A stretch of DNA of 62,462 nt, taken from contig CAZGSX010000004.1 of assembly GCA_964528475.1 (NCBI GenBank), forward strand, positions 1 through 62,462, read 5' to 3'. Of this stretch, positions 1 through 62,462 are shown piece by piece; the stretch's first letter is position 1; each line of letters starts with the position of its first letter. The notes under the pieces are model-generated. The model saw only the letters and a list, made by a program, of their open reading frames with translations, had not been told where the DNA came from and made no database searches. The stretch comes from an uncultured Anaerolineales bacterium (GTDB lineage: Bacteria > Chloroflexota > Anaerolineae > B4-G1). Made by a program: the position numbers and the translations under genes.

Positions 1-60
<60 letters not shown>

Positions 61-140
61 TTACTTAACCACAACGTACTGTTGCGGTTGGTAATCATTG
101 TCGTTGACCCAAATTCCGCTTTCACCTTCCTATCACTATT

Positions 141-155
141 CAGTTGTTAAGGTCC
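141..155 (-). promoter_or_regulatory. boxA-like antitermination element in the rRNA leader
   Basis: The minus strand reads GGACCTTAACAACTG. The core CCTTAACAA matches 8 of 9 positions of the E. coli rrn boxA core CTTTAACAA. It lies between promoter P1 and the 16S 5' end. Confidence 0.4.
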
Positions 156-172
156 TTCTCACACTCAGCCGA

Positions 173-201
173 ATTATAACACACTCAATCTACTCTGTCA
201 A
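173..201 (-). promoter_or_regulatory. rRNA operon promoter P1 (proximal)
   Basis: Minus strand: TTGACA (201-196), 17-nt spacer, TATAAT (178-173). It has a TGn extended -10 (TGtTATAAT) and a GC-rich discriminator. Confidence 0.6.
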
Positions 202-241
202 GCTCAGTGCCCGCTGAACCTACTACTCAGCGCGAACCGTG

Positions 242-270
242 AGTATAACACATTCGGCCTCTTTTGTCAA
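242..270 (-). promoter_or_regulatory. rRNA operon promoter P2
   Basis: Minus strand: TTGACA (270-265), 17-nt spacer, TATACT (247-242), preceded by TGt (extended -10). Confidence 0.55.
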
Positions 271-323
271 GGAACTCCCCAAGACTTCCGGGAGCTTCTT
301 GCACTCCCCCACTCGGGTCCGAG

Positions 324-352
324 ATTGTAACACACTCGAACCCACTTGTCAA
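324..352 (-). promoter_or_regulatory. rRNA operon promoter P3
   Basis: Minus strand: TTGACA (352-347), 17-nt spacer, TACAAT (329-324), preceded by TGt (extended -10). Confidence 0.55.
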
Positions 353-407
353 GGGCTTCCTCAGCTGATTGGAGATCTCTTTGCACACTCCTCCCAGCCA
401 GCGCGAG

Positions 408-435
408 ATTATACCAGGCCTCTGCAGGGTGTCAA
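408..435 (-). promoter_or_regulatory. rRNA operon promoter P4 (distal)
   Basis: Minus strand: TTGACA (435-430), 16-nt spacer, TATAAT (413-408), preceded by TGg. The discriminator is CTCGCGC. Confidence 0.55.
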
Positions 436-513
436 GTCGCCATCACACGTCGGGCCAGCACCCAGCAGACCCACATCCTGGCTGCCTCATCCCGCCTCAG
501 ATCGCGTGAACTC

Positions 514-542
514 TTTCCAACTCACATGATCTATTGTATAAT
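514..542 (+). promoter_or_regulatory. candidate promoter for the mutase-meaB unit, divergent from the rRNA promoters
   Basis: Plus strand: TTTCCA (514-519), 17 nt, TATAAT (537-542). A TG lies directly 5' of the -10. The start codon is at 581. Confidence 0.4.
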
Positions 543-580
543 CGCAGCTACGGGAGGCACAAAGATAGGAGAGGAGCCTG

Positions 581-979
581 ATGACAGAACAGCGACGCGT
601 CTTGATCGCCAAGCCCGGCCTCGACGGCCATGATCGTGGTGCCAAGGTTATCGCCCGTGCGCTGCGGGACGCGGGCATGGAGGTTATCTATACTGGGCTG
701 CGGCAGACGCCCGAGATGATCGTGGAAGCCGCTCTACAGGAGGATGTTGACGCCGTGGGACTGAGCATTCTCTCCGGGGCACACATGACATTGGTCCCCC
801 GCGTGCTCGAAGGGCTACAAGAATTGGGACTTGATCACGTCAAGATCTTCGTCGGAGGCATCATCCCAGACGAGGACCGCCAGGCCCTCAAGGAGTTGGG
901 GGTCGCTGGCATCTTCGGTCCCGGATCCAACACCCAGACCATCTGCCGCTTCATCCGCGAGCAGCTATCTGAGGCCTAG
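581..979 (+). CDS. methylmalonyl-CoA mutase small (cobalamin-binding) subunit
   Basis: 132 aa. Carries the B12-binding DxHxxG signature ([26 protein letters not shown]) and a Rossmann-like remainder. SD GGAGAGGAG lies upstream of the ATG. Confidence 0.9.
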
Positions 980-980
980 C

Positions 981-1919
981 GTGGACCTAGTAGCCCAGGC
1001 TCTAGATGGCGACCGGTTCGCCCTGGCACGACTCATCTCCCTGATCGAGGATGAGCATCCCGCCTCCCGGGATGCCCTCGCCGCGCTCTATCAGCACACT
1101 GGACGAGCACATCTGGTAGGCGTTACCGGGCCGCCCGGATCGGGCAAGAGCACCCTGGTCAATGTACTGGCCAAGCACCTGCGGTCGCAGAACTCCACGG
1201 TCGGAATCGTCGCAGTGGACCCCACCAGCCCCTTCACCGGCGGGGCGCTGCTGGGAGACCGAGTGCGAATGCGGGACTTAGCAGGAGATCCCGGTGTCTT
1301 CATCCGGAGCATGGCCACCCGGGGCAACCTGGGCGGCCTGGCCCAGGCAACCAACGACGTTGTCAAGGTGCTCGATGCCGCTGGTTTCGACATCGTCCTG
1401 ATCGAGACCGTGGGCGCTGGGCAATCGGAGGTCGATATTGCCCGCACGGCCCATACGACCGTGGTCTTGGAAGCACCGGGACTGGGAGATGAGGTCCAGG
1501 CGCTGAAGGCTGGTCTGATGGAAATCGCCGATATCTTGGTGGTCAACAAGGCGGATCGACCGGGGGCCGCCGGAACGGCCCGCGCACTGGAGATGGCCCT
1601 CCGACACAACGCCTCGCAGGATCGAGACGGGTGGCAACCGCCTATTCTCAAGACCATCGCCCTCGATGGATCCGGCATACCCGAGCTCCAAGAAGCCATC
1701 GAGAACCACCGCCTGTATCTGTGTACCACCGGACTTCTTGCCAAGCGAGAACGGATGCGCGTTGAGGCCGAGCTACTCAACGTCCTTCAACGTCAGCTGC
1801 TCGATCGGGTGCGTTCCCAAGTGGGAGAAGAACAGATAAGGGCTTGGATCGAGCGTATTGCAGCCCGAGAGACGGAGGTGTACACGGCGGCCAAGGAGCT
1901 ATGCGATAGGTTGGGCTGA
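981..1919 (+). CDS. meaB: methylmalonyl-CoA mutase-associated GTPase MeaB/ArgK
   Basis: Walker A GPPGSGKST and G4 motif VVNKAD. The rest matches ArgK/MeaB family sequence. A GTG at 981 follows the mutase stop. The tracked ORF start at 831 lies inside the preceding gene. Confidence 0.9.
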   Translation: MDLVAQALDGDRFALARLISLIEDEHPASRDALAALYQHTGRAHLVGVTGPPGSGKSTLVNVLAKHLRSQNSTVGIVAVDPTSPFTGGALLGDRVRMRDLAGDPGVFIRSMATRGNLGGLAQATNDVVKVLDAAGFDIVLIETVGAGQSEVDIARTAHTTVVLEAPGLGDEVQALKAGLMEIADILVVNKADRPGAAGTARALEMALRHNASQDRDGWQPPILKTIALDGSGIPELQEAIENHRLYLCTTGLLAKRERMRVEAELLNVLQRQLLDRVRSQVGEEQIRAWIERIAARETEVYTAAKELCDRLG

Positions 1920-2020
1920 TCGTTTGGCAGAGCAACCTATTGGTGAGCACAACCGGCAGCTCTGAACTGCGAAGGATGCACAACAGTACCTGAGCGCCTA
2001 TCGGCACTGGGAGGAAGCCC

Positions 2021-2557
2021 TTGATCGTAGGAGAAAAAGTGCGACTGCGTCCCGTTGAGAAGGACGACTTACCGCGCTGGGTCGAATGGTTCAGCGATCC
2101 CGCAGTGCGTGAATATATGGACATGGTGCTGCCCCTTTCGCTGGCGCAAGAAGAACGGTGGTTTGATGATCTCCAGGAACGCCTCAGCGAGCGCGAGGTG
2201 GTCATGCTCGCAATCGAAACACACGACGGCGTGCATATTGGGAATATCAGCCTGTTTGACATCAGTTGGAAGGACCGCAAGGCAGAGCTGGGCATCACAA
2301 TCGGCAATCGAGACTACTGGAGTAAGGGCTACGGATGTGACTCCATTCGCACGATGCTCGGCCTGGCTTTCGCTGATTTGAACCTGCACCGGGTCTTCTT
2401 ACGGGTGCATGCCGACAACGCCCGCGGTATCCGCTGCTATGAGAAGGCTGGCTTTAGGAAGGAGGGAACACTCCGCGAAAGCGTGTTCCGCGGGGGAGGA
2501 TACCTGGACACGTTTGTGATGGGCATCTTGGACTCGGAGTTCGAGAGCCATGACTGA
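2021..2557 (+). CDS. GNAT family N-acetyltransferase (RimJ/RimL-like)
   Basis: 178 aa. The N-terminus VRLRPVEKDDLPRWVEWFSD and the core RGYGCDSIR...AFADLNLHRVFLRVHADNARGIRCYEKAGF are typical of RimL-type acetyltransferases. TTG start with SD GGGAGGAAG. Confidence 0.8.
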   Translation: MIVGEKVRLRPVEKDDLPRWVEWFSDPAVREYMDMVLPLSLAQEERWFDDLQERLSEREVVMLAIETHDGVHIGNISLFDISWKDRKAELGITIGNRDYWSKGYGCDSIRTMLGLAFADLNLHRVFLRVHADNARGIRCYEKAGFRKEGTLRESVFRGGGYLDTFVMGILDSEFESHD

Positions 2558-3524
2558 ACATCGGGGTGGCACGCACGGGACCGTTAAACTCTTCGGGGGC
2601 ACAGGTTCACCGCTGCTTGCCCGCGAGATCAGCCAGTATCTAGGTGTGCCTCTTTCGCCTCGCGAAGTCATCCAGTTTCCCAACGAGAACATCTTCATAC
2701 GACTGCGTGAGAGCATCCGCGGTCAGGACGTCTTTCTGGTGCAGACCATGGCGCCGCCGGTGAGTCACAACATCCTGGAGCTGCTCATCTTCCTGGATGC
2801 ACTGAAGCGGGCCTCTCCAGACCGCGTCACGGCCGTGATCCCCTATTTCGCTTACGCACGTTCCGACAAGAAGGATCAACCCCGGGTACCCATTACCGCC
2901 CGCCTGATGGCCGACATCATCGGCGTGGCCGGGGCCGACCGGTACATGACCCTCGATCTACACGCCGATCAGATCCAGGGATTCTTCAGCATACCGGGCG
3001 ATGCCCTAACTTGCTTCTCCATTCTCTCTGACCACTTTCGCGAGAAGGATCTGCAGAACGCCGTGGTCGTTGCTGCGGATCTAGGCTTCGCGAAGAAGGC
3101 GCGCAATCTGGCTGCCGAGCTGGAGATGCCGCTGGCATTGGTTGAGAAGCGCCGGGTGAGCGTTGACACTGAAGCGCTGACGCTGGTCGGCGAGGTACAG
3201 GACCACGACGTCATCATCGTCGATGACGAGGTCGACACCGGCGGAACGATGGTCAACGCCGTCAACATCGTCCAGGAGCACGGCGCTCGGGACATCTACT
3301 TGTGCTTCGCCCACGCCCTGTTCTCTCCGCCGGCGGTGGAGCGATTCCGGCAGCTGCCGGTCAGAGAGATTGTGACGACGAACTCCATTGCCTTGCCCGC
3401 TGAGAAGCAACTGCCGAACCTCACGATTCTGTCTGTGGCCAATCTACTGGGCGAGGTCATCCAGCGCGTCCACGAGGGACGCAGCGTGGGGCAGATCTTC
3501 AAGCGCTACCAACGCTACAAGTAG
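2550..3524 (+). CDS. prs: ribose-phosphate pyrophosphokinase
   Basis: 324 aa. Contains DLHADQIQGFF and the PRPP-binding loop VIIVDDEVDTGGT. Its start overlaps the GNAT stop (ATGACTGA). Confidence 0.95.
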   Translation: MTEHRGGTHGTVKLFGGTGSPLLAREISQYLGVPLSPREVIQFPNENIFIRLRESIRGQDVFLVQTMAPPVSHNILELLIFLDALKRASPDRVTAVIPYFAYARSDKKDQPRVPITARLMADIIGVAGADRYMTLDLHADQIQGFFSIPGDALTCFSILSDHFREKDLQNAVVVAADLGFAKKARNLAAELEMPLALVEKRRVSVDTEALTLVGEVQDHDVIIVDDEVDTGGTMVNAVNIVQEHGARDIYLCFAHALFSPPAVERFRQLPVREIVTTNSIALPAEKQLPNLTILSVANLLGEVIQRVHEGRSVGQIFKRYQRYK

Positions 3525-3625
3525 CGAAGCATAGCAATAGAAGAGACCTGGCGGCCGCCGTCAGGTTGGTGGTGACCGGCGAATTAGGCCCACAGCGTAC
3601 GAGGGACAGGAAAGGAGCCCATTGC

Positions 3626-4849
3626 ATGAAGACAGACATCAATCGTTTGATGGAAGAGCGCGGACTGGACGCCCTGGTCATAACGGGACCCACCAGAGAC
3701 AACCCAGCCATGGCGTACGCAACCAACGGCGCACGCCTGACCCAGGGGATTTTCATTCAGAAGCGGGAAGAGGAGCCGATTCTGTTCTGTTCGCCTATGG
3801 AGAGGGACGAGGCTGCGGTCAGCGGGCTGACGGTGATCGGCTTAAACAAATATGATTTCACACGTATCCTCCGCGAGAAGGGTGATCGCTTAGCGGCGAC
3901 AGTCGAGTTGTACCGCCGCATCTTTGCTGACCTCGCCGTGACCGGTCAGGTGGGTTTCCACGGCAAGGCCGACCAAGGACAAGCCTGGTTGTTACTTAAT
4001 ACCTTCAACGTCCAGCTCGACGAGATAACCATCTATGCGGACTTCGGAACTACGCTTGTTGACGAGGCGCGCGCTACAAAGGACGCGAACGAGGCCGAAC
4101 GCCTACGGGACATAGGGCGCGCCACGTGCAGGGTGGTGGAGCGTACCATTGCCTTCCTACGGTCCCACGATGTGGGCGACGACGTGCTGCTGCAAGTCGA
4201 CGCCACCCCCCTCACGGTCGGTCGGGTTCACGACGAGATCAGCCGCTACATCGCCGAGGAGCATCTTGATGATCCAGAGGGATTCATCTTCTCCATAGGT
4301 CGGGACGCTGGCGTGCCGCACAGCAAGGGACGACCGGAGGATGTGATGGCCCTGGGCAAGACTATCGTGTTTGATATCTTCCCAAGGGAAGCTGGTGGTG
4401 GCTACTTCTTCGATATGACGCGGACATTCTGCCTCGGTTACGCGCCACCCCAAGTGAAGGACGCGTATCAGGATGTGTCGCAGTGCATGGAGGCGGTACT
4501 TGATGCGTACGAGGTAGGTGTAGAAACAAGGCACTACCAACAGATGACGTGTGAGTTCTTTGAGGACCGGGGGCACCCGACCATCGCCGCCGACTCCAAG
4601 ACAGAGAGGGGCTACATCCACAGTGTCGGGCACGGCCTCGGGTTGGCCGTGCACGAGGAGCCACGCTTCAGCGACGATCCCACCAACACGGATGTGCTGC
4701 TGCCCGGACATGTGTTTACCTGCGAGCCAGGGCTGTACTACCCCGATCTGGGCTTCGGCATGCGGATCGAGGACGTGATCTGGATCGACGGAGAGGGCGC
4801 CGTGCATAATCTGACGGATTTCCCGAAGGAGCTGGTCATCGAATTCTAG
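3626..4849 (+). CDS. M24 family metallopeptidase (Xaa-Pro aminopeptidase/prolidase-like)
   Basis: Creatinase-like N-domain plus M24 pita-bread motifs (FDIFPREAGGGYFFDMTRTF, HSVGHGLGLAVHEEP, FTCEPGLY, RIED). ATG at 3626 has SD GGAAAGGAG. The upstream 20 codons of the tracked ORF have no support. Confidence 0.85.
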   Translation: MKTDINRLMEERGLDALVITGPTRDNPAMAYATNGARLTQGIFIQKREEEPILFCSPMERDEAAVSGLTVIGLNKYDFTRILREKGDRLAATVELYRRIFADLAVTGQVGFHGKADQGQAWLLLNTFNVQLDEITIYADFGTTLVDEARATKDANEAERLRDIGRATCRVVERTIAFLRSHDVGDDVLLQVDATPLTVGRVHDEISRYIAEEHLDDPEGFIFSIGRDAGVPHSKGRPEDVMALGKTIVFDIFPREAGGGYFFDMTRTFCLGYAPPQVKDAYQDVSQCMEAVLDAYEVGVETRHYQQMTCEFFEDRGHPTIAADSKTERGYIHSVGHGLGLAVHEEPRFSDDPTNTDVLLPGHVFTCEPGLYYPDLGFGMRIEDVIWIDGEGAVHNLTDFPKELVIEF

Positions 4850-4904
4850 CCCAAGATGCCGGACCCAGCTCCGCGTCAGGGCTGCCAGTCAAACCAAGGA
4901 CCCC

Positions 4905-5972
4905 ATGACCCGAATCTTGGCGATCGAGACGTCGTGCGACGAAACAGCCGCTGCGGTGATCGAGAATGGACAGCGCATTCTGTCCAACATTGTCGCGTCC
5001 CAGGTTGAGCTGCACGCTGAGTATGGCGGCGTGTTCCCCGAGATGGCCTCCCGCGCCCATGTGGAGGCCATTGTTCCCGTCATCGAGCGGGCCATGGAGG
5101 AGGCGCACGTCAGCTTCAACGATCTGGATGCGATAGCCGTCACCTATGGGCCAGGCTTGGCGGGCTCCCTCATGGTGGGGGTCAACGTTGCTAAGGGGCT
5201 GGCGCTGGGCCGTGACCTCCCGCTGATCGGGATCAACCACCTGGAGGCTCACGTGTATGCCCATTGGCTGGACGTGGAGGGCGAAGGGGCGGCGCGGGGC
5301 GAGCTCGACTTCCCCCTCCTGTCGCTCTTGGTTTCCGGAGGCCATACGGAACTGACCCTGGTGCACGCGCACGGCAACTATGAGCATCTGGGCAGCACGT
5401 TGGACGACGCGGCAGGTGAGGCCTTCGACAAGGTCGGTCGGCTGCTGGGCCTACCCTATCCAGGCGGGCCGGAGATCGAGCGTGTCGCTGAAAACGGCAG
5501 CCCGGATGCCTTCGACTTTCCCCGGGCGTGGCTGGACGACGCCCACTCCACGTCCCCGGAGGGCTCAGCCGCCCACACCTGGGACTTCAGCTTCAGTGGG
5601 CTCAAGACGGCCGTGCTGCGCCAGGTACAGACGTACAGCGATCGGCCGCGCGGTCGGCTCCTGGCTGACCTGGCTGCCAGCTTCCAAGCCGCGGTGGTCG
5701 ATGTGCTGTCGACCAAGGCGGCGCAGGCTGCTGAGGCGTTCGATGTGACAGCGGTCCTGCTGTCCGGTGGCGTGACTGCCAATCAGAGTCTTCGGGCCGC
5801 GACGGTGCGACGGGTTGCGATTCCCGTCTATTACCCGCCTGTGTTCCTATGCACCGACAACGCTGCCATGGTGGGCGCTTGTGCCCACCAGCATCTCGTG
5901 GCGGATGACATAGGGCGTCACGCGCGATCCGGCCTTGACCTAGACATAGTCCCCGGATTGAGACTAGGTTGA
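4905..5972 (+). CDS. tsaD: tRNA N6-adenosine threonylcarbamoyltransferase TsaD
   Basis: 355 aa. Kae1/TsaD hallmarks are present: ILAIETSCDETAAAV, metal-binding INHLEAHV, SGGHTEL and LSGGVTAN. Confidence 0.95.
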   Translation: MTRILAIETSCDETAAAVIENGQRILSNIVASQVELHAEYGGVFPEMASRAHVEAIVPVIERAMEEAHVSFNDLDAIAVTYGPGLAGSLMVGVNVAKGLALGRDLPLIGINHLEAHVYAHWLDVEGEGAARGELDFPLLSLLVSGGHTELTLVHAHGNYEHLGSTLDDAAGEAFDKVGRLLGLPYPGGPEIERVAENGSPDAFDFPRAWLDDAHSTSPEGSAAHTWDFSFSGLKTAVLRQVQTYSDRPRGRLLADLAASFQAAVVDVLSTKAAQAAEAFDVTAVLLSGGVTANQSLRAATVRRVAIPVYYPPVFLCTDNAAMVGACAHQHLVADDIGRHARSGLDLDIVPGLRLG

Positions 5973-6427
5973 CAGAGCCGAGGGGAGCCGTATCGCGGAT
6001 TCGCCCACTGGCCCTTGGCATGGTTTGGCGAGGTGACGAGCTGCTCGTGTTTGGGGAGCATGACCCAGCCGCGCACGAGACCTTCTCTCGACCACTTGGC
6101 GGAGAGAGCGAATTCGGTGAGCAGGGCGATGAGGCTCTGCGCCGTGAGTTCCGCGAGGAGCTTGGTGTCGAGCTGATCAACGTGCAGTACCGGGGCTTGG
6201 TAGAGAGCTTGTTTACCTACAAAGGGCAGCCAGGTCACGAGATCGTGATGGTCTAGCAGGCAGACCTGGCATCACCTCATCTTTACGACCAGGAGGCATT
6301 CGTCTTGGAGGATGATCACGGTGCCCTCAAGGCAACTTGGATGTCTATGGGAAGACTGGACGGCGGAGAGCTACCTCTCTGTCCCGATGGCCTGATGAAT
6401 CTGCTCCAGGAAGAAAGGGGGCGCTGA
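5969..6427 (+). pseudogene. Nudix hydrolase interrupted by an in-frame TAG at 6254-6256
   Basis: Perfect Nudix box (GESEFGEQGDEALRREFREELGV). The frame stays open after the TAG for 56 more codons of Nudix-like C-terminus (...ATWMSMGRLDGGELPLCPDGLMNLL). It ends in TGA at 6425 overlapping the sppA ATG (TGATG). Confidence 0.75.
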
Positions 6428-8166
6428 TGCACCCGCTGGATCTCCCACGCAACGCCATCCTATCCCTCCGCAACACGGTGCGCTCGCTCCGGCGAGGGGG
6501 ACTTGACTTCGTCGTCGTCCCGCTGGAAGGCTGCTTCCCAGAGCGTACACCGCGCCGGGCCCGGCTTCCGTTCCCGCTCAGCATGCTGCCTATGCTTCCC
6601 TCTGAGGTGAGCCTAGAAGAGATGGAGCAGAGGATCGAGCTGCTGGGAAACGACCAGCGCGTGAAGGGCGTGGTTTTTCGCATCCAGGGCCTCCAGGCTG
6701 GGAGTGCAACCCTGTACACGCTGCGGGAGTTGATGCTGGAACTGGGCCAGAGGGGAAAACACACCGTGGCCTGGCTCTCCGCTGCCGACACATGGGATTA
6801 CTACCTAGCATCTGCCTGTGCGGAGATCGTTCTGGCCCCGTCGGGGCGCCTCCACGTGCTGGGCCTGCGCAGCGAGGCGCTGTTCCTCAAGGACACGATG
6901 GGTCTGGTCGGCATCGAGGCCGATCTGGAGTCGATCGCCGAGTACAAAGTGACACCCAACATGTTCCGTCGCAGCTCCATGACGGAGCCGCACCGCGAGA
7001 TGCTGGAGGCGATCCTCGACTCCGTCTTTGATACCCTCATCACGGCCATCGCCGAGGGAAGGGGCATGCCCGTAGATGACGCCCGGCGGCTCGTCGACTC
7101 GATGCCCATGATGCCCAATCCGGCCCTGGAATCAGGCCTCATTGATGCCATCCTGTACGAGGACGAATTGCCCGCTCATCTCGCGTCCGTGGTGAAGCCA
7201 TCCACTCCCAAGTCGAAGAGCTCCAAGACCACAACTTCGCACACCCCTGTGATGACTTGGGACCGAGCAGCTCGCTGGCTGAAGGAGCCACCCTCCTGGA
7301 CCACGAAACAGCGGATTGGGGTGATCTCCCTGCAGGGAATGATCGTTCCCGGCAAGAGCCGTCGGATGCCGGTCCCGCTGCCGCTGCCGCTTGAGGCCCA
7401 AGCCGGCGCGGAGACCCTCGTGGCAGCCCTGCGCCAAGCTGAGGCCGACACACATATCGCTGCAGTGATCCTTCACGTAGACTCGCCCGGCGGTTCCTCC
7501 TTGGCCTCCGACCTGATCTGGCGACAAGTGCGACGCCTCAGGGAGCAGAAGCCAGTGGTGGTGCTGATGGGCGAACGGGCCGCCTCGGGTGGATATTACG
7601 TCTCGGCGCCAGCGAATCACATCGTGGCCCGCCCGTCCACTCTGACGGGGTCCATCGGCATCTGGGGCGGCAAGTTCGTGGTCGACGAGTTGTACGAGCG
7701 GCTGAAGGTAGGACGAGAGGAGCTTCAGCGCGGGGCCAGAGCAGATCTCTACAGCGAGCTTAGGCCATTCGACGAGGAGCAACGGGAGCAGGTGCGTCGT
7801 GAACTAGGGGAGACGTACGCGCGGTTCAAGCAGATCGTCGCCCGGGGTCGGGACATGACGGAGGATGAAGTCGAATCCGTCGCCCGCGGTCGCGTCTGGA
7901 CAGGCGAGCAGGCGAAAGCTATCGGCCTGGTGGACGAGCTGGGCAGCTTTGAGACGGCGCTGACGGCGGCGAAGGCTCTGGCCGATCTCGACCCGGACAA
8001 GGAGACCACCGTGATTCCGATCACGCCGCCCCGGCAGGATATCCTTCCCCAACCCTTCCCCGCCGAGAGTCCGGGAGGATGGAACAGCCTCACGGAGGTC
8101 TTTAGAGACCTGGGACGCGAGCGGATCTGGGCTATGGCCCCTTGGACCATACGCTGGCGGGGATAG
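6427..8166 (+). CDS. sppA: signal peptide peptidase SppA (two-domain, 67K type)
   Basis: Two S49/ClpP-fold halves. The second has the catalytic Ser context GERAASGGYYVS and GSIGIWGG. The ATG at 6427 is coupled to the upstream stop. The tracked start at 6337 lies inside the Nudix frame region. Confidence 0.85.
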   Translation: MHPLDLPRNAILSLRNTVRSLRRGGLDFVVVPLEGCFPERTPRRARLPFPLSMLPMLPSEVSLEEMEQRIELLGNDQRVKGVVFRIQGLQAGSATLYTLRELMLELGQRGKHTVAWLSAADTWDYYLASACAEIVLAPSGRLHVLGLRSEALFLKDTMGLVGIEADLESIAEYKVTPNMFRRSSMTEPHREMLEAILDSVFDTLITAIAEGRGMPVDDARRLVDSMPMMPNPALESGLIDAILYEDELPAHLASVVKPSTPKSKSSKTTTSHTPVMTWDRAARWLKEPPSWTTKQRIGVISLQGMIVPGKSRRMPVPLPLPLEAQAGAETLVAALRQAEADTHIAAVILHVDSPGGSSLASDLIWRQVRRLREQKPVVVLMGERAASGGYYVSAPANHIVARPSTLTGSIGIWGGKFVVDELYERLKVGREELQRGARADLYSELRPFDEEQREQVRRELGETYARFKQIVARGRDMTEDEVESVARGRVWTGEQAKAIGLVDELGSFETALTAAKALADLDPDKETTVIPITPPRQDILPQPFPAESPGGWNSLTEVFRDLGRERIWAMAPWTIRWRG

Positions 8167-8208
8167 CGTTCGGCGCAACAAAGCGGTGACTAAGACAAAG
8201 GACGCGGA

Positions 8209-9549
8209 ATGACAGCAAGGATTGTCCTCATCGGCGCTGGCAGCGCCACGTTCGGACTCCGCACGCTGGGGGAAATTCTCCATAGCGAAGCACTTGAGGG
8301 CAGTACGATTGTACTCCATGACATCAATCCTGATGCCCTCCGGAGAGTAGAAAGCATTGCCAGGCAGTACCTGGAAGACCATGATCTGCCGTACGGGCTC
8401 GTAGCAACCACTTCGCGGCGAGAGGCGCTCGAAAACGCCACGTTCGTCGTGATAGCTATTGAGGTCGGCGACCGGTTCAAGCTCTGGGAGCAGGACTGGA
8501 AGATTCCCCTTCAATACGGGTTCCGGCAAGTCTTCGGGGAGAACGGCGGGCCGGGGGGTCTCTTCCATTCCCTGCGGATCATACCACCCATCGTGGAGAT
8601 ATGCAGCGACATCTCCAGCCTCTGCCCAGAAGCGACTGTCATCAACTTAAGCAACCCGATGAGCCGGGTGTGCTTGGCCGTGCACCGGGCCCATCCCGAC
8701 CTGCGCTTCGTTGGCTTATGTCACGAGGTAGGGTCCTTGCCCGTTCACCTACCACGTATTCTCAACACGCCGGTCTCGGACCTCTCGTTCACGGCAGGAG
8801 GCCTCAATCACTTCAGTGTGCTGCTCGATGTGCGTTACAAGGGAACGGGCGAAGACGCCTACCCCGACGTGCGCCGACGGGCGCCGGAGTACTTCGAAAG
8901 CCTGCCGCCGCTGACGCAGCTTGTGCGTGAGGGGTTCTCCGGGCAATTGCCGGAGCGACCAGCGGGGAAGCTATGGCCGGATCGCGCCCTCTTCCAAGTG
9001 GTTCTTGAGCGGTTTGGCTACCTACCTATCACTGAGGACAGCCACTTCGGCGAGTACGTGCACTGGGCGTATGACGTCGTGGATCACAAGAGCATCCTCG
9101 ACTTCTATCGCTGGTACAAATCTTGGTCCCTGGGGAAAGCAACCGCGTCGGAGCTGGAGAGTCTGCTGGATGAGGAGCATTGGGGTACGGTGCCTATTAT
9201 GGAAGGCTTGCTCACTGACTCCGGCCATGTCGAGATGGCGGTGAACCTCCCCAATGAAGGCCTCATAGATAACCTGCCAGCAGACCTAGTCGTTGAGGTC
9301 CCCGCAGTTGTGGACGCGGAGGGCATTCACGGTATGCGGCTCGGCTCGCTGCCCAAGGGCATCGCTGCGCTGATGAGGATCCAGGCTGCGGTCCAGGACC
9401 TCAGCGTGGAGGCAGCGCTAACGGGCTCGCGCGAGGTGGCATTGCAGGCGCTGTTGGTGGATCCGGTTGTCGACAGCGTTGCGCGAGCTGTAGACCTCTT
9501 GGAGACGATGATCGATCTCCAACAGCCCTATCTGGACTACGTCAGATGA
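8209..9549 (+). CDS. glycoside hydrolase family 4 (NAD- and Mn-dependent alpha-glucosidase/galactosidase type)
   Basis: 446 aa. N-terminal Rossmann IVLIGAGSATFG, NLSNPM, and the GH4 Cys-His motif GLCHEV. Confidence 0.85.
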   Translation: MTARIVLIGAGSATFGLRTLGEILHSEALEGSTIVLHDINPDALRRVESIARQYLEDHDLPYGLVATTSRREALENATFVVIAIEVGDRFKLWEQDWKIPLQYGFRQVFGENGGPGGLFHSLRIIPPIVEICSDISSLCPEATVINLSNPMSRVCLAVHRAHPDLRFVGLCHEVGSLPVHLPRILNTPVSDLSFTAGGLNHFSVLLDVRYKGTGEDAYPDVRRRAPEYFESLPPLTQLVREGFSGQLPERPAGKLWPDRALFQVVLERFGYLPITEDSHFGEYVHWAYDVVDHKSILDFYRWYKSWSLGKATASELESLLDEEHWGTVPIMEGLLTDSGHVEMAVNLPNEGLIDNLPADLVVEVPAVVDAEGIHGMRLGSLPKGIAALMRIQAAVQDLSVEAALTGSREVALQALLVDPVVDSVARAVDLLETMIDLQQPYLDYVR

Positions 9550-9607
9550 ACAAGGTGCAACTCTCGAACTGGCTGGACTAATAGCTCTTGAAAGGGGGAT
9601 AACACCC

Positions 9608-9952
9608 ATGATTCTACAGATTCTCAGGGTGATTGGCGCTTTGGTGACGGTCGCGACCGGTCTCCTGGCGGCAATACGCCCCTCCGTCGTACCCGGTTTC
9701 ACCGGCCTGCAGACCACCGGCCCCCGCGGAGTCACCGAGATCCGCTCCATCTTCGGCGGGCTCTTCATCGCCGCGGGCGCCTATCCGCTGATAGCCGGCT
9801 CCCTCGCCACGTACCGCATGCTGGGCATGATCTATCTGACCATCGGCGCCGCGCGACTGATCTCCATGGTAATCGATGGATCCTTGTCCGAATCATCGAA
9901 CCTCATCAGCCTGGGAGTCGAAATCGTGCTCGGTGTCATCTTAGTGCTCTGA
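9608..9952 (+). CDS. small integral membrane protein (DUF4345-like)
   Basis: 114 aa, about four hydrophobic helices, Gly-rich. The family assignment is from memory only. Confidence 0.55.
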   Translation: MILQILRVIGALVTVATGLLAAIRPSVVPGFTGLQTTGPRGVTEIRSIFGGLFIAAGAYPLIAGSLATYRMLGMIYLTIGAARLISMVIDGSLSESSNLISLGVEIVLGVILVL

Positions 9953-10139
9953 CAGGCAGAGGGCACTACGCGCGGAGAGAGGCAGCGATAGGCGGCGAAT
10001 AGAGAACTGAGCCAGAGTCCGTGACCACGGATGGGAACGCCGAGGGAACACGACCATACTATCGTCGGGGCTTGCGCCCTCCGTTGCCTGACTGCAGCCC
10101 AGCAGGGCGCGCGACCCGGCCGTAGAGTAGGAGGAGGCC

Positions 10140-10913
10140 ATGTCCAGAGAGATCCATCTTTACTTGTCACTCATTCCAGAAGCGCTCATCGCCTCGATGC
10201 TCACACCAGAGGAGTTCGGCGTCTACTACGCCGTGGGGACAGCCAAGAAGGCTCACGGCCAAGCCATCTTCCTGGAAGTGGATCCGAGTTTCCGCCACGA
10301 CTACTTCCGGATCGAGGAGGGATATGGGCGCTGCATCCCTCACGAGGACGGCAGCCCCAAAGCCTCGATCTATATCTCCGTCTATCGGGTGCTTGAGCAC
10401 GTGACGCTGGACGCCCTGGGCGACCTCTACTTGGTCACCGCTGACGGACGGGTCCTGGAACTGAACGCAGCCACCGCGCTGCCCGAGGGGGACAGCGGCC
10501 TTCATCTCTACCAGGAGATTGCTCCCGTCCATCCGCTCGTCGTCAGCTCGCTGAGCCCGGAGCCGTTCTACGAGCTGATCGTCAAGAATCCAAGCATCCT
10601 CATCCGCCTCCCTGCGATTAGCTTCGCGGAGCTGCGCCTGGGCGAGCTGGCGGAGGATCCCATACACGGCGACGTCGGCGACCTGCCATACGGGCGGATC
10701 GAGCACTTGCGTCATTGCCTGATGCAGCTGGGCACGAAGACGGTCGATGCGAAGATGGTCAACCGGACCGCGTCAGCCACCTTCTCGTATCGGACTATTA
10801 AGAGCGGTATCTTCCTCGGAAACGACAGCGGCACACGGTTCTTCCCCTTCCCCTCGGAGGAGCAGCTTCGCGCCGATCATTACCGCTGGTGGCGTTCGGC
10901 CTGGTCCGTGTAG
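10140..10913 (+). CDS. hypothetical protein
   Basis: 257-aa ORF with genome-typical codon usage and SD AGGAGGAGG before the ATG. I recognise no family. Confidence 0.6.
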   Translation: MSREIHLYLSLIPEALIASMLTPEEFGVYYAVGTAKKAHGQAIFLEVDPSFRHDYFRIEEGYGRCIPHEDGSPKASIYISVYRVLEHVTLDALGDLYLVTADGRVLELNAATALPEGDSGLHLYQEIAPVHPLVVSSLSPEPFYELIVKNPSILIRLPAISFAELRLGELAEDPIHGDVGDLPYGRIEHLRHCLMQLGTKTVDAKMVNRTASATFSYRTIKSGIFLGNDSGTRFFPFPSEEQLRADHYRWWRSAWSV

Positions 10914-10957
10914 ACCGGTGACGGACACCTCATAGCAGACGACAACTAGGAGAGATC

Positions 10958-13045
10958 ATGACACTGGGAGTTCACTACTGGGCCGCTGTCGCCTTGCTCG
11001 CCGGCATCATCTCGGTGGCCGTCGCCGTATGGCTGTACCGCTGGGTCCTCCGGCAGGATCCGGGGTCTGAAAAGGCTCAGGAAGTCGCCGGCTGGATCCG
11101 CGAGGGTGCCCAGACGTATCTGCGCAGGCTCTATCTCGCCCTGACGTTGGTGGCGCTGGCCATGGGTCTCATTATTGCCATTGTCTTTGCCTTCGACATC
11201 GAACAGCTGGGAACGGGGGCTGCCCGCATCGTGCCCGGTCGTGGCGTTGCCATGGCAGCTTCCTTCTTCGCGGGCGCGCTGTGCTCTGCCGTTGCCGGCT
11301 ATCTGGGCATGAGCGTCGCCGTAGAGGCGAATGTGCGAAGCGCTACGGCTGCTCAGCGCAGCCTGAGCGGGGCCTTCAAGGTCGCCTTCTACGCCGGATC
11401 CGTGATGGGCCTGGCCATGGTTGGGTTGGCGATCGTGGGGATGAGCGTCATCTATCTCCTCACAGGAGACCCAGAGATCATCTTGGGATTCAGCTTCGGA
11501 GCCTCAGCATTAGCGCTCCTCGCCAAGGCGGGAGGTGGTATTTACACCAAGACGGCCGACATCGCAGCCGACTTGGTGGGCAAAGTGGAGATCGGCATTC
11601 CCGAGGATGATCCACGGAACCCGGCCGTGGTGGCGGATAACGTAGGTGATAACGTCGGGGACGTGGCCGGCATGGGTGCGGACGTCTTCGATAGTTACGT
11701 GGCGAGCACGGTGGCGGCCATGCTGCTGGGGAGCTCCCTCTTCGCAGCGGATCCTGAAGGACAGCTGCGGCACATTCTCTTCCCACTCATGCTCTGCACA
11801 CTAGGCGTCGTAGCCTCGCTGATCGGCATCCGGTTTGTACGCGTGGACAGAGGAGGCCGGCCTGGCCGCGCCCTCAACAGCGGAACGGTGATCACCACCG
11901 GGATCTTTGCCGCACTGGCTGCTGCACTGGTGCTGCTGGGCGGGTACAACTTAGGGCTCCTCTGGGCGACGCTGGCCGGATTGGTCACCGGTGTGCTGAT
12001 CGGCTTCACATCCGATTATTACACCTCAGCGCGTTTTCGGCCCGTGCTGGAGACTGCTCGCGTCTCCGATTCTGGCGCAGCGATCAACATCATCACCGGG
12101 TTTAGCTACGGGCTGGTCAGCATTGTCCCTTCCATCATCGGCATCGTTATTGCCACGCTCCTCTCGTTCTACCTCACGGAGCTGTCTGGGATCAGCGGCA
12201 TCTACGGCGTGGGAATCAGCGCCGTGGGGATGCTCTCCATCAGCGGCATGATCGTCTCCGCAGACGCCTACGGACCGATCGTCGACAACGCCCGGGGCAT
12301 TGCCGAGATGGCCGGCATGTCCCAGGAGGTGATCGACGTCACCGACGTCCTAGACGCAGCGGGCAACACGGCGAAAGCGATCACGAAAGGCTTCGCCATC
12401 AGTGCGGCCGCTCTCACCGTGCTCGCACTCTTCGCTGCCTACGCGGAGGTGGTGGGCGCGCGGGGCATCACACTCACGATCAGCCTTAGAAACCCCGTTG
12501 TGGTGGCCGGCGTGCTGCTGGGAGCCGTCACGCCGCCGCTCTTCAGCGCGATGACCATGCTTTCGGTAACCGAGAACGCATTTGAGATGATCGAAGAAGT
12601 GCGGCGCCAGTTCAATGAGCGCCCGGGCATTCTGGCGGGCACTGAGTCCCCCGACTACGCGACGTGCGTGGCGCTGGCCTCCCGCGGCGCTCTGTCCTCC
12701 CTGGTCTGGCCCTCCTTCATCGCCGTGGTCGTCCCTCTTCTGGTGGGCTTCGTCCTGGGTCCCGAAGCACTGGGGGGCTTTCTTGGTGGGAGCATCTTCA
12801 CCGGGGTGATCTTCGCCCTGTTCATGTCCAATGCCGGCGGTCTGTGGGATAATGCCAAGAAGTACATTGAGGCTGGTCATTTCGGCGGACCCGGCTCGGA
12901 TGCACACAGGGCTGGAGTCGTCGGCGACACCGTTGGTGACCCTTTCAAGGATACCGCGGGGCCGTCCCTTAACACGCTGATCACGGTGATGTCACTCGTT
13001 GCATCGCTGTTTGCCCCTATCATCGCCGCCTTTCACCTGTTCTAG
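10958..13045 (+). CDS. hppA: membrane-bound proton-translocating pyrophosphatase
   Basis: 695 aa, multi-TM. Signatures GGGIYTKTADIAADLVGKVE, DNVGDNVGDVAGMGADVFDSY and GDTVGDPFKDTAGPSLN are present. The Lys in GNTAKAITKG suggests the K+-independent subclass (inference). Confidence 0.95.
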   Translation: MTLGVHYWAAVALLAGIISVAVAVWLYRWVLRQDPGSEKAQEVAGWIREGAQTYLRRLYLALTLVALAMGLIIAIVFAFDIEQLGTGAARIVPGRGVAMAASFFAGALCSAVAGYLGMSVAVEANVRSATAAQRSLSGAFKVAFYAGSVMGLAMVGLAIVGMSVIYLLTGDPEIILGFSFGASALALLAKAGGGIYTKTADIAADLVGKVEIGIPEDDPRNPAVVADNVGDNVGDVAGMGADVFDSYVASTVAAMLLGSSLFAADPEGQLRHILFPLMLCTLGVVASLIGIRFVRVDRGGRPGRALNSGTVITTGIFAALAAALVLLGGYNLGLLWATLAGLVTGVLIGFTSDYYTSARFRPVLETARVSDSGAAINIITGFSYGLVSIVPSIIGIVIATLLSFYLTELSGISGIYGVGISAVGMLSISGMIVSADAYGPIVDNARGIAEMAGMSQEVIDVTDVLDAAGNTAKAITKGFAISAAALTVLALFAAYAEVVGARGITLTISLRNPVVVAGVLLGAVTPPLFSAMTMLSVTENAFEMIEEVRRQFNERPGILAGTESPDYATCVALASRGALSSLVWPSFIAVVVPLLVGFVLGPEALGGFLGGSIFTGVIFALFMSNAGGLWDNAKKYIEAGHFGGPGSDAHRAGVVGDTVGDPFKDTAGPSLNTLITVMSLVASLFAPIIAAFHLF

Positions 13046-13300
13046 CGGCGTCACCAATCCTCGAGCCGCGGAGGTAGGGAACCGAGCGCCTGGCGGACCT
13101 GACCGGGGTCGAATCTGATCGGCGAATGGGTTGCGTGCTGCGCAGTCGCCAATCGAACTGGCGCGTGTCGGGAGCGCGGACAGGCATGAGGGCGTCACTT
13201 CAGCACCTCCACAGAAGCATCCCATCTCGACGAGATGGCTCAGCGCGTCGGCTCCGCACCTTCAATCCCGCTGTTGCTGGCACGACACGGTTCCATCTGC

Positions 13301-13329
13301 TTGCTCGCGTACTGCACGCGGGCTATAAT
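13301..13329 (+). promoter_or_regulatory. candidate promoter of the ABC exporter gene
   Basis: TTGCTC (13301-13306), 17 nt, TATAAT (13324-13329). This leaves a GC-rich leader of about 120 nt. Confidence 0.45.
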
Positions 13330-13455
13330 CAAGCCTGGAGCCATGCTTGGGGGGGCTGAGTAACCGCCGGGCCGGCACGCGGAGATGCAGGTTCGGCCGG
13401 ATGGGTCCGACTGAGACCACGACATCATCGATTTGATTGAAGGAGACAGGGAAAT

Positions 13456-15192
13456 TTGAACGTGCTTAGGCGCCTTTTGAGCTACGTGCGCCCGTATTGG
13501 AAGGTGCTGCTCGGAGTCAGCTTGTTGCTGCTACTGCGCACCGGCCTGAACTTGCTTCCACCGCTGATGCAGAGACGCATCGTCGACGTGGTGATCGGGG
13601 AGGGGGATCTCTCTTCCCTTCCCCTCATGATTGGCGTGCTGATCGGGATCCATGCCCTGATGCAGGCTGTGAACTTCGGGGACATGTACGTTCGACACAC
13701 GGTGGGAGAGCGCTTCATCTTCGATCTGCGGGTCCACATCTACGAACACCTGCAGCAGCTCTCCCTCGCCTTCTACGAGGACACCTCCACGGGGGAGCTC
13801 ATGTCCCGGGTGACCAACGACGTCAACGCCCTGGAGAATTTCGTGACGCACGGCGTGGCCCTCACTGTGGTCGACTTGCTGCGACTGCTGGGCGCGTCGG
13901 CCGTTCTGCTCGTCCTCAACTGGCGCCTTGCCTTGGTCATGCTGGTCCCCCTGCCCCTGATGGCGGGTGGCCTCTGGGTCTTCAATCACCGCGCGCGCCC
14001 CATCTACCGCCGCGTGCGCGATCGCCTGGGCGACATTAACGCGACCCTTCAAGACAAGCTGGCCGGCATCCGGGTCGTGCAGGCGTTCGATCGAGAGGAA
14101 GAGGAGCTGCGCCACTTCCGTCAGGTCAGCCAGGATTACCTGGAGGAGCGCGTGGAGGCTATCCGCACCTGGTCTGTCTTCTTTCCCGCTCTTCACTTCA
14201 TCTCCGCGGTTGGCGGGGCCCTGGTCCTGGGCTTTGGCGCCCGAATGGTGGTCAATCAGGAGCTCACTCTGGGGACACTGGTAGCTTTCCTCTCCTACAT
14301 TGTCTCGTTTTACGAGCCGCTTCGCCGACTGACAGAGGTGGACAATACCTTTCAGCAAGCGATCGCTGCCGGCGAGCGCATCTTCGAGCTGCTCGACACC
14401 AAGTCGGACATCCAAGACGCCCCCGACGCCGAGCGCCTCAGGGAGGTGGAGGGGCACGTGGTCTTTGACCATGTCCACTTCCGGTATGGCGAGGGCGATA
14501 AGGTGCTCAAGGACGTGAGCTTCACCATGAAGCCTGGGGAGATGGTGGCTCTGGTCGGCCCTAGCGGCGCCGGGAAGACGAGCATCGCTAACCTCCTGTG
14601 CCGCTTCTACGACCCACAGCGGGGCCGGGTGCTCATCGACGGTCATGACCTGCGCGACGTGCAAGTCCAGAGCCTTCGGCAGCACATCTCCCTCGTTCTC
14701 CAAGATACCTTCCTCTTCAACACGAGGGTGCGAGACAACCTGCGCTACGGGAAACGGGACGCGAGCGAGGAGGAGATGGTTGCCGCGGCGGAGGCGGCGC
14801 ATGCGCACGGCTTTATCCAGGAACTGCCTGAGGGGTACGATACGCGTATCGGCGAGCGCGGGGTGAGGCTCAGCGGTGGTCAGAAGCAGCGTCTGGCGCT
14901 GGCCCGCGCCATCCTCGCTGATCCCCGCATCCTGATCCTCGATGAGGCAACGTCATCCGTGGATGCGGAGGCGGAGTACCTGATCCAGAAAGCCCTGGAT
15001 TCGGTGCTCGAGGGCCGCACCGCCCTGGTCATCGCGCACCGTTTGAGCACAGTCCGCGACGCGGACAAGATCATAGCCCTAGAGCAGGGACGAATCCGCG
15101 AAGTGGGCAGTCACCACGACCTGCTAGCCCGTGACGGACTGTACAGCCAGCTCTACCAGCGGCAACTGGAGTTGGCAGGTGAGCCCGCGTAG
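13456..15192 (+). CDS. ABC transporter, fused permease/ATPase (type I exporter, MsbA-like)
   Basis: 6-TM N-domain plus NBD with Walker A GPSGAGKTS, signature LSGGQKQR and Walker B ILILDEATS. TTG start with SD GAAGGAG. Confidence 0.9.
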   Translation: MNVLRRLLSYVRPYWKVLLGVSLLLLLRTGLNLLPPLMQRRIVDVVIGEGDLSSLPLMIGVLIGIHALMQAVNFGDMYVRHTVGERFIFDLRVHIYEHLQQLSLAFYEDTSTGELMSRVTNDVNALENFVTHGVALTVVDLLRLLGASAVLLVLNWRLALVMLVPLPLMAGGLWVFNHRARPIYRRVRDRLGDINATLQDKLAGIRVVQAFDREEEELRHFRQVSQDYLEERVEAIRTWSVFFPALHFISAVGGALVLGFGARMVVNQELTLGTLVAFLSYIVSFYEPLRRLTEVDNTFQQAIAAGERIFELLDTKSDIQDAPDAERLREVEGHVVFDHVHFRYGEGDKVLKDVSFTMKPGEMVALVGPSGAGKTSIANLLCRFYDPQRGRVLIDGHDLRDVQVQSLRQHISLVLQDTFLFNTRVRDNLRYGKRDASEEEMVAAAEAAHAHGFIQELPEGYDTRIGERGVRLSGGQKQRLALARAILADPRILILDEATSSVDAEAEYLIQKALDSVLEGRTALVIAHRLSTVRDADKIIALEQGRIREVGSHHDLLARDGLYSQLYQRQLELAGEPA

Positions 15193-15399
15193 GACTCCGG
15201 GCTAGCAAGAGCACCAGTCAGCAAGTGGGGCCTGCGAACGTGGTCCGCTGCTGCAGCGGGGGTCCTTGCTCGCGCGGGCAGCTCTGGCTTCCATTCACTC
15301 GGCAAGTCTTAGCCCGCACCCGCATGCTGGAAGACGGGGGCCAGTCGATCAACGGGTGTCGCGCACTCCCTCACACGCAGGTGGGAGATCACTGGCCGC

Positions 15400-16731
15400 C
15401 TAGGCTAGGTCGGTCTCATCCACCACGGTCCCGGACAAGACACGCGAGGCAGGACGGAGCCGGAGCGCGGCCAAGAACCCCACTGATGTCAGGCCTGCTG
15501 TGATCACGAAGAGCGTGGTATAGGATGTCCCCTCCAACAGCCATCCACCCACTGTTGGGGCCACGGTCAACACCCCTGTGATGGTGTTGCCCAACCCGAT
15601 ATACGAGGGCCGCACGTCGTCGGGCGCGATCTCGAGAAGGTAGTTGTAGAAGCCCAGCATCGTCGAGCTTTGATAAGCGCCCAACGCCACAAACACCAGG
15701 GGATACGCACGGGCCAGCAAGCCCCCGTCCGCAAGCTGCGCGACCAGCGCGAACACGGGTCCAGCGACAGAGATCGCGCTGCCCAGTTGAATCGCGTGGC
15801 GAGGACCCCAGCGATCGCTCACTAGACCCAGCAACGCTCCAGAGGCCGCCCCGGCGACCTGCTGTGCGCCCACGAAGCTCCCCACCACGGCAGGCGACAG
15901 CTTCAATACGTCCGTCGCGTGCACCACATAGAAGGGTGTGACCAGTGAGATCATCCCCACCAACACACGGCATGTCATCAAGCGACGAAAGGCCGGATCG
16001 TGCAACAAGGGGGTCAGCCATCCATCTTCGCGGTGCTTCCGGGAGGATCTCTCCATCGGGGTATGCCCGATCTCCCGCAACAGAAGCAAAGCCAGGGTAG
16101 AGGGAACGAACGCCACCCCGGCCAAGGTGAACATCAGAGCATAGTTCTGGGGAAAGGGGAAGCGAGGGCTCGCCAGGATGCGGCTGATTACCCATCCCGC
16201 CCCCAAGCCGGCCAAGCCGCTGATGACGTGAGCCCAGCCCATGAGCCGCCCACGGCGCTTCACAGGGATCGCCCGCGCCAGCATATCGAACCATGCAACG
16301 CTGGCCAGTCCATCAGTGAGAGCGAAGAGGGCGACGCAGGCAAAGAGTACCACCAGCGTGGCCACGCCACTCCTCGCTAGGCCAAACCATAGGCTGAAAC
16401 CAATAATCCAGAAGCCGACGCGGCCGGTCAGGCCGGCGATCAGGTAGGGTTTTTTGCGGGGCTTGTCACTGATCCAGCGCGCTGCGACCACCTGCGGCAC
16501 CAGCCAGAAACCATTCCAAATGGTAGACACCAAGCCGATGATTGGCGCGGAATCCGTCAATCGCCGGACGAATGCCGGCAGCACGCTATCCGGCCTAACG
16601 AAGGATAGGGCTATGGCGAAGAAGACATAGTCAACGAGGAAGGCAACGTAGTTCCAGTGGTAGTCAGGGGGCGTGGTGTCGGACGATCTTGTCATGACGC
16701 CTGATCCTACCACGAAGGGGGAGGCCGTCAA
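15400..16731 (-). CDS. MFS transporter
   Basis: 443 aa, about 12 hydrophobic segments, with an MFS-like loop motif between TM2 and TM3. The start is uncertain (alternative ATG at 16695). Confidence 0.8.
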   Translation of the reverse strand: MTASPFVVGSGVMTRSSDTTPPDYHWNYVAFLVDYVFFAIALSFVRPDSVLPAFVRRLTDSAPIIGLVSTIWNGFWLVPQVVAARWISDKPRKKPYLIAGLTGRVGFWIIGFSLWFGLARSGVATLVVLFACVALFALTDGLASVAWFDMLARAIPVKRRGRLMGWAHVISGLAGLGAGWVISRILASPRFPFPQNYALMFTLAGVAFVPSTLALLLLREIGHTPMERSSRKHREDGWLTPLLHDPAFRRLMTCRVLVGMISLVTPFYVVHATDVLKLSPAVVGSFVGAQQVAGAASGALLGLVSDRWGPRHAIQLGSAISVAGPVFALVAQLADGGLLARAYPLVFVALGAYQSSTMLGFYNYLLEIAPDDVRPSYIGLGNTITGVLTVAPTVGGWLLEGTSYTTLFVITAGLTSVGFLAALRLRPASRVLSGTVVDETDLA

Positions 16732-17101
16732 GGAACGGCTGCCCTCGCCTCTTACCGCGCTCGATGCTCCCGTCAGATTGCCGAAGAGCGAAAGCCAAGA
16801 GGCGGTTCAGCCCACAGGCGCCTTCAAGAGATATGCGACCGCGATGAAGAGCAGACGCTGAGTCCGCAGCAGGGCTCGCCAGCCTTTGGACGCCCGGGGT
16901 TCCGCATTCAGAGAGCGGATCCGTGGCGAGAGCCACGTGTGTGGGGTGACCCGTACAGGGAGCGTGGCTTAGAGGAGGGCCGCAGCTTGAAGGGCAATGG
17001 ACGCGCGGCGGGGCGACTAGTTCCCCTTCTGTACAGCAGGGGAACTCTCAGCGGGGATGTAGAGATTCCTCTTCTTCAAGCGTCGAAGGCCTAGCTCCTG
17101 C

Positions 17102-17152
17102 AAAAGGAACAGAAACTTGGGGGAGACCGTGAGACTATGTCGGTCCCCCCAA
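17102..17152 (-). terminator. intrinsic terminator after the Dps-like gene
   Basis: Minus strand: TTGGGGGGACCG, loop, CGGTCTCCCCCAA (12-bp stem with one bulge), followed by GTTTCTGTTCCTTTTG. Confidence 0.55.
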
Positions 17153-17163
17153 CCAGTTGAGTG

Positions 17164-17715
17164 CTACTCCAGGAACTTGCGGACAAACGGCGACGTGTCG
17201 CCACGTCGCAGGAAATGACCAGATGGCCCCTCACCCAGGAATTCGGAGAACCACGATTCGTGCTGAATCTCCTCGTTCAAGATGGCCAGGGCCAGGTCGT
17301 AGGTACGATGATCCTTTCCTGCGGTCAAGTTGCAGATCTCTGAGTAGCCCCTCACAGCGCATCGCTCAGCCTCCACAAGAACCTGCAAGATAGCCTCAGC
17401 ATCCGCGAGGTCGTCCGGCAGCCGTGCAGGAGGACAGGCCGACATGTCGTGGAACTCGTTCATATCGTCGGGTAGCGCGCCCCCGAGCTCGTATATGCGT
17501 GGCACAAGAGCTTCGAAGTGATTGCGGTCCTCAATGCGTGCCGCCTCGGCGATTTCCTTGACTCCTTCCCCCTCAAGCCCAATGAGGTTTGCTCTCAGGA
17601 TGGTGTAGTAGTAATACGTGGTAAGTTCTGCCGCCGCGTTCTTGATCAACAAGTCGAGCAGGTGATCGACGTCGATCCCGGCTTTCTCAACCATCTCCCG
17701 TGCTACTCTAGGCAT
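17164..17715 (-). CDS. ferritin-like di-iron protein (Dps-like/DPSL type)
   Basis: Four-helix-bundle ferritin-like sequence with Glu/His metal ligands (AAELTTYYYY, IEDRNHFE, VEAERCAVRGY, NEEIQHESW). ATG at 17715 has SD TAAGGAG. The longer ORF start at 17757 would sit on a candidate proximal -10 (TACAAT 17751-17746). Confidence 0.85.
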   Translation of the reverse strand: MPRVAREMVEKAGIDVDHLLDLLIKNAAAELTTYYYYTILRANLIGLEGEGVKEIAEAARIEDRNHFEALVPRIYELGGALPDDMNEFHDMSACPPARLPDDLADAEAILQVLVEAERCAVRGYSEICNLTAGKDHRTYDLALAILNEEIQHESWFSEFLGEGPSGHFLRRGDTSPFVRKFLE

Positions 17716-18074
17716 CTGTGGTGTCTCCTTACTCTCAGCTACCGAATTGTAGTACAACTCATCGCTCTTCTTGGCTCATGTCGTGCGATCTCTGGTATCG
17801 ACGAATCCCACCTCCTCATGGTGCGCCAGGCACCAGCCCATCTAGAAGCCAAGTGCGTGTACGGACTAGGTCCCTCACATTCAGCACTGCGCTTGCACAT
17901 CACCGCGTCGAGATTGAGATTGTCCCGCACCTAAGACGCGGCGAGCGTTCGTCACCACTGCATGAAGTGGGGTCACCCAGATGTAACACGGATGGCCCAT
18001 AGCCTCTTGCCTCATCTCCAAGAGCTTAGAATCACTTATCTGTAAAGGCTATTTATAGAGAAGTATTCTAACTA

Positions 18075-18107
18075 TGTTATTATAACAGATTGCCTTGTGA
18101 TCGTCAA
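18075..18107 (-). promoter_or_regulatory. strong distal promoter with an overlapping Fur/PerR-like palindrome
   Basis: Minus strand: TTGACG (18107-18102), 17 nt, TATAAT (18084-18079), with a TGt extension. The palindrome TGTTAT-T-ATAACA (18075-18087) covers the -10. It lies in an AT-rich patch unusual for this genome. Confidence 0.5.
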
Positions 18108-18506
18108 GATCCGTCGCGGTTCCTAGCTGTCTGACTTGATTTCAGTGAAGTCAATCGCACGCGGCCCAACCGCCTCAGACGATGCCCGACCCCCGCCAGC
18201 TGCTGCATCCCGCCAGCGCTGCGGACGCGAGTGGCCTTCGCCCCGACCCGAGGATCCAGGCGTGCGCAGCGAGGCTTGGGAATTGGTGCTTCTACAAGGT
18301 CTCGTCTCCGCCAATCGAAGAGGACAGCGCTAGCTGCCTACCGGTTGGCGCGGAGCGGGGACCCGTGTCACGGGTGCGGCCTGCCGACCCAGAAGTCGAC
18401 TTGCTAGCTAGCGGATGACGTGTGTCTGGGGCGGTAGAGGAAGCCAGGACCGTTTGTCATCCCGGCTTCCGAGGCTTTCGTCGTTGTTCGTCCGTGTTTC
18501 CAGCTG

Positions 18507-20024
18507 TCACTCGATCCAGTCGAAGGTCCGTTGCACCGCCTTTTTCCAGCCCCGATAGAGCTCCTCGCGGGTTTCTCTGTCCATCTGGGGCCGCCATGTC
18601 CTGTCCACCCGCCAGTTTTCGCGCAGCGCTTCCGCATCCTCCCAGAAGCCAACGGCCAGTCCGGAGGCATACGCTGAACCCAGAGCTGTCGTCTCTGAGA
18701 CGACAGGGCGGATCACGGGAACCCCCAGGATGTCCGCCTGAAACTGCATGAGAAGCTCGTTGTGGACCATACCACCATCTACCTTCAGGGCCTCGAGAGC
18801 GACGCCTGAATCCTGCTCCATCGCATCTAGCACCTCGCGGGTCTGATAGGCCGTGGCCTCCAGCGCGGCACGCGCAATATGGTACTTGTTGATATACCTG
18901 GTCAGGCCCACGATCACGCCGCGGGCGTCGCTCCGCCAGTACGGAGCGAACAAGCCGGAGAAAGCAGGGACGAAATAGATGCCCCCGCTGTCCTCCACCT
19001 GGTTGGCGAAGTCCTCCACGTGCTTCGAAAACTCGAACAAATCAAGGTTGTCGCGCAGCCATTGGACCAATGCCCCGGTGATCGCGATGGAGCCCTCCAG
19101 CGCGTATATCGCCTCATCGTCGCCCATCTTGTACGCCAGCGTGGTGAGCAACCCGCTCTCACTGGGGACAGGTTCGGCGCCGGTATTCAGCAGCATGAAG
19201 CAACCGGTGCCGTAGGTGTTCTTTGCCTCTCCTGAACTGTAACAAGTCTGCCCCACGAGGGCGCCCTGCTGATCGCCCAGCGCACCGCAGACCGGGATCG
19301 CCGCCCCAAAGGGACCATCGGCCGTGGTATAACCGTAGATATCCGGGTCGCTGGAAGGTCGAATGCGGGGCAGCATCTGACGTGGAATGCCCATCGTCTC
19401 GAGGATCTCCTCATCCCACTCCAGCGTCTCCAGGTTCATCAGCATGGTGCGGCTGGCGTTGGTCACGTCCGTGATGTGAGCCCCGCCGTCAGGGCCGCCG
19501 GTCATGTTCCAGATTTCCCAAGTGTCGATGGTGCCGAAGATGGCATCACCCCGCTCGGCGGCAGCGCGGAGGCCGTCTACGTTGCGCAGGAGCCAGCTGA
19601 TCTTGGGACCGGAGAAATACGTGGCCAGCGGGAGGCCGACCCGGTCCCGGAAGCGGTCCTGACCGCCGTCCTGGGCCAGCCTGTCGCACGCTTCCTTGGT
19701 GCGCGTGTCCTGCCAGACAACGGCGTTGTGGTACGGCTCTCCAGTGTTCTTGTTCCAGACCAAGGTCGTCTCACGCTGGTTGGTCACACCAACAGAGGCA
19801 ATTTCCTCGGCCTTGACGCCCGTCTTCTGGAGCGTCGCCGTGATCACGTCCCGCGTTCTAGACCAGATCTCCATCGGGTCGTGTTCAACCCAGCCGGCCT
19901 GTGGGTAGATCTGTTCATGTTCCAGCTGATGCGAGCCTACCACCTGCCCACCATGGGTGAAGATCATGAAGCGCGTGCTGGTTGTTCCCTGATCAATCGC
20001 TCCCACGTACTTCTTCTTTGCCAC
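18507..20024 (-). CDS. glpK: glycerol kinase
   Basis: FGGY kinase with [17 protein letters not shown] and strong full-length GlpK similarity. GTG at 20024 has SD AAGGGGGG. The upstream 44 codons of the tracked ORF are unsupported. Confidence 0.95.
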
Positions 20025-20464
20025 GTCGTTGCCCCCCTTGCCTCTCACGGCTCCGGATTGGGGATGTCGCGTGGCAAACCCAAGGCCACGCGAAGAAGCA
20101 GCTTCTATTACCCAATCGCTCAGCTTCTGACCGGAACGCTCTGCGAGACGGACCACTTTGAGGGGCCAACCACCAGGTCCTCTCCGTGGTCGCCCGGTGT
20201 ACAGTCTTGATGCGATCGCAAGATAGATCCAGCGTCACACAGTGGCCCCATTGTACAACAGTTCACCTATCTCGCCCATGCCAGGGTTGGCGGTAGCCCC
20301 AACGATGCGGAGGGGCCCGGAGCATCTGCGTCCACTCTGGTCAGGATGCTCTGATCCGAACGGGATCCGTCGTACCAGACTGAGTGTCACGGATACAACG
20401 CGGGGGACAGCGCCTGATTCTACGTCCGAGATCTTCCCACCGGGAAGATAGCATCCTCAGCTCA

Positions 20465-20749
20465 TCAATCGCCTTCGAAGTAGTAGAGCGACGGAATCTC
20501 CTCAAACGCAGCCCGGAACGCCGGCTTCAGCCGGTCGTAGGCCCACGCGACCTGTTCGTCCTGCATGTGTGGATCATCCAGGAGGTACCTGACCAGGCGA
20601 GATGCATTGATCCCACCGCCGACGTCCTCCCCCTGCTGCAACAAGGTCCCAACGGCCCCCTTCAGCAACGCGGGTGTCACGCTAGATCTCACTGCCTCGA
20701 CCTTTTCCATCACCTCTTTATTCATCATCTGCTGATCTGGCTCCTTCAC
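20465..20749 (-). CDS. hypothetical protein (Cys-free, 94 aa), last gene of the redox island
   Basis: ORF lies 45 nt downstream of the glutaredoxin-like gene on the same strand. No family recognised. Confidence 0.5.
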   Translation of the reverse strand: MKEPDQQMMNKEVMEKVEAVRSSVTPALLKGAVGTLLQQGEDVGGGINASRLVRYLLDDPHMQDEQVAWAYDRLKPAFRAAFEEIPSLYYFEGD

Positions 20750-20794
20750 AACACGAGCTCATCTCCCGACCAACGGTCGGACGACTCACACCTT

Positions 20795-21013
20795 TCAGGT
20801 GCCGTGAAACCCAACCTCCACGCGGTGGTCGGGCCAGACGATTGTCGGCACCTCCCCGCGACCCCCATTCAGCATCAGCATCTCGTGAAGCCGCCGAGGA
20901 CGCAGTTCCACGTCGTAGGAGACGTAGTCACGGCCCTCGCGGTCCAGCTTCCGAAGCAGCGCCCGAGTGTGCGGGCAGCCGCGCTTTCCGTAGACCTCTA
21001 TCTGTTCGGACAT
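20795..21013 (-). CDS. glutaredoxin/NrdH-like small redox protein (monothiol CPHT site)
   Basis: 72 aa. Has beta-alpha-beta thioredoxin-fold layout with IEVYGKRGCPHT at the active-site position and a cis-Pro context (VPTIV). SD GGAGGTG. Confidence 0.7.
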   Translation of the reverse strand: MSEQIEVYGKRGCPHTRALLRKLDREGRDYVSYDVELRPRRLHEMLMLNGGRGEVPTIVWPDHRVEVGFHGT

Positions 21014-21069
21014 AGCACCTCCGTACCGGCAGAGCCTAAACCCATCTCATCCGAGCACTCCTAGGACTG

Positions 21070-21089
21070 ATATGCATTGTGACGCATAT
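21070..21089. promoter_or_regulatory. 6-8-6 palindrome ATATGC-N8-GCATAT (candidate ArsR-type operator)
   Basis: ATATGC (21070-21075), 8 nt, GCATAT (21084-21089), about 57 nt upstream of the glutaredoxin-like start. The architecture is identical to the site on the arsR promoter (34574-34593). Confidence 0.4.
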
Positions 21090-21097
21090 CGGTTGGC

Positions 21098-21139
21098 AAA
21101 AAAAGGGCACTCCGAAGGAAATAACCGCCAGGAGCACTC
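21098..21139 (-). terminator. possible intrinsic terminator after the GcvH-like gene
   Basis: Minus strand: GAGUGCUCC, 17-nt loop, GGAGUGCCC (one mismatch, two G-U pairs), followed by seven U. Confidence 0.35.
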
Positions 21140-21255
21140 ACCGACCTGACATCTACGACTTGACTAGGCCGTGACACATCCCGCACCACCCCCCAAGAGA
21201 TGAATCCTCTGGGCATGAAACAGGAGACGCGCCACGGCTTTCCTCCCCCGACGAT

Positions 21256-21600
21256 CTAGATAGGATCCTCGTCCATCAGGCTGCCGAGCTCTGACGCGTC
21301 GGCAATCTCTATCTTAACGATCCAACCGTCCCCCTCAGGATCGTCGTTGATCAGCTCAGGAGTATCAAGCAGCGCCGTATTGAGCTCGGTGATCACACCG
21401 CTAACCGGTGCATAGAGATCCTGCGCGCTCTTGATGGACTCTACCGCCATGAACATCTCGCCCTGGGTAACTTCCTCACCCACCTCAGGGAACATAACCT
21501 CGATGATGTCCCCCAACTCGTCCGCCGCATTCGCCGAAATCCCAACTGTGGCGATGTTGCCGTCAACATTCGCGTATTCGTGGCTCTCTGCGTACTTCAT
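21256..21600 (-). CDS. glycine-cleavage H-like lipoyl carrier protein (LbpA-like by context)
   Basis: 114 aa. Lipoyl-lysine motif MAVESIKSAQDLYAPVSGV followed by DGWIVKIE. It is not next to gcvT/gcvP and is embedded in a sulfur-relay cluster. Confidence 0.85.
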   Translation of the reverse strand: MKYAESHEYANVDGNIATVGISANAADELGDIIEVMFPEVGEEVTQGEMFMAVESIKSAQDLYAPVSGVITELNTALLDTPELINDDPEGDGWIVKIEIADASELGSLMDEDPI

Positions 21601-21748
21601 CTTGGCTCCTTATTGCTTGCGTGCTTAGGTGCCCTAGAGGTACGTAGTCAACTGTCTGGGACACCCCACTGCCCATCAGCCGGTCTCGGCCTGGGTGGCA
21701 TGCCTGCGGGGGAACCAGCGGGAGGCCGATTCACCCCGCACATCTTCC

Positions 21749-22018
21749 TTACGTGATCGCTTGCTCTTCGGCGACGATCAGATCAACCAGTTCCGAGTAG
21801 CTAATGAGTTTCACATTAGCGCTCTCTGCCGGATAACCACGAGCGCAGAAATCCAGCTCGAGGGCGCACACGTCCGCCTGGACGTCCCGTACTTCGTTCG
21901 TCACGGCCCAGAACACGCCGTCTTGAATCAAGACCACGCAGTCATCCTTCTCTGCGCACTCAAGCTTCACCTTCTCGATAGGATGATCCACTCCGTACTT
22001 AATCAACACCAGCGCCAT
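21749..22018 (-). CDS. DsrH/TusB-like sulfur relay protein
   Basis: 89 aa. Has VVLIQDGV, ALELDFCARGY and ISYSELVDL, parallel to TusB LLLQDGV, ALNEDLIARGL and IDYTDFVRL. Confidence 0.75.
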   Translation of the reverse strand: MALVLIKYGVDHPIEKVKLECAEKDDCVVLIQDGVFWAVTNEVRDVQADVCALELDFCARGYPAESANVKLISYSELVDLIVAEEQAIT

Positions 22019-22031
22019 ATGACCCCCTCCC

Positions 22032-22388
22032 TTACACGAAAATCACGTTGTCGAAGCCGTGGAAGAACTCCGACAGCGATTCCTTGTCCAGCACCTGAGC
22101 CTGATATCCAGGGTCAACATCCTCGACCCCAAATCGCTCCATGTCCTCTCTGACTGCATAGACGGGGGTCTCAAAGCGCTTGACGAATCTCTGGACCATC
22201 TTCACCGGCAACAAGCCGCACTTCTCTGGGCACGTCTCTTGAGAGAGGGTAACGACGGCTGCATCCATAAGCAGTACCGCTGGCTCGAGATCCTCCCCAT
22301 ACATGCCGAACGCGGTTCGAAACGCCTCGTTCACCCAGATCGATCCCACAGGTGCCTGATACACGACGAACACGACCTTCTTATCCAT
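22032..22388 (-). CDS. DsrF/TusC-like sulfur relay protein
   Basis: 118 aa. DsrE-fold N-terminus (VVFVVYQAPVGS) and C-terminal DNVIFV, as in TusC DVILRF. Confidence 0.75.
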   Translation of the reverse strand: MDKKVVFVVYQAPVGSIWVNEAFRTAFGMYGEDLEPAVLLMDAAVVTLSQETCPEKCGLLPVKMVQRFVKRFETPVYAVREDMERFGVEDVDPGYQAQVLDKESLSEFFHGFDNVIFV

Positions 22389-22401
22389 ACGTTGTCTCCT
22401 C

Positions 22402-22758
22402 CTACGCCATCAGGCTGATGAATCGATCGCTCGTGCTTATCAGCTCGGCCAACTCAGGCAACCCCGAAGGAGCCGATCCCTCAATGATCATGTCTTCGGT
22501 AACGCCCCGATAGTCCATGCAGATGCCGCAGATGTCCACCTTGAGTCCCTTCTCTGCGATCATCGTCTCCAGGATCTTTGGAATGTTCCGATCACTACGA
22601 ACTGGCTTCACCTGAGAGTTGGCTGCAAGGATTGCATCACTGAACAGGAAGATCCCCACCTCGTGCCCCTTCTCCAGGGCAGCATCCGCGATCTTGATGG
22701 CAGTATCCAGATCTTGCTGCGAATACGGTTGCACCATCGCTTGAATTGTGATTCTCAT
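22402..22758 (-). CDS. DsrE/TusD-like sulfurtransferase
   Basis: 118 aa. The active-site Cys context VDICGICMDYRGV aligns with TusD NICVAAALRRGV. Confidence 0.8.
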   Translation of the reverse strand: MRITIQAMVQPYSQQDLDTAIKIADAALEKGHEVGIFLFSDAILAANSQVKPVRSDRNIPKILETMIAEKGLKVDICGICMDYRGVTEDMIIEGSAPSGLPELAELISTSDRFISLMA

Positions 22759-22770
22759 AGGTCTCTATCC

Positions 22771-23760
22771 CTAGTCCCTGAAGAGGATCCAGGCCATGCC
22801 CCAGTTGCCCAATATGAAGAACACCGAAGCGATCAGGGAGGAAATGGCCAATTGCGGAACGCCGGTGAGGAAGTGCCCAATGTTGCATCCTCCTGCGGTC
22901 GAAGCTCCAAGCCCCATCAGCATACCGCCGACCAAGACCTGCACGTACGTGATTGGACTCCTTGGCATACGTAGCTTGAATTCCTTGGTCAGCACGGCGG
23001 CCACAGCGGCGCCGAGTACCGTGCCGATGATCAGCCATCCGCCCCAATTCAGTGGCGCGTTGTCGGTGAATCCGCTCAACACGTTGACCCACCCGGAGGT
23101 GATCCCGAGGCCATACATGCGGCCCGTTGGGATGCTAGTCACAAATCCCACGCCTCCCAGAAGCGCCAACAGTACCGAGGCCACTTTCCAGTCCAGTTTG
23201 GTCTTCCGGTCAGTGGTCTTGGTGCCGAACGCATACAGAAGGAAGAGGGCTGCCAAGATGAGCCCCGGTATCCAAGGATTGAGGCCCAGCACCGACGCCA
23301 GGGTTGGCCCAGATTCCTCTACATAGTACGTCGGGTTATTGGAGGCGCTAATGCTGAACTGTCCGAACCAGTTCTTCCACCAGTTCAATGCGCCCGAGCC
23401 AGTGGCAGAAGCCGTCAGACCAAGGCCAAGGGCCGCAAGCCAGGCGGTGGTCATCCCCTCGCCCACCCGATAGGTGGTTCCAGATGCGCAGCCAGCAGCC
23501 AAGACCATTCCAACGCCAAATATGAGTCCCCCGACTATGTTCGCCGGTATGTTAAGTGGCATCGGATTCATCACCATCCATCCGAATTGTGACAACAGCA
23601 AGAAGATCACGATCTGCAGCGCCAGGGTCAAGACAGCCAGCTTCATCAGGTAGTTATCGCGAAAGATGAGCACGTCCCTGAAAGCGGAGTTGAAGCAGAT
23701 CCGGCCTTGCTGCAGGAGCGCGCCGAATGCGAGCCCCACGATCAATCCCGTCCAAACCAT
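22771..23760 (-). CDS. YeeE/YedE family sulfur-compound (thiosulfate-type) transporter
   Basis: 330 aa, multi-TM. The three conserved Cys loops of the family are present (GRICFNSAF, AAGCASGTTY, TAGGCNIGHF). ATG at 23760 has SD AGAGAGGAG. Confidence 0.9.
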   Translation of the reverse strand: MVWTGLIVGLAFGALLQQGRICFNSAFRDVLIFRDNYLMKLAVLTLALQIVIFLLLSQFGWMVMNPMPLNIPANIVGGLIFGVGMVLAAGCASGTTYRVGEGMTTAWLAALGLGLTASATGSGALNWWKNWFGQFSISASNNPTYYVEESGPTLASVLGLNPWIPGLILAALFLLYAFGTKTTDRKTKLDWKVASVLLALLGGVGFVTSIPTGRMYGLGITSGWVNVLSGFTDNAPLNWGGWLIIGTVLGAAVAAVLTKEFKLRMPRSPITYVQVLVGGMLMGLGASTAGGCNIGHFLTGVPQLAISSLIASVFFILGNWGMAWILFRD

Positions 23761-23906
23761 GTTATGTTGACTCCTCTCTTGTGAATTGAATGAAGTGTGA
23801 TCGTCAAAACCACCATGCACGGACAAAAACACTCGAAGAGCCTTATATGCTCAACCCGCCAAGTGGACCGCTACACGTGATACGATCACGAAGCCCAACA
23901 AAGGGA

Positions 23907-24149
23907 CTACTTAGTGACCTTGACGTAGATGTTCCACTCCGAGTTGCCTACCTCTTCTATCTCGAGGACCTCGCTTCCCGCCTTTCGCACCGTCTCGGGG
24001 ATGCGTTCCTTGGACATTGGATAGTCAACCTGGATCATGATGATATCTCCGTCTTTGCCCTTCTTGACGGCCCTCTTTGCCTCGACGTCGGGTATCGGGC
24101 ACACCTCACCGCGCACATCAATCGTCTTGGTGGGTTCATACGCTGCCAT
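23907..24149 (-). CDS. tusA: TusA/SirA-like sulfurtransferase
   Basis: 80 aa. Signature DVRGEVCPIPDVEAKRAV (CPxP motif). SD AAGGAG. Confidence 0.9.
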   Translation of the reverse strand: MAAYEPTKTIDVRGEVCPIPDVEAKRAVKKGKDGDIIMIQVDYPMSKERIPETVRKAGSEVLEIEEVGNSEWNIYVKVTK

Positions 24150-24189
24150 TGTATTTTCTCCTTATCAACTCTGATTCTGCCGTAATGTA

Positions 24190-25298
24190 TGCGCCTTGCA
24201 TCACCATCGCTTGTTCAAGCTCCGCCATCGTCATTCCATCCTCACATAGGCCCCCCCATCGAAGTACCTGTGTGCTCCCTTCAATTGTCGTCTCGGATTC
24301 CCACAGCAGAGAGGAGAGGCAGGACGACCCTGTGACCAGACGGCCGTCTGTCTCCCCTGGAGAATCCAGCTGATGCACGCTGTAGTGCATTTTACATCAA
24401 GAATCATACTTTTCCAAGTCCGGCGGCTACCACAGCCGAACCGCTGCATTCCCAGAGCGACGTGGGACCGAACCTGCCATATGTCCACTCCGTTCGCTCA
24501 CCGCATCCTTGCGCAGCAAGCTGAGGCGGCCCCCTAGTTACTGCTTGGCTCTCAAGAGCAAATGTGGAACAAGTGGGCCGTCCGCCATCCTTGCAGTTGG
24601 TTTTGCTGAGCAGTCTGTATAGGTCCACAGCCTACAGCTTTGGGGATCTGTTACCTTCAGCTGCTGTCTTGATTGTCCCTGATTCAGGCCTGCGCGCCCA
24701 GCTGGACCGCGTCCCAGGGGCGGATCGAGCTTGGTTAGTACGGACGGGAGATACTCCACCAGCGTGACCTCCACGCCGCGCCGATTCAACGCCTCGGCTA
24801 TCTCCAGGCCGATGTACCCACCGCCCACCACCACGGCGGAGGCTGGCGACTGCTCTACGAGGTAGTCGCGCACGGCGAAGCCACCACCCATCGTGCGCAG
24901 GAAGAGCACCCCCTTCTGCTCCAAACCGTCGCTGGGCGGGTGCGCCGGGACGGCTCCGGTGGCAATCACGAGGTTGTCATACGATATGCAGCGCCCCCGC
25001 CCGGCGTCGTCCATTGCTGTGACCGTCTTGCCATTCGCGTCGATGATTTGCGCAGTGTGCGCCAGCAGCAGGTGGGATCCCCCGGGCCTCGATGTCTCTC
25101 GCCTTGCGGTGGGCCAGGTCGCGCCAATGGGCGACCTGGCCGCCCAGCCACGGCAGTCCGCAGATGAAGTAGTTGGGTTACCGGTCAGCGACGACCAGGG
25201 TAACCGCGCCGCGGGTTTACCTCCCGCGCTCGCAGGGCGGCGCTGATGCTCGCATCACTTCCGCCGATGATCAGCAGGTGACCGTCCTCTCTGCCCAT
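24190..25298 (-). pseudogene. decayed CoA-disulfide reductase/NADH oxidase-family flavoprotein with a rhodanese-like tail
   Basis: The N-terminus HLLIIGGSDASISAALRARE is followed by frameshifts. TAA at 25180-25178 stands where Tyr is expected before PNYFICGLPW (the redox Cys motif). A middle block is intact: YDNLVIATGAVP...VVVGGGYIGLEIAEALNRRGVEVTLVE. Further shifts and stops follow, then a degenerate rhodanese-like stretch (RLVTGSSCLSS...VLRWGG). About 1.1 kb remains of an expected roughly 1.6 kb. Confidence 0.75.
24389..24417 (-). promoter_or_regulatory. candidate promoter of the tusA-yeeE-dsrEFH unit
   Basis: Minus strand: TTGGAA (24417-24412), 17 nt, TAAAAT (24394-24389). It sits in a local AT-rich patch inside the decayed oxidoreductase gene. 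Confidence 0.45.
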
Positions 25299-25361
25299 GA
25301 TCTCCCACCCCCAGCTCTCACCAATTGGCCCTCGATCGTCACGCCCTCAAGGAGTGTGTGA

Positions 25362-25988
25362 TTACCGTACCCCACTTGAAACCCCTCTCACGCACCTTCT
25401 CCAGCTTGTCGAGCGACTCTGGACTGTCCAGCACCAGCCGGTAGCGGATCTGAAGCATCGCTGGGGTTCTTCGCGGCGGTCACCCTCTACTTTTGCGCGT
25501 ACGCCGTCCACGTGCAGACGCATCTTCTCGCCCAGCGCGTTAACGTTAGTGATCTGGCAGACTGGTGGGGCTGCCACCAGCGTCTCCAAGGCCGACTTTA
25601 CGCCCGGCCCGCCCTCAACCCAGGTCTCCAGGGGGATGCCAGGCCGGACCACCAATCCGCCGGTGCTGTGCGGCCCGTAGGTAACCTTATGCCCGGCGAA
25701 GGCAAGGAGATCAATCCCCTCGCCTCCATGTCGATAGGACACGCCCCGGGCTTCTGCCCCGCGTCCACCAGAAACAGGATATCGTGATTCCGGCAGATCC
25801 CCTCACTGCGGGCACAGGGAGAATAGCGCCCAGCGGCTCTCGTCGGCGATGCCCAGCGCCTCCTCCTCACGCCTGTGGCCGCCCCGCCCCGGTGTCGCCC
25901 CCACGTCGCGCATGAAGTGAACCACCGCGCGGTAGACGGCCTCCGGCTTCGGCCAGCTGGTCGCCGCCTTATCCAGGTAGACTGTCAC
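25362..25988 (-). pseudogene. decayed class V aminotransferase (NifS/cysteine desulfurase-like)
   Basis: The N-terminus VYLDKAATSWPKPEAVYRAV...GRGGHR ends in a stop after about 60 codons. Other frames carry HDILFLVDAGQKPGACPID and IDLLAFAGHKVTYGPHSTGGLVVRPG, including the PLP-Lys context. About 135 internal codons are missing. Confidence 0.7.
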
Positions 25989-26044
25989 GTCGTTCTCGCA
26001 CCCTTGACTGCCGCTGGATCTGCACTGGCGACCCCGTATCTCAC

Positions 26045-26581
26045 CTACACCTGAAGTATGTCTCCGAGTTCATTGATACGTTCGGCAAGGCGCCTCGCTG
26101 CTTCAATGGCCTCCAAGTCTTGTTGGATGTCTCCGGCGTTGAATGCAATGCCGGAGACCCCTCTGTTAGCTGGGATCATCTCGTGCTTGAGAAGGAATGC
26201 GTTGATTGCAGTGATCGCGCTTTCTGCACCGTACCGTCTACCGACCACGACTGCACCGCCAATTTTGTTTCTCAGCTTTCCTCTGATCGACCAAGAGCGA
26301 TCGATGAAGGCCTTGAGTTGAGCCGAGACGTTGTTGAAATAGACGGGGCTGCCCAAGACTATCGCGTCCGCAGCGAACAGCATCCGCGTCAAGACCTGGG
26401 TCATACCATCGTCAACTGTGCAGTCATCCAGCCGCTGGCAAGCCCAGCAAGACTCGCAGGGCTCGATCTGATAATCGGTCAGCTTCACTAACTGACCACC
26501 AGTGATCGGTTGCATGAGCTGAAGCAGATAGTCTGTGTTGCTATCCTTCCTCGGACTTCCGGAAATGTACAAGACTCTCAC
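26045..26581 (-). CDS. iron-sulfur flavoprotein (Isf-type NADPH-dependent FMN reductase fold)
   Basis: 178 aa. Flavodoxin-like ISGSPRKDSNT plus the compact 4Fe-4S motif Cx2Cx2Cx5C (CESCWACQRLDDC). Confidence 0.85.
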   Translation of the reverse strand: MRVLYISGSPRKDSNTDYLLQLMQPITGGQLVKLTDYQIEPCESCWACQRLDDCTVDDGMTQVLTRMLFAADAIVLGSPVYFNNVSAQLKAFIDRSWSIRGKLRNKIGGAVVVGRRYGAESAITAINAFLLKHEMIPANRGVSGIAFNAGDIQQDLEAIEAARRLAERINELGDILQV

Positions 26582-26599
26582 CTATCACCACCTTGGACA

Positions 26600-27053
26600 G
26601 CACTGCATAGGATGTGAACGAGACGATCCGCTCTGCTCGGAGACCCTACCCTTGTTCGTTCATCATAGACTGCCGGATCACGACGCGTCACTGACTCTGA
26701 CTCCCTCTTCGAATCCCCCAGATGGCACATCGGTAGCCAGGTCCGGTCTCTCGGCTGCGCTCCGCACGCGGGGCAGTACCGCCCGGTAGAAGAAGTCCCT
26801 CGCACCCTCGACATTCGACCAGCGAGGCCACCACACCCAGCACCATGAACGTGACCGCCAGGCCAACGGCGAACGTCAGTGACAGTGTAAACGAACGGCG
26901 CCGCGACAACTCCACCGATCCACCTAAGTAGCCGATGATCAATGGGATCATCGCCACGTTGCAGGGACCGATGCTGGTGATCACCCCGCCCAGGAAGACA
27001 AGCCGGTAGGCTAGGCGGGAGCTCGTCTTTAGGATCTCAAGGTTGAAGGGCAT
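26600..27053 (-). pseudogene. truncated CcdA/DsbD-type thiol-disulfide transporter
   Basis: The first 70 or so codons match CcdA TM1-TM2 (FLGGVITSIGPCNVAMIPLIIGYL...FAVGLAVTFMVLGVVASLV). The frame then degenerates. Only about 450 nt are available before the next gene, against roughly 700 expected. Confidence 0.6.
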
Positions 27054-27059
27054 CGCACC

Positions 27060-27674
27060 TCACTCCTCGCCCATCGTCGCCAGTTGCTGGCGCAGCGCAT
27101 CCGCCTCCATCACCCCCACATGTCCCTCCACCTCCCCTTCGCGATCGACGAAGATCAGGGTGGGGATGGCGCGTACGGTGGCGCGCTGGAGCAGATTCCG
27201 ATTCCGCTCATCGTAGACGTCGACGTCCACCAGCGCCACCGAGTCAGAGAAACCGGGGTACACCTCCTCAACAATCCCGGTCATCCTCACGCATTGCACG
27301 CAGGTGTCGGAGTGAAAGAAGACAAACACCGGCTTACGGGCACTCAGAAGGCGATCCAACCGCGCCTCGGGCAACAGATCCTGGGTCGCGGAAGACGCCC
27401 CTGTGCTCGCTGCCTCCGTGGTAGCCCAGCCCCGGGACGTCGAGCTACCAGATTGCGATGCCGTGGGGATGGCCTGCTCGGGCGGCGCGGTCGGTTCAGC
27501 TGTGACGGAGTCCCTCAATGCAGCCGGGGGTTGCCGCGTCTTCAGGAACAGGACAGCGCCAACCAAGAGGAAAACTCCTGCGACGACAACAACCTGGCAG
27601 AGCGGCAACCGGGCCCACATGCCCCGTCCGGAGGATTCACGGGCTTCACGACAAGAGCGGGATTTTCGCTTCAT
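27060..27674 (-). CDS. membrane-anchored thioredoxin-like protein (TlpA/ResA-like topology, CVQC site)
   Basis: ATG at 27674 overlaps the upstream stop (ATGA). It has one N-terminal TM helix (LCQVVVVAGVFLLVGAVLFL), a Pro/Thr/Ser linker and a thioredoxin fold (VFVFFHSDTCVQCVRM...AIPTLIFV). Confidence 0.8.
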   Translation of the reverse strand: MKRKSRSCREARESSGRGMWARLPLCQVVVVAGVFLLVGAVLFLKTRQPPAALRDSVTAEPTAPPEQAIPTASQSGSSTSRGWATTEAASTGASSATQDLLPEARLDRLLSARKPVFVFFHSDTCVQCVRMTGIVEEVYPGFSDSVALVDVDVYDERNRNLLQRATVRAIPTLIFVDREGEVEGHVGVMEADALRQQLATMGEE

Positions 27675-29653
27675 ACCAGTGTAACCACCATCCAGCCGGC
27701 CAACAGGAAGAACAGCGCCGCCGTCGCCAGCTTGACCTTGGCCGTGTGTCGGTGGATGAGGAGACCCAGCTGCTGAGACGTCGTTCCGAAGTACGCCAGC
27801 ACGAAGACGACCACCAGCGGCAGAATGAACATCAGGTTGTAAAGCACCAGATAGAACCCGGCCTGCGCCTGCATCTCCGGAACGCCTAGGACGAAGAGAA
27901 TGGTTGGGAGGTAGACCTGTCCGGTGCAAGCGAGCTCGATGAGCGAGACCACAACCCCCGTGACAAAGGTCACCGGCACGAAGGCCCTCGCGTCGGCCCT
28001 CTCGCGGATCGCCTGGTTAACTCGCCGACGTAGCCGGGTCGGCATGGCGAGACGCATCTCCGTCGCCTTCCCGGTACGAGCCTGCCACCAGTCGTAGAGG
28101 CTGCCGGCAGCCAGGAGGAGACAGAGCGCCGCGGTGAAGCCGTAGATCCAGCGGCTCACGGCATCCAGGAAGGGCAACGCGGCCAGAAACTTCAGCACGC
28201 CGAAGCCGACCCCGAGATACGTCAGGAAGACACCTAGCGCAAACGCTCCGCCGGCCAGCAGCACCTGCCGACCCTCCCGACCCACAAAAGCCAGATAGGA
28301 GATGAAGAAGACTAACGTCGCGAACGCGCAGGGGTTGAGCCCGTCCACGAGCCCCGCGGCGAGCACCGTGATCAGGCTGAAGGAACGGAAACGCTCGATA
28401 ATGCCCGAGACCGCATCGCCACCGGTCACGTCCGACCCTGAACATATCGGCTCGGCGCCGGTCTCCGCGTAGCGGGCAAGCAGATCTTCCAGGCTGTTGG
28501 TATGCAGCTCCTCCCCTACCAGCGCCTCATCACCGACGAAGATAGCCGGTGCGGTCAACCGCTTGCCCACCGGTACGCCGGCCCTTTCCCCCAGGCGTTC
28601 AGACAGTGGCGCGTCCTCGCGGACGTCGAGCGTGCAGACGTTCAGCTGCGGATACCGCTTCCGTAGGTAATTCAAGGCGAGCTGTACTCGGTCGCAGTCT
28701 GGGCAGCCCACCTGGTAGAAGTAGGCTACGTGGATGGGAGCCCCATTCGCCTCCTCCGGTGAGGCAGCCTCAGGCGCGGGCGTCGGTTCCACAACCGGGA
28801 GACCCACGCCGCCCATCTTCAAGTACGACTCCACCAGCTGCGGCAGCTCCGCCCGCGCCTCCTCCTCTCCCGCCAAGACGTGGTCGCCGATGAAAATCAC
28901 AGGCATCTCCGCCCGCGTCACACCGTAGCGCCGCTCGAGCGTACGTAAGAGATTGTAGTTCTCGGTCGAGCCCTCGACGTCCCGCTGGTCGACAACGAGC
29001 CTCGATCCATAGGTCTTCTCTAGAGGCGCGATGACCTCCTCCTCCACTGTCACGCATTCGGGGCACAGCCGGTCGTAGAAGAAGAGGACATGGGCCACGG
29101 CATCTTTCGTGCCTACGACCAGGTCGTCGTCACACTCAGGGCAATATTTGGCCGTCGCCGTAGGGCCCGGGGTGGGCTCATCTACGCTCGGCGTCGGCGT
29201 CCTCTCCAAGCCGTCCAACAGTCCGGGGATGTCGGGGTAGACCACGCCGCCCGCCGCTAGATGCTGCTCCACTAGCCTCGGCAGTTTCTCTGCGATCTGC
29301 CCGGAACCGGTCAGGACCGTGTCGCCGATGAACAACATAGGCACGCCCTGCCGTCCCGCCGGCACTTGATAAGCCTCGAGCGCGGCCAACCACACCTCGT
29401 AGCTCGCTGGATCGGTGATCTCGATAAGCCGGATGACCAGGCGATCACCAAATTTCTCGTCCAGCGAGGGCAGGTGCTCCTCCATCACCTCGTGACAGTG
29501 CGGACAGCCTTCAGACCAGAATAGAACCGCCCGAACCACCGGGTCATCGGCGCGGACGGCAAGGACCGTCCCAGCGAACAGGAGAGTCAGAAGAAGACCC
29601 ACAGACGGTCTCAGCCGTCTCGCCTGGAGCGATGCCACTGGCTTGTCGTTCAT
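27671..29653 (-). CDS. exported triple thioredoxin-fold protein fused to a DsbD_2-like membrane domain
   Basis: Signal peptide, then three paralogous about 100-aa domains (WSEGCPHC, RLCPECV with an extra YCPEC, QVGCPDC). Each ends in a (I/L)F(I/V)GD...L(V/L)E motif. A 6-TM domain follows with GLNPCAF and ELACTGQVYLP. ATG at 29653 has SD GAGAGAGG. Confidence 0.8.
   Translation of the reverse strand: MNDKPVASLQARRLRPSVGLLLTLLFAGTVLAVRADDPVVRAVLFWSEGCPHCHEVMEEHLPSLDEKFGDRLVIRLIEITDPASYEVWLAALEAYQVPAGRQGVPMLFIGDTVLTGSGQIAEKLPRLVEQHLAAGGVVYPDIPGLLDGLERTPTPSVDEPTPGPTATAKYCPECDDDLVVGTKDAVAHVLFFYDRLCPECVTVEEEVIAPLEKTYGSRLVVDQRDVEGSTENYNLLRTLERRYGVTRAEMPVIFIGDHVLAGEEEARAELPQLVESYLKMGGVGLPVVEPTPAPEAASPEEANGAPIHVAYFYQVGCPDCDRVQLALNYLRKRYPQLNVCTLDVREDAPLSERLGERAGVPVGKRLTAPAIFVGDEALVGEELHTNSLEDLLARYAETGAEPICSGSDVTGGDAVSGIIERFRSFSLITVLAAGLVDGLNPCAFATLVFFISYLAFVGREGRQVLLAGGAFALGVFLTYLGVGFGVLKFLAALPFLDAVSRWIYGFTAALCLLLAAGSLYDWWQARTGKATEMRLAMPTRLRRRVNQAIRERADARAFVPVTFVTGVVVSLIELACTGQVYLPTILFVLGVPEMQAQAGFYLVLYNLMFILPLVVVFVLAYFGTTSQQLGLLIHRHTAKVKLATAALFFLLAGWMVVTLV
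28427..29545 (-). repeat. three tandem thioredoxin-fold domain repeats inside the fusion CDS
   Basis: Approximate repeat bounds are 29545-29222, 29104-28772 and 28729-28427. Shared pattern: hydrophobic beta strand, CPxC, then PMLFIGDTVLTG / PVIFIGDHVLAG / PAIFVGDEALVG, then LPRLVEQHL / LPQLVESYL / LEDLLARY. Confidence 0.7.
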
Positions 29654-29829
29654 CGAACCTCTCTCACGCAATCAGACACTACGGTAGAAGTCACGCACTG
29701 GATCAACTCCCAAACAGAGCCGCACAACGGAGAACAGACTAAGATCTCTACGTCTCCTCTCTGCAGATCGATGTCGCAACAGCCGCGCCCACTGTCTCCA
29801 GTTTCCAGGGTAACCGACGGCATCATCCT

Positions 29830-30250
29830 ACGACCAGCGCACCGGGGCCTGCCCCCAGAGGCGCCCAACGGATGCGAGCAAGTTCAAGCAACGCACCTTG
29901 GCGCGCAAGCACCGCCGGAACACCGACCACGCTTCCGGCAGATCCGCTCTCTCCCGATAGTCGTCCTTTGCACGTTCACCCGGTCTGAGCGAAACCGCAT
30001 GAACAAGGCACAATTCGTGGACGGGATGCAACATTCCTGTGCTGCGCACCCCAGGTTGCACCATAGTCGGATTCGTGGATTGCAGCAAGCATCTTCTCGA
30101 TCTCTGCCTCACTAAAGCTTCGCCCTACGAAACTGACCCTCACAACCCCCCGTGAGAAGCGACGTTGGCGTACGCGGGCGGCATCCCAAACGGACTGCTC
30201 CGCCGGGGCTCCTGCCGCCTGGCTGGAAACCTCGTAGGCTCGAGAGGATC
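29830..30250 (-). pseudogene. possible relic of a tyrosine recombinase (integrase)
   Basis: One frame reads ...RSFSEAEIEKMLAAIHES... and an adjacent frame reads ...AVSLRPGE...ADLPEAWSVFRR. These resemble the start of the catalytic domain (LTxEEIxxLLAA ... TGLRxGE ... DLxxGxLxVRR). The frames are broken and the C-terminal HxxR/Tyr part is absent. Confidence 0.3.
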
Positions 30251-30293
30251 TAGAGTGATCTGGACGGCGGCGGCTGGGTTAGCTGCGAGCTGC

Positions 30294-30560
30294 CTACTTC
30301 AACCCCGCCTCGCGCAGAGCGCCCACCAGACTCTCGTGGCTAGGTGCCAAGCCAACAAACTTGACCAACTCCCCCACGACCAGCGCAGGTGCGTTGCCGA
30401 TGGCATATTCCTCCCACTCGTTGTCGCCTGGTCCCGTATGGAAGGTGATGGTCACCTGATCGCCAAATTCGTCCTCAATGTCTCTGAGCAGCCGCTTGAC
30501 TGCCACACCTCCCGAGCAGGGAGGTATGGAGACAAATGCTTCGATCGTTACTTGAGACAT
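30294..30560 (-). CDS. mini-thioredoxin paralog 4 (CSGG, single Cys)
   Basis: 88 aa. The start overlaps paralog 3 by 13 nt, with SD GGGAGG. Its layout matches its neighbours (VSIPPCSGGVAV...APALVVGE...LVGALREAGLK). Confidence 0.7.
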   Translation of the reverse strand: MSQVTIEAFVSIPPCSGGVAVKRLLRDIEDEFGDQVTITFHTGPGDNEWEEYAIGNAPALVVGELVKFVGLAPSHESLVGALREAGLK

Positions 30561-30817
30561 AGACCAGCCTCCCTGAGTGCATTGTTGAGCGTGGCCTCGC
30601 TGGGGCACATGCCCTCAATACGGATGGACCCATTGACGACCGCCGCCGGGACACAGAAGAGCTGGTAGGCCTCGAACTTCTCCAATCCCTCGGCGCCTTC
30701 GTAGATGGTGAGCTCCAAATCATCTTCATACCTAGCTGCGACGCGCTCTGTTAGCTCAATGATCGCCACACAGCCTGGGCACGGGGGATCACCGCTGAAA
30801 ACCTCCAGTTTCACCAT
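30548..30817 (-). CDS. mini-thioredoxin paralog 3 (CPGC)
   Basis: 89 aa. Has SGDPPCPGCVAI, VPAAVVNG and the C-terminal LNNALREAGL shared with paralog 4. Confidence 0.8.
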   Translation of the reverse strand: MVKLEVFSGDPPCPGCVAIIELTERVAARYEDDLELTIYEGAEGLEKFEAYQLFCVPAAVVNGSIRIEGMCPSEATLNNALREAGLCLK

Positions 30818-30820
30818 ATC

Positions 30821-31078
30821 CTAGTCTCCTAACTTGGTCTCAATGACGGACTTCAGCCTGTCGGCCGGTACTACCTTGCCTTTGCCAAGGACTTCGTCGC
30901 CGATGACGACCAGTGGGGTGGTCATAAGCCCATACTGCTCGGCCTCGGGTGCCAAGGCGTCGAGTTCCACAACCTCGACCCGACCGGGAAACTGGTCGGC
31001 TGCCTCTTGAGCCTCACGCTTCGCCCTCCTGCAGTTGGCGCAGGGCGGGGTGGTGCCAAAGACCTTGATCTGAAGCAT
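30821..31078 (-). CDS. mini-thioredoxin paralog 2 (CANC)
   Basis: 85 aa. Has GTTPPCANCRRA and TTPLVVIGDEVLGKGKVVP. Thioredoxin_3-like. Confidence 0.8.
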   Translation of the reverse strand: MLQIKVFGTTPPCANCRRAKREAQEAADQFPGRVEVVELDALAPEAEQYGLMTTPLVVIGDEVLGKGKVVPADRLKSVIETKLGD

Positions 31079-31127
31079 GCTCTTTCTCGCTCCCTTGTTC
31101 CTATAGTCGCGACTCTCGCCGGACGGT

Positions 31128-31373
31128 TCACAAACCCCGTGCCGTTCGGATCCAATCAGCGATCTCCTCCTTGCGAGGTATGCGCCCCGTTGCCTTCACC
31201 TCCTCGTCGATGACGAGGGCAGGTGTGCTCATCACGTCATAGGCCAGGATGGCGTCCATGTTCTCCAGCTTGGTCACGGTGACCTCAACACCCATCTCGT
31301 GAGCCGCTTCCCGAGCCAGAGCCTCCACTCGCTTGCACTTGGGGCATCCCATCCCCAGAATCTTGATCTCCAT
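31128..31373 (-). CDS. mini-thioredoxin paralog 1 (Thioredoxin_3 / redox-active disulfide protein 2 type, CPKC)
   Basis: 81 aa. Has KILGMGCPKCKRVE and STPALVIDEEVKATGRIP, the canonical form of this family. SD GGGAGGAAG. Confidence 0.85.
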   Translation of the reverse strand: MEIKILGMGCPKCKRVEALAREAAHEMGVEVTVTKLENMDAILAYDVMSTPALVIDEEVKATGRIPRKEEIADWIRTARGL

Positions 31374-31835
31374 GGCAGTTGCTTCCTCCCTTCATGTCTT
31401 GCCGGTTGACTCTTGCTTGCACCAGATTCTCGTTTGATTCGGTGCACACCGTCTCTCTTTTCATTCGCCCCTTCTATCGATCGTCATAGAAGGCAGGCAC
31501 TTTCTTTAACGCACATCCCGACAACATCCCGACGCTACATCCGGTTAGCACTCTGCATTGTCCCCCAGAGTCCCTGTGCAGTCGTTAACAGGGCCCGGGC
31601 CGATCCGCCTCTACGACCTTTCCGAGCCCGGTGGCTATGTGTACGGTGACAGTTGTGAGGCGCGTAGGTCCATACGCTTCCTGGCGGGCCGGGTCACTGG
31701 TTAAGGTTGCTGCCACTCGCCCCGCATGTCTGAACCGCAACGCCGCTCTAGCACTCAATCGCGCCCAGAGCCTCCCGGCAACCCGCACTAAGGCGCAACC
31801 TGATAGCGCTCGTCGCAGAGCGCAAGTGACAAGAC

Positions 31836-33317
31836 TCACTTTGTCTCCTCCGCCGTTACCAGAATCCGGCGATGACGACTGGTCCACGCAGCGAGAACGG
31901 CCAGCGACGCGAGAGCCCCGGCCAGAATCGCTCCGATGACCCAGCCGCTCATGCCCTCCAGCCAACCACCAAACAGCAGCCCTGCCAGCGTACTGAAGAT
32001 GGTCACCAGCACGACGTACACCGCTGTTTTCTTTCGCCCGATGACCGTGTTGGTGATCAGGATTGACTGCAGGCTCAGCTCCGGATCGGCCAACAGGTAA
32101 GCCAGTAGGACCCCGCGATGCATGCCCAGCGAGAGGAACGTCCGTGCGATGGGGACTTCCACCAGCGTGGGGAAGTACATAAAGACGCCGAAGAGCACCC
32201 CAGCCAAGTTAGCCAACACTGTGTTCCGACCAGCGAGGGTCTCAATCCACGTCCTGGGGATGATGGCCCGGGCCATGCCTGCCAGAAAGACACCTACTAA
32301 CAGCAGGGGGATGATCTGCTTCACGAAGCGCCACATCTCCCACAGCCATTCGCGTATCTGATATTCGTCGAAGGCATTAATCGCCATCCACCACACCGCT
32401 CCAATGAGCACGACCTCGGCCGCCAAGCGACCAGACATGCCAATCGTCAGGCCCGTCTCTAGTGTCGTCACGTTGAACGACGCGACGAGCAGGGTTAGCG
32501 TGATTAGACCTAGCGCGCCGTACGTCCAGCGGTTGAACCCGCGATCCACGTCGTTCAGCCCCAGCCACGCCGTGACTGCGATGAGAACCAGCAGACCGAT
32601 TAGGAAGACTCCGTGCACGCTCACGCCCTCGATGCCCATCGATGGATTCGGTGGCACCACTCCGTCTAGCCAAGTCTGCAAAGAGCTGGCCCACGATCCC
32701 GGCACGGTGAAGGTGGCGTAACTCCTCGTCAGAAGATCAACCTGCAACGTCCCCGCGATAAGCACGCCCAGTAGCAGGACGAAGAAGATCCAGGTGGATG
32801 CAGGAACACCGGCTCCTTGCACGAAGGCGTTCGCCTCATTGGTGGCTCTGTTATGTGCTCTGTCATCTTCGCGGAAGAACCAAGCCATGAGCATTCCGAT
32901 GCCGATGCCAAACACGACCGACAAAATCACCCGCGCGATGGCGATGTCCATGCCGATCATCGCGCCCGTGAACGTGATCGCTAGAATGTTGACCGCCGGA
33001 CCGACGAAGAGGAAGGTGATAGCTGGACCAAGCCCAGCACCCTTCTTGTAGATGCTGGCGAACAGGGGCATGATGGTGCACGAACAGACTGCCAACACGA
33101 AGCCGCCGATCGCCGACATGGGATAGGACAACCACCGTGGCGCATCCCGTCCGAGATACTTGGTGATCGCCTCTTTGGGGATTAGCGCTGCCAGCGCACC
33201 AGCGATGAAAAACGCCGGTAGCAAACACAACAGCACGTGTGCGGCCAGATAGGCTGCAAGGCTTCCCAAGCCTGCCTGTAGTAACATCCTTATCGTCTCC
33301 AGAATTGCCACGTTCAA
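31836..33317 (-). CDS. UPF0718/YraQ-family permease (ArsP-like CSC motif)
   Basis: 493 aa, multi-TM. Has LAVCSCTIMPLFASIYKKGAGLGPAITFLFVGPAVN, typical of the predicted-permease family usually paired with ArsR and Thioredoxin_3 genes. Confidence 0.85.
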   Translation of the reverse strand: MNVAILETIRMLLQAGLGSLAAYLAAHVLLCLLPAFFIAGALAALIPKEAITKYLGRDAPRWLSYPMSAIGGFVLAVCSCTIMPLFASIYKKGAGLGPAITFLFVGPAVNILAITFTGAMIGMDIAIARVILSVVFGIGIGMLMAWFFREDDRAHNRATNEANAFVQGAGVPASTWIFFVLLLGVLIAGTLQVDLLTRSYATFTVPGSWASSLQTWLDGVVPPNPSMGIEGVSVHGVFLIGLLVLIAVTAWLGLNDVDRGFNRWTYGALGLITLTLLVASFNVTTLETGLTIGMSGRLAAEVVLIGAVWWMAINAFDEYQIREWLWEMWRFVKQIIPLLLVGVFLAGMARAIIPRTWIETLAGRNTVLANLAGVLFGVFMYFPTLVEVPIARTFLSLGMHRGVLLAYLLADPELSLQSILITNTVIGRKKTAVYVVLVTIFSTLAGLLFGGWLEGMSGWVIGAILAGALASLAVLAAWTSRHRRILVTAEETK

Positions 33318-33386
33318 TCTCCTGATCTATCACTATCTTGTTGAATCACGGAAGCCGCTACGACCTGCGGCTATGCGATATTTCCG

Positions 33387-33826
33387 TCAGCCGCCAATCT
33401 CCTCAACGGCGTTGGGGGTCTTCTCTATCGCCTCGGCCGTGGAGGGGTTCCATGGGATCCAGCCAGACGACACCGTCGTCGAAGTCGACACCTGCGTCGC
33501 ACAGCGCATCCTTGAACATCTTGCGCTGCATCGTGGGAGCGCCACCGCCGACGATGAGCTTCGCACCCGACTTGGCATAGTCGTGCCAGAAGCTATCCCC
33601 GTCCTCCACACAAAGCTGCGGGCGAACGATATCGTACTCCACATCCAGTTCGTTGCGTACATAGTTCATGAGCGGCCATAGGTCCAACTCGTCAAATCAG
33701 GGCACTCGCCGGTGCAGATGCACATCATGAAGCCCGGCTTTCCGTCCTCGGCGATCTGATAGTCTACCTTCTCAGACTCAATGTCTCTCGGTGGACGTGT
33801 TGAACAGACGCTACCCCGCCACATCA
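33387..33826 (-). pseudogene. Cys-rich small protein gene, apparently frameshifted
   Basis: ORF a (MWRGS...GFMMCICTGECPD) stops at 33673. ORF b (33687-33403) continues in another frame as ...DLWPLMNYVRNELDVEYDIVRPQLCVEDGDSFWHDYAKSGAKLIVGGGAP... Adding one T to the T3 run (plus-strand AAA 33694-33696) fuses them as ...ECPDFDELDLWPL... A second shift near the 3' end is possible. Loose resemblance to FlpD/MvhD-type Fe-S modules. Confidence 0.45.
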
Positions 33827-33969
33827 GCAGCGTCACGCCCGGGGGGCGGGCGCTTCAGCCCCGGTCCCTGCGAGCAATGGCAGAGGCAGCACCACGTATG
33901 CGTGGACACCCTCACAGGCGGGTTAGCTCTTGGCACTCGTCCTGCACTCCTGGCGAAAGCGCTTTGCAC

Positions 33970-34173
33970 TCAGCGCTGCTTCCTCTCGCAGTCGATGCAG
34001 AGGTCCGTCTCCCGGTTCGTGCGGTATTCCTTGCCGCAGCCGGGGCACGTGACTCTGCGCAGGCCATCGTTCTTCTTCGGCCGCGGTCGCAGCTCCGGCG
34101 GGAGAGCGCCAAAACCGTCTTGCAGGCACGTGCATTCTAGCGAAGCCTCCCTCTTGTCATCGCCGCTGCTCAT
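33970..34173 (-). CDS. small zinc-ribbon protein
   Basis: 67 aa with CPGC...(13 aa)...CIDC. The ATG overlaps the arsR stop (ATGA), implying translational coupling. Confidence 0.6.
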   Translation of the reverse strand: MSSGDDKREASLECTCLQDGFGALPPELRPRPKKNDGLRRVTCPGCGKEYRTNRETDLCIDCERKQR

Positions 34174-34553
34174 ATCATCTCCCCCACGGGCAAACTCTCA
34201 CCGGCTCGCGCGCCACCGCTCTCCTTGATTGCCATCGCTTCGCAGCGTGGGCAGGAGCACGCCTCGACAGGTCCGCGCTCCGCCGGCGGCCCCAGTAAGG
34301 CCTCCAGCACTCTTTCGACACCGGGGTCATCAAGGCTGTAGTAGACGAACAACCCTTCTCGGCGATCGGTCACCAGGTCGGCGTCCCGGAGCTGGCTGAG
34401 TTGCTGAGAGACATAGGGCTGGGGACGACGCACGCGCCCCTGAAGGTGACAGACGCAGGCCTCGCCGAGCCGAAGCTCGTCCACTATCTGAAGCCGTACA
34501 GGATGGGAGAGGACCTGCAGGACGTCGGACACACGCTGATATCGATTGCTCAT
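34170..34553 (-). CDS. ArsR/SmtB family transcriptional regulator (alpha-3 CVC plus C-terminal CSCPRC)
   Basis: Winged-helix sequence LSHPVRLQIVDELRLGEACVCHLQG...SQQLSQLRDADLV. ATG at 34553 has SD GGAAGGAA. Confidence 0.9.
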   Translation of the reverse strand: MSNRYQRVSDVLQVLSHPVRLQIVDELRLGEACVCHLQGRVRRPQPYVSQQLSQLRDADLVTDRREGLFVYYSLDDPGVERVLEALLGPPAERGPVEACSCPRCEAMAIKESGGARAGESLPVGEMI

Positions 34554-34573
34554 GCTTATATTCCTTCCGGATA

Positions 34574-34621
34574 ATATGCAGCTCATCGCATATAGTATAC
34601 CCTCGTTGCTGCATTTGTCAA
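34574..34621 (-). promoter_or_regulatory. arsR-operon promoter with an abutting palindromic operator
   Basis: Minus strand: TTGACA (34621-34616), 16 nt, TATACT (34599-34594). This is immediately followed by ATATGC-N8-GCATAT (34593-34574), which covers the expected start site. Confidence 0.55.
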
Positions 34622-34979
34622 GTCAGATGGGCATAGAAGCAGTCAGTACCCCCCGACCCACCATCCTCTGACCCGGACCGGCTAGCGGCTCCACCTACCG
34701 ACTCCGGTGAACCTAATGGTCGGGGCGACGAGCACCGGTCCACGATGGCATCGTCCCGGTCTCCAGAAACAGGCGCGCTGCACGTCGGAGGAGATATTCA
34801 CTGAGGCGAATGTGCGCGCGCCAAAAGAAAAGATGGCGTAACCAGAGTCTTGGGAACGGCCCCCACACTCGCACCCCTCTCATCGTGTGGAGACACAGGG
34901 CCGATAGCCATGTCGATACTCACCAGATCAGTGTATGGTAGGAGCCTATCTCCAGACTCCGCCTGCAGCTTGCTATTTA

Positions 34980-35027
34980 TATATGTCCCAATGCATATAC
35001 TATAACAGCTGCCCAAAGTTGTGTCAA
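34980..35027 (-). promoter_or_regulatory. orphan consensus promoter with a related palindrome
   Basis: Minus strand: TTGACA (35027-35022), 17 nt, TATAGT (35004-34999), TGt extension. It is followed by TATATG-N8-CATATA (34999-34980). No convincing ORF lies in the next 380 nt or so. Confidence 0.5.
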
Positions 35028-35706
35028 GTCCGCACAGAGGTGCGCTTCGCGAGCGCGCCTCAGCTCTGGTCCGTGGCAAGTCCCCAACCCATCCCCGGCA
35101 GACCTGCCCATGGCCGATACGACCGGGACCTCGCCTGGGCCTTGATCACCGAGCGCGGGTGTGTCGGAGGACGCGTGCATTTCGCCTTCGACGGCGGTGC
35201 TCTGGCCACCGGTGTCGGGATCGGCCACCGTCCGCGTGGGCGCGGGGCCTCACCCCATCATGGGGCGAGCGCTTCGGTCATAGGATCCCGTCAAGAAGCT
35301 CGTAAGACCTCAGCGGCAAGACAGCAGGGGTGCAGCTGGAGCAGAGGCTCAAGGGATGTCCACCCAGAGGCACCAAATTCTGGTTCAGCTCAGGCTCCAG
35401 ATTGGGCGCCCACGGGGGGTTGCTGTGGGGGGCGTGAGAGGTGAGAATGGAAGACCGTGACTTGGCGACAACGACCCTTGGCCCATCACAAGTCAAAGTA
35501 ACGCGGGCTGATTCAAGAGCCCAACAAGCGTGACTGAGACCCTCGACGTCTGTGGCCTTCCTTTAGGAGGGAGCCACAGGCCCGGTGAGTGCCTAGGGCC
35601 CGCCCGGCGAACTGGGACCAGGGCACAGTCCAAGCGCGATTCCCGCCTTGCCCGCTCGGCAGCAACGTCTCTTCCAGCGGGCGTAGAAGGCACCATTATG
35701 CGGAGG

Positions 35707-36450
35707 CTACTTCTCTCCTTCTCCCAAGCCCAGGGGCCTCGTCGGCTCGGTTCCTTTGGCGGCCTTGACCTCAGCTCTCTTCGCTCCAGGATCAGCTGCC
35801 GCATCACCCCCCTCAACGGCCGCCTCTCGAAGACGCGCTGCTGGGTCTGGTCCTTGCCATCCCGGGCCAGCTGCCCCATCCATGAAAAGGTCGACGGAGA
35901 CATCGATGAACTCAGGCAGAGGACACGGCCGATGACCCTGGTGCCACCATCGAATGCGCTGGAAGAAGAGCGCGCGGATCACGGTAGCCAGATAGAGGGG
36001 ATCCAGTTCCGATCGTATCTCACCTCGGTCCTGCGCCTGGCTGACCTGGCGGGATAGGAGGTCCGCCAACGCGTGACCGGGCCCGGACTCCCGCCGGTGG
36101 ATCATCGCCGCAAAGAGCTGGTGGGCGAGATTCCTCTCGCAGAGGGGATCCTCCGCCACCAGCCGCAAAGCCAGCTTGATCCTCGCCACCGGGCTGGTGG
36201 GGGCACCCTGGTCTGGACGCAATGCCGTCTCCAGCTGCTCGAGCCTGTGCGCAGCAATGGCCGGCAAGATCGCCTCTTTGGTGTCGAAGTAGTTGAAAAA
36301 CGTCCCTTTGGCGACGTCTACAGCGTCCGTGATATCCTGAACAGTGGTAGCGTCATAGCCGCGTTCGTTGAACAGATCCAACGCCGCCCGCATCAGGCTC
36401 TCGCGCGTCTCCTGCTTCTTCCGCTCCCGCCGTGAAAGTTGTCTATCCAT
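35707..36450 (-). CDS. TetR/AcrR family transcriptional regulator
   Basis: HTH region RRERKKQETRESLMRAALDLFNERGYDATTVQDITDAVDVAKGTFFNYF. Has a low-complexity C-terminal tail. ATG at 36450. Confidence 0.85.
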   Translation of the reverse strand: MDRQLSRRERKKQETRESLMRAALDLFNERGYDATTVQDITDAVDVAKGTFFNYFDTKEAILPAIAAHRLEQLETALRPDQGAPTSPVARIKLALRLVAEDPLCERNLAHQLFAAMIHRRESGPGHALADLLSRQVSQAQDRGEIRSELDPLYLATVIRALFFQRIRWWHQGHRPCPLPEFIDVSVDLFMDGAAGPGWQGPDPAARLREAAVEGGDAAADPGAKRAEVKAAKGTEPTRPLGLGEGEK

Positions 36451-36479
36451 GTCTACAGAAATATGACCCGGGGACAAAA

Positions 36480-36523
36480 ATGACCACGGTCATCCATTAT
36501 AGACAGCGGTCACGGATTGTCAA
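36480..36523 (-). promoter_or_regulatory. tetR promoter with palindromic operator
   Basis: Minus strand: TTGACA (36523-36518), 16 nt, TATAAT (36501-36496). The palindrome ATGACC-GT-GGTCAT (36493-36480) follows 2 nt later, with a third GGTCAT half-site further downstream. Confidence 0.55.
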
Positions 36524-37554
36524 GCCAGTCGGACCTGCCCCAAGGCCCACTCCGCGTGCGTACGCACTAGATTGCTCTCATCAAGACAAACCTCTTCTAA
36601 CACGGGAACGACACTCGGTCCCCCGATATTGCCGAGCACGACCGCCGCATTGCGCAAGAGGCCCGCACGTCGGGGTCGCCACAGGGGGGTGTCGTGGAAC
36701 CGAGAGTGGAACGCGCCCTTGGTCATCCTAAGAAGCTCGACCAAGTCCAGACGTGGACGCGCGGGAGCAAAGGCTGAGACTGTTGTTGGGCGGGCAAAGC
36801 GCCTGTTCCACGGGCACACCTCCTGACACACATCACAGCCAAACACCCAGTCGCCCAGGGATGCCCGATGCGGCTCGGGAATAGCGCCCCGATGCTCTAT
36901 GGTCAAATAGGAGATGCAGCGGCGTGCGTCGAGCACACGCGGGGCCACCAGAGCTCCGGTGGGACAGGCTTCAAGGCAGGCGGTACAGCTGCCACAGCGG
37001 TCATCGAACAGAGCTGCATCAGGCTCCAGCTCCACGTCAAGAAGCAGCTCGCCCAAGAATACGTAGGACCCCATGGAGGGGTGAATGAGACTTGTGTTCT
37101 TTCCAATCCACCCCAACCCTGCTCTCTGGGCCAGTTCCCTCTCCATGACGGGCCCGAAATCAACGTAGGCGCGATGGTCAATCGATCGGCTTACCCAAGC
37201 CCTCGTCTGGTCAGCGAGCCGCTCCAGTCTTTCCAGTAGTACGCTGTGGTAGTCGGCGCCCCAGGCGTAACGAGCCACCCGACCCTGGGCAGCCTCTCCG
37301 GGAGGGAAGTCACCGGGATAGTAGTTCATGCCCACGACAACGACGGAACGTACCCCGGGCATCAGGATCCGTGGATCGCTGCGTTTCTCAACGGCATCGG
37401 GCCGGGCCAGGTAGTCCATGTCGGCACAGTACCCTCTCGCCAGCCAGTCTCGATAACGAACCATATGAGAACTAGGATCTGGCGACGCGATACCGACCAG
37501 GTCAAAGCCCAGCCGCCGAGCCTCCTGCTTTACATCCTGCGTCAGTCCATGCAT
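36520..37554 (-). CDS. queG: tRNA epoxyqueuosine(34) reductase
   Basis: Two 4Fe-4S motifs (CGSCTACLEACPTGA, CDVCQEVCPWN), ISYLTIE and HEAT-like C-terminal repeats. ATG at 37554, chosen because the -10 element sits on the longer ORF start. Confidence 0.9.
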   Translation of the reverse strand: MHGLTQDVKQEARRLGFDLVGIASPDPSSHMVRYRDWLARGYCADMDYLARPDAVEKRSDPRILMPGVRSVVVVGMNYYPGDFPPGEAAQGRVARYAWGADYHSVLLERLERLADQTRAWVSRSIDHRAYVDFGPVMERELAQRAGLGWIGKNTSLIHPSMGSYVFLGELLLDVELEPDAALFDDRCGSCTACLEACPTGALVAPRVLDARRCISYLTIEHRGAIPEPHRASLGDWVFGCDVCQEVCPWNRRFARPTTVSAFAPARPRLDLVELLRMTKGAFHSRFHDTPLWRPRRAGLLRNAAVVLGNIGGPSVVPVLEEVCLDESNLVRTHAEWALGQVRLA

Positions 37555-37563
37555 TGAGAACAC

Positions 37564-37592
37564 ACTATAGCTGAGGCGTGGTTAAGTGTCAA
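37564..37592 (-). promoter_or_regulatory. queG promoter (predicts a leaderless mRNA)
   Basis: Minus strand: TTGACA (37592-37587), 17 nt, TATAGT (37569-37564). Only 9 nt separate the -10 from the ATG at 37554, and there is no SD. Confidence 0.5.
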
Positions 37593-37624
37593 CGCCTCCT
37601 CGGCCCTCTGTACCATCCTTTTAC

Positions 37625-37653
37625 TTGCGCCTTACCCCACCCCGTGTTATAAT
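37625..37653 (+). promoter_or_regulatory. nusA operon promoter
   Basis: TTGCGC (37625-37630), 17 nt, TATAAT (37648-37653), with a TGt extension. Confidence 0.45.
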
Positions 37654-37678
37654 CCTCCTCGCATAGCCGGAGTACAAG

Positions 37679-37703
37679 AAGTGGGCAACCCCCACTTTTT
37701 TTT
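37679..37703 (+). terminator. intrinsic terminator/attenuator in the nusA leader
   Basis: AAGTGGG, loop CAACC, CCCACTT, running into eight T (37696-37703). It lies about 25 nt downstream of the -10 and 120 nt upstream of the nusA ATG. Confidence 0.6.
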
Positions 37704-37824
37704 ATAGCATAGTGATGTTCGTTCGATAGCCGGGCGGGAAAACCCCGGCGATCAGTGTGGGAAGAGATAGTTGTCTCACCGCGGCTGAAAGCCGGGTGAG
37801 ATGCTCGGATGGCAGGAGAGGAAT

Positions 37825-39804
37825 ATGAAGTCGGAATTCCTGTTGGCGTTCAATGAGATATGTAGCGACCGCGGCCTGTCCAGGGCAGTGGTCCTTGACG
37901 CGTTGGAGAACGCGTTGGTCTCCGCCTACCGACGCAACATAGATGTCAACACAGTTGAGAATGTCTCGGCTGAGATTGATCCCAGCACGGGAGACGCGAA
38001 GATCTTCGTGCAGAAGGAGGTCGTGGAGGAAGTCAGCGACCCTGCTTGGGAGATCAACCTGACAGATGCGCGGAGAATCGATCCCGATGCAGAGCTAGGT
38101 GAATTGGTCACCGTCGAGGATACGCCCGACAACTTCGGACGAATTGCAGCACAGACGGCCAAGCAGGTCATCTTGCAGCGGATACGAGAAGCCGAGCGCG
38201 ACGCCCAGTACGAACACTACGTCGAGCAAGAGGGTGAGATTGTGCACGGGACTGTCCAGAGTGTGCGGTCCAACGTCGTGCTGGTCAATCTTGGCGGTGC
38301 TGAGGCCATCCTTCCGCGCAGTCAGCAGGTCCCTGGGGAGAGGTACCACATCCATCAGCGGCTGCGTGCCTACGTGCTTGAAGTTCGGAGCACGAACCGA
38401 GGACCGAAGATCGTCCTGTCACGGAGCCATCAGAAGATGCTGCGGAGGCTGCTCGAGCTCGAGGTGCCCGAGATCTTCAACGGCACCGTCGAGATCAAGG
38501 CCATCGCGCGCGAGGCGGGTTCGCGGTCGAAGGTGGCAGTGGCCGCCCGCCAGCCGGGTATCGACCCGGTGGGAGCCTGTGTCGGCATGCGTGGCGTGCG
38601 CATCAAGTCGATCGTCAACGAGCTGGGCGGCGAGAAGATCGATGTCATCGAATGGAGCCCAGACACGTCGACGTTCATCGCCAAGGCGCTTAGCCCGGCG
38701 AAGGTCCTGAGCGTTCAGTTGGATGAAGATCCGGATGGACGCAAGGCCGCCAGCGTCGTCGTGCCGGACGATCAGCTCTCATTGGCTATTGGGCGGGCGG
38801 GGCAGAATGCTCGCCTGGCCGCCAAGTTGTGCGACCATCGCATCGACATTCAAGGCGTCACCGAGGCCGCGACCTGGGCTCTGCAGCGCGTCAACGAGGA
38901 TCCAGACGTACTGCCCAGTATCGGACAGGCAGCTGAGTTGCTGCCTTCCGTGGCCAGCATCCTGCAACATCACGAAGAGGAGGACTTGCCGTACTCCAGT
39001 GAGGAGTTGCTGAAGATGCGTCGGGTGATCGAGTCAGTTCGTAAGCATTACATCTCCCTGCGCCAGGCGGATCGGGAGCGTCGGCAGGCAGAGGATGAGG
39101 CCCGTCGCGAGGCCTTTGAGCAGGCACGCGAGCTCATCCCCGACAAGGCCTACGAGACCTCCGTCGAGGACATGACGCTGGACGCGCGCACGGTGGGCCG
39201 CTTGGAAGGCGCGGGTCTCGCCAACGCGGGGCAGATGATGGAGCGGCTCATCGCGGAAGGCGACGAAGGTCTGTTGAACCTGGATGGAATAGGGCCCAAG
39301 ACGCTGGACGAGGTCAAGGAAAGCATCACTGAACTGGCGCTGCTCGAGGAAGAACCTGCTGCCACAGAGGAACCGACCGTGGTCGAGGAAGAGGAGGAAC
39401 CTGTTCCCGAGCATGTGGAGGAGCTCCCGACCGGTATCGCTGAGGAGGCCGCAGAGGCCAAGCCGGCTGAGGAGGAGGTCGAGGAGGAGGTAGCTCCGGA
39501 GGAGGAGAGCCGGGCAGAGATGTTGGCCCGAGCTATGAAGGAGCGCCGCTTGGGAGCCGAAGAGGCCGCGGAGGACGAAGAAGTATCTCTCGAGGATGAG
39601 GAGCTCGAAGAAGCGGGAGAGGATGAGGGTCCTGAGTACTTCTTCGATGAGGAAGAGCCCATCGATCGCGAGGAGAAGCTCAAGCGCGAGCGCCGGCGCC
39701 GAGTGCAGCTGGTCTATGACGAAGAGACGGGAGAGCTCATTCCCCGTCGCCGTCGGAAGCGGGAGGAAGACGCCGAGGACTGGAAGCAGTACGTAGACTT
39801 CTAG
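37825..39804 (+). CDS. nusA: transcription termination/antitermination factor NusA with a long acidic C-terminal extension
   Basis: N-terminal domain ([31 protein letters not shown]), S1 and KH1/KH2 ([26 protein letters not shown]). A Glu-rich tail of about 150 aa follows. SD AGGAGAGG. Confidence 0.95.
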
Positions 39805-39928
39805 TAGAGGTAGAAGAGGTGGCTCCGTGTCCGCGGAGCCACCTGGCTGCGTGCTGAAGGCACGCGACCGGCTGTTTCCTAGCTGGGGCCTCTCCGCCGT
39901 CGCTGAAATCTGGGGGGAGAAGAATAAG

Positions 39929-40213
39929 GTGGCGTCATCTCGGAAGAGGAAACATATCCCGCAGCGAACGTGCGTTGCCTGCCGTAGTGTGCGACCCAAA
40001 CGTGAGTTGATTCGGCTGGTCCGAACGCCCGAGGGTGAGGTCGTTGTCGATGAAACGGGCAAGCAGAGCGGGCGCGGGGCCTATCTCTGTCCCACCGCTG
40101 ACTGTTGGGAGACAGCGCTCGCCAAGGGGGCGCTGGACCGGGCCCTTCGCACTAAACTGACCGATGAGACGAAGGCCCGACTCCAAGACTACGCGGACAG
40201 ACTGCGCCGATGA
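39929..40213 (+). CDS. ylxR: YlxR family RNA-binding protein (DUF448)
   Basis: Has RTCVACRSVRPKRELIRLV...GRGAYLC. GTG at 39929. Sits in the canonical position between nusA and infB. Confidence 0.8.
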   Translation: MASSRKRKHIPQRTCVACRSVRPKRELIRLVRTPEGEVVVDETGKQSGRGAYLCPTADCWETALAKGALDRALRTKLTDETKARLQDYADRLRR

Positions 40214-40311
40214 CTCGGGTCGCACCTGCGAACGAGCTAGGTTCTGACAAGTAGCGCCATGATTAGTAGTAGGGTGGGTTGCCATACCTGCCGCAAAGGA
40301 AGTAGGTGGAG

Positions 40312-42120
40312 ATGAGTGAAGAGGTCGAGACACGCAACGGGAGCATCGTCGAAATCCCAGATTTCCTGACGGTGCGCCAGCTGGCCGAGTTGCTTGAAGT
40401 GAGCCCCATCGACGTGATCAAGGAACTGATGAGCGCTGGCGTCATGGCGAATATCAACCAGGAGATCGACTACGAGACAGCAGCCATCGTGACTGAGGAG
40501 ATGGGCTATGAGCCCATCGAGAAGTCCGCGGCTCCCACTGAGGAGGTGGCTGAGGAAGGGCCGACGCCACTGTGGGAACGATTCTATGCGGGGGAACGCC
40601 CAGAGGATCTGCAGCCGCGCCCGCCGGTGGTCACCACGCTGGGTCACGTTGACCATGGCAAGACATCGCTCCTGGATACCATCCGCCAGACTGACGTGGC
40701 CGGCGGCGAGGCTGGCGGGATCACGCAGCACATCGGCGCCTATCAGGTGGATCACGAGGGTCAGACCATAACGTTCATCGACACCCCCGGTCACGAGGCG
40801 TTCACCGAGATGCGCGCCCGGGGAGCGCATACCACAGATATCGCCATTCTTGTGGTGGCGGCCGACGATGGGGTGATGCCGCAGACCATCGAGGCCATCA
40901 ACCACGCCCGGGCGGCTCGTGTCCCGATCGTCGTGGCGCTGAACAAGATGGATCTCCCCACCGCCCAACCCGAGAAGACGAAGCAGGAACTGGCTGATCA
41001 GGGACTCGTTCCCGACGACTGGGGCGGAGATGTGCTCTGCATACCAGTATCCGCCAAGGAGAAGACGGGTTTGGGAGACCTTCTGGACGCGATCGTGCTT
41101 GTTGCAGAAGCCTCTGATCAAATCAAGGCCAATCCGAATCGGCCCGCTATGGGTTCCGTGCTCGAGGGACGTCTGGACCGGACTAGGGGCGCGACGGCCA
41201 CGGTGCTGGTACAGAACGGAACGTTGCGCATCGGTGATGACATCGTGGCTGGCCTCACATGCGGCCGCGTACGGCAGATGATCGACGAGCATGGTCAGCC
41301 CCTGAAGGAGGCCGGCCCATCGACTCCCGTCCTGGTGCTTGGGCTGGCGCACGTACCCAAGGCAGGCGAGGTCTTCGAGGTTGTGTCCGAGTCCTGTGTG
41401 GCCCGCGACATCGTCTCCGAACGCGAGGATGAGCTCGCAGCACAGGCGCCTGGGCCCATCCGGGCATTCACGCTGGACGACTTCGCCAGCCGCATCAAGG
41501 CCGGTCGGATGAAAGAGCTCAATCTGATTGTTAAAACGGATGCCCAGGGCTCCATCGATCCGATCGTCACCTCCCTGGAGCAGCTGGGCGATGAGGAGCT
41601 GAAAGTCAACGTCCTCCACGCTGCAGCTGGCGGCATCGGCAAGTCGGACGTGAACCTCGCTATCGCGTCTCAGGCGATCATCGTCGGCTTCAATGTGAAA
41701 CCTGATCCGGCCGCTCGACGCCTGGCAGAGAGCGAGGGCGTCGACATTCGGACATATAGCATCATCTATGAGCTCATCGATGAGGTCGACCAGGCACTAA
41801 AGGGCCTACTTGAGCCCACCTACGTCAAGGTCATGGTTGGGGAGGCAGTCGTGCGCGATACCTTCACCATTCCGGACGTGGGGACTGTGGCCGGATGTTA
41901 CGTCCGCAAGGGTCAGGCCCGGCGAAATGCGAGAGCGCGCGTTGTCCGAGACGGAAGCACTGTGCACGATGGCCCCGTAGCCTCGCTGAAGCGCTTCGCC
42001 GAGGATGTGCGCGAGGTCCGAAAGGGGTACGAGTGTGGCGTGGGGCTGGCCGGATTCAACGATCTGGACGTGGGCGATGTCATCCAGTTCTATGAGGAGC
42101 GGGAGAAGACGGCCGAGTAG
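40312..42120 (+). CDS. infB: translation initiation factor IF-2 (short form)
   Basis: G domain [20 protein letters not shown] and NKMD. C-terminal IF2 domains are present. SD AAGGAAGTAGGTGGAG. Confidence 0.95.
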
Positions 42121-42223
42121 GCGAGATCCGTGCCCGAGCCTGATTGAGGGGCCCTTCCGCGTCTCTGCCGGACGTATTCCACCTGAGACGAGCGCAGTCG
42201 GACGGTGAGCATGGAGGAGACCA

Positions 42224-42595
42224 GTGGGTAAGAAATATCAGCGTCGCGTATCGGAACTCATTCATGTCCGGTTGGCCGACCTTCTGCAATCGAAGGTCAA
42301 GGATCCGCGTCTTGACATGGTCACCATCACCGGCGTCGAAGTGTCCCCCGACGCATCGCACGCCAAGGTGTATTTCAGTGCCATTGGCGGAGACCAGTCG
42401 CGCCAAGAGGCAAAGGAAGGGCTGGAGAGTGCATCGGGCTGGCTGCGGCATGAGCTAGGGCAGACATTACGGCTACGCCGCACTCCGGAACTGGTTTTTC
42501 GTTACGATGAATCGCTGGAACGTGGAGAGCGCATCTCCAGCATTTTGAACGAATTGGGACTTGGTGACGAAGATTCCGACACTGAAACAAGCTAG
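42224..42595 (+). CDS. rbfA: ribosome-binding factor A
   Basis: 123 aa. Has RVSELIHVRLADLLQSKVKDPRL and LRRTPELVFRYD. Confidence 0.9.
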   Translation: MGKKYQRRVSELIHVRLADLLQSKVKDPRLDMVTITGVEVSPDASHAKVYFSAIGGDQSRQEAKEGLESASGWLRHELGQTLRLRRTPELVFRYDESLERGERISSILNELGLGDEDSDTETS

Positions 42596-43541
42596 CCAGC
42601 TGATCCTTGGGGCCCGGAGCCCCCTCCTTGTCTGTCACATCTCCCCGGATGGCGATGCACTGGGCAGCCTAACGGGACTGGCCCGCGCCTTACGGCAACT
42701 GGGCTCTTCGCCCATCGCAGCGTGTGCCGACACGGTTCCTTCGCGGTTTGATTTCATCCCTGGTATCGAATCTGTCGTACAAGACGTCGCTTCCTCCTTC
42801 GATCTAGTCGTCACGCTCGATTGCTCGGATCTGCGACGAGTAGGTCGCTTTTCCAACCTGCCGCACTTCACAGACCCGCCGCTGATCAACATTGACCACC
42901 ACGTCACCAACCTGGACTTCGGTGACGTCAACGTCGTTGACCCAAAGGCGTCGTCCACGGCCGAGGTGGTGCTGCAGCTCCTGGATCAGATGCAGATTCA
43001 AATCGACGAGACACTGGCAACCAGCTTGCTGACGGGCATTGTCACCGACACGCGAGGGTTCCGCACAAGCAACGTCACGCCTCGCGTCCTGGAGGCTGCC
43101 CTGCGGCTTGCCAAAGCAGGGGCGTCACTGCCCTACATCAGCCAGCAGGGATTGGACCGGCGCCCATTGGCGGTCTTGCGGCTGTGGGGGATGGCTCTCT
43201 CGAACGTGCGTTTTGAAGACGGTGTGGCTTGGGCCAGCTTGCCACTGGATATGCGGCAAGAGATCGGCTATCAAGGTAACGGCGATGCCGGATTGGTGAG
43301 TTTCCTGGTCAGCGCCGAGGAGGCTCAGGTCTCCGTGGTATTCGTTGAGCAGGAGGACGGGAGCGTCGATGTGGGCCTACGCGCCGTTCCTGGGTTCGAC
43401 GTGGCCCAGTTCGCCCTTCAGTTTGGCGGGGGCGGACATGCTCTTGCTGCAGGCTTCACCATCAGCGGGCCCATGGAGTACGCCAAGGAGCAAGTACTTG
43501 GTCCCCTGCTGGGAGACGTCGCTCGTCAGCGAGCAGCCTAG
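42561..43541 (+). CDS. nrnA: DHH/DHHA1 phosphoesterase (NrnA-like oligoribonuclease/pAp phosphatase)
   Basis: Has HISPDGDALGS, DCSD, IDHH and GGGHALAAG. The TTG start overlaps the rbfA 3' end, and the exact start is uncertain. Confidence 0.8.
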   Translation: MVTKIPTLKQASQLILGARSPLLVCHISPDGDALGSLTGLARALRQLGSSPIAACADTVPSRFDFIPGIESVVQDVASSFDLVVTLDCSDLRRVGRFSNLPHFTDPPLINIDHHVTNLDFGDVNVVDPKASSTAEVVLQLLDQMQIQIDETLATSLLTGIVTDTRGFRTSNVTPRVLEAALRLAKAGASLPYISQQGLDRRPLAVLRLWGMALSNVRFEDGVAWASLPLDMRQEIGYQGNGDAGLVSFLVSAEEAQVSVVFVEQEDGSVDVGLRAVPGFDVAQFALQFGGGGHALAAGFTISGPMEYAKEQVLGPLLGDVARQRAA

Positions 43542-43569
43542 GCACAGCAGTGCGCCGCTCGGCAGACAG

Positions 43570-44526
43570 ATGGAGGGCACTCCATTGAAGGAGAACAACC
43601 CTAGCGGCGTCCTCAATATCGACAAGCCTGTGGGTAAGAGCTCCCACGACGTGGTGGAGCGCGTCCGCACATCGACGCAAGTCCGACGCGTTGGCCACAC
43701 TGGAACGCTGGATCCTCTGGCGACCGGGGTGCTGGTCGTCTGCGTCGGTCGAAGCGCAACGCGCATCGCCGAATACCTGATGGACGAGCCCAAGATCTAC
43801 AGAACAGTCGCTGAGCTGGGCGTCGCCACAGATACCTTCGATGCTGAGGGCGCGGTGGTGTCCAGCGGTGCCGTTGAGGTCGACCAACGAGATGTGGAAA
43901 GAACCCTAGATGAGTTTCGAGGTCTCATCGAGCAGATCCCCCCAATGTACTCCGCTATCAAGCACCGGGGCAAACCCCTGTATCGCCTGGCTCGCCGGGG
44001 TATTGAGGTAGAGCGCAAACCTCGACAGGTGGAGATATCTCGCCTCGACCTGATCGCTTGGAGGCGTGTTGACGACCGCGCCTGGTGTACGCTGGAAGTG
44101 ACGTGTTCACCCGGCACGTACATACGCAGCCTGGTTCATGACCTGGGGCAGAAGCTTGGATGTGGCGCCCACGTGAAGACTCTGACCCGTCTCGCAAGTG
44201 GCAACTTCCGCCTTAAGGACGCGGTCCCCCTCGATAGATTCGTTCAGGCAGCGGAGCGAGGGCACTGGGCTCAGCTTCTCACTCCCATCGATGAGGCCCT
44301 TGCGGATCGCTTCCCCGCGCTGCATCTGGATGGTCGTGCAGCCACACAACTCTGCTCAGGACAGCCAGTTCGCGCTCCAGACATCCTCACGGACGGTCCA
44401 GCATTAGCCCGCATCTACGGACCCACCGGACGGTTCCTGGCCTTGGCTGGCTACGATGATCGCGCGGATCTCTGGCGACCGAGGAAAGTCTTCGTCTCCC
44501 CAGAGTGCGCTGCGGGCCGGGATTGA
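43570..44526 (+). CDS. truB: tRNA pseudouridine(55) synthase
   Basis: Has GVLNIDKPVGKSSHDVV and the catalytic Asp context HTGTLDPLATGVLVV. ATG at 43570. The tracked ORF start at 43345 lies inside nrnA. Confidence 0.9.
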   Translation: MEGTPLKENNPSGVLNIDKPVGKSSHDVVERVRTSTQVRRVGHTGTLDPLATGVLVVCVGRSATRIAEYLMDEPKIYRTVAELGVATDTFDAEGAVVSSGAVEVDQRDVERTLDEFRGLIEQIPPMYSAIKHRGKPLYRLARRGIEVERKPRQVEISRLDLIAWRRVDDRAWCTLEVTCSPGTYIRSLVHDLGQKLGCGAHVKTLTRLASGNFRLKDAVPLDRFVQAAERGHWAQLLTPIDEALADRFPALHLDGRAATQLCSGQPVRAPDILTDGPALARIYGPTGRFLALAGYDDRADLWRPRKVFVSPECAAGRD

Positions 44527-44532
44527 GGGACT

Positions 44533-45495
44533 ATGCGTGTCGTCCATCACCTCAGAGATGTCTATCCCTCGGAGCGTGACTCAGCTCGCCGGTCTCACCT
44601 GACTATCGGCGTCTTCGACGGACTTCATCTCGGACATCGGAAGATCATCAGCGGGCTGGTCGATGCAGCCCATGCAGCACGAAGGGACGCCGTAGTCATC
44701 ACTTTTGACCCCCACCCTGCAGCTGTGCTGGGTAGAGGCGCACCGCTCCTGCTCACCACTGTCGGGGAGCGGCTCGACTTGATGGCGGCTCTGCAAGTGG
44801 ACACCGTGGTCGTCTTCCCGTTCACGGAGGCGGTCGTCCAGACCACGGCCGAGGACTTCGTCAACGATCTCAGCCATCATCTCCAGTTGGCGGAGATTCG
44901 CGTCGGACCAGACTTCACGTTAGGTCACGGGCAGGAGGGGGATGTTCATCATCTGAGGGTGCTGGGCACCCGTCTCGGTTTCGGGGTCACCGTGGTCGAA
45001 CCGGTGGCATGGCAAGGAGACGTGGTTCACAGCAGCAGAATACGTGATGCGCTGCAGCGGGGTGACCTTGAGGAGGCAAACGGCTGCCTGGGCAGGGCTT
45101 ACCGGCTATCTGGGGTGGTTGTGCACGGACGCGGTTTGGGACAAGACATAGGTGTGCCAACGGCCAACATCGCACCTCCGCCCAATCGGCTCGTCCCCGC
45201 TGGAGGAGTCTACGCCTGCCGCGCACACACGGAGCGCTGGGGGGCCTACGCCGCGGCTGTCAACGTTGGAACTCGCCCCACCTTCTCCACCCGGCCCAAT
45301 GTGCAGGGCTTGACCGTGGAGGCCCACCTGCTCGACTTTGACAGAAATCTGTACGATCAGGTGCTCACGTTGGCCTTCATCGCGCGCCTGCGCGATGAAC
45401 GGGCACACCCCACACTGAATGCCCTGGTCAGACAGGTGCGGGCGGATATCACCCAGACGCGCGCTCTGGTGGATGCGCCAGCCTGGCCGAGCTGA
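44533..45495 (+). CDS. ribF: bifunctional riboflavin kinase/FMN adenylyltransferase
   Basis: Has LTIGVFDGLHLGHRKI and a C-terminal riboflavin kinase domain (GRGLGQDIGVPTANI...GVNVGTRPTF). Confidence 0.9.
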   Translation: MRVVHHLRDVYPSERDSARRSHLTIGVFDGLHLGHRKIISGLVDAAHAARRDAVVITFDPHPAAVLGRGAPLLLTTVGERLDLMAALQVDTVVVFPFTEAVVQTTAEDFVNDLSHHLQLAEIRVGPDFTLGHGQEGDVHHLRVLGTRLGFGVTVVEPVAWQGDVVHSSRIRDALQRGDLEEANGCLGRAYRLSGVVVHGRGLGQDIGVPTANIAPPPNRLVPAGGVYACRAHTERWGAYAAAVNVGTRPTFSTRPNVQGLTVEAHLLDFDRNLYDQVLTLAFIARLRDERAHPTLNALVRQVRADITQTRALVDAPAWPS

Positions 45496-45500
45496 ACGTC

Positions 45501-46883
45501 CTACTGCAATCCGTCTATCTCAAACGAGAAGCCCAGTATCTCCAACAGAGCTGTCTCAGCATCCGGGGTCCCATACTGGAGCTCCACCACCTGCCGCTGC
45601 CCTGGTTCAACCCTCCAGGGGAGAGGCGGCGCCTCCATGATCCGCTGACCGGCTCCTGCGCTAGAGGACAGGTTAACATCGTCAGCTTCCACCACGAGGG
45701 GCTCCGTACCTCTGTTCTGCAGTTCGCCCTCGATGACGAGGATCGCTCCCCCGTCACCCAGGAACGCGTCCGTGATGATCACGTCAGGCTGCTCAGCAGG
45801 GCCTCCGTTGGCGATTTCACCCTCGTAGGGGATGCGTACGCTGGCAACTTCCGCCCCGGGACGGGGGGAGAACATCCACGTGAGGTCCCCCTGGGGTAGG
45901 GGAACGGGGACCAAGTATCCGGCGCTGGCCTGCGAAGATGCTCCTGGCTGCACGTCCCCACTCGGAGGACCCGACGCTCCAGCTGCGCTGGCCTGCGGAG
46001 AGAATGGATATCTGTTGCCCAGGTCATCGTGCAGCTCCATATTGAACAGGTCCGTCTGCAATGGCTCCCCGCCTGTGTTCTCAACGGAGAACTCCACAAG
46101 GAAGTGGGCGGTGCCCGGAGAGAGCTCACCACTAGTAGAAAGCTGCCCCTCGGCCACAGTAACCCTTGCCGCCCCCACATCGACCGCCTGTCCAACCTCT
46201 GCGGACGGGCCGGCTGAAGGTGGCTCCGTGGCCTCGCCTCCTGCGGCGTACTCGGCGATGGCGATCTGCCAGGTCTCGCTCTCCCCCAGCACCAATGTCA
46301 ACCTCGGTTCCTGCTGATCCAAAGCGACCTCAGCCCCCGGAGAGACTTGCTCGCGCTCACTGAAGCGGAATACAAGGACCGCTCCGTTGGTGAACTGGAG
46401 CCTGATCTCGTCACCCGGCGCAAGGCCTGCGATCATCTCCTGATTCGCCTCGTTGGGCTCCAACCCGACCACGTAGTTGACGACACTCCCGCAGACCCAC
46501 ACCGCTTGGCTCGATCGATCAGAGGGATGCACCCATGCGTCGTCTGGCGGCACAAAAGGCTCCACCGGATATGTGGCACCCTGGATGGTCAGTGACACAG
46601 GGAGAGCCATACTGATCTCCACGTCCCCACTGCTGAGGATGGTTCGACAACTCGGCGTCGGACCAGCAGATACAGCCTCCGTGGGGGTGACCTCCAGGCC
46701 ATCGGTGGGAACTGGCGTTTCCACGGTGGGCTGGGCTGGCCCCCGCAAGGCAATGTAGACCAAGATGGCCACGGCGACGAAGAGTAGAACCGCGCCGCTT
46801 ATAATGGACAGGATCAGAAGACGGCGACGAGATGTGGGATCAGGCTGCGACTGATGTTCGGATGTAGGCCTGGCGTCATTCAT
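45501..46883 (-). CDS. membrane-anchored extracytoplasmic protein (DUF4352-like repeats)
   Basis: 460 aa. N-terminal TM anchor (LLILSIISGAVLLFVAVAILVYIAL), then beta-rich modules with a ...FLVEFSVENTGGEPL...ELHDDLGNRY pattern. Confidence 0.6.
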   Translation of the reverse strand: MNDARPTSEHQSQPDPTSRRRLLILSIISGAVLLFVAVAILVYIALRGPAQPTVETPVPTDGLEVTPTEAVSAGPTPSCRTILSSGDVEISMALPVSLTIQGATYPVEPFVPPDDAWVHPSDRSSQAVWVCGSVVNYVVGLEPNEANQEMIAGLAPGDEIRLQFTNGAVLVFRFSEREQVSPGAEVALDQQEPRLTLVLGESETWQIAIAEYAAGGEATEPPSAGPSAEVGQAVDVGAARVTVAEGQLSTSGELSPGTAHFLVEFSVENTGGEPLQTDLFNMELHDDLGNRYPFSPQASAAGASGPPSGDVQPGASSQASAGYLVPVPLPQGDLTWMFSPRPGAEVASVRIPYEGEIANGGPAEQPDVIITDAFLGDGGAILVIEGELQNRGTEPLVVEADDVNLSSSAGAGQRIMEAPPLPWRVEPGQRQVVELQYGTPDAETALLEILGFSFEIDGLQ

Positions 46884-46886
46884 AAG

Positions 46887-48851
46887 CTACGGGCCTCCTC
46901 CGGAAACTGAACGCGGCGGCACACGGACGTGGATGCTCACCTCCTGTTGATCCTCGGCAGGGGCTGGGATCAGACGGCTAAAGCTCAGGAACGGGATGCT
47001 CACCCGTATGGGGCCCTGTGACGCCACTGTGAGCGCCAGTCTCCCCTGCGCGTCCGTAAACCCTTGGCCTAAGAGCTCGTCGGTGGCGACCTCGTAAGCG
47101 TAGGCGGAGATGCCTCTGATACCCTCGCCTGCACCCGGCTGCCCGTCCCCGTTGGCGTCATAGTAGACCAATAGGTCAATGGGGACGAACCTGGAAGCCG
47201 GCGTAGGGACAGGTGTGGGTGTGGTCATGGCGCGCACTGACAAGCCCTCAGCCTCCACGGTGGGGGTGGCAATGGGCGATTCCACCGACGTGGGCGTCAT
47301 CGTCGGCGTCGGGGCAGGCAGCTTCCCAGAGGAATCCGGGGTGGCCGGGGTCTCGGCCGGACGGGTCACCTCGATCGGGGTGGTGCTCTTCGCGCAGCGA
47401 AGGGAGTAACTGCTGTTCATTACATCGCTGGGCGTGCGCTCTCCCGTGCCCACAAGAATGTAGAGCCAACCTGTGTACGTCGCGTAGTAGCTCAGCCCCG
47501 CGTTGTAGTTGCAGGGTGCGAGATCATCGTTGCCGCCGATAGCATGATCCCAAGAGGGACCCGAAAACATAATCATGTTCGGATCAACGCCAGGCGCAAG
47601 ATTGGATGTCTCACAGCGAAAATGCAGCCCTTCCTTGACCCAGACCTTGTAGAAGTCATTGTCCGGGCCCTCTTCAAAAGCGGGCACGAAATTGAACTCC
47701 AACGTCTCGTTCACAGGAATGACACACGCGCTGCCAAAGCTATGATTGGGCTCACAGTCATCCGCTGTGCCCCGCGGCGTAGCGCCGGGGGTTGGCGACG
47801 GCCCGGGCGTCACCGTGGCGGGTGCACTCACCTCGTCCAGCGTAAGGTTGTAGCTCCCCACCGAGTCGACGTTGTTATGGACAACGATATAGTAATAGCC
47901 GTCATAGTCCGCCTTCCACGTAGCCTGGGATGCCAGTCCACCGGCGCCATCGTCGTCCCTGGCCACCCTGGTGCGGCTCCGATTGTAGATCTCGACAAGG
48001 GTATCGACTAGGTTCAGGTCACTGGTCGTTGCCTGGTACCAACGTCCTTCCTTGGTATAGAAGCGGAAATAGTCCACATCATCCACGGTGTGGAAGGTCA
48101 GCTGCAGCAGGATTGGGACCTGAATTGGCAGCGTCGGTTCCTCCCGATCGGCTTCCTCGAAACTATTGTTGGGCTCATAGTCGTCCGCCTCCGCGCTAGG
48201 CGCAGGCGTCAGCGTTGGCGTAGCTGTGGGCTGATCCTTGGAAGCATTCAGGTGGTACGTACGCCCGCTACAGTCCTGGGTGATCTGAAACACGCGCACG
48301 AAGTAGGGCCCGATATTGTCGGCGGTGAAGCTTACCTGCCCTTGATTGTCCAGTGCATCTCCATCACTGACAAGCTCGGTGTAGTCATCGCGATAAACGA
48401 TGACCCCGAGATTGTAGTTTCTGGTCCTATCGGGGACCGCCTCTACTTCATACCGGGCCCCAACCTGGGCGTTATCAAGCCTGAACCAATCCTCGTGGAC
48501 AGCGACTTCCCGCTGTTCGCCCGGCGGAACCTCTGTCTCTTCGATCAGCGCCAGGTTATCATAGCTCGACAGGGTTGTCGCCTTGTTCTCGGCACAGTAC
48601 TGAACACTCTCCCCGACAGGGCACGCATTGACGTTGTTCAAGCTGTCTGTGGTGGTGTAGGTGACGGTGCAGAAGACCTCGTTACCCTGGTACAAGGGCG
48701 CATAGATCCCCTTTTCAAGCACCTCGAACGGATCCGCGCTCGAGGCAGAAGCAGCTATCACGGCCGTGGAATAGCGGGGCAGTGCGGACAGACCCAGCAG
48801 CAGGCCCAGACCTGCTGCTATTGTCGCAATGACGATGTAAGTTCGCTTCAT
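46887..48851 (-). CDS. secreted multidomain protein with pre-peptidase C-terminal (PPC)-like domains
   Basis: Signal peptide after ATG 48851. Two DDxEPNxSF...DxDYF(R/K) modules separated by Pro/Thr linkers. The C-terminal region has a DANGDG motif. Confidence 0.65.
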   Translation of the reverse strand: MKRTYIVIATIAAGLGLLLGLSALPRYSTAVIAASASSADPFEVLEKGIYAPLYQGNEVFCTVTYTTTDSLNNVNACPVGESVQYCAENKATTLSSYDNLALIEETEVPPGEQREVAVHEDWFRLDNAQVGARYEVEAVPDRTRNYNLGVIVYRDDYTELVSDGDALDNQGQVSFTADNIGPYFVRVFQITQDCSGRTYHLNASKDQPTATPTLTPAPSAEADDYEPNNSFEEADREEPTLPIQVPILLQLTFHTVDDVDYFRFYTKEGRWYQATTSDLNLVDTLVEIYNRSRTRVARDDDGAGGLASQATWKADYDGYYYIVVHNNVDSVGSYNLTLDEVSAPATVTPGPSPTPGATPRGTADDCEPNHSFGSACVIPVNETLEFNFVPAFEEGPDNDFYKVWVKEGLHFRCETSNLAPGVDPNMIMFSGPSWDHAIGGNDDLAPCNYNAGLSYYATYTGWLYILVGTGERTPSDVMNSSYSLRCAKSTTPIEVTRPAETPATPDSSGKLPAPTPTMTPTSVESPIATPTVEAEGLSVRAMTTPTPVPTPASRFVPIDLLVYYDANGDGQPGAGEGIRGISAYAYEVATDELLGQGFTDAQGRLALTVASQGPIRVSIPFLSFSRLIPAPAEDQQEVSIHVRVPPRSVSGGGP

Positions 48852-48897
48852 GGAAGCTTGCCTCCTCACGCCCAACGGCGTGTGATGAACTCTCGCT

Positions 48898-48926
48898 ACT
48901 ATACCACAATCCATACCATAGTTCAA
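48898..48926 (-). promoter_or_regulatory. promoter of the secreted-protein pair
   Basis: Minus strand: TTGAAC (48926-48921), 17 nt, TATAGT (48903-48898). It lies directly after an 11-bp inverted repeat GCCTCTGCGAC/GTCGCAGAGGC (48927-48988) downstream of era. Confidence 0.5.
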
Positions 48927-49001
48927 GCCTCTGCGACGGGGCCCCGCGGGCGCCACGATGCGGTCTGGCAGAGCTTCGTCGCAGAGGCGACATCTGGGGG
49001 G

Positions 49002-49946
49002 CTAAGTGGACTCGAACCCCAGACGGCGGAGCTCCCTCTCGTCCTCACGCCAGCCCTCGCGCACCTTGACCCACAGGTCCAGATAGACCCGCCCACCCAC
49101 GAGCCGTTCGACCGCCTGCCGAGCCTGCGAGCCAATCTTCCTGATCATCCGCCCTCCGCGTCCAATGACAATCCCCTTCTGCGATGCCCTCTCCACGAAC
49201 ACGTTGGCAGCGATGTACGTGACACCCTGCTCTCGCTCCTTGAACTCCTCAACCACGACAGCAACCGAGTGCGGTACCTCCTGATAGGTATGGCGCAGAA
49301 CCTGCTCTCTGATGAGCTCGGCAACAATCTCGCGCTCCGTCTGATCGGTGATGTACTCGCGCGGGTAGTAACGAGGGCCCTCGGGAAGCAGCTCGACGAT
49401 CTTGTCCAGCAGCGCGCCAAGGTTTACGCCTTCGGTGGCCACCGTCATCATCCACTCATCGTGGAAGGGTGCCAAATCCCAGTAGGCTTCCGTGTGCGGC
49501 TCCACCTTATCTGGGGGCAGGAGATCCATCTTATTGAGGACCAAAATCGTCGACAGCTCTGTGCGCCGCTTCAGCATGTCTGCAATCATCCGATCCTCTT
49601 CGTTTGGCATCACCGAGGCATCCACCATGAACAGTACCACGTCCGCCTCAGGTATGACATTGGTCGCAGTGTTGACCATGATCTGTCCCAACTTGTGAAA
49701 GGGGCGATGAATGCCAGGCGTGTCCACGAAGACCACCTGAAATCCCTCTCGAGTCAGGATGCCCAGAATTCGGCTACGGGTAGTCTGGGGCTTGGACGAC
49801 ACGATGGCCACCTTCTCACCGACAAATCGATTCATCAATGTGGACTTGCCCACATTGGGGCGGCCGATAACGGCCACGAACCCCGACTTATGGCCCTCCG
49901 GCACCGCATACGGATCAGATCGCTCATCGTTCAAGACATGGGACAT
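49002..49946 (-). CDS. era: GTPase Era
   Basis: Has GRPNVGKSTLMN, DTPG and NKMD, plus a C-terminal KH domain (VERASQKGIVIGRGG). Confidence 0.95.
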   Translation of the reverse strand: MSHVLNDERSDPYAVPEGHKSGFVAVIGRPNVGKSTLMNRFVGEKVAIVSSKPQTTRSRILGILTREGFQVVFVDTPGIHRPFHKLGQIMVNTATNVIPEADVVLFMVDASVMPNEEDRMIADMLKRRTELSTILVLNKMDLLPPDKVEPHTEAYWDLAPFHDEWMMTVATEGVNLGALLDKIVELLPEGPRYYPREYITDQTEREIVAELIREQVLRHTYQEVPHSVAVVVEEFKEREQGVTYIAANVFVERASQKGIVIGRGGRMIRKIGSQARQAVERLVGGRVYLDLWVKVREGWREDERELRRLGFEST

Positions 49947-50123
49947 GAATTGCATCCCTCCCCTCTGCAATTGCCCGCCAGCCGTGTCCATGACGGCAGC
50001 CTCTTGATGGCCATCAGTCGGCGGCCCCTCGGGAGCAGCGGACCATTACCCCTGGATGTCCTGCGATACTTGCATCCCACCGGGGCAGCGTAACGACAGA
50101 GGCATCAGCACGGCACGACGCAT

Positions 50124-50768
50124 TCACGACCCTCGTCCCTGCTCACTACCTTCCGGCACCAAATAGATCCCGGGCCAGCTGGTCAGAGTCACCACCCCTT
50201 TGACGATCACGTTCGAGAGGAAGATCGACCACACGGTCGCGGTGGGGAATCGCCCACCGAAGGCGCCCCAGACGAATATCAGGCTGTCAACTGGGATGCT
50301 GAAGCTATTGGTCACCAACACCCTGGACCACTGGAAACGCCGGGTCACCCTGGTGACCCACAGGTGGTAGATCTCCGTATCGGCAAGCTCGCTGACTACC
50401 TCGGCAGCGATGGAGGCGAGCACGATGCGCCACGCGGGTAGAAGCACGGCGGCGAACTCGCCTTGAAGCGGCCATGTCGGATCGGGAGGAAGCCAAGCGG
50501 CAAAGCTGAAGAGGGCGGCCATGACCAGGTTGATCGCGGCGGCAGCCACGATCACGGCTCGCGCAGCGCTCCGGCCCAGCAACTTGTGCACCATATCACG
50601 GAGCGTGAACGTGAGGGGATAGATGAAGGTGCCAGCATCGATGCTGAAGCCGGCCACCGAGGCAATCTTGAGGCTCAGCACGTCGGCCAGCATCTGAGCG
50701 GCGACGTACGCGGCCACCACCCACACGCCCACGACGGAGGAAACCCCTTCGTAATCGGATCTTTTCAT
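50124..50768 (-). CDS. yhhQ: queuosine-precursor transporter (YhhQ/VUT family)
   Basis: 214 aa, 6 TM. Has AGTFIYPLTFTLRDMVHK and DSLIFV, typical of the family. Confidence 0.8.
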   Translation of the reverse strand: MKRSDYEGVSSVVGVWVVAAYVAAQMLADVLSLKIASVAGFSIDAGTFIYPLTFTLRDMVHKLLGRSAARAVIVAAAAINLVMAALFSFAAWLPPDPTWPLQGEFAAVLLPAWRIVLASIAAEVVSELADTEIYHLWVTRVTRRFQWSRVLVTNSFSIPVDSLIFVWGAFGGRFPTATVWSIFLSNVIVKGVVTLTSWPGIYLVPEGSEQGRGS

Positions 50769-50820
50769 GGCCTCGAACTAGCCCACTCCTCTGGAACCAA
50801 CAACCAGCCCAGAGACAAAT

Positions 50821-50855
50821 GAGGCTCGCTCCTGTATCTGACAGGAGCGAGCCTC
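50821..50855 (-). terminator. perfect 15-bp hairpin downstream of the EF-G paralog
   Basis: GAGGCTCGCTCCTGT, 5-nt loop, ACAGGAGCGAGCCTC. On the minus strand it is followed by ATTTGTCTCT. It lies 105 nt after the upstream stop and 52 nt before the yhhQ ATG. Confidence 0.55.
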
Positions 50856-50960
50856 GCGACCGTCTACCATTTCAGATGCCAGCGACCGGCGATGCACCAC
50901 CAGGGTGAGGGCTCGACCGAGCACGTCATCCCCCCAACCGGCGTGGCGTCAGCAGGGGTT

Positions 50961-53024
50961 TTAGGACTCCTGTTCCCGCTGGTGTGCCTGGACAATCTCC
51001 TCCATGAGATGAGATGGAACGGGTTCGTAGTGGTCAAATGCCATCAAGAAGAGTCCACGCCCCTGCGTCAGACTTCGCAGGTCTGTCGCATAGCGCTGCA
51101 TCTCGGCGAAGGGTGCCCGGGCATTGATGACTGTCTTGCCGGCACGCTGATCCATGCCAAGAACCTGGGCGCGTCGGGTGTTGAGGTCGCCGATTATGTC
51201 ACCCGTATACTCCTCGGGAACAGTCACAGAGACCGTGTAGATGGGCTCCAGAAGCGTGGGACCTGCTCCCCTCATCACTCGCTTGAAGACCTCTCGGCCC
51301 GCAATCTGGAAAGCGATATCCTTCGAATCAACCGGATGTTCTTTGCCATCATACACCACCGCCCTCACATCCACCACCGGGTATCCAGCGATGACGCCTT
51401 GCTGCATCACCTGCCGGATGCCTTTCTCGATGGAGCCTTGGAATCCGGTCGAGATAGCCCCGCCGCTGACCGCCCACTCATACTCGAACCCGCTGCCTCG
51501 GGGCAGAGGCTCCAGCCGCAGATGGACCTCAGCGAACTGACCCGCGCCACCGGTCTGCTTCTTGTGACGGTAGCGGTCACCGTAAGTGCGCGTGACCGTC
51601 TCACGATAGGGCACCTTCGGGGTGGATGTGTCCACCTCCACGTCGAACCGATTGGACATGCGCCGGACGGCAATATCGACGTGCGCGCCTCCCATCCCCT
51701 CCAGAAGCATCTGCTTCGTGCTGGGCTCTTGGCGCCAGCGAAGGGTGGGATCCTCCTCACAGATCCGGGTCATCGTGGGACCCAGCTTGGCCTGATCAGC
51801 CTTGCTCCTAGGCGAGACTGCCACGCTGTAAACAGGGGACGGAAACTCTGGCCCCGGCAGCGTCACAGGATGTTCCTGATCGCACAGTGTATCGCCGGTC
51901 AACGTGTCCGTGAGCTTGGCGACCGCGCCAACATCGCCCGCCTGCAGTTGAGACACACTGATCTGTTCTTTGCCCCGCATGACATAGAGCTGTCCGAGCC
52001 GTTCCTCGTCACCCGTCCGTGTGTTGAGCACCCGGGTATCGGAGGCCATCACACCGCGGAAGACACGGAAATAGGTCAGTTTGCCCACGTAGGGGTCAGC
52101 CGTCGTCTTGAACACAAGGGCAGCCAATGGCCCATCAGAATCGGCCGTGATCGTCTCCTCGCCATCCGGGCCCTCCGCCACCTCGCCCTCGCGGTCAGCA
52201 GGAGAAGGAGCGTAGTTGACCAGGGTCTCCAACACGGCTCTGGTCCCAATGTTCGCCGTGGCCGCGGTGACCATGACCGGGATCGCCGCCCCCTCCAGAA
52301 TGGCCGCTCTCAGACCACGCCGAATCTCCTCTTCGCTCAGCTCCTCGCCCTCTAGGTACTTCATGATCAGCTCATCGTCGGCCTCTGCAGCAGCCTCGAT
52401 CAGCTGAACCCGTGCATCCTCAGTCTGGTCGACAAGATCGGTTGGAATATCGTCAGGCGTGCCCTCCGGACCCATGAGGGCCTGCATATTCACGACATCC
52501 ACAACGCCGGAACACTGCTCGGCCGCACCAATCGGCAGATGGGTGACAACAAAGTTCTCCCCAAACGTCTCGTGAAGCTCCTCCAATGTGCGGTTAACGT
52601 CGACGTTCTCTCGATTGATCTTGTTGATCACGACCAGCCGAGGCAGAGCTCGCTCCTCGGCGAATCTCCAAACCAGCTCAGTGCCCACCTCGACGCCGCT
52701 GACGGCATCGACCACCACGACAGCCGCATCCGCCACGCGCACCGCGCTCTTGGCTTCCCCGATGAAGTCCGTGTAGCCAGGCGTATCCAGCACATTGATC
52801 TTGTGGCCCGCCCACTCGACCGGAACCAGGGCCAGGTTGAGGGATATGTTCCGGCGCCTCTCCTCCTCATCGTAGTCGGCAACCGTGGTGCCCTCCTCAA
52901 CGTTGCCCATGCGATTGACGGCCCCGCTGGTATAAAGCATCGCTTCTGCCAGAGAGGTCTTGCCAGAGCTGCCATGGCCCAGCAGAACAATATTGCGCAG
53001 TTGTTCGGTATGATAGTCCTTCAT
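50961..53024 (-). CDS. elongation factor G paralog (EF-G2-like translational GTPase)
   Basis: 687 aa. G domain GHGSSGKTSL, DTPGYTDF and NKINR. Domains II-V are EF-G-like. It is not in an rpsL-rpsG-fusA context. Confidence 0.9.
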   Translation of the reverse strand: MKDYHTEQLRNIVLLGHGSSGKTSLAEAMLYTSGAVNRMGNVEEGTTVADYDEEERRRNISLNLALVPVEWAGHKINVLDTPGYTDFIGEAKSAVRVADAAVVVVDAVSGVEVGTELVWRFAEERALPRLVVINKINRENVDVNRTLEELHETFGENFVVTHLPIGAAEQCSGVVDVVNMQALMGPEGTPDDIPTDLVDQTEDARVQLIEAAAEADDELIMKYLEGEELSEEEIRRGLRAAILEGAAIPVMVTAATANIGTRAVLETLVNYAPSPADREGEVAEGPDGEETITADSDGPLAALVFKTTADPYVGKLTYFRVFRGVMASDTRVLNTRTGDEERLGQLYVMRGKEQISVSQLQAGDVGAVAKLTDTLTGDTLCDQEHPVTLPGPEFPSPVYSVAVSPRSKADQAKLGPTMTRICEEDPTLRWRQEPSTKQMLLEGMGGAHVDIAVRRMSNRFDVEVDTSTPKVPYRETVTRTYGDRYRHKKQTGGAGQFAEVHLRLEPLPRGSGFEYEWAVSGGAISTGFQGSIEKGIRQVMQQGVIAGYPVVDVRAVVYDGKEHPVDSKDIAFQIAGREVFKRVMRGAGPTLLEPIYTVSVTVPEEYTGDIIGDLNTRRAQVLGMDQRAGKTVINARAPFAEMQRYATDLRSLTQGRGLFLMAFDHYEPVPSHLMEEIVQAHQREQES

Positions 53025-53161
53025 CGAGACTGTGACTCCCTTACATCTGGTGTATAAAACTCGACATACAAAACATTATCCGTGGCAATGCGAGTCCCCC
53101 ACGGATACATCTCCCGCTGTGCTCTCGGCGGTCTGTTCAACACAGGCCGCAGCAACGCCCT

Positions 53162-53190
53162 ATTCTAAACGAGAATGATACAGCTGTCAA
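53162..53190 (-). promoter_or_regulatory. promoter of the EF-G paralog
   Basis: Minus strand: TTGACA (53190-53185), 17 nt, TAGAAT (53167-53162). Confidence 0.5.
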
Positions 53191-53219
53191 TTGCCGTCCG
53201 GACTAAACCGATGTACACT
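53191..53219 (+). promoter_or_regulatory. candidate promoter of the beta-eliminating lyase gene
   Basis: TTGCCG (53191-53196), 17 nt, TACACT (53214-53219). Its -35 abuts the divergent -35, giving TGTCAATTGCCG. Confidence 0.4.
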
Positions 53220-53282
53220 CCTATCAGCCATCTACGCGAGGCTCATCCCGCGGCAGCATCCAACATCGGTAAAGGAGTGAGC

Positions 53283-54659
53283 ATGGCCGAGTTTCCCCCA
53301 GAGCCGTTTAGAATCAAATCTGTGGAGCGGATCCAGCAGCTCAGTGCGCAGGCACGTCACAATGTCTTGGAGACGGCAGGATACAACCTGTTTGCTGTAC
53401 GAGCAAAGGACGTCTACATCGATCTGCTGACGGACTCCGGAACAGCCGCGATGTCCGATCAGCAGTGGGCAGGTCTCATGATGGGCGATGAGAGCTACGC
53501 TGGATGCCGCAACTTCTTCAATCTGGAAGAAGCGGTCAGCTCCATCACCGGGTTCAAGAACTTCGTGCCCACACATCAAGGTCGAGCTGCCGAGAACGTG
53601 CTCTTTTCCTGCGTCGTCAAGCCCGGCGACTCGGTGCCCAACAATATGCATTTCGACACCACCCAAGCGAATATCTTGGCCCGAGATGGGAGACCTGTCG
53701 ATCTCGTGGCCGAGGAGGGGCTTGACCCATCATCGCAGGCCCCCTTCAAGGGCGACATGGACTTGGGCAAGCTGGAGGCCTTCATCGAGGAGACGGGACC
53801 AGAGAACATTCCCCTGGGCATGCTCACGATCACGAACAACTCGGGGGGTGGGCAACCGGTCTCCATGGGCAACATCCGCGCCACTGGCGAGATCTTGCAC
53901 AGCTATGACATCCCCTTCTTCCTGGATGCTTGCCGCTACGCGGAGAACGCCTACTTCATCAAGTTGCGTGACTCAGCCTACGTCAACACGCCCGTCGTCG
54001 ACATCGCCCGGGAGATGTTCTCCTACGCCGACGGCTGCACGATGTCGGCGAAGAAGGATGCCCTAGTCAACATCGGCGGATTCCTGGCCATGAATGACGA
54101 TGCACTCTTTGAGAAGGTGCGCCAGGAGCTGATTATCCGCGAGGGATTCACGACGTATGGCGGCCTGGCCGGCCGCGACCTGGAGGCAATTGCCCGCGGG
54201 CTGTGGGAAGGGCTCGACGACGACTATCTCTCGTACCGGATCCGACACACGAGATACCTGGCTGAACGGCTGATTGAGGAGGGTGTGCCCATTCTAGAGC
54301 CCCCCGGCGGTCACGCGGTCTATCTGGACGCCAAGCGGTTCCTTCCCCAAATCGCTCAGGCAGACCTTCCAGGTCAGGCACTGGTCTGTGCACTCTACCT
54401 CGAGGGCGGTATCCGCGGCGTGGAGATTGGGAGCGTCATGTTCGCTCACGAGGACCCCGAGACAGGCGAAATGATCTACCCGGAACTCGAGCTCGTGCGG
54501 CTGGCGATACCGCGGCGTGTGTACACCCAGGCCCATCTGGACCATGTGGTGAAGGTGTGCAAGAAGCTCCTGGACCGTCGGGAGGAGATAACGGGATTGC
54601 GCTACACGTCCGCACCGAGGCTATTGCGCCACTTCACGGCCCGATTCGAGCCCTTGTAG
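53283..54659 (+). CDS. tryptophanase/tyrosine phenol-lyase family beta-eliminating lyase
   Basis: Near full-length similarity to TnaA/TPL: EPFRIKSVE, YIDLLTDSGT, PTHQGRAAEN, the PLP-Lys context SAKKD and RLAIPRRVYT. SD AAGGAG at ATG 53283. Substrate class cannot be decided from sequence alone. Confidence 0.9.
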   Translation: MAEFPPEPFRIKSVERIQQLSAQARHNVLETAGYNLFAVRAKDVYIDLLTDSGTAAMSDQQWAGLMMGDESYAGCRNFFNLEEAVSSITGFKNFVPTHQGRAAENVLFSCVVKPGDSVPNNMHFDTTQANILARDGRPVDLVAEEGLDPSSQAPFKGDMDLGKLEAFIEETGPENIPLGMLTITNNSGGGQPVSMGNIRATGEILHSYDIPFFLDACRYAENAYFIKLRDSAYVNTPVVDIAREMFSYADGCTMSAKKDALVNIGGFLAMNDDALFEKVRQELIIREGFTTYGGLAGRDLEAIARGLWEGLDDDYLSYRIRHTRYLAERLIEEGVPILEPPGGHAVYLDAKRFLPQIAQADLPGQALVCALYLEGGIRGVEIGSVMFAHEDPETGEMIYPELELVRLAIPRRVYTQAHLDHVVKVCKKLLDRREEITGLRYTSAPRLLRHFTARFEPL

Positions 54660-54977
54660 CCGCGGAGGACGTGCGTGCTCCCCCTCTCTGTCCCAGCCTG
54701 GACCTCGCCTATCCAGCCTCGACGAGCTCGGGAGGGAAGCGCAAGAGACTGGGCGGTGGGCTTCCGCCTGGGACGCGGGGAAGATCTGTGCCCATGCGAG
54801 AACCAGTGGAGGGGGCTGTTTGGTCTTAGGCGGCGCAGGGTATGGAGGCCAAGCGATCCGGGGAAGTGTGAGTCGAAGCGCAGGAGAGTGGGCATCGGGA
54901 CACACCCTCGCTCACACTGGGAGGTTAAGACACCGAGGTGCGATCCTCGAGTGGCGGAGGATCTCGGCCACGATGGC

Positions 54978-56021
54978 CTAAGCTCGTCGAGAAAGGAGAA
55001 CCAACGCAGCGATCACCAAAACGGTGATGCTCAGCAGGGCGATAAGCTTCTGCCAAGGCGCCGCGACCAAGGCCAACAGGCCAAACAAGGCGCAGAACCC
55101 CCAGTAGAGCAGGACAATCGAGCGCCTCGACAATCCCACGTCCAGCAGGCGATAGTGCAAGTGTCCTCGATCCCCCTCGACAGGAGAACGATTTCGGCGA
55201 ACACGGTCGAAGATCTGCCACGCGACATCAACGATGGGCAATCCCATCACCATCAGCACGGTGGCCGTTCGGCCGCCCGCAATCAAACCCAGTCCGGCCA
55301 AAGCGTATCCCAGAGAGAACGTCCCCACGCTCCCCAAGAAGACGCGCGCTGGGGCCAGATTGTAGGGGAGAAAGCCCAGCACCGCGCCCATCAAGGCCAG
55401 CGGAAGAAGAGCCACACTGGGCTGGGGTTGATCGGCAAGATAGCGCATATGGGTGGCCAGGACGAAGCAGAGGATTGCCCCCACTCCCGCCGCCAGCCCA
55501 TCAAGACCATCCAGCCAGTTGACCGTGTTGATCATGCCCGTCACCCACAGGACCGTCAGGGGTACATAGATTAGGGCTCCCCATGGGTACTCATTGAGCC
55601 GAACGGTACCGAAGAAGGGCAATGTAAAGCGCTCCAGCCACAGCAACGTGGTGAGCGCGATGACGGATAGCACCAGCTGACAGGCAAACTGCAAGCCCGG
55701 CGACAGATCAAATCGATCGTCAAGGAGGCCGAACAGCGCGGCAGCGACTGCTCCGATCAGAAGCCCCCTCAGTCGCAGTGTGTCATCAGGCCCGTAACCT
55801 GCGGTGAGGTCACCACGATACGCCGCCACCCCTACCGCTATCAAGAAAGCGATCATGACGGCAGCACCACCGAGCCGCGGCACCGCTCCCTCGTGACGAC
55901 GCCGTCCACCAGGACGGTCTACGATGTGAAGCCGGCGTCCCAGCCGAGCTGCCACGGGCGTAAGAACCAGGGCCAGCCCAAACGAGATGGCGAGGATCAG
56001 TGCGTACTGCCGAAGATACAT
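54978..56021 (-). CDS. glycosyltransferase family 4 (MraY/WecA-like polyprenyl-phosphate sugar-1-phosphate transferase)
   Basis: 347 aa, about 10 TM. Has DDRFDL, NTVNWLDGLDGLAAG and the C-terminal VxxHLHYRLL motif. Confidence 0.85.
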   Translation of the reverse strand: MYLRQYALILAISFGLALVLTPVAARLGRRLHIVDRPGGRRRHEGAVPRLGGAAVMIAFLIAVGVAAYRGDLTAGYGPDDTLRLRGLLIGAVAAALFGLLDDRFDLSPGLQFACQLVLSVIALTTLLWLERFTLPFFGTVRLNEYPWGALIYVPLTVLWVTGMINTVNWLDGLDGLAAGVGAILCFVLATHMRYLADQPQPSVALLPLALMGAVLGFLPYNLAPARVFLGSVGTFSLGYALAGLGLIAGGRTATVLMVMGLPIVDVAWQIFDRVRRNRSPVEGDRGHLHYRLLDVGLSRRSIVLLYWGFCALFGLLALVAAPWQKLIALLSITVLVIAALVLLSRRA

Positions 56022-56150
56022 ACCTAACCGATGTTGATCGTCGCCCTTGGCAACGGACCCAGCTGACGGACCGCAACAGGGCTATCCACAGTGATCCAGG
56101 TATGGTTCAGACACCATCTTCTTAGCAGGAATCGCTGCCTCCGGAGACTA

Positions 56151-56777
56151 CTATGCAGTGCCAAACAGCCGATCTCCCGCATCTCCCAGTCCCGGGACGA
56201 TGAACCCAGCCTCGTTCAACTGTTCATCTACTGCCGCCAGATGGACGTCAACATCAGGGTGTCTCTCAGTGAGGTGCTGCACCCCTTGCGCCGAGGCTAT
56301 CACGCCCACGAACTTGATGCGCGCGGCTTCCCACTCCTTGAGGAGTTCCACCGTGGCCGCCGCCGATCCTCCGGTGGCCAGCATGGGGTCGAGCACCAGA
56401 CAGAGATCAACGGTCGGCCTGACCGGCAGCCGGGCGTAATACTCGATCGGCTGCAGGGTCTCTTCATCGCGACGAAGCCCAATGTGCCACACCTCGGCGT
56501 TGGGCATCATGCTCCAGACCCCCTCCACCATGCCCAACCCGGCCCGCAGGATGGGGACGAGCCCAACCCGCTCCCTGAGCTGTCGTTCCTTGGATTGACC
56601 AAGGGGGGTTGTGACCAGTCTTTCCTCCGTTGCCAAGTCCGCCGTCGCCTCGTAGGTCAGTAAAATGGAGAGCTCCCTGAGAAGCTCACGGAACTTCTTG
56701 GGATCCGTGCGCTGGTCTCGCAGCAATGCCATTTTGTGCTCGACCAGCGGGTGGGACGATATGTGTACCTGGGGCAT
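56151..56777 (-). CDS. upp: uracil phosphoribosyltransferase
   Basis: Has [13 protein letters not shown], the PRPP loop [12 protein letters not shown] and [15 protein letters not shown]. Confidence 0.95.
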
Positions 56778-56808
56778 CGTGGTTCACCTCCTTGGATGTC
56801 GAATCTCG

Positions 56809-56837
56809 ATTGTACTTGGCATGTGCGGGCTTGTCAA
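56809..56837 (-). promoter_or_regulatory. upp promoter
   Basis: Minus strand: TTGACA (56837-56832), 17 nt, TACAAT (56814-56809). The leader is about 25 nt with SD AAGGAGGTG. Confidence 0.55.
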
Positions 56838-56866
56838 TGACCGCTTTTCCTCTCTGCCGTTCCAAG

Positions 56867-56872
56867 TATAAT
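56867..56872 (+). promoter_or_regulatory. -10 element (TATAAT) 9 nt upstream of the ruvB ATG
   Basis: TATAAT at 56867-56872 and ATG at 56882, with no SD between them. The -35 is weak (CTTTTC). Confidence 0.35.
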
Positions 56873-56881
56873 ACCCCACGT

Positions 56882-57901
56882 ATGGATGAACGAATCATCT
56901 CCCCCGACCCAGAAGAAGAGGAAGTACTACTCGATCAAGCTCTGCGCCCACAACGCCTGGACGACTTGATTGGGCAGGACCACGTCTGCGCCAATCTCTC
57001 CATCCTCATCGAGGCAGCCAAGAAAAGAGATGAGGCCATCGACCATGTGCTGCTCTACGGGCCACCTGGCCTGGGCAAGACCACGCTTTCCCATATCATA
57101 GCCAACGAGATGGAAGTGCCCATTCGCGTGACCTCGGGTCCGGCCATCGAGCGAACGGGAGACCTGGCCGCAATCCTGAGCAATCTCCGCCACAAGGAGA
57201 TCTTCTTCATTGACGAAGTTCACCGACTGGGTCGGGCGGTGGAGGAGATCCTCTACCCGGCGATGGAGGACTTCGCGCTGGATTTCGTCATTGGGAAGGG
57301 GCCCAGCGCACGCTCGATTCGCCTCAACTTACCGCGCTTCACCGTGGTCGGAGCGACAACCCGCCTGGCCCTGCTCACGGCACCTCTACGATCGCGCTTC
57401 GGGGCCACCTTCCGCGTGGACTTCTACGATCAGGAGGCGCTGAAAGCCATAGTCCGTCGGGCGGCCAGGGTCCTGGACGTCGAAATCGACGGAAACGGAG
57501 CAGCAGAGATCGCCCGTCGCGGACGGGGCACACCCCGTGTGGCGCTCCGCCTGCTCAAACGGGTACGCGACTACGCGCAGGTCCGGGCTGAAGGGCGCGT
57601 CACGGAGGAGATAGCCTGCCAGGCACTGGAGATGCTCAATGTGGATGAACGGGGCCTGGACGATGTCGACCGACAGGTGCTGACCACCATCATTAACAAG
57701 TTCGAGGGCGGACCTGTCGGTCTGGATACGATCGCCGCCGCTGTTAGCGAGGAATCGGACACCATCATGGACGTGATCGAACCCTATCTGCTGCGTCTGG
57801 GGTTCCTCGACCGCACGCCCCGGGGGAGAGTAGCCACCGTACGTGCCTACGATCATCTCAATCTGCCCTATGGACAGTCAGATCAACCCTCACTGCTTTG
57901 A
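56882..57901 (+). CDS. ruvB: Holliday junction branch migration helicase RuvB
   Basis: Has [12 protein letters not shown], Walker [10 protein letters not shown], Walker B FIDEVHRL and the sensor region. The ATG at 56882 is in frame with the tracked ORF, whose upstream part overlaps upp. Confidence 0.95.
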
Positions 57902-58059
57902 TATCGGTCTAAGCCCTGTCTGTAGGACGTCCTGCCCACAACCGCAGAGGCGCCAATCGGTCCCAGGGGGGCTATCAAGTGAGACAGGATGGTGGCTGAC
58001 ATAGCGAGCTCTTCGGCCGTCGGGGCCGAGGGCGCAAGAGGGAAGGAGCCAGCATAGCC

Positions 58060-59382
58060 TTGGAAACCGGCACATACGAAGTGCCCTACGGTCGACGGTC
58101 GATCTCGTTCAAGCTGCCGTCGGGCATGGAGGCTATCGTCGCAGCTTCGCATTCAGGCGAGCCACTGCAGGATCCAGAGGCCGCGGTTCGAGAGGCTCTG
58201 AGTGACCCGGTGGACTCACCGCCCCTGAAGGAGCTGGTGAATCGCAGCAGAGGCCCCGCCACCCGAGTGTGTATCGTCTTCACGGATATCACGAGGGCCA
58301 GCCCGGACTACCTACTCGTCCCCGCCCTACTGGCTGAGCTTGAGGCCGCTGGCGTGCGCGATGAGAACATCACGCTGCTGTGCGGCATAGGCATGCATCG
58401 ACCCTCCACGCCCGAGGAGAAAGTGGCCAAGCTCGGGCAGGCTGTGGTCGATCGCTATCGCGTCATCGACAACGAGCCCCAGAACGATGGCATGTTGATG
58501 GACCTAGGCCTAACACGGGGCGGGGTCCCGGTGTCCGTCCATAGACGAGCTTTCGAAGCCGATCTGCTGCTGGGCACAGGTCTGGTTGAGCCCCACCAGT
58601 ACGCCGGATACTCCGGCGGACGGAAGACGGTTGCCGTGGGAGCTGCGGGAGAAGGTCTCATCGCCCACACGCACGGTCCGGCCTTTGTCGATCATCCGGG
58701 CACACGCCTCGGGCGTATCGAGGGTAACCCGTTCCACGAGGCGATCACTGAGGCGGCGCGTCGCGCAGGACTGGACTTCATCCTCAATGTCGTGCTGGAT
58801 GACGAAAAGCAGATCCTGTGCGTGAAAGCCGGAGAGCCGGTGGAGACCCACAGGCAGCTGGTGTCGTTCGCGCGCTCTGTCTACGAGGTGCCGATTCCGC
58901 ATCAGGTCGACGTCGCCATTGGGGGGGTCGGCTATCCAAAGGATGCCAATCTCTACCAAGCCAGTCGAGCAGCTTCGTATCTCTTCTTTGCCCCTACCCC
59001 GGTCGTCAAACCCGGCGGCTTCCTGATTGTGCCAGCTCGCTGTCAAGAAGGCGCGGGGGAGGGCGTCGGCGAACAGCGTTTCTTCGAAGCCATGCGCGAC
59101 GCGCCCGATGTCCAGGCCATCCTCCGTGATGCGCGGGAGCACGGGTACCCGCCTGGGCAACAGCGCGCCTTCGTCATGGCTAAGGTGCTGCAGGAAGCCC
59201 AGGTCATCATCGTCGGTAGCGAGTGTCCCGGCGTCATCTCCACCTGCAAGATGACGCCGGCCGCCACGATGGGGGAGGCCCTGCGGTTGGTCCAAAGAGA
59301 GCTGGGTGATCGGCTGGACGTGCTGATCGTGCCCCACGCCCTGTTAACGCTACCTGTGGTACAGGCAGAGACGGAGGAGTAG
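58060..59382 (+). CDS. LarA-like nickel-pincer-dependent racemase/epimerase family protein (DUF2088)
   Basis: 440 aa. Has CGIGMHRPSTPEE and VEPHQYAGYSGGRKTVAVG, typical of the LarA N-domain. TTG start with SD GGAAGGAG. Confidence 0.8.
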   Translation: METGTYEVPYGRRSISFKLPSGMEAIVAASHSGEPLQDPEAAVREALSDPVDSPPLKELVNRSRGPATRVCIVFTDITRASPDYLLVPALLAELEAAGVRDENITLLCGIGMHRPSTPEEKVAKLGQAVVDRYRVIDNEPQNDGMLMDLGLTRGGVPVSVHRRAFEADLLLGTGLVEPHQYAGYSGGRKTVAVGAAGEGLIAHTHGPAFVDHPGTRLGRIEGNPFHEAITEAARRAGLDFILNVVLDDEKQILCVKAGEPVETHRQLVSFARSVYEVPIPHQVDVAIGGVGYPKDANLYQASRAASYLFFAPTPVVKPGGFLIVPARCQEGAGEGVGEQRFFEAMRDAPDVQAILRDAREHGYPPGQQRAFVMAKVLQEAQVIIVGSECPGVISTCKMTPAATMGEALRLVQRELGDRLDVLIVPHALLTLPVVQAETEE

Positions 59383-59384
59383 AG

Positions 59385-60266
59385 ATGACCCACCAACGCT
59401 TCACCGCTGAACTGCAGAGCGGCAGGATCATCGTCGCCGATGGCGCCATGGGAACGATGCTACAGGAGGCGGGCCTTCCGCCTGGCACGCCACCCGAGGG
59501 ATGGCTTTTGGAGAACGGGGAGGCGATCCTCCAGGTTCACCAGGCCTATATCGACGCTGGATCCAATCTCGTACTCACGTGCACGTTTGGAGCGACCCGA
59601 CCCCGGCTGGAGCGCCACGGCCTGGATGGCCGTTTGGAGGAGATCAACCAGCGGGCAGTCGAGATTGCCCGTGATGCCGCTGGAGAGGACGTCATGGTGG
59701 CCGGTGACATCGGGCCCCTCGGCAGGTTCCTGGAGCCCCTGGGCGACCTGACACATGCAGAGGCGGTCGACATATTCGCCGAGCAGGCTGAAGCACTGAC
59801 ACGCGCGGGCGTGGATGTGCTGTACATTGAAACCATGGCTGCGCTAGAGGAGGTCCGGGCTGCAGTGGAAGGAGCCCTGCAGGTGGGAGATGGCAAACCC
59901 GTCACAGCCACGCTTTCGTTTGATAGCCACGGCCGCACCAACATGGGCGTGCGGGCAGAGGAAGCGGCAGAGGCCCTTCTGGAGCTCGGTGTGGACGCCT
60001 TCGGTGCTAATTGCGGGGCCACGCTGGATATGACGCTGAGTGCGATCGAGACGATGCAGCACGTCGCGCCAGAGATGCCCTTGATCGCCAAGCCCAACGC
60101 CGGCATGCCACGACTCGTGGGGGACGACGTCACGTACGACGCCTCTCCGAATGCTATGGCCGACTACGCCCAGCGGTTCGTCGCCCTGGGGGCAGGAATT
60201 GTGGGTGGTTGCTGCGGATCGACGCCAGAGCATATTGCAGCCATCGCCGGCGCCGTGCGGACCTGA
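59385..60266 (+). CDS. homocysteine S-methyltransferase domain protein
   Basis: 293 aa. Has IVADGAMGTML and the C-terminal zinc-site motif GGCCGSTPEHI. It starts 2 nt after the larA-like stop. Confidence 0.85.
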   Translation: MTHQRFTAELQSGRIIVADGAMGTMLQEAGLPPGTPPEGWLLENGEAILQVHQAYIDAGSNLVLTCTFGATRPRLERHGLDGRLEEINQRAVEIARDAAGEDVMVAGDIGPLGRFLEPLGDLTHAEAVDIFAEQAEALTRAGVDVLYIETMAALEEVRAAVEGALQVGDGKPVTATLSFDSHGRTNMGVRAEEAAEALLELGVDAFGANCGATLDMTLSAIETMQHVAPEMPLIAKPNAGMPRLVGDDVTYDASPNAMADYAQRFVALGAGIVGGCCGSTPEHIAAIAGAVRT

Positions 60267-60361
60267 AACGAGCCACCACCCGGAGGCCACTGTCCCCGAC
60301 TCTCAGCGGGGCGACACCTATTCTCAGGTAGGGACGCCTCCCGCTTCCCGACGAGCGAAGC

Positions 60362-61480
60362 TCAAAGAGCACGTCGGTAGATGCGGTGGCGCTTGTACCA
60401 CTCACCTCCCACGCTCTCGACCTCGCCTCTGCTCTCTATGTTGTTCTCCGCTACCTGCACCAGGTCGGCGTGCTCGAAGCCGAAATCAAGGACCGTCTTC
60501 GCCAACTCTGTGTAGAGCACCGCACTCGCCCCTGCCCCTTGATACTGCGGCAAGATCGCTGCCCCATTGAAGTTGATGCACTTCGTCCGCTTCATCTCAA
60601 TCAAGATATGGAGCCAGCCGAAGGGCCAGATGCGCCCGTTCGCCCGCTGTATGCCGGCGGACACGTCCGGATAGCCGATGATGAAGCCAGCCACCTCATC
60701 GCCCTTCATCACCAGCTTGATCAAGCGCGGATCAGCAGCGGCAAGAAAACGGTCGGCAATGGCGTCCGCTTCCGCCTCGTCGATAGGGTAATACCCCCAG
60801 CCATTGGAGAACGCCTCGTTGTTTACCCGCTGAACTTCGGGCACCCAGCGACGGAGCTCCTGCTTGCTGTCGAACGACGCGACGTGGAAACCGCGGCGCT
60901 CCTTGACTCGTTCCGCGATCTCGTAGTACCGCTGCGGCAACTCAAATCCGTCACTCAGATACCCGGACAGGAAGTCGAGCTCTTTCTCGAACCCCAAGGC
61001 GTCGATGAAATCGGCAAAGTACGGCGGGTTGTACGCGATGCCCATCGCCGGCCGATGCTCGAAACCTTCCACCAGCAGCCCATGACCGTCGCCTCGAAGC
61101 AGACCTCGGGGACCAACCAAGGTATTCAGATCTCGTGCACGGGCCCACTGAACGGCAGCGTCGAACAGCGCCTCCGCGACCTCCAATGCCTCCACCACCT
61201 CGAAGTAATAGAAGAAGGCCGTGTTCGTGTCGTGATACTCGTTGTAGGGCCGATTCTCGACCACCGCGATGCGCCCCAAGACTCGATCCCCCTCCTGAGC
61301 AACGAAGAAGTCTGCAGTGGAGTGTCGGTAGAATGGATACGCCTCGCGGTCGAGGGCCAGCTTCATATCGGGCACTATGGGCGGCACCCACTGAGGCCAG
61401 TCACGATAGAGCTCGAAAGGGAAATTGATGAACTGTCGTACGTCACGACGCGAGGATGTGTCAATCTTCCGGATCCGCAT
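60362..61480 (-). CDS. two-domain GNAT-like acyltransferase (function unknown)
   Basis: 372 aa with a C-terminal acetyl-CoA-binding-like region (ILPQYQGAGASAVLY). Family recalled only loosely. Confidence 0.6.
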   Translation of the reverse strand: MRIRKIDTSSRRDVRQFINFPFELYRDWPQWVPPIVPDMKLALDREAYPFYRHSTADFFVAQEGDRVLGRIAVVENRPYNEYHDTNTAFFYYFEVVEALEVAEALFDAAVQWARARDLNTLVGPRGLLRGDGHGLLVEGFEHRPAMGIAYNPPYFADFIDALGFEKELDFLSGYLSDGFELPQRYYEIAERVKERRGFHVASFDSKQELRRWVPEVQRVNNEAFSNGWGYYPIDEAEADAIADRFLAAADPRLIKLVMKGDEVAGFIIGYPDVSAGIQRANGRIWPFGWLHILIEMKRTKCINFNGAAILPQYQGAGASAVLYTELAKTVLDFGFEHADLVQVAENNIESRGEVESVGGEWYKRHRIYRRAL

Positions 61481-61498
61481 AGCGCCCCCAGTTTGTCA

Positions 61499-62338
61499 TT
61501 AAGCGACGAAGAATGCAACCGCCAGGACGCCCGGCCCCGCGTGAGTGACGATAGCAGGGGGCACGTCCATGACTGGCACAGAAGGGATATTCAGCTCACG
61601 GCACAGGTCCTCGGCCAGGCGCTGCGCTTGATCCGGGACGGCTGCATGCATGACGGACAGATGCCCTTGCCCGTCGCGAGGTATTTGCTCCAACACCAGT
61701 TCCTTTAGCCGCGCCACGGCCCGGCTATGGGTGCGGGCCTTCTCAAGCTGGTCCGCCCGCCCATCCCGTATCGTGAGGATCGGCTTGATGCGCAATACGC
61801 TTCCTAAGAGGGCTGCTGCCCCTCCGATGCGCCCACCCTTGGCCAGATACTCGAGCGTGTCCACCAGGAAGTACACCCGACTGCGAGGGATCATACCCCT
61901 AATGCGCTGCTCGATCGCCTCGACATCGAGCCCCTGCTCAGCCCAGCGCGCTGCCAGCGTCACCAGAGTAGCCAGCGGGCTGCCGATGACACGGGTATCG
62001 ATGATTCGAATGTCAGCGTTGGGGAAGCCCGCAGTCGCGACCGTAGCCGCCCGAACCGTGCCGCTCAACTCGGACGAAGGATGAATACACAAGATGGACT
62101 CCCCCTGGGGCACGACACGCTGGAACACCTCGGCGAAGAGCTCCGGAGGGGGTGCCGATGTCTTGGGCAGCTCCTCGGACGTCGTTAGACGCTCCATGAA
62201 AGTGGCGTGGTCGATCTCCTGGCCCTCCAGATAGGCATCCGATCCGAAGATAATGACCTGGGGGATGACGGATATATCGTACCGCTCGGCGACTTGATCA
62301 GAAAGACCAGCCGTGGTGTCGGTGATGATCTTGACCAT
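61499..62338 (-). CDS. DegV family fatty-acid-binding protein
   Basis: 279 aa. Has IITDTTAGL, TSAPPP and GGRIGGAAALLGS, typical of DegV. Confidence 0.9.
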   Translation of the reverse strand: MVKIITDTTAGLSDQVAERYDISVIPQVIIFGSDAYLEGQEIDHATFMERLTTSEELPKTSAPPPELFAEVFQRVVPQGESILCIHPSSELSGTVRAATVATAGFPNADIRIIDTRVIGSPLATLVTLAARWAEQGLDVEAIEQRIRGMIPRSRVYFLVDTLEYLAKGGRIGGAAALLGSVLRIKPILTIRDGRADQLEKARTHSRAVARLKELVLEQIPRDGQGHLSVMHAAVPDQAQRLAEDLCRELNIPSVPVMDVPPAIVTHAGPGVLAVAFFVA

Positions 62339-62462
62339 GTTCGTCCTCCTTGACCCCGGGGCTCCAGCGTCAGGACCGGCCGCCCTGTGCGCCTGACATC
62401 TCGCCTAACATCTCGCCGGTCTTGTCTTGAAAGTGAAGAGTGCGGGCCGAAACCCATGATAT

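Follow-up and report, generated by a model that had tools for sequence, protein, structure and literature searches.

The window analysed, a 62,462-nt stretch of an Anaerolineae (Chloroflexota) chromosome, contains 14 kb of thiol and sulfur genes in which an initial annotation had recognised several individually familiar modules. Profile searches bore out the gene identities it had listed, each module is indeed familiar on its own, and all of the genes it named lie on the minus strand where it had placed them. The region is described here as four units: A (approximately 34.6 to 26.7 kb), B (the Isf/NifS/PF04060 gene set between a CcdA stump and tusA), C (approximately 24.4 to 21.3 kb) and D (approximately 21.1 to 20.5 kb). 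All genes, remnants and promoter-like sites below are on the minus strand.

The ArsR-headed unit A

Unit A opens with a promoter-like site and operator (34574–34621), in which TTGACA-16-TATACT (34621–34594) is followed, directly 3' of the -10 hexamer, by the palindrome ATATGC-N8-GCATAT (34574–34593). The 127-aa ArsR/SmtB repressor (34170–34553) carries a CVC motif in alpha-3 and CSCPRC at its C-terminus, matches HTH_5 and NF033788 (88 bits; cutoff 55) and is 74% identical to the ArsR of locus L017. Its start is likely the ATG at 34553, behind a GGAAGGA ribosome-binding site; an upstream ATG at 34586 falls within the operator. In structure this ArsR comes closest to the persulfide sensors SqrR and BigR, whose sensing cysteines, however, are not conserved here. 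The palindrome occurs exactly twice in the 62 kb (chance expectation, 0.07), the second exact copy (21070–21089, no strand assigned) lying 57 bp 5' of the selenoprotein start in unit D, as expected from the initial claim of one operator type at both ends of the region. It also precedes arsR or arsP in L002, L011 (twice), L017 and L020. A further promoter-like site (TTGACA-17-TATAGT), an orphan, is present at 34979–35027 with a degenerate operator (TATATG-N8-CATATA) behind it; the approximately 370 nt downstream of it hold no recognisable gene, and the segment 34594–35706 had no tblastx match in any of the loci.

The arsR stop overlaps, in an ATGA, the start of a gene for a 67-aa Zn-ribbon-like protein (33970–34173; CTC, CPGC and CIDC motifs), which matched no Pfam or NCBIfam profile and has homologues of 60–67% identity in L002, L011, L015 and L044. 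The Cys-rich gene that follows (33387–33836) had been listed as a gene and is present, but it is a pseudogene carrying two frameshifts relative to an intact 122-aa homologue of an unnamed family (L017, 2570–2938). The 493-aa ArsP_1/UPF0718 permease (31836–33317; ArsP_1, E 1e-66) is 89% identical to that of L081 and shows the proposed CSC motif at residues 78–80. The permease and first mini-thioredoxin genes are separated by 462 bp, in which a remnant of a DGC-domain gene (31603–31728) persists. Among the four tandem mini-thioredoxins proposed, copies a (CPKC; 31128–31373), b (CANC; 30821–31078) and c (CPGC; 30548–30817) pass the Pfam threshold for Thioredoxin_3, and copy a belongs to the MTH895/ArsE family (TIGR00412, 100.7 bits; cutoff 62); the 88-aa copy d (30294–30560), a paralogue of copy c with 35% identity, is below threshold at 17 bits and keeps a single Cys and no CxxC. 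A universal stress protein (USP) gene remnant (29906–30025) lies in the 640-bp gap before the next gene.

That gene encodes a 660-aa fusion protein, Fus666 (27671–29653; the longest ORF, 666 aa, starts from a TTG at 29671), which had been taken for a triple thioredoxin joined to a DsbD_2-type membrane domain. This layout was recovered: a signal anchor is followed by three thioredoxin-fold domains (CPHC, CPEC and CPDC) and a six-TM CcdA-like domain with cysteines in NPC and ACTGQ motifs. The thioredoxin domains were modelled with pLDDT values of 80–90 and match PDI, ERp57 and archaeal PDO, and the membrane domain aligned with CcdA (hhalign probability 85.5%, E 5.7e-6) with both cysteines in register. 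The PDI-like domains are predicted to sit outside the membrane, where the N-terminal signal anchor would place them. An ATGA overlap couples the fusion gene to that of a 204-aa membrane-anchored thioredoxin (CVQC; 27060–27674).

Remnants between units A and C

Unit A ends in a composite (26696–27053) of a CcdA stump, comprising residues 1–79 (27053–26817), and the next, 74-aa gene (26815–26696); a deletion of approximately 517 bp joins CcdA residue 79 to residue 31 of the 74-aa gene, and the stump, annotated from the outset as a CcdA remnant, matched DsbD_TM as a fragment. The interval between units A and C holds an intact gene for an Isf-like flavoprotein and a stretch of deleted genes. The FMN_red flavoprotein (26045–26581) is 85% identical to that of L081; its FMN_red match and CX2CX2CX5C motif agree with the label Isf-type, but it matched no solved Isf structure. 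The NifS-like remnant is a class-V aminotransferase pseudogene (25362–25988; Aminotran_5 fragment), which compared with L012 has frameshifts and lacks an internal segment of approximately 300 nt. What had been called a CoADR-rhodanese remnant is a CoADR/NADH-oxidase-type flavoprotein pseudogene (24712–25300), of which the N-terminal ~190 residues are left and the C-terminal part is gone; the clean Pyr_redox_2 match (24712–25014), with stops upstream of it, covers approximately residues 100–190, and rhodanese found no support. A remnant of a PF04060 Fe-S-domain gene (24551–24703) follows, and in L083 this gene precedes tusA, in L081 grx. The remnants of the DGC, USP and PF04060 genes and the 74-aa gene fused to the CcdA stump were absent from the initial list.

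The deletions and pseudogenes between units bear out the earlier description of the region as partly decaying. The lost or broken set comprises CcdA, NifS, CoADR, the PF04060 gene, USP, DGC and the Cys-rich gene, and approximately 4.2 kb that lie between the operator and grx in L083 are missing here. In other parts of the window the housekeeping ORFs are long and intact, which shows the decay to be local and rules out a general fault of the assembly as its source.

The thiosulfate-uptake operon and the selenoprotein pair

Unit C is preceded by a promoter-like site, TTGGAA-17-TAAAAT (24389–24417), with a different palindrome, ATGCAC-N6-GTGCAT, on its 3' side that is not conserved in L083 or L084. 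Its genes encode an 80-aa TusA-family YeeD/TsuB (23907–24149; single Cys17, CPIP motif), a 329-aa YeeE/TsuA thiosulfate transporter (22771–23760; Cys22, Cys91 and Cys292; Sulf_transp match; NF052577 TsuA, 512 bits, cutoff 400), a 118-aa DsrE-like subunit (22402–22758; Cys77 in ICGICMDYRG), a 118-aa DsrF-like subunit (22032–22388) and an 89-aa DsrH-like subunit (21749–22018), the orthologue of Thermotoga maritima TM0979 (E 1e-24). TusA, YeeE, DsrE and DsrH were all matched by profile; DsrF matched only TusC profiles, weakly (E 3e-4), and its predicted identity is backed by its position and by the relatives, in which the operon's middle gene is 61–82% identical to it. Unit C belongs to a described type of cluster, YTD/TsuAB, and is orthologous to Spirochaeta thermophila YeeE-YeeD and T. 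maritima TM0979-TM0983, with E-values of 1e-146 between its YeeE and S. thermophila YeeE (6LEO) and of 1.5e-33 between its TusA and S. thermophila YeeD (8J4C), which has the same Cys17 (PMC11073785). In close homologues thiosulfate is imported by YeeE (TsuA), then bound and decomposed by Cys17 of YeeD/TusA. In T. maritima, thiosulfate raises expression of the yeeE/dsrE/tusA cluster 42.6-fold (PMC9431562).

The last gene of unit C encodes the GcvH-like lipoyl protein of the initial list, a dedicated short GcvH of 114 aa (21256–21600; GCV_H, 142 bits, cutoff 117), which is Cys-free and has its lipoyl Lys57 in ESIK. It forms, with its nearest homologues, a small clade of its own (at least 68% identity to the query, against at most 58% for canonical GcvH), whose members lay only behind YTD operons in all contexts examined. 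The operon with this short GcvH occurs in L083, L084/85, L087, L167/168, L169/170 and L171/172, with different flanks each time. Two of these contexts, L084/85 and L169/170, have Lpd between DsrH and GcvH; in the Thermotogota-like L088, Lpd adjoins the YTD cluster.

Unit D, behind the second ArsR-type operator, begins with a gene (20786–21013) whose Glutaredoxin match agrees with the earlier label of monothiol glutaredoxin-like protein, but whose product is a UXX-star selenoprotein: it has an N-terminal CPHT, and reading continues through an in-frame UGA (20797–20795) to the C-terminus GFHGT-U-K-V-stop. A conserved hairpin, TCCGACC-GTT-GGTCGGGA (20764–20781), begins 13 nt past the UGA (the 17th nt from its U) and is a candidate SECIS element. 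The selenoprotein gene is followed by a gene for a Cys-free 87-aa protein (20465–20728) of a rare family, which in L081 and L083 is likewise always encoded 3' of the selenoprotein gene. The pair probably belongs to the ArsR regulon.

Gene order in relatives and proposed functions

The initial annotation had joined outward electron export, persulfide relay and a lipoyl carrier into one island under one regulator, reaching from arsR to the 87-aa gene. The gene content, the decay and the operator at both ends stand, but integration under one regulator is unsupported, which leaves the single island only partly supported. Units A–D share one strand with no convincing intrinsic terminator found between them, so that transcriptional read-through across units is possible. 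Partial order is kept in L081 (A-Isf-...-PF04060-grx), L083 (PF04060-C-...-grx) and L002 (64% identity; unit A, then PF04060-PIGL-AFOR-Isf), so that some supra-operonic linkage is conserved. The distant metagenomic locus L148 joins ArsR-ArsP-Trx-CcdA to a YeeE-family gene and ArsC. In other Anaerolineae the ArsR-ArsP operon itself includes OsmC, LipA, in some cases Lpd, and a GcvH-like gene distinct from the one here, so that a lipoyl carrier may be genuinely linked in function to the ArsR regulon.

Against an integrated island, its two main arms, whose adjacency in relatives had been proposed as the test, lie apart, which goes largely against the proposal. Of 82 loci carrying the fusion protein, 41 extend at least 6 kb downstream, and none of these 41 has TusA, YeeE, DsrE, DsrH or GcvH there; conversely, fusion, CcdA or membrane thioredoxin accompanies a close YeeE (at least 45% identity) in 0 of 21 loci. 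Among the loci compared, units A and C adjoin only in this stretch. Unit A recurs widely in Anaerolineae: ArsP or Trx3 was found in 17 of the 47 fusion-protein loci with at least 4 kb upstream, and the order ArsR-ArsP-Trx3 (1–4 copies)-fusion-membrane Trx-CcdA in L002, L009, L011, L020, L033, L042, L044, L045, L063, L081 and L082, the last with unrelated genes on its flanks. TusA-YeeE-DsrEFH-GcvH, in turn, recurs as a self-contained operon in at least six other contexts that differ in their flanking genes; here it has a promoter-like site of its own and is lower in G+C (0.557 vs ~0.61), and the second operator sits after it, before the selenoprotein gene, with none in front of tusA. Unit C is thus autonomous. 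The A-B-D order of L081 and L002 and the B-C-D order of L083, the nearest relatives, make it probable that the complete A-B-C-D row was already present in the ancestor of this small clade. On balance, we favour reading the stretch as a lineage-specific row of transcription units, each conserved in its own right, that has partly eroded, and not as one integrated system: operons came to adjoin, and partly decayed, in one Anaerolineae lineage.

Within this row of units, unit A would respond to metalloid or thiol stress under the control of ArsR. Release of the CVC-type ArsR from ATATGC-N8-GCATAT would allow synthesis of the unit A proteins, including an ArsP-family permease that may, as its vicinal Cys pair suggests, export a thiol-reactive compound, four small cytoplasmic thioredoxins, the 660-aa fusion and the membrane-anchored thioredoxin. 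The small thioredoxins could pass electrons via the membrane Cys pair of Fus666 to its outer thioredoxin domains, which would maintain the thiols of envelope proteins in reduced or correctly paired form. In this stretch unit A has lost its separate CcdA to a deletion. Unit D combines the second ArsR-type operator with the selenoprotein glutaredoxin and its 87-aa partner.

Unit C would be an uptake and processing operon for thiosulfate or sulfane. Sulfane sulfur would be relayed by DsrEFH, and the short GcvH lipoyl arm may act as a dithiol that releases it as sulfide, or as its next carrier. Lpd from the same operon, as in some relatives, would keep the arm reduced; the 62 kb window holds no Lpd, lipoate ligase or LipA, and the reductant is therefore assumed. 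The net reaction would be an NADH-dependent conversion of thiosulfate to sulfide and sulfite. The most unusual part of the region is this thiosulfate-uptake operon, which includes a short GcvH gene for a lipoyl carrier of its own; what is new is the YTD-(Lpd)-short-GcvH variant, and the conversion proposed for it would serve assimilation or an electron sink.

The ArsR-ArsP operon and its thioredoxin fusion protein

The thiol and sulfur genes listed in the initial annotation of the window were borne out, all on the minus strand, by a six-frame ORF listing and profile searches. Homologous sequences assign the window, part of a 70 kb metagenomic contig, to Anaerolineae (Chloroflexota). The listed genes comprise unit A, running from arsR to ccdA (approximately 34.6–26.7 kb), unit B, made up of the Isf, NifS and PF04060 genes that lie from the ccdA stump to tusA, unit C, consisting of tusA-yeeE-dsrE-dsrF-dsrH-gcvH (approximately 24.4–21.3 kb), and unit D, a second operator followed by a glutaredoxin-like gene (grx) and the gene for an 87-aa hypothetical protein (hyp). 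Related loci fetched for comparison are designated L followed by a number.

The regulator heading unit A matches the ArsR/SmtB winged-helix model NF033788 (score of 88 against a cutoff of 55) and carries a CVC motif within the sequence GEACVCHL, equivalent to ELCVCDL in helix α3 of R773, whose third Cys is absent. A CVC motif in helix α3 constitutes the metalloid site of As(III)-responsive regulators of the R773 type. The protein also bears a C-terminal CSCPRC motif, and the arsR stop codon overlaps the start of a 67-aa Zn-ribbon gene. The best PDB matches of ArsR are SqrR/BigR (6O8K at an E value of 1e-13; 3PQJ), but ArsR was not taken for a persulfide sensor of this kind, since the C41/C107 sensing pair of SqrR is not kept and Asp occupies the position of C41; the BigR model was not passed (61.6 against 155).

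Profile searches further identified, on the same strand of unit A, an ArsP_1 (UPF0718) permease of 493 aa with a CSC motif and four tandem Thioredoxin_3 genes, the first of which passes the MTH895/ArsE model while the fourth has lost its CxxC motif. The gene for the triple-thioredoxin/CcdA-like fusion protein (660 aa; termed Fus666 after its longest, 666-aa ORF, which served as search query) overlaps that of a membrane-anchored thioredoxin (ATGA). No Pfam or NCBIfam family was matched by the Zn-ribbon protein, by the Cys-rich protein (including its intact copy in L017) or by the 74-aa gene of L081. Across 82 Fus666 loci, ArsP and/or mini-thioredoxins were found upstream of the fusion gene in 17 of the 47 with enough flank, and ArsR, the membrane thioredoxin and an intact CcdA of 225 aa recur together with them; in L082 (74% identical) the row ArsR-ArsP-4xTrx3-fusion-Trx-CcdA stands alone between ECF transporter and methyltransferase genes. 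Unit A is a conserved operon of Anaerolineae.

CVC-containing ArsR, ArsP, MTH895/ArsE-type thioredoxin, exported thioredoxin and CcdA are recurrent accessory genes of ars operons (Castillo and Saier 2010; PMC2963123). Unit A resembles these operons in its CVC-type ArsR, in an ArsP_1 permease with a vicinal Cys pair, in mini-thioredoxins of the MTH895/ArsE family and in its exported thioredoxin and CcdA, to which L148 adds ArsC. It differs from them in that arsC, acr3, arsB and arsM are absent from the window, and in possessing four mini-thioredoxins and the fusion protein typical of Anaerolineae. Unit A would thus serve as a metalloid- or thiol-stress response in which a thiol-reactive compound is exported and envelope thiols are kept reduced, the direction of electron flow and the permease substrate being those that we infer from family knowledge only. 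OsmC, GcvH-like, LipA and universal stress protein genes added in relatives of unit A point to general thiol or oxidative stress.

Two other arrangements were observed among ArsR-ArsP operons. In other Anaerolineae, the operon at 1938–5423 of L017, and likewise those of L016, L011, L007, L015 and L044, includes genes for the Cys-rich protein (122 aa), for a ferredoxin, for a GcvH-like protein of 149 aa and for OsmC, with LipA in L016 and L017 and an Lpd-like protein in L015 and L044. Lipoyl-dependent Ohr/OsmC peroxidases are established, and by analogy the ferredoxin/GcvH-like/OsmC(/LipA/Lpd-like) set looks like an antioxidant, lipoyl-dependent peroxidase module under ArsR control. At positions 1657–6861 of L148, a metagenomic locus from an organism of lower G+C content, a row ArsR-ArsP-Trx-Trx3-Trx-CcdA-YeeE-like is followed after a gap of approximately 440 nt by ArsC, a distant example of a YeeE-family transporter within an ars-type thiol-redox operon.

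Fus666 has more than 1,200 homologous database clusters and at least 586 confirmed loci in species-representative genomes; almost all of the matches listed belong to Anaerolineae/Chloroflexota, often with several copies per genome. Its structure model contains three confident thioredoxin-fold domains resembling PDI, ERp57 and archaeal protein disulfide oxidoreductases. The membrane domain, whose hydropathy is consistent with six TM helices, has no Pfam match, and the low confidence of its AlphaFold model (AF2 confidence of 40–60) ruled out a comparison of folds; the domain was instead compared with CcdA by aligning sequence profiles. This alignment (hhalign; probability 85.5%, E 5.7e-6, 22% identity, both Cys in register) suggests, at the sequence level, that the domain is a remote homologue of CcdA. 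As in ScsB and in DsbD/CcdA with ResA- or TlpA-type partners, two essential-type Cys aligned to those of CcdA would lie in TM1 and TM4, the thioredoxin-fold domains would lie outside, and cytoplasmic thioredoxins are the presumed donors. Unlike those systems, Fus666 carries three N-terminal thioredoxin domains and lacks a C-terminal γ domain, and its similarity to CcdA is only remote, with a low-confidence membrane model. The family is probably central to envelope thiol maintenance in Anaerolineae, and as a large uncharacterised family it deserves specialist attention. Fus666 is frequently accompanied by a gene for a PF04060 Fe-S-domain protein (12 of 80 loci, L004, L006, L008, L013 and L040 among them), which often lies immediately upstream, and several metagenome-assembled genomes contain at least two Fus666 paralogues on different contigs.

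The ArsR-type operators and the probable selenoprotein gene

The palindrome ATATGC-N8-GCATAT, an ArsR-type operator, occurs exactly twice in the window, against 0.07 copies expected. The first copy (34574–34593) directly adjoins the -10 hexamer in a strong promoter-like sequence ahead of arsR, and the second (21070–21089) is located 57 bp upstream of the selenoprotein gene of unit D. Six further exact copies were present in 1.2 Mb of related loci; five are found shortly before arsR or in the interval from arsR to arsP (L002, L011 twice, L017 and L020), and the remaining one lies directly after gcvH in L083, at a position homologous to that of the second copy in the window. With two exact copies here and homologous copies in relatives, the earlier observation that the same operator is present at both ends proved correct. 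In L083 the operator heads PIG-L, ferredoxin, AFOR, ThiS and ferredoxin genes, and grx-hyp comes only after these; the window lacks approximately 4.2 kb present in L083, and its operator consequently now stands directly ahead of grx. Most simply, the two predicted operators would define an ArsR regulon with two promoters rather than the brackets of one operon. The operator search of the window revealed nothing of this type ahead of tusA, which has its own promoter-like site. When the search was relaxed to three mismatches, the 13 matches represented no excess over the 11.9 expected by chance; terminator-like sites were not enriched, and none was found between the units.

Three other sites were recorded. 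A palindrome ATGCAC-N6-GTGCAT is situated at 24376–24393 (minus strand), where it immediately follows the promoter-like site of tusA; neither L083 nor L084 conserves it, and we do not claim it as a tusA operator. At 34979–35027 (minus strand), a degenerate copy of the ArsR operator stands beside a strong TG-extended promoter-like site (TTGACA-17-TATAGT). The approximately 370 nt from this site down to the arsR promoter contain no recognisable gene and show no homology to any fetched locus, and the site may be the relic of a lost gene or belong to an untranslated leader. Finally, a perfect palindrome with 7-bp arms (CTTCTAT-N8-ATAGAAG; 31471–31492), unlike the ArsR operator in sequence, is found approximately 100 bp upstream of the first mini-thioredoxin gene, within the gap of a decayed DGC-domain gene.

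The gene downstream of the second operator (20786–21013, minus strand), initially taken as monothiol glutaredoxin-like, fits instead a glutaredoxin-like selenoprotein of the UXX-star type. Its ORF ends in GFHGT-UGA-AAG-GTG-UGA, i.e., an in-frame UGA, two codons (K-V) and a second stop, and the ending GFHGT-UGA-(K/T)V-stop is kept in four to five homologues (L081, L083, L015 and L049 being those named). A hairpin at 20764–20781 (minus strand) begins 13 nt after the UGA, at the 17th nt counting from its U, and is conserved with 6–7 bp and one compensatory pair, which makes it a candidate SECIS element. The UXX-star model NF041212 is matched in all but its last four positions; since the ORF is cut at the UGA, the score (61.5) falls slightly short of the cutoff of 66. 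The conserved ending, the hairpin and the NF041212 match indicate that the gene very probably encodes a selenoprotein and not a plain monothiol glutaredoxin; like the UXX-star glutaredoxin-like selenoproteins, its product would combine a glutaredoxin fold with a predicted Sec near the C-terminus, only two residues before the stop. The conserved ArsR operator would define a small regulon that includes a selenoprotein. The adjacent Cys-free 87-aa protein (20465–20728, minus strand) has only 29 small relatives or clusters in a full scan of 1.84 billion representative proteins, a scan that gave no functional clue, and it matches no Pfam or NCBIfam family.

Decay and history of the region

Large deletions and gene remnants lie amid an otherwise clean assembly, which indicates that the decay already suspected in the region is real and local. 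In unit A, comparison with the intact 122-aa gene in L017 shows that the Cys-rich gene (minus strand) carries two frameshifts, and the large "intergenic" gaps hold minus-strand remnants of a DGC-domain gene (31603–31728) and of a universal stress protein gene (29906–30025). The CcdA (DsbD_TM) fragment retains residues 1–79, joined through a deletion of approximately 517 bp to residue 31 of the following 74-aa gene. Between this stump and the NifS remnant, a profile match identified an FMN_red flavoprotein with a CX2CX2CX5C motif (minus strand), which a PDB sequence search did not link to a solved Isf. The space from the flavoprotein gene to tusA contains remnants of three genes: a NifS-like class-V aminotransferase gene that is frameshifted and internally deleted, a gene for a CoADR/NADH-oxidase-type flavoprotein, of which the first approximately 190 codons are left, and a PF04060 Fe-S gene, of which approximately 50 codons are left. 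The NifS remnant resembles the NifS encoded beside the fusion gene in L012; it has no match to the NifS of L083, which is intact, and equivalence of these two was rejected.

The flanks consist of ordinary chromosomal genes, all of them intact: one side has glpK and genes for an MFS transporter, an ABC transporter and an H+-PPase, and the other has TetR, queG and nusA-infB-nrnA-truB-ribF. Over the entire window, neither Rfam at gathering thresholds nor a tRNA scan gave a hit, and neither the region upstream of arsR (34594–35706) nor the gap between the 87-aa gene and glpK showed detectable homology in any fetched locus. At its N-terminal end, the longest glpK ORF (18507–20156, minus strand) extends past the FGGY domain by approximately 45 codons; translation probably starts near 20020, leaving approximately 445 bp without homology before the 87-aa gene.

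The initial annotation had tentatively read 20465–34621 as a single island for reactive sulfur, selenium or arsenic-thiol compounds under ArsR-family control, in which import by YeeE, a TusA/DsrEFH/GcvH relay and trans-membrane disulfide reduction by the fusion protein, CcdA and thioredoxins would be coupled. Such an island appears unlikely. In its favour, all genes share one strand with identical operators at both ends, and the orders A-B-D and B-C-D are retained in the nearest relatives: L081 (87%) has the row ArsP-4xTrx3-fusion-Trx-CcdA-74aa-Isf-(NifS remnant)-FeS_assembly_P-MetB12-like-PF04060-grx-hyp-ArsR2, and L083 has NifS-PF04060-...-PF04060-TusA-YeeE-DsrEFH-GcvH-operator-PIGL-Fer4-AFOR-ThiS-Fer4-grx-hyp, while in L002 (64%) unit A is followed within a few kb by PF04060-PIGL-Fer4-AFOR-ThiS-Isf. 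The L148 row from ArsR to ArsC, with its YeeE-like gene, and the GcvH-like, Lpd-like, OsmC and LipA genes within the ArsR-ArsP operons of L007, L011, L015, L016, L017 and L044 also speak for it; the GcvH-like protein of those operons, however, is a different paralogue, only 33–42% identical. Adjacency of the modules in relatives had been set beforehand as one test of the proposal, and units A and C were adjacent in no sampled relative. TusA, YeeE, DsrE, DsrH and the short GcvH were absent from all 41 Fus666 loci whose downstream flank reaches 6 kb or more; the fusion gene, CcdA and the membrane thioredoxin were absent from all 21 loci with a close YeeE, only one of which (L092) has ArsP/Trx3 nearby, 7 kb away. 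Moreover, the closest relative of unit C (L167/168, with a YeeE 90% identical) lies between lipid-synthesis genes, unit C has its own promoter-like site, a lower G+C content and no ArsR operator ahead of it, and the two arms are kept apart by pseudogenes and deletions. That the juxtaposition might be an assembly chimera of a metagenome-assembled genome, a concern raised by the metagenomic origin of the contig and by the drop in G+C across 21–24 kb, is most improbable, since homology to L083 exists on both sides of the block of unit C (the PF04060 remnant upstream; the operator and grx-hyp downstream), L081 is homologous, with unchanged gene order, over unit A, Isf and grx-hyp, and the housekeeping genes on the flanks are intact.

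Both main arms are of known kinds, and the composite is not a unit; taken as a whole, it is better explained by the history of the genome than by a new system. In the simplest history, the variable region from PF04060 to grx gained the block of unit C in one sub-lineage, and deletions occurred later in the lineage of the window. The pieces of the row common to the nearest relatives represent synteny by descent in a small clade and are weak functional evidence. Reading the composite as genome history saves effort on a false "super-operon".

A probable thiosulfate operon with a short GcvH

The YeeE protein of unit C passes the TsuA equivalog model NF052577 (512 bits against a cutoff of 400) and aligns over residues 1–328 with S. 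thermophila YeeE (StYeeE; PDB 6LEO; E 1e-146, about 67% identity), its C22, C91 and C292 being aligned to C22, C91 and C293. These three conserved Cys of StYeeE reportedly line the transport pathway, according to Tanaka et al. in 2020. TusA, encoded next to yeeE, matches S. thermophila YeeD (8J4C) over its full length (E 1.5e-33, approximately 75% identity as counted from the alignment), with a single Cys17 in the motif VCPIP, and does not pass the E. coli-type TsuB model of NCBIfam (43.9 against 147.5). Cys17 of S. thermophila YeeD is the catalytic residue for thiosulfate decomposition (PMC11073785). The pair thus resembles the YeeE(TsuA)-YeeD(TsuB) uptake systems of S. thermophila and E. coli in adjacency, full-length matches and conserved Cys, and differs in being followed by DsrE, DsrF, DsrH and the short GcvH.

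A cluster of yeeE, tusA, dsrE and two small genes has been published as the YTD cluster and was recently reinterpreted as DsrEFH type II (PMC13293266). The order TusA-YeeE-DsrE-DsrF-DsrH was found in the window and in at least 15 related loci, and unit C shares with this cluster its gene set and order, a DsrE-like gene followed by two small subunits poorly recognised by standard HMMs, and an active-site Cys in DsrE (Cys77 in ICGICMDYRG, its equivalence to Cys67/Cys78 being judged from the motif). Scores with the type I/TusBCD models stayed below their cutoffs (53 against 89; 20 against 79–94), consistent with a complex other than type I. In contrast, type II clusters occur mostly in Desulfobacterota/Nitrospirota with DsrAB and DsrC (PMC13293266), no dsrAB or dsrC is visible in unit C, and GcvH or Lpd additions are unmentioned in that work. 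DsrH and TusA are orthologues of T. maritima TM0979 and TM0983, which belong to a cluster (TM0979–TM0983) induced 42.6-fold by thiosulfate (PMC9431562).

The flanks of unit C across contexts comprise toxin-antitoxin/helicase, lipid-synthesis, sulfhydrogenase-like NiFe hydrogenase, kinase and Fe-S/methyltransferase genes, and its G+C content (0.557 over the tusA-gcvH block, window 21000–24000) is below the values of about 0.60–0.62 on either side, which is consistent with a later arrival. Different flanks each time and lower G+C together argue for a self-contained, mobile operon.

The GcvH that closes unit C has 114 aa and no Cys; its lipoyl Lys57, in the motif ESIK, is invariant in the alignment, and it passes the GcvH models NF002270 (142 against 117) and TIGR00527 (129 against 116). 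It belongs to a tight, separate clade of 114–115 aa proteins at least 68% identical to it, canonical GcvH proteins being at most 58% identical. Every clade member examined directly follows TusA-YeeE-DsrEFH, in seven contexts (the window, L083, L084/85, L087, L167/168, L169/170 and L171/172), and in none of the seven are gcvT or gcvP adjacent. A bona fide Lpd, with a GGTCTNVGC redox centre and an HPHPTL motif, is encoded between DsrH and GcvH in L084/85 and L169/170, and Lpd adjoins the YTD cluster in the Thermotogota-like L088. Our literature searches on these clusters did not find a GcvH appendage to them, and the operon YTD-(Lpd)-short-GcvH represents a previously undescribed variant of the YTD cluster.

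The sHdr-LbpA system (PMC6067878, PMC11094781) likewise encodes a GcvH-like lipoyl protein together with TusA and DsrE-family sulfur transferases. It differs in that hdr-like and dedicated lipoate ligase genes are absent from the window's operon and from seven related loci, in that the short GcvH scores as a true GcvH, and in that the host of the window is presumably a fermentative anaerobe and not a sulfur oxidiser. LbpA proteins differ from GcvH in a pair of conserved Cys, located towards either terminus (PMC6067878); the short GcvH lacks this pair too and has no hdr genes beside it, so that its identity as LbpA was rejected.

By homology to characterised proteins, YeeE would import thiosulfate, Cys17 of YeeD/TusA would bind and decompose it, and DsrE-family proteins would carry a persulfide on their conserved Cys. 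GcvH proteins carry lipoate on the conserved Lys, and Lpd would reduce lipoamide with NADH. The dihydrolipoyl arm of the short GcvH could then act as dithiol acceptor or reductant for the relayed sulfane sulfur, with sulfide and sulfite as products and Lpd recycling the lipoate. Thiosulfate:dithiol sulfurtransferase is the classical chemistry that matches the dihydrolipoyl-arm step. We tentatively propose, as a possibility short of a probable one, that the seven-gene operon tusA-yeeE-dsrE-dsrF-dsrH-(lpd)-short gcvH encodes an undescribed lipoyl-dependent pathway for cytoplasmic thiosulfate/sulfane-sulfur turnover in anaerobic Anaerolineae, with an Lpd-linked version in Thermotogota-like genomes, in which a dedicated paralogue of GcvH, with Lpd and NADH driving its cycle, would stand in for the DsrC or CoA-dependent reductases of other systems. 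In the window, no Lpd is encoded near unit C, and the CoADR-type gene beside it, whose product could otherwise have served as the reductase, as in T. maritima, is no longer functional.

Alternatively, unit C could be a relay of the TusA-TusBCD type for tRNA 2-thiouridine or sulfur-cofactor synthesis, with GcvH a mere neighbour. The best named matches of DsrE, DsrF and DsrH are indeed TusD, TusC and TusB, and in Thermotoga profunda the cluster lies approximately 2 kb from mnmA; however, the TusD and TusC scores fall far under their cutoffs (53 against 89; 20 against 79), the operon has no TusE or DsrC gene and always includes the YeeE transporter, the T. maritima homologue responds strongly to thiosulfate, and the short GcvH, in some loci with Lpd, is retained inside the operon in seven contexts, which makes this reading quite unlikely. 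It is very unlikely that the sulfur arm and unit D handle selenium through YedE/YedF-like import and delivery for selenoprotein synthesis. The selenoprotein gene is directly downstream of unit C, the best NCBIfam match of TusA is YedF, and YeeE also matches YedE models, but YeeE fails both of these (138 against 350; 59 against 200) while passing TsuA, TusA scores 44.7 against a YedF cutoff of 79 and is approximately 75% identical to the thiosulfate-decomposing S. thermophila YeeD, approximately 4 kb of other genes separate operon and selenoprotein gene in L083, and selD, selA and selB are not nearby.

Several further associations were observed around YTD clusters. At 370–9192 of L169, and in L170, genes for an ArsR-type regulator and for a sulfhydrogenase-like NiFe hydrogenase of four subunits come after YeeE-DsrEFH-Lpd-short GcvH. 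A gene of the PIG-L family (LmbE-like deacetylases), lost in the window, adjoins the short gcvH on either strand in L083 (8397–9131), L171 (1075–1761) and L172 (6464–7150), three loci that represent two distinct arrangements since L171 and L172 share the same GcvH. A gene for a fusion of winged-helix DNA-binding and TusA domains, a candidate sulfur-sensing regulator, accompanies the cluster in Thermotoga profunda (L086, 10059–10619) and in the Thermotogota-like L088 (10113–10841, minus strand).

The association of a short GcvH, and often Lpd, with YeeE-YeeD-DsrEFH offers a testable answer to the fate of imported thiosulfate sulfur in the absence of DsrC/DsrAB. If the lipoyl-dependent pathway proposed for unit C is true, it would constitute a second use of protein-bound lipoate in sulfur metabolism after LbpA, independent of sHdr.

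Follow-up and report, generated by a model that had tools for sequence, protein, structure and literature searches.

A putative transmembrane reductant relay with three exported glutaredoxin-like domains, encoded in an ArsR-headed gene cluster of an uncultured Anaerolineales bacterium

Does a protein that carries three CxxC domains in front of a membrane domain with a single cysteine in each half pass electrons across the cytoplasmic membrane, handle metalloids there, or make disulfides? The question is raised by a gene on the minus strand of a 62,462 nt stretch of DNA from an uncultured Anaerolineales bacterium (the window). A preliminary description of the locus had read this gene as one 660 aa ORF encoding a signal peptide, three paralogous domains and a membrane domain, a reading borne out by the present analysis, in which the signal peptide is predicted from sequence features. 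The features of the gene are as follows.

27671..29653, minus strand: fusion gene (P0001), 660 aa plus stop, encoding a predicted signal peptide, three glutaredoxin (Grx)-like domains and a CcdA-like membrane domain
29549..29653, minus strand: predicted signal peptide, residues 1–35, from sequence features (hydropathy peak 1.9 at residue 17; model helix 15–27)
29243..29545, minus strand: ecto-domain 1, residues 37–137, distal type, CPHC 50–53, cis-Pro candidate P105, pLDDT 90–97, FIRST clade
29132..29143, minus strand: extra CPEC, residues 171–174, in the linker between domains 1 and 2 (linker pLDDT < 50)
28805..29101, minus strand: ecto-domain 2, residues 185–283, apparent duplicate of the distal type, CPEC 197–200, P251
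28451..28741, minus strand: ecto-domain 3, residues 305–401, membrane-proximal type, CPDC 317–320, P369, PF00462 match (23.8 bits), LAST clade
27674..28426, minus strand: membrane domain, residues 410–660, an amphipathic helix and six transmembrane (TM) helices, from hhalign to CcdA, K+R charges and the model
28328..28330, minus strand: codon of C442, in NPC (GLNPCAF), first half, TM1
27926..27928, minus strand: codon of C576, in ACTGQ (ELACTGQVYLP), second half, TM4

The gene is real, and P0001 is an intact membrane protein. Its ATG start is backed by homologues of 659–661 aa and lies downstream of the ribosome-binding site GAGAGAGG, and the protein ends at its last TM helix, without a C-terminal domain. 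The signal peptide, read from sequence features alone, has K4, R12, R13 and R15 in its n-region, followed by a 17-residue hydrophobic core (S17–V33) and AVRA/DD. The predicted signal peptide is of the Sec type and puts the three CxxC domains outside the cytoplasmic membrane. Export of these domains, as assumed earlier, is predicted both from the signal peptide features and from the charge bias of the loops, with 10 K+R inside versus 2 outside, which fits an N-out topology with both termini outside.

The CxxC motifs begin at residues 50 (CPHC), 171 (CPEC, in the linker between domains 1 and 2), 197 (CPEC) and 317 (CPDC), just as had been noted, extra upstream CPEC included; a linker CxxC occurs in 46 of the 81 three-domain relatives. 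Structure prediction recovered a thioredoxin/glutaredoxin fold in all three ecto-domains, in keeping with the thioredoxin folds proposed earlier, each modelled as beta-alpha-beta-alpha-beta-beta-alpha with pLDDT > 90, and each with the hallmarks of a thioredoxin-fold oxidoreductase: the core topology, a CxxC that opens helix 1 and a conserved Pro before strand 3. In the family alignment (A1), no variation is seen at the cysteines C50/C53, C197/C200 and C317/C320 or at the prolines P105, P251 and P369. The repeats are true paralogues, as claimed, with BLASTP E values of 2e-18 between domains 1 and 2 (35% identity), 2e-10 between domains 2 and 3, and 3e-6 between domains 1 and 3. The 'FIGD...L(V/L)E' segment said to be common to all three is found in domain 1 (LFIGD...LPRLVEQ) and domain 2 (IFIGD...LPQLVES), whereas domain 3 has IFVGD...LEDLLA.

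Against the glutaredoxin family PF00462 (gathering score, 22.9 bits), the whole protein scored 26.9 bits, domain 3 alone 23.8 and domain 1 alone 18.7. Searched as a profile against every PDB sequence, the family alignment gave weak thioredoxin matches, and a Foldseek search with the whole model returned the multi-thioredoxin proteins PDI, ERdj5, ERp44 and archaeal PDO. Like P0001, the best matches PDI, ERdj5 and PDO have tandem thioredoxin-fold domains with CxxC sites; unlike it, they are soluble and have no membrane core, and TM-scores against them are low (0.1–0.3) because single domains alone superpose. The full model has a pTM of 0.44, and its inter-domain geometry is unreliable, including the position of domain 3 relative to the membrane cysteines.

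A survey of domain architectures placed P0001 in a large family that neither Pfam nor NCBIfam picks up and whose public records say 'hypothetical'; a full-text search of the literature found no paper describing the fusion. The family comprises approximately 3,300 clusters at 50% identity, almost all from Anaerolineae, and about 40% of the Anaerolineae genomes sampled encode a member; the cultured Pelolinea submarina MO-CFX1 has a two-domain orthologue (locus L071). The preliminary description had seen an internal triplication in P0001, a view that does not hold for the family: the ecto-domains number 1–4, two being commonest and three a minority state, and the proximal and distal types are distinct. 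In the domain tree, the LAST domains split from FIRST plus MID (68 of 68, support 0.80), and the LAST clade holds 59 of 60; the MID clade has a support of 0.99, and its closest non-MID neighbour is always a FIRST domain. The tree indicates two evolutionary types of ecto-domain, membrane-proximal (C[R/Q]EC) and distal (CPHC), and points to the middle domain being a duplicate of the distal one. Every family member has the membrane-proximal domain, with CPDC here in place of the consensus, while CPHC dominates the distal motif (68/157, with His in 97/146).

The two membrane cysteines that had been pointed out in GLNPCAF and ELACTGQVYLP are present, as C442 and C576, and are invariant in 146–147 of 148 family representatives. 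The label 'DsbD_2-like' had to be dropped, as an HMM search with PF13386 (gathering cut-off, 24.9 bits) gave no match at E ≤ 10, and only one of 81 family members matched (E 0.017). PF02683, DsbD_TM (gathering cut-off, 27.1 bits), found no match in the isolated membrane domain at E ≤ 10 and matched one of 81 members (E 1.6e-4). Pfam and NCBIfam scans of the isolated domain returned no usable match, the single curated match being to ArsG (NF040495) at 18.6 bits (E 1e-3, positions 5–221 of 225), against a cut-off of 200 bits. Aligned by hhalign with a profile of 32 Chloroflexota CcdA proteins, the membrane domain gave a probability of 85.8% (E 5.4e-6) over 207 columns, end to end, with NPC opposite SPC, ACTGQ opposite TPCvGP and both cysteines aligned; controls with a reversed profile and 20 column shuffles scored no higher than 22 over at most 68 columns. 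The earlier proposal of a six-helix core with both catalytic cysteines in the DsbD/CcdA superfamily is supported by this result, far above the shuffled controls. We read the membrane domain as a divergent, CcdA-type six-helix core of the DsbD superfamily, an assignment that draws on one profile–profile comparison of moderate probability and on the register of the motifs. Modelled alone, the domain has a pTM of 0.70; neither CcdA nor any other solved structure was found for it by the PDB sequence profile search, and Foldseek gave no match to a solved structure (best E 0.34). SfLAP (PF11139) was rejected as a candidate family: one of 81 members matches it, and it is rare in the phylum.

The view that the architecture is unlike that of DsbD stood up to comparison; with Grx-fold domains that are all N-terminal, six helices and no C-terminal domain, it differs from those of CcdA and ScsB too. 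The membrane domain resembles CcdA (NMR structures 5VKV and 2N4X) in its six predicted helices with both termini outside, in having one essential-type Cys in the first helix and one in the fourth, each by a Pro or Gly break, and in a profile alignment that runs from end to end and keeps both Cys in register. It differs in falling below every curated threshold, in having NPC and ACTGQ instead of PCxxP-type motifs, and in two invariant acidic residues, D437 and E573, which flank the membrane cysteines, are specific to the fusion family and are absent from CcdA. The fusion also adds a signal peptide and 1–4 exported Grx-fold domains, whereas CcdA is without a soluble domain. Escherichia coli DsbD has an Ig-fold alpha domain, and its gamma domain is C-terminal of an eight-helix core; it shares with the fusion a Cys-pair membrane core and exported redox carriers in one polypeptide, the carriers being of two kinds, proximal and distal in the presumed relay, but those of the fusion are all Grx-fold, all N-terminal and 1–4 in number, and its core has six helices. 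In ScsB, the alpha region is a tandem immunoglobulin fold. The enlarged N-terminal exported part of tandem domains is common to ScsB, which is tied to envelope stress (copper), and the fusion; the latter has thioredoxin folds throughout and no C-terminal gamma domain, which ScsB retains. ScsB, which Cho et al. (2012, PMC3322552) set apart as the third class of DsbD proteins, occurs in Proteobacteria and Chlamydia, versus Chloroflexota for the fusion.

What such a protein may be for is suggested by its surroundings, which are given here from the head of the cluster downwards.

34594..34621, minus strand: predicted sigma-70-like promoter (11/12 matches)
34170..34586, minus strand: ArsR-family regulator with a CVC motif, heading the cluster (PF01022, E 3e-9)
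31836..33317, minus strand: ArsP_1-family permease with a CSC motif (PF03773, E 1e-66)
30294..31373, minus strand: four tandem mini-thioredoxin genes of the Thioredoxin_3 type, the fourth with a single Cys; same order in loci L001 and L002
27060..27674, minus strand: anchored thioredoxin (P0002), 204 aa, CVQC, N-terminal anchor, ATGA-coupled to the fusion gene (PF00085, E 5.5e-11)
26688..27053, minus strand: CcdA remnant, codons 1–79 homologous (26816..27053), then an out-of-register tail

The gene after the fusion is the membrane-anchored CVQC thioredoxin with an ATGA overlap that had been described, and its product resembles the DsbD gamma region in NCBIfam NF001419 (positions 467–571); the fusion and thioredoxin genes are ATGA-coupled in L002 as well. 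L001 and L002, the loci of the two nearest relatives (87% and 74% identity), share the gene order ArsR, ArsP, Thioredoxin_3 genes, fusion, thioredoxin, CcdA. Neighbouring genes of the CcdA remnant have decayed as well. Rfam found no match to an RNA element in positions 20000–36000 of the window. Among the 84 fusion loci surveyed, the neighbours in this series recur in 13–20, with ArsC-type LMWP, ACR3/SBF and cation-efflux genes adjoining the fusion in relatives, and all ars-type neighbours are missing around the fusion in more remote members of the family. The cluster recalls the ars-operon determinants 'CcdA + thioredoxin + redox-active disulfide protein 2' of Castillo and Saier (2010, PMC2963123) in its ArsR-type setting and in having CcdA, thioredoxin and Thioredoxin_3 proteins beside ArsP; it differs from them in that separate genes are listed there and a fused multi-domain protein is not described (PMC2963123).

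Our analysis is consistent with a model in which P0001 is, quite probably, a self-contained transmembrane thiol–disulfide reductant relay of the DsbD superfamily. Cytoplasmic thioredoxin would reduce the C442–C576 pair, which would reduce the proximal domain 3, acting in the part of DsbD-gamma; domain 3 would then reduce the distal domains 2 and 1, in the part of DsbD-alpha, and these would deliver electrons to exported substrates. Judging from the company of the gene, an ArsR-headed cluster with an anchored thioredoxin, four mini-thioredoxins and a permease of the ArsP type, its product is likely to keep thiols outside the cytoplasm in the reduced state when metalloids or other thiol-reactive compounds impose stress. 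Protection of thiols against arsenicals is plausible, whereas cytochrome c maturation as such is probably not the role.

A narrower claim on role and origin, compatible with the relay reading, was that of the preliminary description: a 'rebuilt DsbD' that functionally replaces CcdA, feeding the anchored CVQC thioredoxin and cytochrome c maturation. The gene following the thioredoxin is indeed a decayed CcdA, cut to approximately 79 homologous codons that alone match PF02683 (positions 6–69 of 219). Of the relatives for which sequence covers this position, the closest, L001 and L002, lack the approximately 514 bp deletion responsible; in both, the fusion–thioredoxin pair is followed by an intact CcdA of 225 aa. 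No other match to PF02683 or PF13386 was found in the whole genome (98% complete), which encodes Ccm system I with a CcmF-fused, CcmG-like redoxin domain, together with a two-domain paralogue of the fusion on contig C211. P0001 and this paralogue are the only predicted DsbD-type conduits left in the genome after the CcdA deletion, and may now have taken on the anchored thioredoxin and the redoxin domain fused to CcmF as further clients. Further in favour of replacement are the ATGA coupling of fusion and thioredoxin, here and in L002, and, among 151 genomes sampled from the class, the presence of the fusion in 15 of 21 CcdA-less genomes versus 46 of 130 others (Fisher p 0.003, in a test that ignores shared ancestry) and the existence of 11 genomes that have Ccm and the fusion without CcdA. 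However, the nearest relatives have both the fusion and an intact CcdA, and CcdA adjoins the fusion in 13 of the 84 loci, which argues that the fusion is older than the loss of CcdA and coexists with it. Six Ccm-positive genomes (families f51 and f71) have neither CcdA nor the fusion, so that Ccm in this class is not strictly dependent on either. Enrichment of the fusion is strongest among genomes that lack Ccm/Ccs (PF01578), 10 of 11 of which encode it, and cytochrome c maturation was rejected as the main role on this ground. In addition, 2% of the genome is missing from the assembly, and the loss of CcdA may be plain erosion of an island in which adjoining genes have decayed too. Replacement is not supported as an account of the origin of the fusion; in a weaker form of the idea, to which the enrichment in CcdA-less genomes lends some weight, the fusion may be able to cover for CcdA. 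We regard the replacement claim as a whole as rather unlikely.

Alternatively, the array of CxxC domains could be a binding site for thiophilic metal(loid)s, trivalent arsenicals among them, and exchange these with the membrane cysteines, making the protein a transporter or buffer (MerP/MerT-like, or an ArsG-like permease) rather than an electron conduit. The ArsR-headed cluster with its CVC motif and ArsP-family permease would suit such a function, as would the ArsC-type LMWP, ACR3/SBF and cation-efflux neighbours in relatives and the identity of the sole curated match to the membrane domain, ArsG. The superfamily of the DsbD family also includes metal-ion transporters, and the invariant acidic residues D437 and E573 beside the membrane cysteines might indicate that ions or metalloids are bound there rather than electrons passed on. 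Nevertheless, ArsG was rejected as the nearest family: compared with nine ArsG-type proteins of the same phylum, six of which score above the NF040495 cut-off, the membrane domain gave an hhalign probability of 14% (E 0.0019) with the second Cys unaligned, against 85.8% and both Cys aligned for CcdA. The full redox-active thioredoxin architecture is retained, including the cis-Pro position, and many family members are without ars-type neighbours. We consider metalloid handling in place of electron transfer improbable.

The distal CPHC motif, which is that of the oxidase DsbA, counts against the relay reading. An oxidase or isomerase in which the distal CPHC domains form or shuffle disulfides in exported proteins (DsbA/PDI-like) while the membrane domain merely resets them is nonetheless very improbable. 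In its favour are the dominance of CPHC in the distal domain, the PDI-like multi-thioredoxin proteins among the whole-model fold matches and a genome in which no DsbB or VKOR was found, which leaves the role without competition from a conventional oxidase partner. On the other hand, the lack of DsbB and VKOR also means that an oxidant is not evident, no DsbD-type membrane domain is known to take up electrons from outside, and an isomerase held reduced by the membrane domain would be a special case of the relay.

Read as a reductant relay, P0001 bears on how reducing power is transferred across membranes, for which three DsbD-type architectures are known, studied mainly in Proteobacteria and Firmicutes; it would represent a fourth way to build a relay of this type. 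The outer array, with one proximal receiver and 1–3 distal modules, would amount to a natural experiment in the extension of a thiol relay, and, since the gene recurs in islands headed by ArsR, a connection between arsenic stress and the upkeep of envelope thiols can be put to the test. In this genome, P0001 is, with its C211 paralogue, the remaining candidate supplier of envelope reductant after the loss of CcdA. More speculatively, and at present with considerable doubt, the family might stand beside DsbD, CcdA and ScsB as a fourth class of architecture within their superfamily. Its mark would be a series of exported Grx-fold domains at the N-terminus, variable in number, in which the proximal 'receiver' is fixed and the distal 'delivery' modules can multiply; controlled by ArsR, it would be dedicated to defending anaerobic Chloroflexota, outside the cytoplasm, against metalloids that react with thiols. 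If true, the CcdA, thioredoxin and mini-thioredoxin genes found in ars islands, for long without an explanation, would gain a function.

The fusion gene encodes a 660-residue protein (P0001) in which three CxxC-bearing ecto-domains precede a membrane domain. The open reading frame, the CxxC domains and the membrane domain reported in the preliminary description were all confirmed. A ribosome-binding site (GAGAGAGG) lies upstream of the ATG at 29653, and this start is favoured over a TTG six codons upstream by homologue lengths of 659-661 aa. The N-terminus has a segment rich in K/R, a hydrophobic core of 17 residues and the sequence AVRA-DD, as expected of a Sec signal peptide. The 640 nt directly upstream of the gene (29654-30293) contain no plausible ORF and no Rfam match; the corresponding gap is 235 and 432 nt in L001 and L002, the loci of the two closest relatives.

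Features of the fusion gene and of protein P0001
27671..29653, minus strand: fusion gene, an ORF of 660 aa from the ATG at 29653
Residues 37-137: D1, the distal ecto-domain
Residues 185-283: D2, the middle ecto-domain
Residues 305-401: D3, the membrane-proximal ecto-domain
Residues 410-660: membrane domain, modelled as an amphipathic helix and six long helices

The three ecto-domains are paralogous (BLASTP E values of 2e-18 for D1-D2, 2e-10 for D2-D3 and 3e-6 for D1-D3). In an AlphaFold2 model built from 75 homologues, each has a pLDDT of ~90-97 and the glutaredoxin-type order beta-alpha-beta-alpha-beta-beta-alpha, and the linkers between them are disordered. The Foldseek neighbours of the whole model are multi-thioredoxin proteins, namely ERdj5, PDI, ERp44, calsequestrin and archaeal PDO. 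Across the family alignment, the ecto-domain CxxC cysteines are invariant, as is the proline before strand 3 of each domain (P105, P251 and P369). A fourth CxxC (CPEC, 171-174) lies within the disordered D1-D2 linker, and a linker CxxC is present in 46/81 three-domain relatives.

The ecto-domains had been described as an internal triplication, a view that the domain tree does not bear out. Among 128 ecto-domains from proteins with one to four such domains, 59 of 60 membrane-proximal domains fell into one group, and all distal and middle domains (68/68) into the other (support 0.80). The middle domains grouped together (support 0.99), and the domains closest to this clade were always first domains. 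The active-site motif also tracks position along the protein: proximal domains carry C[R/Q]EC, with a third-position Glu in 125/224, first domains carry CPHC in 68/157, and the middle-domain motif is variable. The tree and the position-specific motifs therefore argue against a simple triplication; judged by sequence relationships, the three-domain protein is a proximal receiver plus a duplicated distal module, the middle domain having been duplicated from the distal type.

In the model, membrane helices 1 and 4 are broken, at N440-P441-C442 and at C576-T-G-Q, respectively. The predicted cytoplasmic loops contain 10 K+R residues versus two in the outside loops, consistent with both termini lying outside, as an exported N-terminal part would require. 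The membrane domain matched no Pfam family, even at E 10, so the earlier ‘DsbD_2-like’ label does not hold. PDB searches with this domain found nothing by sequence or by Foldseek, and among curated models it matched only that of the ArsG permease, and weakly (18.6 bits versus a cut-off of 200). In hhalign, the fusion-family profile aligned end to end with a profile of 32 CcdA proteins from Chloroflexota genomes (85.8% probability, E 5.4e-6, 207 columns), placing the family NPC on the CcdA SPC motif and ACTGQ on TPCvGP; the reversed profile and 20 column-shuffled profiles never scored above 22 or aligned more than 68 columns. ArsG, represented by nine ArsG-type proteins (six above the NF040495 cut-off), was rejected as the nearest family, its alignment being poorer than that of CcdA (14%) and its second Cys out of register. 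Together, these comparisons make the membrane core, at the level of profile similarity, a divergent lineage within the DsbD superfamily, with CcdA as its nearest relative. Of 148 family representatives, 146-147 retain C442 and C576, and the same holds for three acidic residues, D437, D521 and E573 (codons 28343..28345, 28091..28093 and 27935..27937 in the window); CcdA lacks acidic residues at the corresponding alignment positions. D437 and E573 occupy pseudo-symmetric positions 3-5 residues ahead of each membrane Cys.

The fusion lies in a same-strand cluster of a promoter and ArsR gene, an ArsP-family permease, four mini-thioredoxins, the fusion, an anchored CVQC thioredoxin coupled to it by ATGA, and a CcdA remnant, beyond which follow an FMN reductase, broken genes, TusA and a YeeE-type sulfur transporter.

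Features at the two ends of the cluster
34594-34621, minus strand: sigma-70-like promoter (TTGACA-16-TATACT, 11/12), just upstream of the ArsR gene
34170..34586, minus strand: ArsR regulator with a CVC motif, heading the cluster
25803..25988, minus strand: class-V aminotransferase/cysteine desulfurase fragment (first 49 residues)
24538..25014, minus strand: Pyr_redox_2 fragment (profile positions 93-186 of 291)

The ArsR gene overlaps a 67-aa Zn-ribbon gene by ATGA. Between the latter and the permease gene, two overlapping Cys-rich ORFs in different frames (33403-33836, minus strand), one with CICTGECP, lack Pfam matches and may represent one frameshifted gene. The fourth tandem mini-thioredoxin (30294-30560, minus strand) has a single Cys (PPCSGG) where the other three have CxxC; it has no Pfam match, and both L001 and L002 retain it as a gene of 88 aa. 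Only gene fragments occupy 24150-26040 (minus strand), and the distal end of the cluster seems to have decayed, as CcdA has. The YeeE/YedE-type transporter (PF04143) and TusA pair (22771-24149, minus strand) closes the run. In a survey of 84 fusion loci, ArsR, ArsP, Thioredoxin_3, a PF04060 Fe-S protein, an ArsC-type LMWP, the anchored thioredoxin and CcdA recurred as neighbours in the nearer relatives; the more distant two-domain members had none of these neighbours.

The fusion had also been proposed to replace CcdA. The two closest relatives (87% and 74% protein identity) have an identical gene order and an intact 225-aa CcdA. Identity between the window and L001 is 92% as far as CcdA codon 79, after which the alignment picks up again inside the next small ORF; CcdA here has lost ~514 bp by a deletion that is real in the assembly. 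The same genome (98% complete) contains no other PF02683 or PF13386 match, and neither DsbB nor VKOR. It encodes Ccm system I, with a CcmE-CcmF-...-CcmA-CcmB-CcmC cluster on contig C31 in which CcmF (L128 5862-8393, 843 aa) carries a fused AhpC-TSA/Redoxin (CcmG/TlpA-like) domain at its C-terminus. This cluster is preceded by an ArsR-family regulator (L128:1855-2241) and a 1036-aa FAD/CCG-domain oxidoreductase (L128:2183-5293). A second, two-domain fusion paralogue (536 aa; contig C211, L129 3-1610, minus strand), with CEHC and CQLC and a membrane domain 55% identical to that of P0001, adjoins a SufBD-type Fe-S assembly gene. Among 151 sampled genomes of the class, and ignoring phylogeny, the fusion was present in 15/21 genomes without CcdA versus 46/130 others (p 0.003), and in 10/11 genomes lacking all Ccm/Ccs genes (p 0.0005); neither CcdA nor the fusion was present in six Ccm-positive genomes. 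The fusion is, in our reading, a system in its own right, generally found alongside CcdA and not tied to cytochrome c maturation, and it may cover for CcdA where the latter has been lost, as in this genome. Replacement is thus only partly supported: the deletion and the enrichment in CcdA-less genomes favour it, but the closest relatives keep both proteins.

The best-supported mechanism is a reductant relay, in which thioredoxin would reduce the C442/C576 pair, which would in turn reduce D3, then D2/D1 and finally exported thiols; metalloids or thiol-reactive compounds would be the stresses that induce it. The proximal and distal ecto-domains would then mirror the gamma-to-alpha division of labour in E. 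coli-type DsbD. The main rival, in which the CxxC array and membrane cysteines would themselves bind or translocate thiophilic metalloids, draws on the surrounding ars genes, the weak ArsG match and the acidic residues conserved in the membrane domain, but is disfavoured by the stronger alignment to CcdA and by the preserved redox architecture. The interpretation offered in the preliminary description is, overall, partly supported.

When the membrane domain was run with HMMER against all 1.84 billion representatives, 3,294 clusters matched at E <= 1e-3, of which 1,068 reached E <= 1e-30, and the domain was C-terminal in almost every match. Among the best 150 matches, 77 had two ecto-domains, 47 had one, 14 had three and one had four; none was detected in 12, mostly fragments. 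GTDB species genomes contain at least 585 loci, nearly all of them in Anaerolineae or other Chloroflexota; the cultured Pelolinea submarina MO-CFX1 is among the carriers. Of the 151 sampled genomes of class Anaerolineae, 61 carry the fusion. Public names for homologues are ‘hypothetical protein’ or JGI's ‘CcdA/glutaredoxin’, and our literature search found no description of the fusion. The architecture is not among the DsbD, CcdA and ScsB classes in the paper defining them (PMC3322552). The fusion is a new architecture within a known kind of system, and is common in one phylum.

Follow-up and report, generated by a model that had tools for sequence, protein, structure and literature searches.

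Four differentiated mini-thioredoxin genes at the tail of a conserved ArsR/ArsP_1 operon in Anaerolineae

Small thioredoxin-like genes located next to ArsR and ArsP genes are, to our knowledge, among the commonest unexplained traits of prokaryotic metal(loid) resistance loci, and only the single-gene ArsE type has been named. In thioredoxin-fold proteins, the dipeptide of the CxxC motif sets the redox potential. ArsD is a thioredoxin-fold metallochaperone that uses three cysteines to deliver As(III) to ArsA. Digesters, sediments and aquifers, all settings in which arsenic cycling is important, harbour abundant Anaerolineae. ArsE has been described as an organoarsenical-resistance protein of the PF13192 family, and the ArsR-ArsP-ArsE-DGC operon of P. 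mercurii ND132 is reported to be arsenic-induced. The ArsP permease is reported to give organoarsenical resistance (PMC7176098). In the ArsEFG system, ArsE (PF13192) accompanies ArsF and the permease ArsG, which acts on nitro-aromatic arsenicals.

Other small thioredoxins provide structural and genomic points of comparison. MtH895 (1ILO) and ArsE belong to the TIGR00412 subfamily of the Thioredoxin_3 family. MJ0307 and Mt0807 (TIGR00411; 1FO5 and 1NHO) are minimal archaeal thioredoxins, and MJ0307 is a stand-alone protein with a CPHC active site. The protein disulfide oxidoreductase PDO (TIGR02187) consists of two fused MJ0307-like units, and in one of them the active site is often altered or weaker. 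In the SAO system, the ArsP-family exporter SaoE with a CSC site is combined with SaoT, an MJ0307-like mini-thioredoxin with an atypical CxxC motif, and the authors of that work inferred direct contact with heavy metals or organometals. The mini-thioredoxin (seleno)protein families TsoC, TsoX and HUIPC of NCBI form a comparison group beside SAO.

How does a locus with four such genes relate to these systems? The window analyzed here is a 62,462-nucleotide stretch of DNA from an uncultured Anaerolineales bacterium, and its array genes are designated P1 to P4 (Table 1). As the earlier note had stated, four homologous mini-thioredoxin ORFs with differentiated active sites (CPKC, CANC, CPGC and CSGG) follow one another here. 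Its description of separate Shine-Dalgarno sequences and tight spacing was borne out: a GGAG-type sequence lies 7-9 nt 5' of every start, the P1/P2 and P2/P3 gaps read from the sequence are 49 nt and 3 nt, and P3 and P4 overlap by 13 nt. Likewise seen were the common N-terminal cysteine, the cis-Pro and, in P3 and P4, the C-terminal ALREAGL motif; P3 and P4 are the closest paralogs of each other (36% identity, E 5e-17). A longer GTG-initiated ORF for P4 (to 30608) finds no support among its orthologs, all of which start with MS(K/Q). A recoded selenocysteine in the array is ruled out by intact ORFs with zero in-frame TGA codons.

Table 1. Features of the operon and its mini-thioredoxin array (positions in the window)
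Feature	Position	Strand	Description
P4	30294-30560	minus	88 aa from ATG, PPCSGG; MJ0307-like sister paralog of P3, single Cys, degenerate active site
P3	30548-30817	minus	89 aa, PPCPGC; MJ0307-like thioredoxin; starts 3 nt past the P2 stop
P2	30821-31078	minus	85 aa, PPCANC; leads the conserved cassette
P1	31128-31373	minus	81 aa, GCPKC (CPKC); MTH895/ArsE-type thioredoxin-like protein, optional operon member
Permease	31836..33317	minus	ArsP_1 family (UPF0718), 493 aa, invariant CSC; PF03773 225.6 bits
Two small ORFs	33403..33836	minus	Overlapping, Cys-containing, between arsR and permease; possibly one frameshifted gene
67-aa ORF	33970..34173	minus	Zinc-ribbon-like, CxxC...CxxC, 3' of arsR; no family match
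arsR	34170..34586	minus	ArsR/SmtB-family metalloregulator; alpha3 CVC site and C-terminal CxCPxC cluster; NF033788 88.1 bits
Promoter-like site	34594..34621	minus	Near-consensus sigma-70-type, TTGACA-16-TATACT, directly 5' of arsR; 11/12 positions match; consensus match only

P1, P2 and P3 match the Thioredoxin_3 model of Pfam (PF13192) with 94.6, 44.8 and 38.6 bits, above the cut-off of 24.8, and P4 scores 17.8 bits, below it, although a precomputed PF13192 match is present on some P4 orthologs. Despite this low score, P4 is a thioredoxin-fold protein. Its AlphaFold2 (AF2) model is confident (mean pLDDT 92.8; 93.2 for P3), its ortholog profile matches MJ0307 (1FO5) with E 2.7e-11, and it is recognizably related to P3. 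Both models display the beta-alpha-beta-alpha-beta-beta-alpha core, with the active-site cysteine at the N-terminus of helix 1 and the cis-Pro before strand 3, by which the thioredoxin fold was defined; the cysteine and the proline are invariant in the P3 and P4 alignments. The best Foldseek matches of the two models are thioredoxins (TM 0.71-0.82), and against the PDB these are generic thioredoxins, with no informative specialised match. From the fold topology, the P3 cysteines are predicted to cluster around the active site.

The array combines two kinds of relatives of the known proteins. P1 is a full member of the MTH895/ArsE subfamily (TIGR00412, 100.7 bits versus a cut-off of 62; E 1.1e-13 to MtH895). 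It resembles that subfamily in its size of about 80 aa, minimal fold and ArsR/ArsP_1 permease neighbourhood, and it is of the ArsE type found in ArsEFG. P2, P3 and P4 fall below the same cut-off with 39.3, 26.4 and 14.8 bits. The CANC of P2 is not a novel motif, since MtH895 itself has it natively. P3 and P4 branch with MJ0307 rather than with the MTH895/ArsE family, and the known single-gene arrangement contrasts with the four-gene array seen here. MJ0307 and Mt0807 are the nearest solved relatives of P3 and P4 and share with them length, topology, cis-Pro and a C-terminal 'FxGxxPS(K/R)E..L..A' segment. Unlike MJ0307, however, P3 has three extra cysteines, P4 lacks the second cysteine of the motif, and the two genes overlap. 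None of the four reaches the TIGR00411 cut-off of 92.75 bits (P1 39, P2 34.1, P3 35.5 and P4 27.9), and P4 has no CxxC.

The locus is reminiscent of SAO in combining a CSC-bearing exporter of the ArsP family with MJ0307-like mini-thioredoxins, but it is devoid of selenocysteine, and of the nine-gene sao set no ABC-transporter or MerB-like gene was seen in the conserved neighbourhood. P3 falls short of the SaoT model (NF040730, 25.5 bits versus 65), as does the permease of the SaoE model (NF040736, 91.4 versus 325). ArsD, a small thioredoxin-fold protein of an ArsR-controlled efflux operon whose cysteines are metalloid ligands and not redox groups, may be a functional analog of P3 and P4. However, the Pfam match of P1 to ArsD is a trace (14.3 bits versus a cut-off of 27), the operon has no ArsA ATPase, and the cysteine pattern differs.

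The four genes form the end of a single conserved operon, which also encodes an ArsR-type repressor and a thiol-lined permease of the ArsP_1 family. The promoter-like site probably drives this operon, and the stretch from arsR to P4 yielded no second site of this kind. ArsR exceeds the NF033788 cut-off of 55 bits, and its five cysteines (CVC and CxCPxC) are kept in 26-27 of 28 orthologs. The permease, a transporter as predicted from its sequence, exceeds the PF03773 cut-off of 32.3 bits, retains CSC and Cys31 in 30/30 sequences and is the sole full ArsP_1 gene in the genome of the window; ACR3 was searched for in this genome and is absent. The cysteine-rich ArsR and the invariant permease CSC together indicate a thiophilic substrate. 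The top NCBIfam matches of the permease, SO_0444 Cu/Zn efflux and SaoE, are both below their cut-offs; the former (NF033936) reaches 109.7 bits versus a cut-off of 300 and aligns only the N-terminal 130 residues. Since SO_0444 is its best curated match, Cu, Zn, Cd and Hg are equally possible substrates.

The order ArsR, ArsP_1 permease, [P1], P2, P3, P4 recurs with slot-specific motifs in 39 species-level genomes of Anaerolineae/Chloroflexota. The recurrence of the same slots and motifs in dozens of genomes takes the array far beyond chance. P1 was detected in 25/39 of the related loci (about two thirds), and its position varies, lying in some loci 5' of the permease or 3' of P4. The P2 motif is CANC in most loci and rarely CSNC, CVNC or CAKC. 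P3 has CPGC in every full-length ortholog, and its three extra cysteines (FCVP, GMCPS and GLCLK) are all essentially invariant. CSGG is invariant in 35/35 P4 sequences of the Anaerolineae clade. The P2/P3 gap of 2-3 nt is conserved across loci, and the 13-nt overlap of P3 and P4 is kept in all Anaerolineae loci and in Desulfofundulus australicus. Purifying selection acts on every slot: the median dN/dS is 0.17 for P1, 0.11 for P2, 0.077 for P3 and 0.070 for P4, the lowest in the operon, with a mean pairwise identity of 85.6% among P4 sequences. In metagenomes, P3 and P4 form 689 and 864 clusters at 90% identity, those of P3 labelled just 'thioredoxin family protein' or 'hypothetical'. The array is rarer than a single Thioredoxin_3 gene, as had been supposed, with P4 present in 15/401 genomes sampled evenly across the class. 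The earlier note allowed that arrays with these motifs might prove common and already characterised; they are common in one class but uncharacterised.

P2, P3 and P4 extend beyond the class as a unit. Their order, with overlapping genes, was also found in Bacillota, namely in D. australicus DSM 11792, a cultured carrier, and on Firmicutes MAG contigs, as well as on contigs of other metagenomic lineages with a GC content of 43-64%. The tree places P1 and P2 on one side and P3, P4 and MJ0307/Mt0807 on the other, with P3 and P4 as the sister group of MJ0307/Mt0807 (support 100/97). Every slot forms its own clade, and each of these clades reaches into another phylum; the P2 clade, for instance, takes in Bacillota members with a support of 97/84. 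The paralogs are therefore ancient, and each slot represents an orthologous group, which speaks against the serial duplication proposed earlier as a local event. By these sequence comparisons, P2-P3-P4 is a separate, older cassette, and P1 is an ordinary optional partner. An orthologous group, so far without a curated family model, can now be assigned to each slot, and the cassette is defined as a conserved, strongly constrained three-gene unit with differentiated active sites, including a 'dead' or monothiol member.

The gene neighbourhoods associate this cassette with arsenic in part. ACR3 adjoins the operon in about 4/39 loci: arsenite pumps above the equivalog cut-off lie directly 3' of P4 in L017 and L035, and fragments occur in L046 and L052. 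In addition, L058 has an ACR3-like N-terminal fragment, recognized solely by eye, behind a P3-P4 pair. Genes with a DGC domain lie beside the cassette in L058 and L060 (Pfam PF08859) and in L064 (by eye), and tblastn with the DGC proteins of these three loci placed further ones near the cassette in L029 and L052. A DsbD-like fusion is the other recurrent neighbour besides ACR3 and DGC. D. australicus carries an Acr3-P1type-DGC-ArsP cluster, and its P2-P3-P4 cassette, at 5469-6273 of L065, lies in a cluster of corrinoid methyltransferase genes that includes RACo, CobW and TSCPD but no exporter, adjoined by a HUIPC-family protein that scores above its cut-off. Another exporter-free cassette adjoins a radical-SAM/SPASM maturase. 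The link to arsenic is one of guilt by association that applies to a minority of loci.

We propose that the array, as the tail of the ArsR/ArsP_1 operon, consists of two modules (P1 and P2-P3-P4) and acts as a thiol-handling accessory for metal(loid) export in which P3 and P4 are coupled; we give this reading an even chance. The P1 module is the ordinary MTH895/ArsE-type protein found as a partner of ArsP-type permeases in many prokaryotes, and the P2-P3-P4 module would be ancient and translationally coupled, with fixed, differing active sites (CANC in P2, CPGC plus extra cysteines in P3 and CSGG in P4). With its CVC and CxCPxC thiolates, ArsR would detect a thiophilic metal(loid), an arsenical being the likeliest, and thereby derepress the operon, and the CSC site of the permease would serve in the export of a thiol-reactive species. 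The small proteins would then constitute a cytoplasmic dithiol/thiolate relay. Such a relay could keep the substrate transport-competent, either thiol-bound or reduced, and pass it to the permease. Alternatively, the small proteins could re-reduce the thiols of the permease and of target proteins. The nature of the substrate and the direction of thiol transfer in this scheme are inferred.

In the proposed export accessory, P3 and P4 would pair stoichiometrically and operate as a two-unit oxidoreductase 'split' over two proteins. P3 would hold the redox or ligand cysteines, and P4 would be a largely non-redox or monothiol partner that gives a binding surface or a third thiolate. The two proteins always co-occur and their genes overlap, and on these grounds they may form a complex. 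Moreover, they are sister paralogs and have lower dN/dS values than the rest of the operon, which we count toward pairing. Cysteine positions are split in a complementary fashion between P3 and P4 in different lineages. One natural fusion (P0276) joins a P1'-like and a P3-like unit; no natural fusion of P3 with P4 was seen. If P3 and P4 do constitute a heteromeric thiolate chaperone, they would represent a new way to build two-unit thioredoxin-fold machines, and they would also supply a missing cytoplasmic step in organoarsenical or soft-metal export in Anaerolineae.

A broader version of the proposal, which we hold only tentatively, views P2-P3-P4 as an obligately co-translated machine that operates across phyla. 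P2 would feed a heteromer in which P3 brings a dithiol and extra cysteines and P4 is a subunit with a pseudo-active site. The whole would be a dedicated reductase or thiolate chaperone whose clients are arsenicals or other organometal(loid)s. This machine would be coupled to ArsP or ACR3 exporters in Chloroflexota and to corrinoid methyl-transfer or metalloenzyme-maturation clusters in Bacillota.

The cassette might instead never contact a metal(loid). P2-P3-P4 would then be a general cytoplasmic disulfide reductase or isomerase, a PDO split into separate polypeptides, that maintains protein thiols for adjoining cysteine-rich or metal-dependent machinery, be it a permease, corrinoid methyltransferases or radical-SAM maturases. 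The exporter-free contexts of the cassette argue for such a more general redox role. P3 and P4 are MJ0307-like, as are the PDO units; the C-terminal unit of TIGR02187 aligns with P3 and the N-terminal unit with P4, both weakly, and P4 shows a further weak alignment with the N-terminal unit of the PDO encoded in this genome. However, the latter similarity is not significant by hhalign (probability 1.9%), and P3 and P4 reach 27.3 and 13.9 bits against the TIGR02187 cut-off of 185. A canonical PDO, paired with a thioredoxin reductase, is already encoded in the genome. Furthermore, the cassette is always attached to the ArsR-permease unit in Anaerolineae. On balance, we consider this alternative unlikely.

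The variety of active sites had been read in the earlier note as a possible four-step series. In such a redox-potential ladder, disulfides would be exchanged directionally from P1 through P2 and P3 to P4, with the CxxC dipeptides setting the steps and P4, as the monothiol end of the chain, retaining a mixed disulfide or a persulfide. The potential-tuning role of the dipeptide is established, the slot-specific dipeptides are retained in dozens of species, and the P4 cysteine is invariant within the Anaerolineae clade. Nevertheless, P1 belongs to the MTH895/ArsE subfamily, is missing from about one third of the loci and shifts in position, which leaves the array without a fixed sequence of four steps. 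In the tree, a deep split separates P1 and P2 from P3 and P4, and conservation of the operon across loci does not extend to any reductase or terminal acceptor. Outside the Anaerolineae clade, P4 orthologs have CAGG, CTGM or no active-site cysteine at all, the last in P0256, P0260, P0270, P0271 and P0307. A terminal monothiol that holds a disulfide or persulfide is therefore not supported as a general property of the cassette, although the invariant cysteine leaves room for a thiol role of P4 in Anaerolineae. A fixed ladder from P1 to P4 is not supported, and we regard directional exchange along the array as distinctly improbable.

Sulfane-sulfur or persulfide trafficking, in which the array would belong to a larger sulfur-relay island (TusA, YeeE and DsrEFH-like) with P4 as a persulfide carrier, has very little probability in our assessment. 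ArsR does resemble BigR-type repressors that sense sulfite or persulfide, at a sub-threshold 61.6 bits versus a cut-off of 155, but the TusA, YeeE and DsrEFH-like genes are not conserved beside the cassette in the 39 related loci, where the recurring neighbours are instead ACR3, DGC and the DsbD-like fusion. A 14-kb sulfur/thiol island was also rejected as a single conserved unit, conservation across loci being limited to arsR through P4. Finally, the loss of the second cysteine and the sub-cut-off Pfam score might portray P4, and perhaps P3, as a redundant, degenerating duplicate with no function of its own, but this reading is refuted by the conservation of P4, the operon's most conserved gene, whose dN/dS and motif invariance rule out a pseudogene and whose metagenomic clusters are numerous.

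Several genes around the array differ from it in distribution. The downstream 666-aa triple-thioredoxin/DsbD-like fusion adjoins the operon in 7 loci only (the window and 6/39 related loci). Its membrane domain matches the ArsG model weakly (18.5 bits versus a cut-off of 200), and ArsF was not identified. The two overlapping ORFs between arsR and the permease are without a Pfam or NCBIfam match and missing from 39/39 related loci, and by this comparison they are not part of the conserved operon. The 67-aa zinc-ribbon-like ORF has homologs in L017, L019 and L046 and reappears in a different place in some related loci.

The small thioredoxin-like genes P1 to P4, numbered in transcription order, are the four minus-strand ORFs described in the earlier note, and all are intact. 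The spacing and ribosome-binding sites claimed for them also hold, as read from the sequence: P1 and P2 are separated by 49 nt and P2 and P3 by 3 nt, P3 and P4 overlap by 13 nt, and a GGAG-type Shine-Dalgarno element lies 7-9 nt before every start. P1, P2 and P3 exceed the Pfam Thioredoxin_3 cut-off of 24.8 bits (94.6, 44.8 and 38.6 bits, respectively), and P4 falls below it (17.8 bits). P4 is a thioredoxin fold despite this score, given its 36% identity to P3 (E 5e-17), the match of its ortholog profile to the solved archaeal mini-thioredoxin MJ0307 (E 2.7e-11), its confident AlphaFold2 model with minimal thioredoxin topology (pLDDT 92.8; P3, 93.2) and the ordinary thioredoxins that Foldseek returned for both models. 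Inspected by eye, none of P1 to P4 shows a signal peptide, and the four proteins are cytoplasmic thioredoxin folds.

Features of the operon region in the window
Feature	Position	Strand	Description
P1	31128-31373	minus	81 aa, intact ORF, GCPKC
P2	30821-31078	minus	85 aa, intact ORF, PPCANC
P3	30548-30817	minus	89 aa, intact ORF, PPCPGC
P4	30294-30560	minus	88 aa counted from ATG, intact ORF, PPCSGG
Two overlapping Cys-containing ORFs	33403-33836	minus	56 + 94 aa, between arsR and permease
67-aa ORF	33970-34173	minus	two CxxC pairs, zinc-ribbon-like, after arsR
666-aa protein	27671-29671	minus	three thioredoxin-like domains + DsbD/ArsG-like membrane domain

The array is a conserved operon and not a local curiosity, and it is almost certainly a functional module. 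A Thioredoxin_3 scan found runs of three or four genes in 5 of 41 related genomes, and the loci fetched from these relatives have the motif set and order of the window. A back-translated pattern scan from the P4 alignment, with one genome per species, returned 39 loci, nearly all labelled as Anaerolineae, Anaerolineales or Chloroflexota MAGs. Wherever the contig is long enough, ORF classification gives the order ArsR, ArsP_1 permease, [P1], P2, P3, P4. P1 was detected in roughly two thirds of the loci (25 of 39), some of which have it upstream of the permease or after P4. The P2 slot reads CANC, rarely CSNC, CVNC or CAKC; the P3 slot reads CPGC in all full-length copies and carries three further, essentially invariant cysteines (FCVP, GMCPS, GLCLK). 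The 13-nt P3/P4 overlap and a P2/P3 gap of 2-3 nt are constant across loci, and P2, P3 and P4 are tightly coupled in translation. The slot-specific active sites are under strong purifying selection, with median dN/dS dropping along the array (P1 0.17, P2 0.11, P3 0.077, P4 0.070). P4, with a single cysteine and CSGG in 35/35 copies, is conserved more strongly than any other protein that the operon encodes (mean pairwise identity 85.6%); these values exclude decay of P4.

The distribution of the operon is patchy. Even sampling of 401 genomes across the class turned up P4 in 15, spread over 12 of 216 genera and no fewer than nine families, and the Thioredoxin_3 scan found a tandem run in only 1 of 12 other genomes of the window's own genus. 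Cross-family identities of 74-85% suggest that the operon is accessory and probably exchanged. A large protein collection holds 864 P4 and 689 P3 clusters at 90% identity, named only "hypothetical protein" or "thioredoxin family protein". A P2-P3-P4 cassette of the usual Anaerolineae type (78% identity to P4) lies on one 1.5-kb contig labelled as a Bacteroidales MAG, which is probably mis-binned rather than a Bacteroidota occurrence.

How did the four genes arise? P1 belongs to the canonical MTH895/ArsE family (TIGR00412, 100.7 bits against a cut-off of 62; MtH895 match, E 1.1e-13), and every curated NCBIfam model scores P2, P3 and P4 below its cut-off. A maximum-likelihood tree separates P1 and P2 from P3, P4 and MJ0307/Mt0807 (100/97 support each), and each slot forms its own clade. 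P3 and P4 are thus sister paralogs, as had been argued from a shared C-terminal motif. The serial duplication proposed with that argument is not supported as a local event, because the slots form separate clades and the copies arose long before the operons of today. Nor is the CANC of P2 a new dipeptide, since MtH895 itself reads GTGCANC.

The P2-P3-P4 cassette extends beyond Chloroflexota. Against 1.84 billion representative proteins, the P4 profile gave only 92 matches. Full-length divergent P4-like proteins read CSGG, CAGG or CTGM or have a Cys-less active-site position, with the active-site cysteine missing in P0256, P0260, P0270, P0271 and P0307; P3-like proteins among the divergent matches retain CxxC. 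Cassettes with overlapping genes also occur on contigs of other lineages. The cultured Bacillota species Desulfofundulus australicus DSM 11792 encodes P2 (CRKC), P3 (CPSC) and P4 (CTGM) in that order, with the same 13-nt P3/P4 overlap as the window. The cassette is rare in its phylum (2/401 genomes). In D. australicus it lies inside a cluster of corrinoid-protein, URO-D-type methyltransferase, RACo and CobW genes (L065 4600-8200) and adjoins a HUIPC-family mini-thioredoxin (120.8 bits, above its cut-off) and a TSCPD four-Cys protein. Several more small thioredoxin-like ORFs, the HUIPC-family protein among them, lie in this cluster, and in a relative (G816) a MIP-family channel-like ORF with an NPA motif was seen, by eye only, just upstream (L072 5072-5932). 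Loci L055-L057 (GC 44%), whose P4 cluster contains a protein labelled as coming from a Firmicutes MAG, encode a radical-SAM/SPASM maturase, a 152-aa P1'-like protein, P2 (CARC), P3 (CSSC), a Cys-less P4 and a DOMON protein. A lineage of 64% GC (L060) has two DGC-domain genes before P2, P3 and P4 (CSGG); L064 has P2, P3, Cys-less P4, P1 and DGC; and L058 has DGC, P3-like and P4-like (CSGG) genes followed by a membrane-protein N-terminus that is ACR3-type-like by eye. P0276 is a natural fusion of P1'-like and P3-like units.

The operon combines a thiolate-rich sensor and exporter in a single conserved unit behind a predicted promoter of near-consensus sequence (TTGACA-16-TATACT, 34621-34594). 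The ArsR/SmtB regulator (88.1 bits) has an alpha3 CVC and a C-terminal CxCPxC that are kept in 26-27 of 28 orthologs, and the CSC of the 493-aa ArsP_1 permease (225.6 bits) is invariant (30/30). Among curated models, SO_0444 Cu/Zn efflux and SaoE match the permease best, both scoring far under their cut-offs. The two overlapping ORFs behind arsR resemble a single gene split by a frameshift; neither matches a Pfam or NCBIfam model, and none of the 39 related operons contains them. Homologs of the 67-aa ORF occur at differing positions in L017 (between P1 and P2), L019 and L046. The genes after P4 in the window are outside the conserved unit. Only the 666-aa fusion recurs, downstream of the cassette in seven loci (the window and 6 of 39 related loci), often accompanied by a 289-aa thioredoxin-domain protein (27060-27929 in the window); it matches the ArsG efflux permease model weakly (18.5 bits).

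A link of the operon to arsenicals is modestly favored by evidence that is circumstantial yet recurrent. The family name of P1 contains ArsE. The literature describes ArsE (PF13192) as an organoarsenical-resistance protein, reports arsenic induction of an ArsR-ArsP-ArsE-DGC operon in P. mercurii ND132 and attributes roxarsone and nitarsone resistance in Campylobacter to ArsP (PMC7176098). In L017 and L035, the gene directly after P4 encodes an ACR3 arsenite pump scoring above the equivalog cut-off; L046 and L052 contain ACR3 fragments, and L029 and L052 give tblastn matches to DGC proteins. A separate D. australicus cluster (L073 2500-5800) encodes Acr3, a P1-type Thioredoxin_3, a DGC-domain protein and an ArsP_1-type permease. 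Such a layout with one thioredoxin gene is the "ordinary" one, here adjoined by a radical-SAM gene and present in a genome that also has the cassette. No ACR3 was found in the window's genome (~98% complete), whose only full ArsP_1 permease is that of the operon.

We propose, with the balance of probability even, a metal(loid)-export operon in which P2-P3-P4 act as a thiol relay and P3 and P4 are paired. ArsR would sense a thiophilic metal(loid), with arsenicals as the leading candidate, and the permease would export it via the CSC site. P1 may be a generic ArsE-type helper, and P2-P3-P4 a specialized dithiol/thiolate relay. P3 and P4 would form a stoichiometric pair in which the cysteines for redox or ligand roles come from P3 and its partner P4 is mostly non-redox; a P3-P4 complex is a tentative element of this scheme. 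The topology of the thioredoxin fold predicts that, in P3, Cys55 (two positions ahead of the cis-Pro) and Cys71 (beta4-alpha3 loop) lie around CPGC. P4 proteins of other lineages keep cysteines at these two peripheral positions and have lost the active-site cysteine, which suggests a shared site built from P3 and P4. Thioredoxin_3 genes beside ArsR/ArsP permeases are already known, and one type is named (ArsE). For the P2-P3-P4 cassette, its orthologous slots, conserved degenerate member and cross-phylum spread, no family model was found among the curated ones searched and no paper in the literature search. The cassette is clearly delimited, lends itself to tests in laboratory hosts and has a cultured carrier; a new principle would emerge only if the heteromeric-chaperone reading holds.

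The main alternative is that P2-P3-P4 constitute a general disulfide reductase, equivalent to a split protein disulfide oxidoreductase (PDO, two thioredoxin units in one chain); the additional corrinoid and radical-SAM contexts of the cassette fit this role, but comparison with PDO yields no significant similarity. The window's genome encodes a canonical two-unit PDO (217 aa, CQYC/CPYC; contig C15, L005 1405-3032), whose stop overlaps the start of a gene with a translation resembling, by eye, a thioredoxin reductase. Because of this PDO and putative reductase, the array would not be the sole disulfide-reductase system of the cell. The fixed four-step potential ladder of the earlier note is weakened, since P1 is optional and mobile and Cys-less P4 orthologs exist. 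Persulfide trafficking draws no support from conserved neighbors. A possible electron donor is a 192-aa protein (L018 5914-6492) that ends in a ferredoxin-like 2x[4Fe-4S] motif with sub-threshold Fer4 matches; it recurs near the operon in several Anaerolineae loci, with homologs in L019, L022, L024, L030, L033 and L035.
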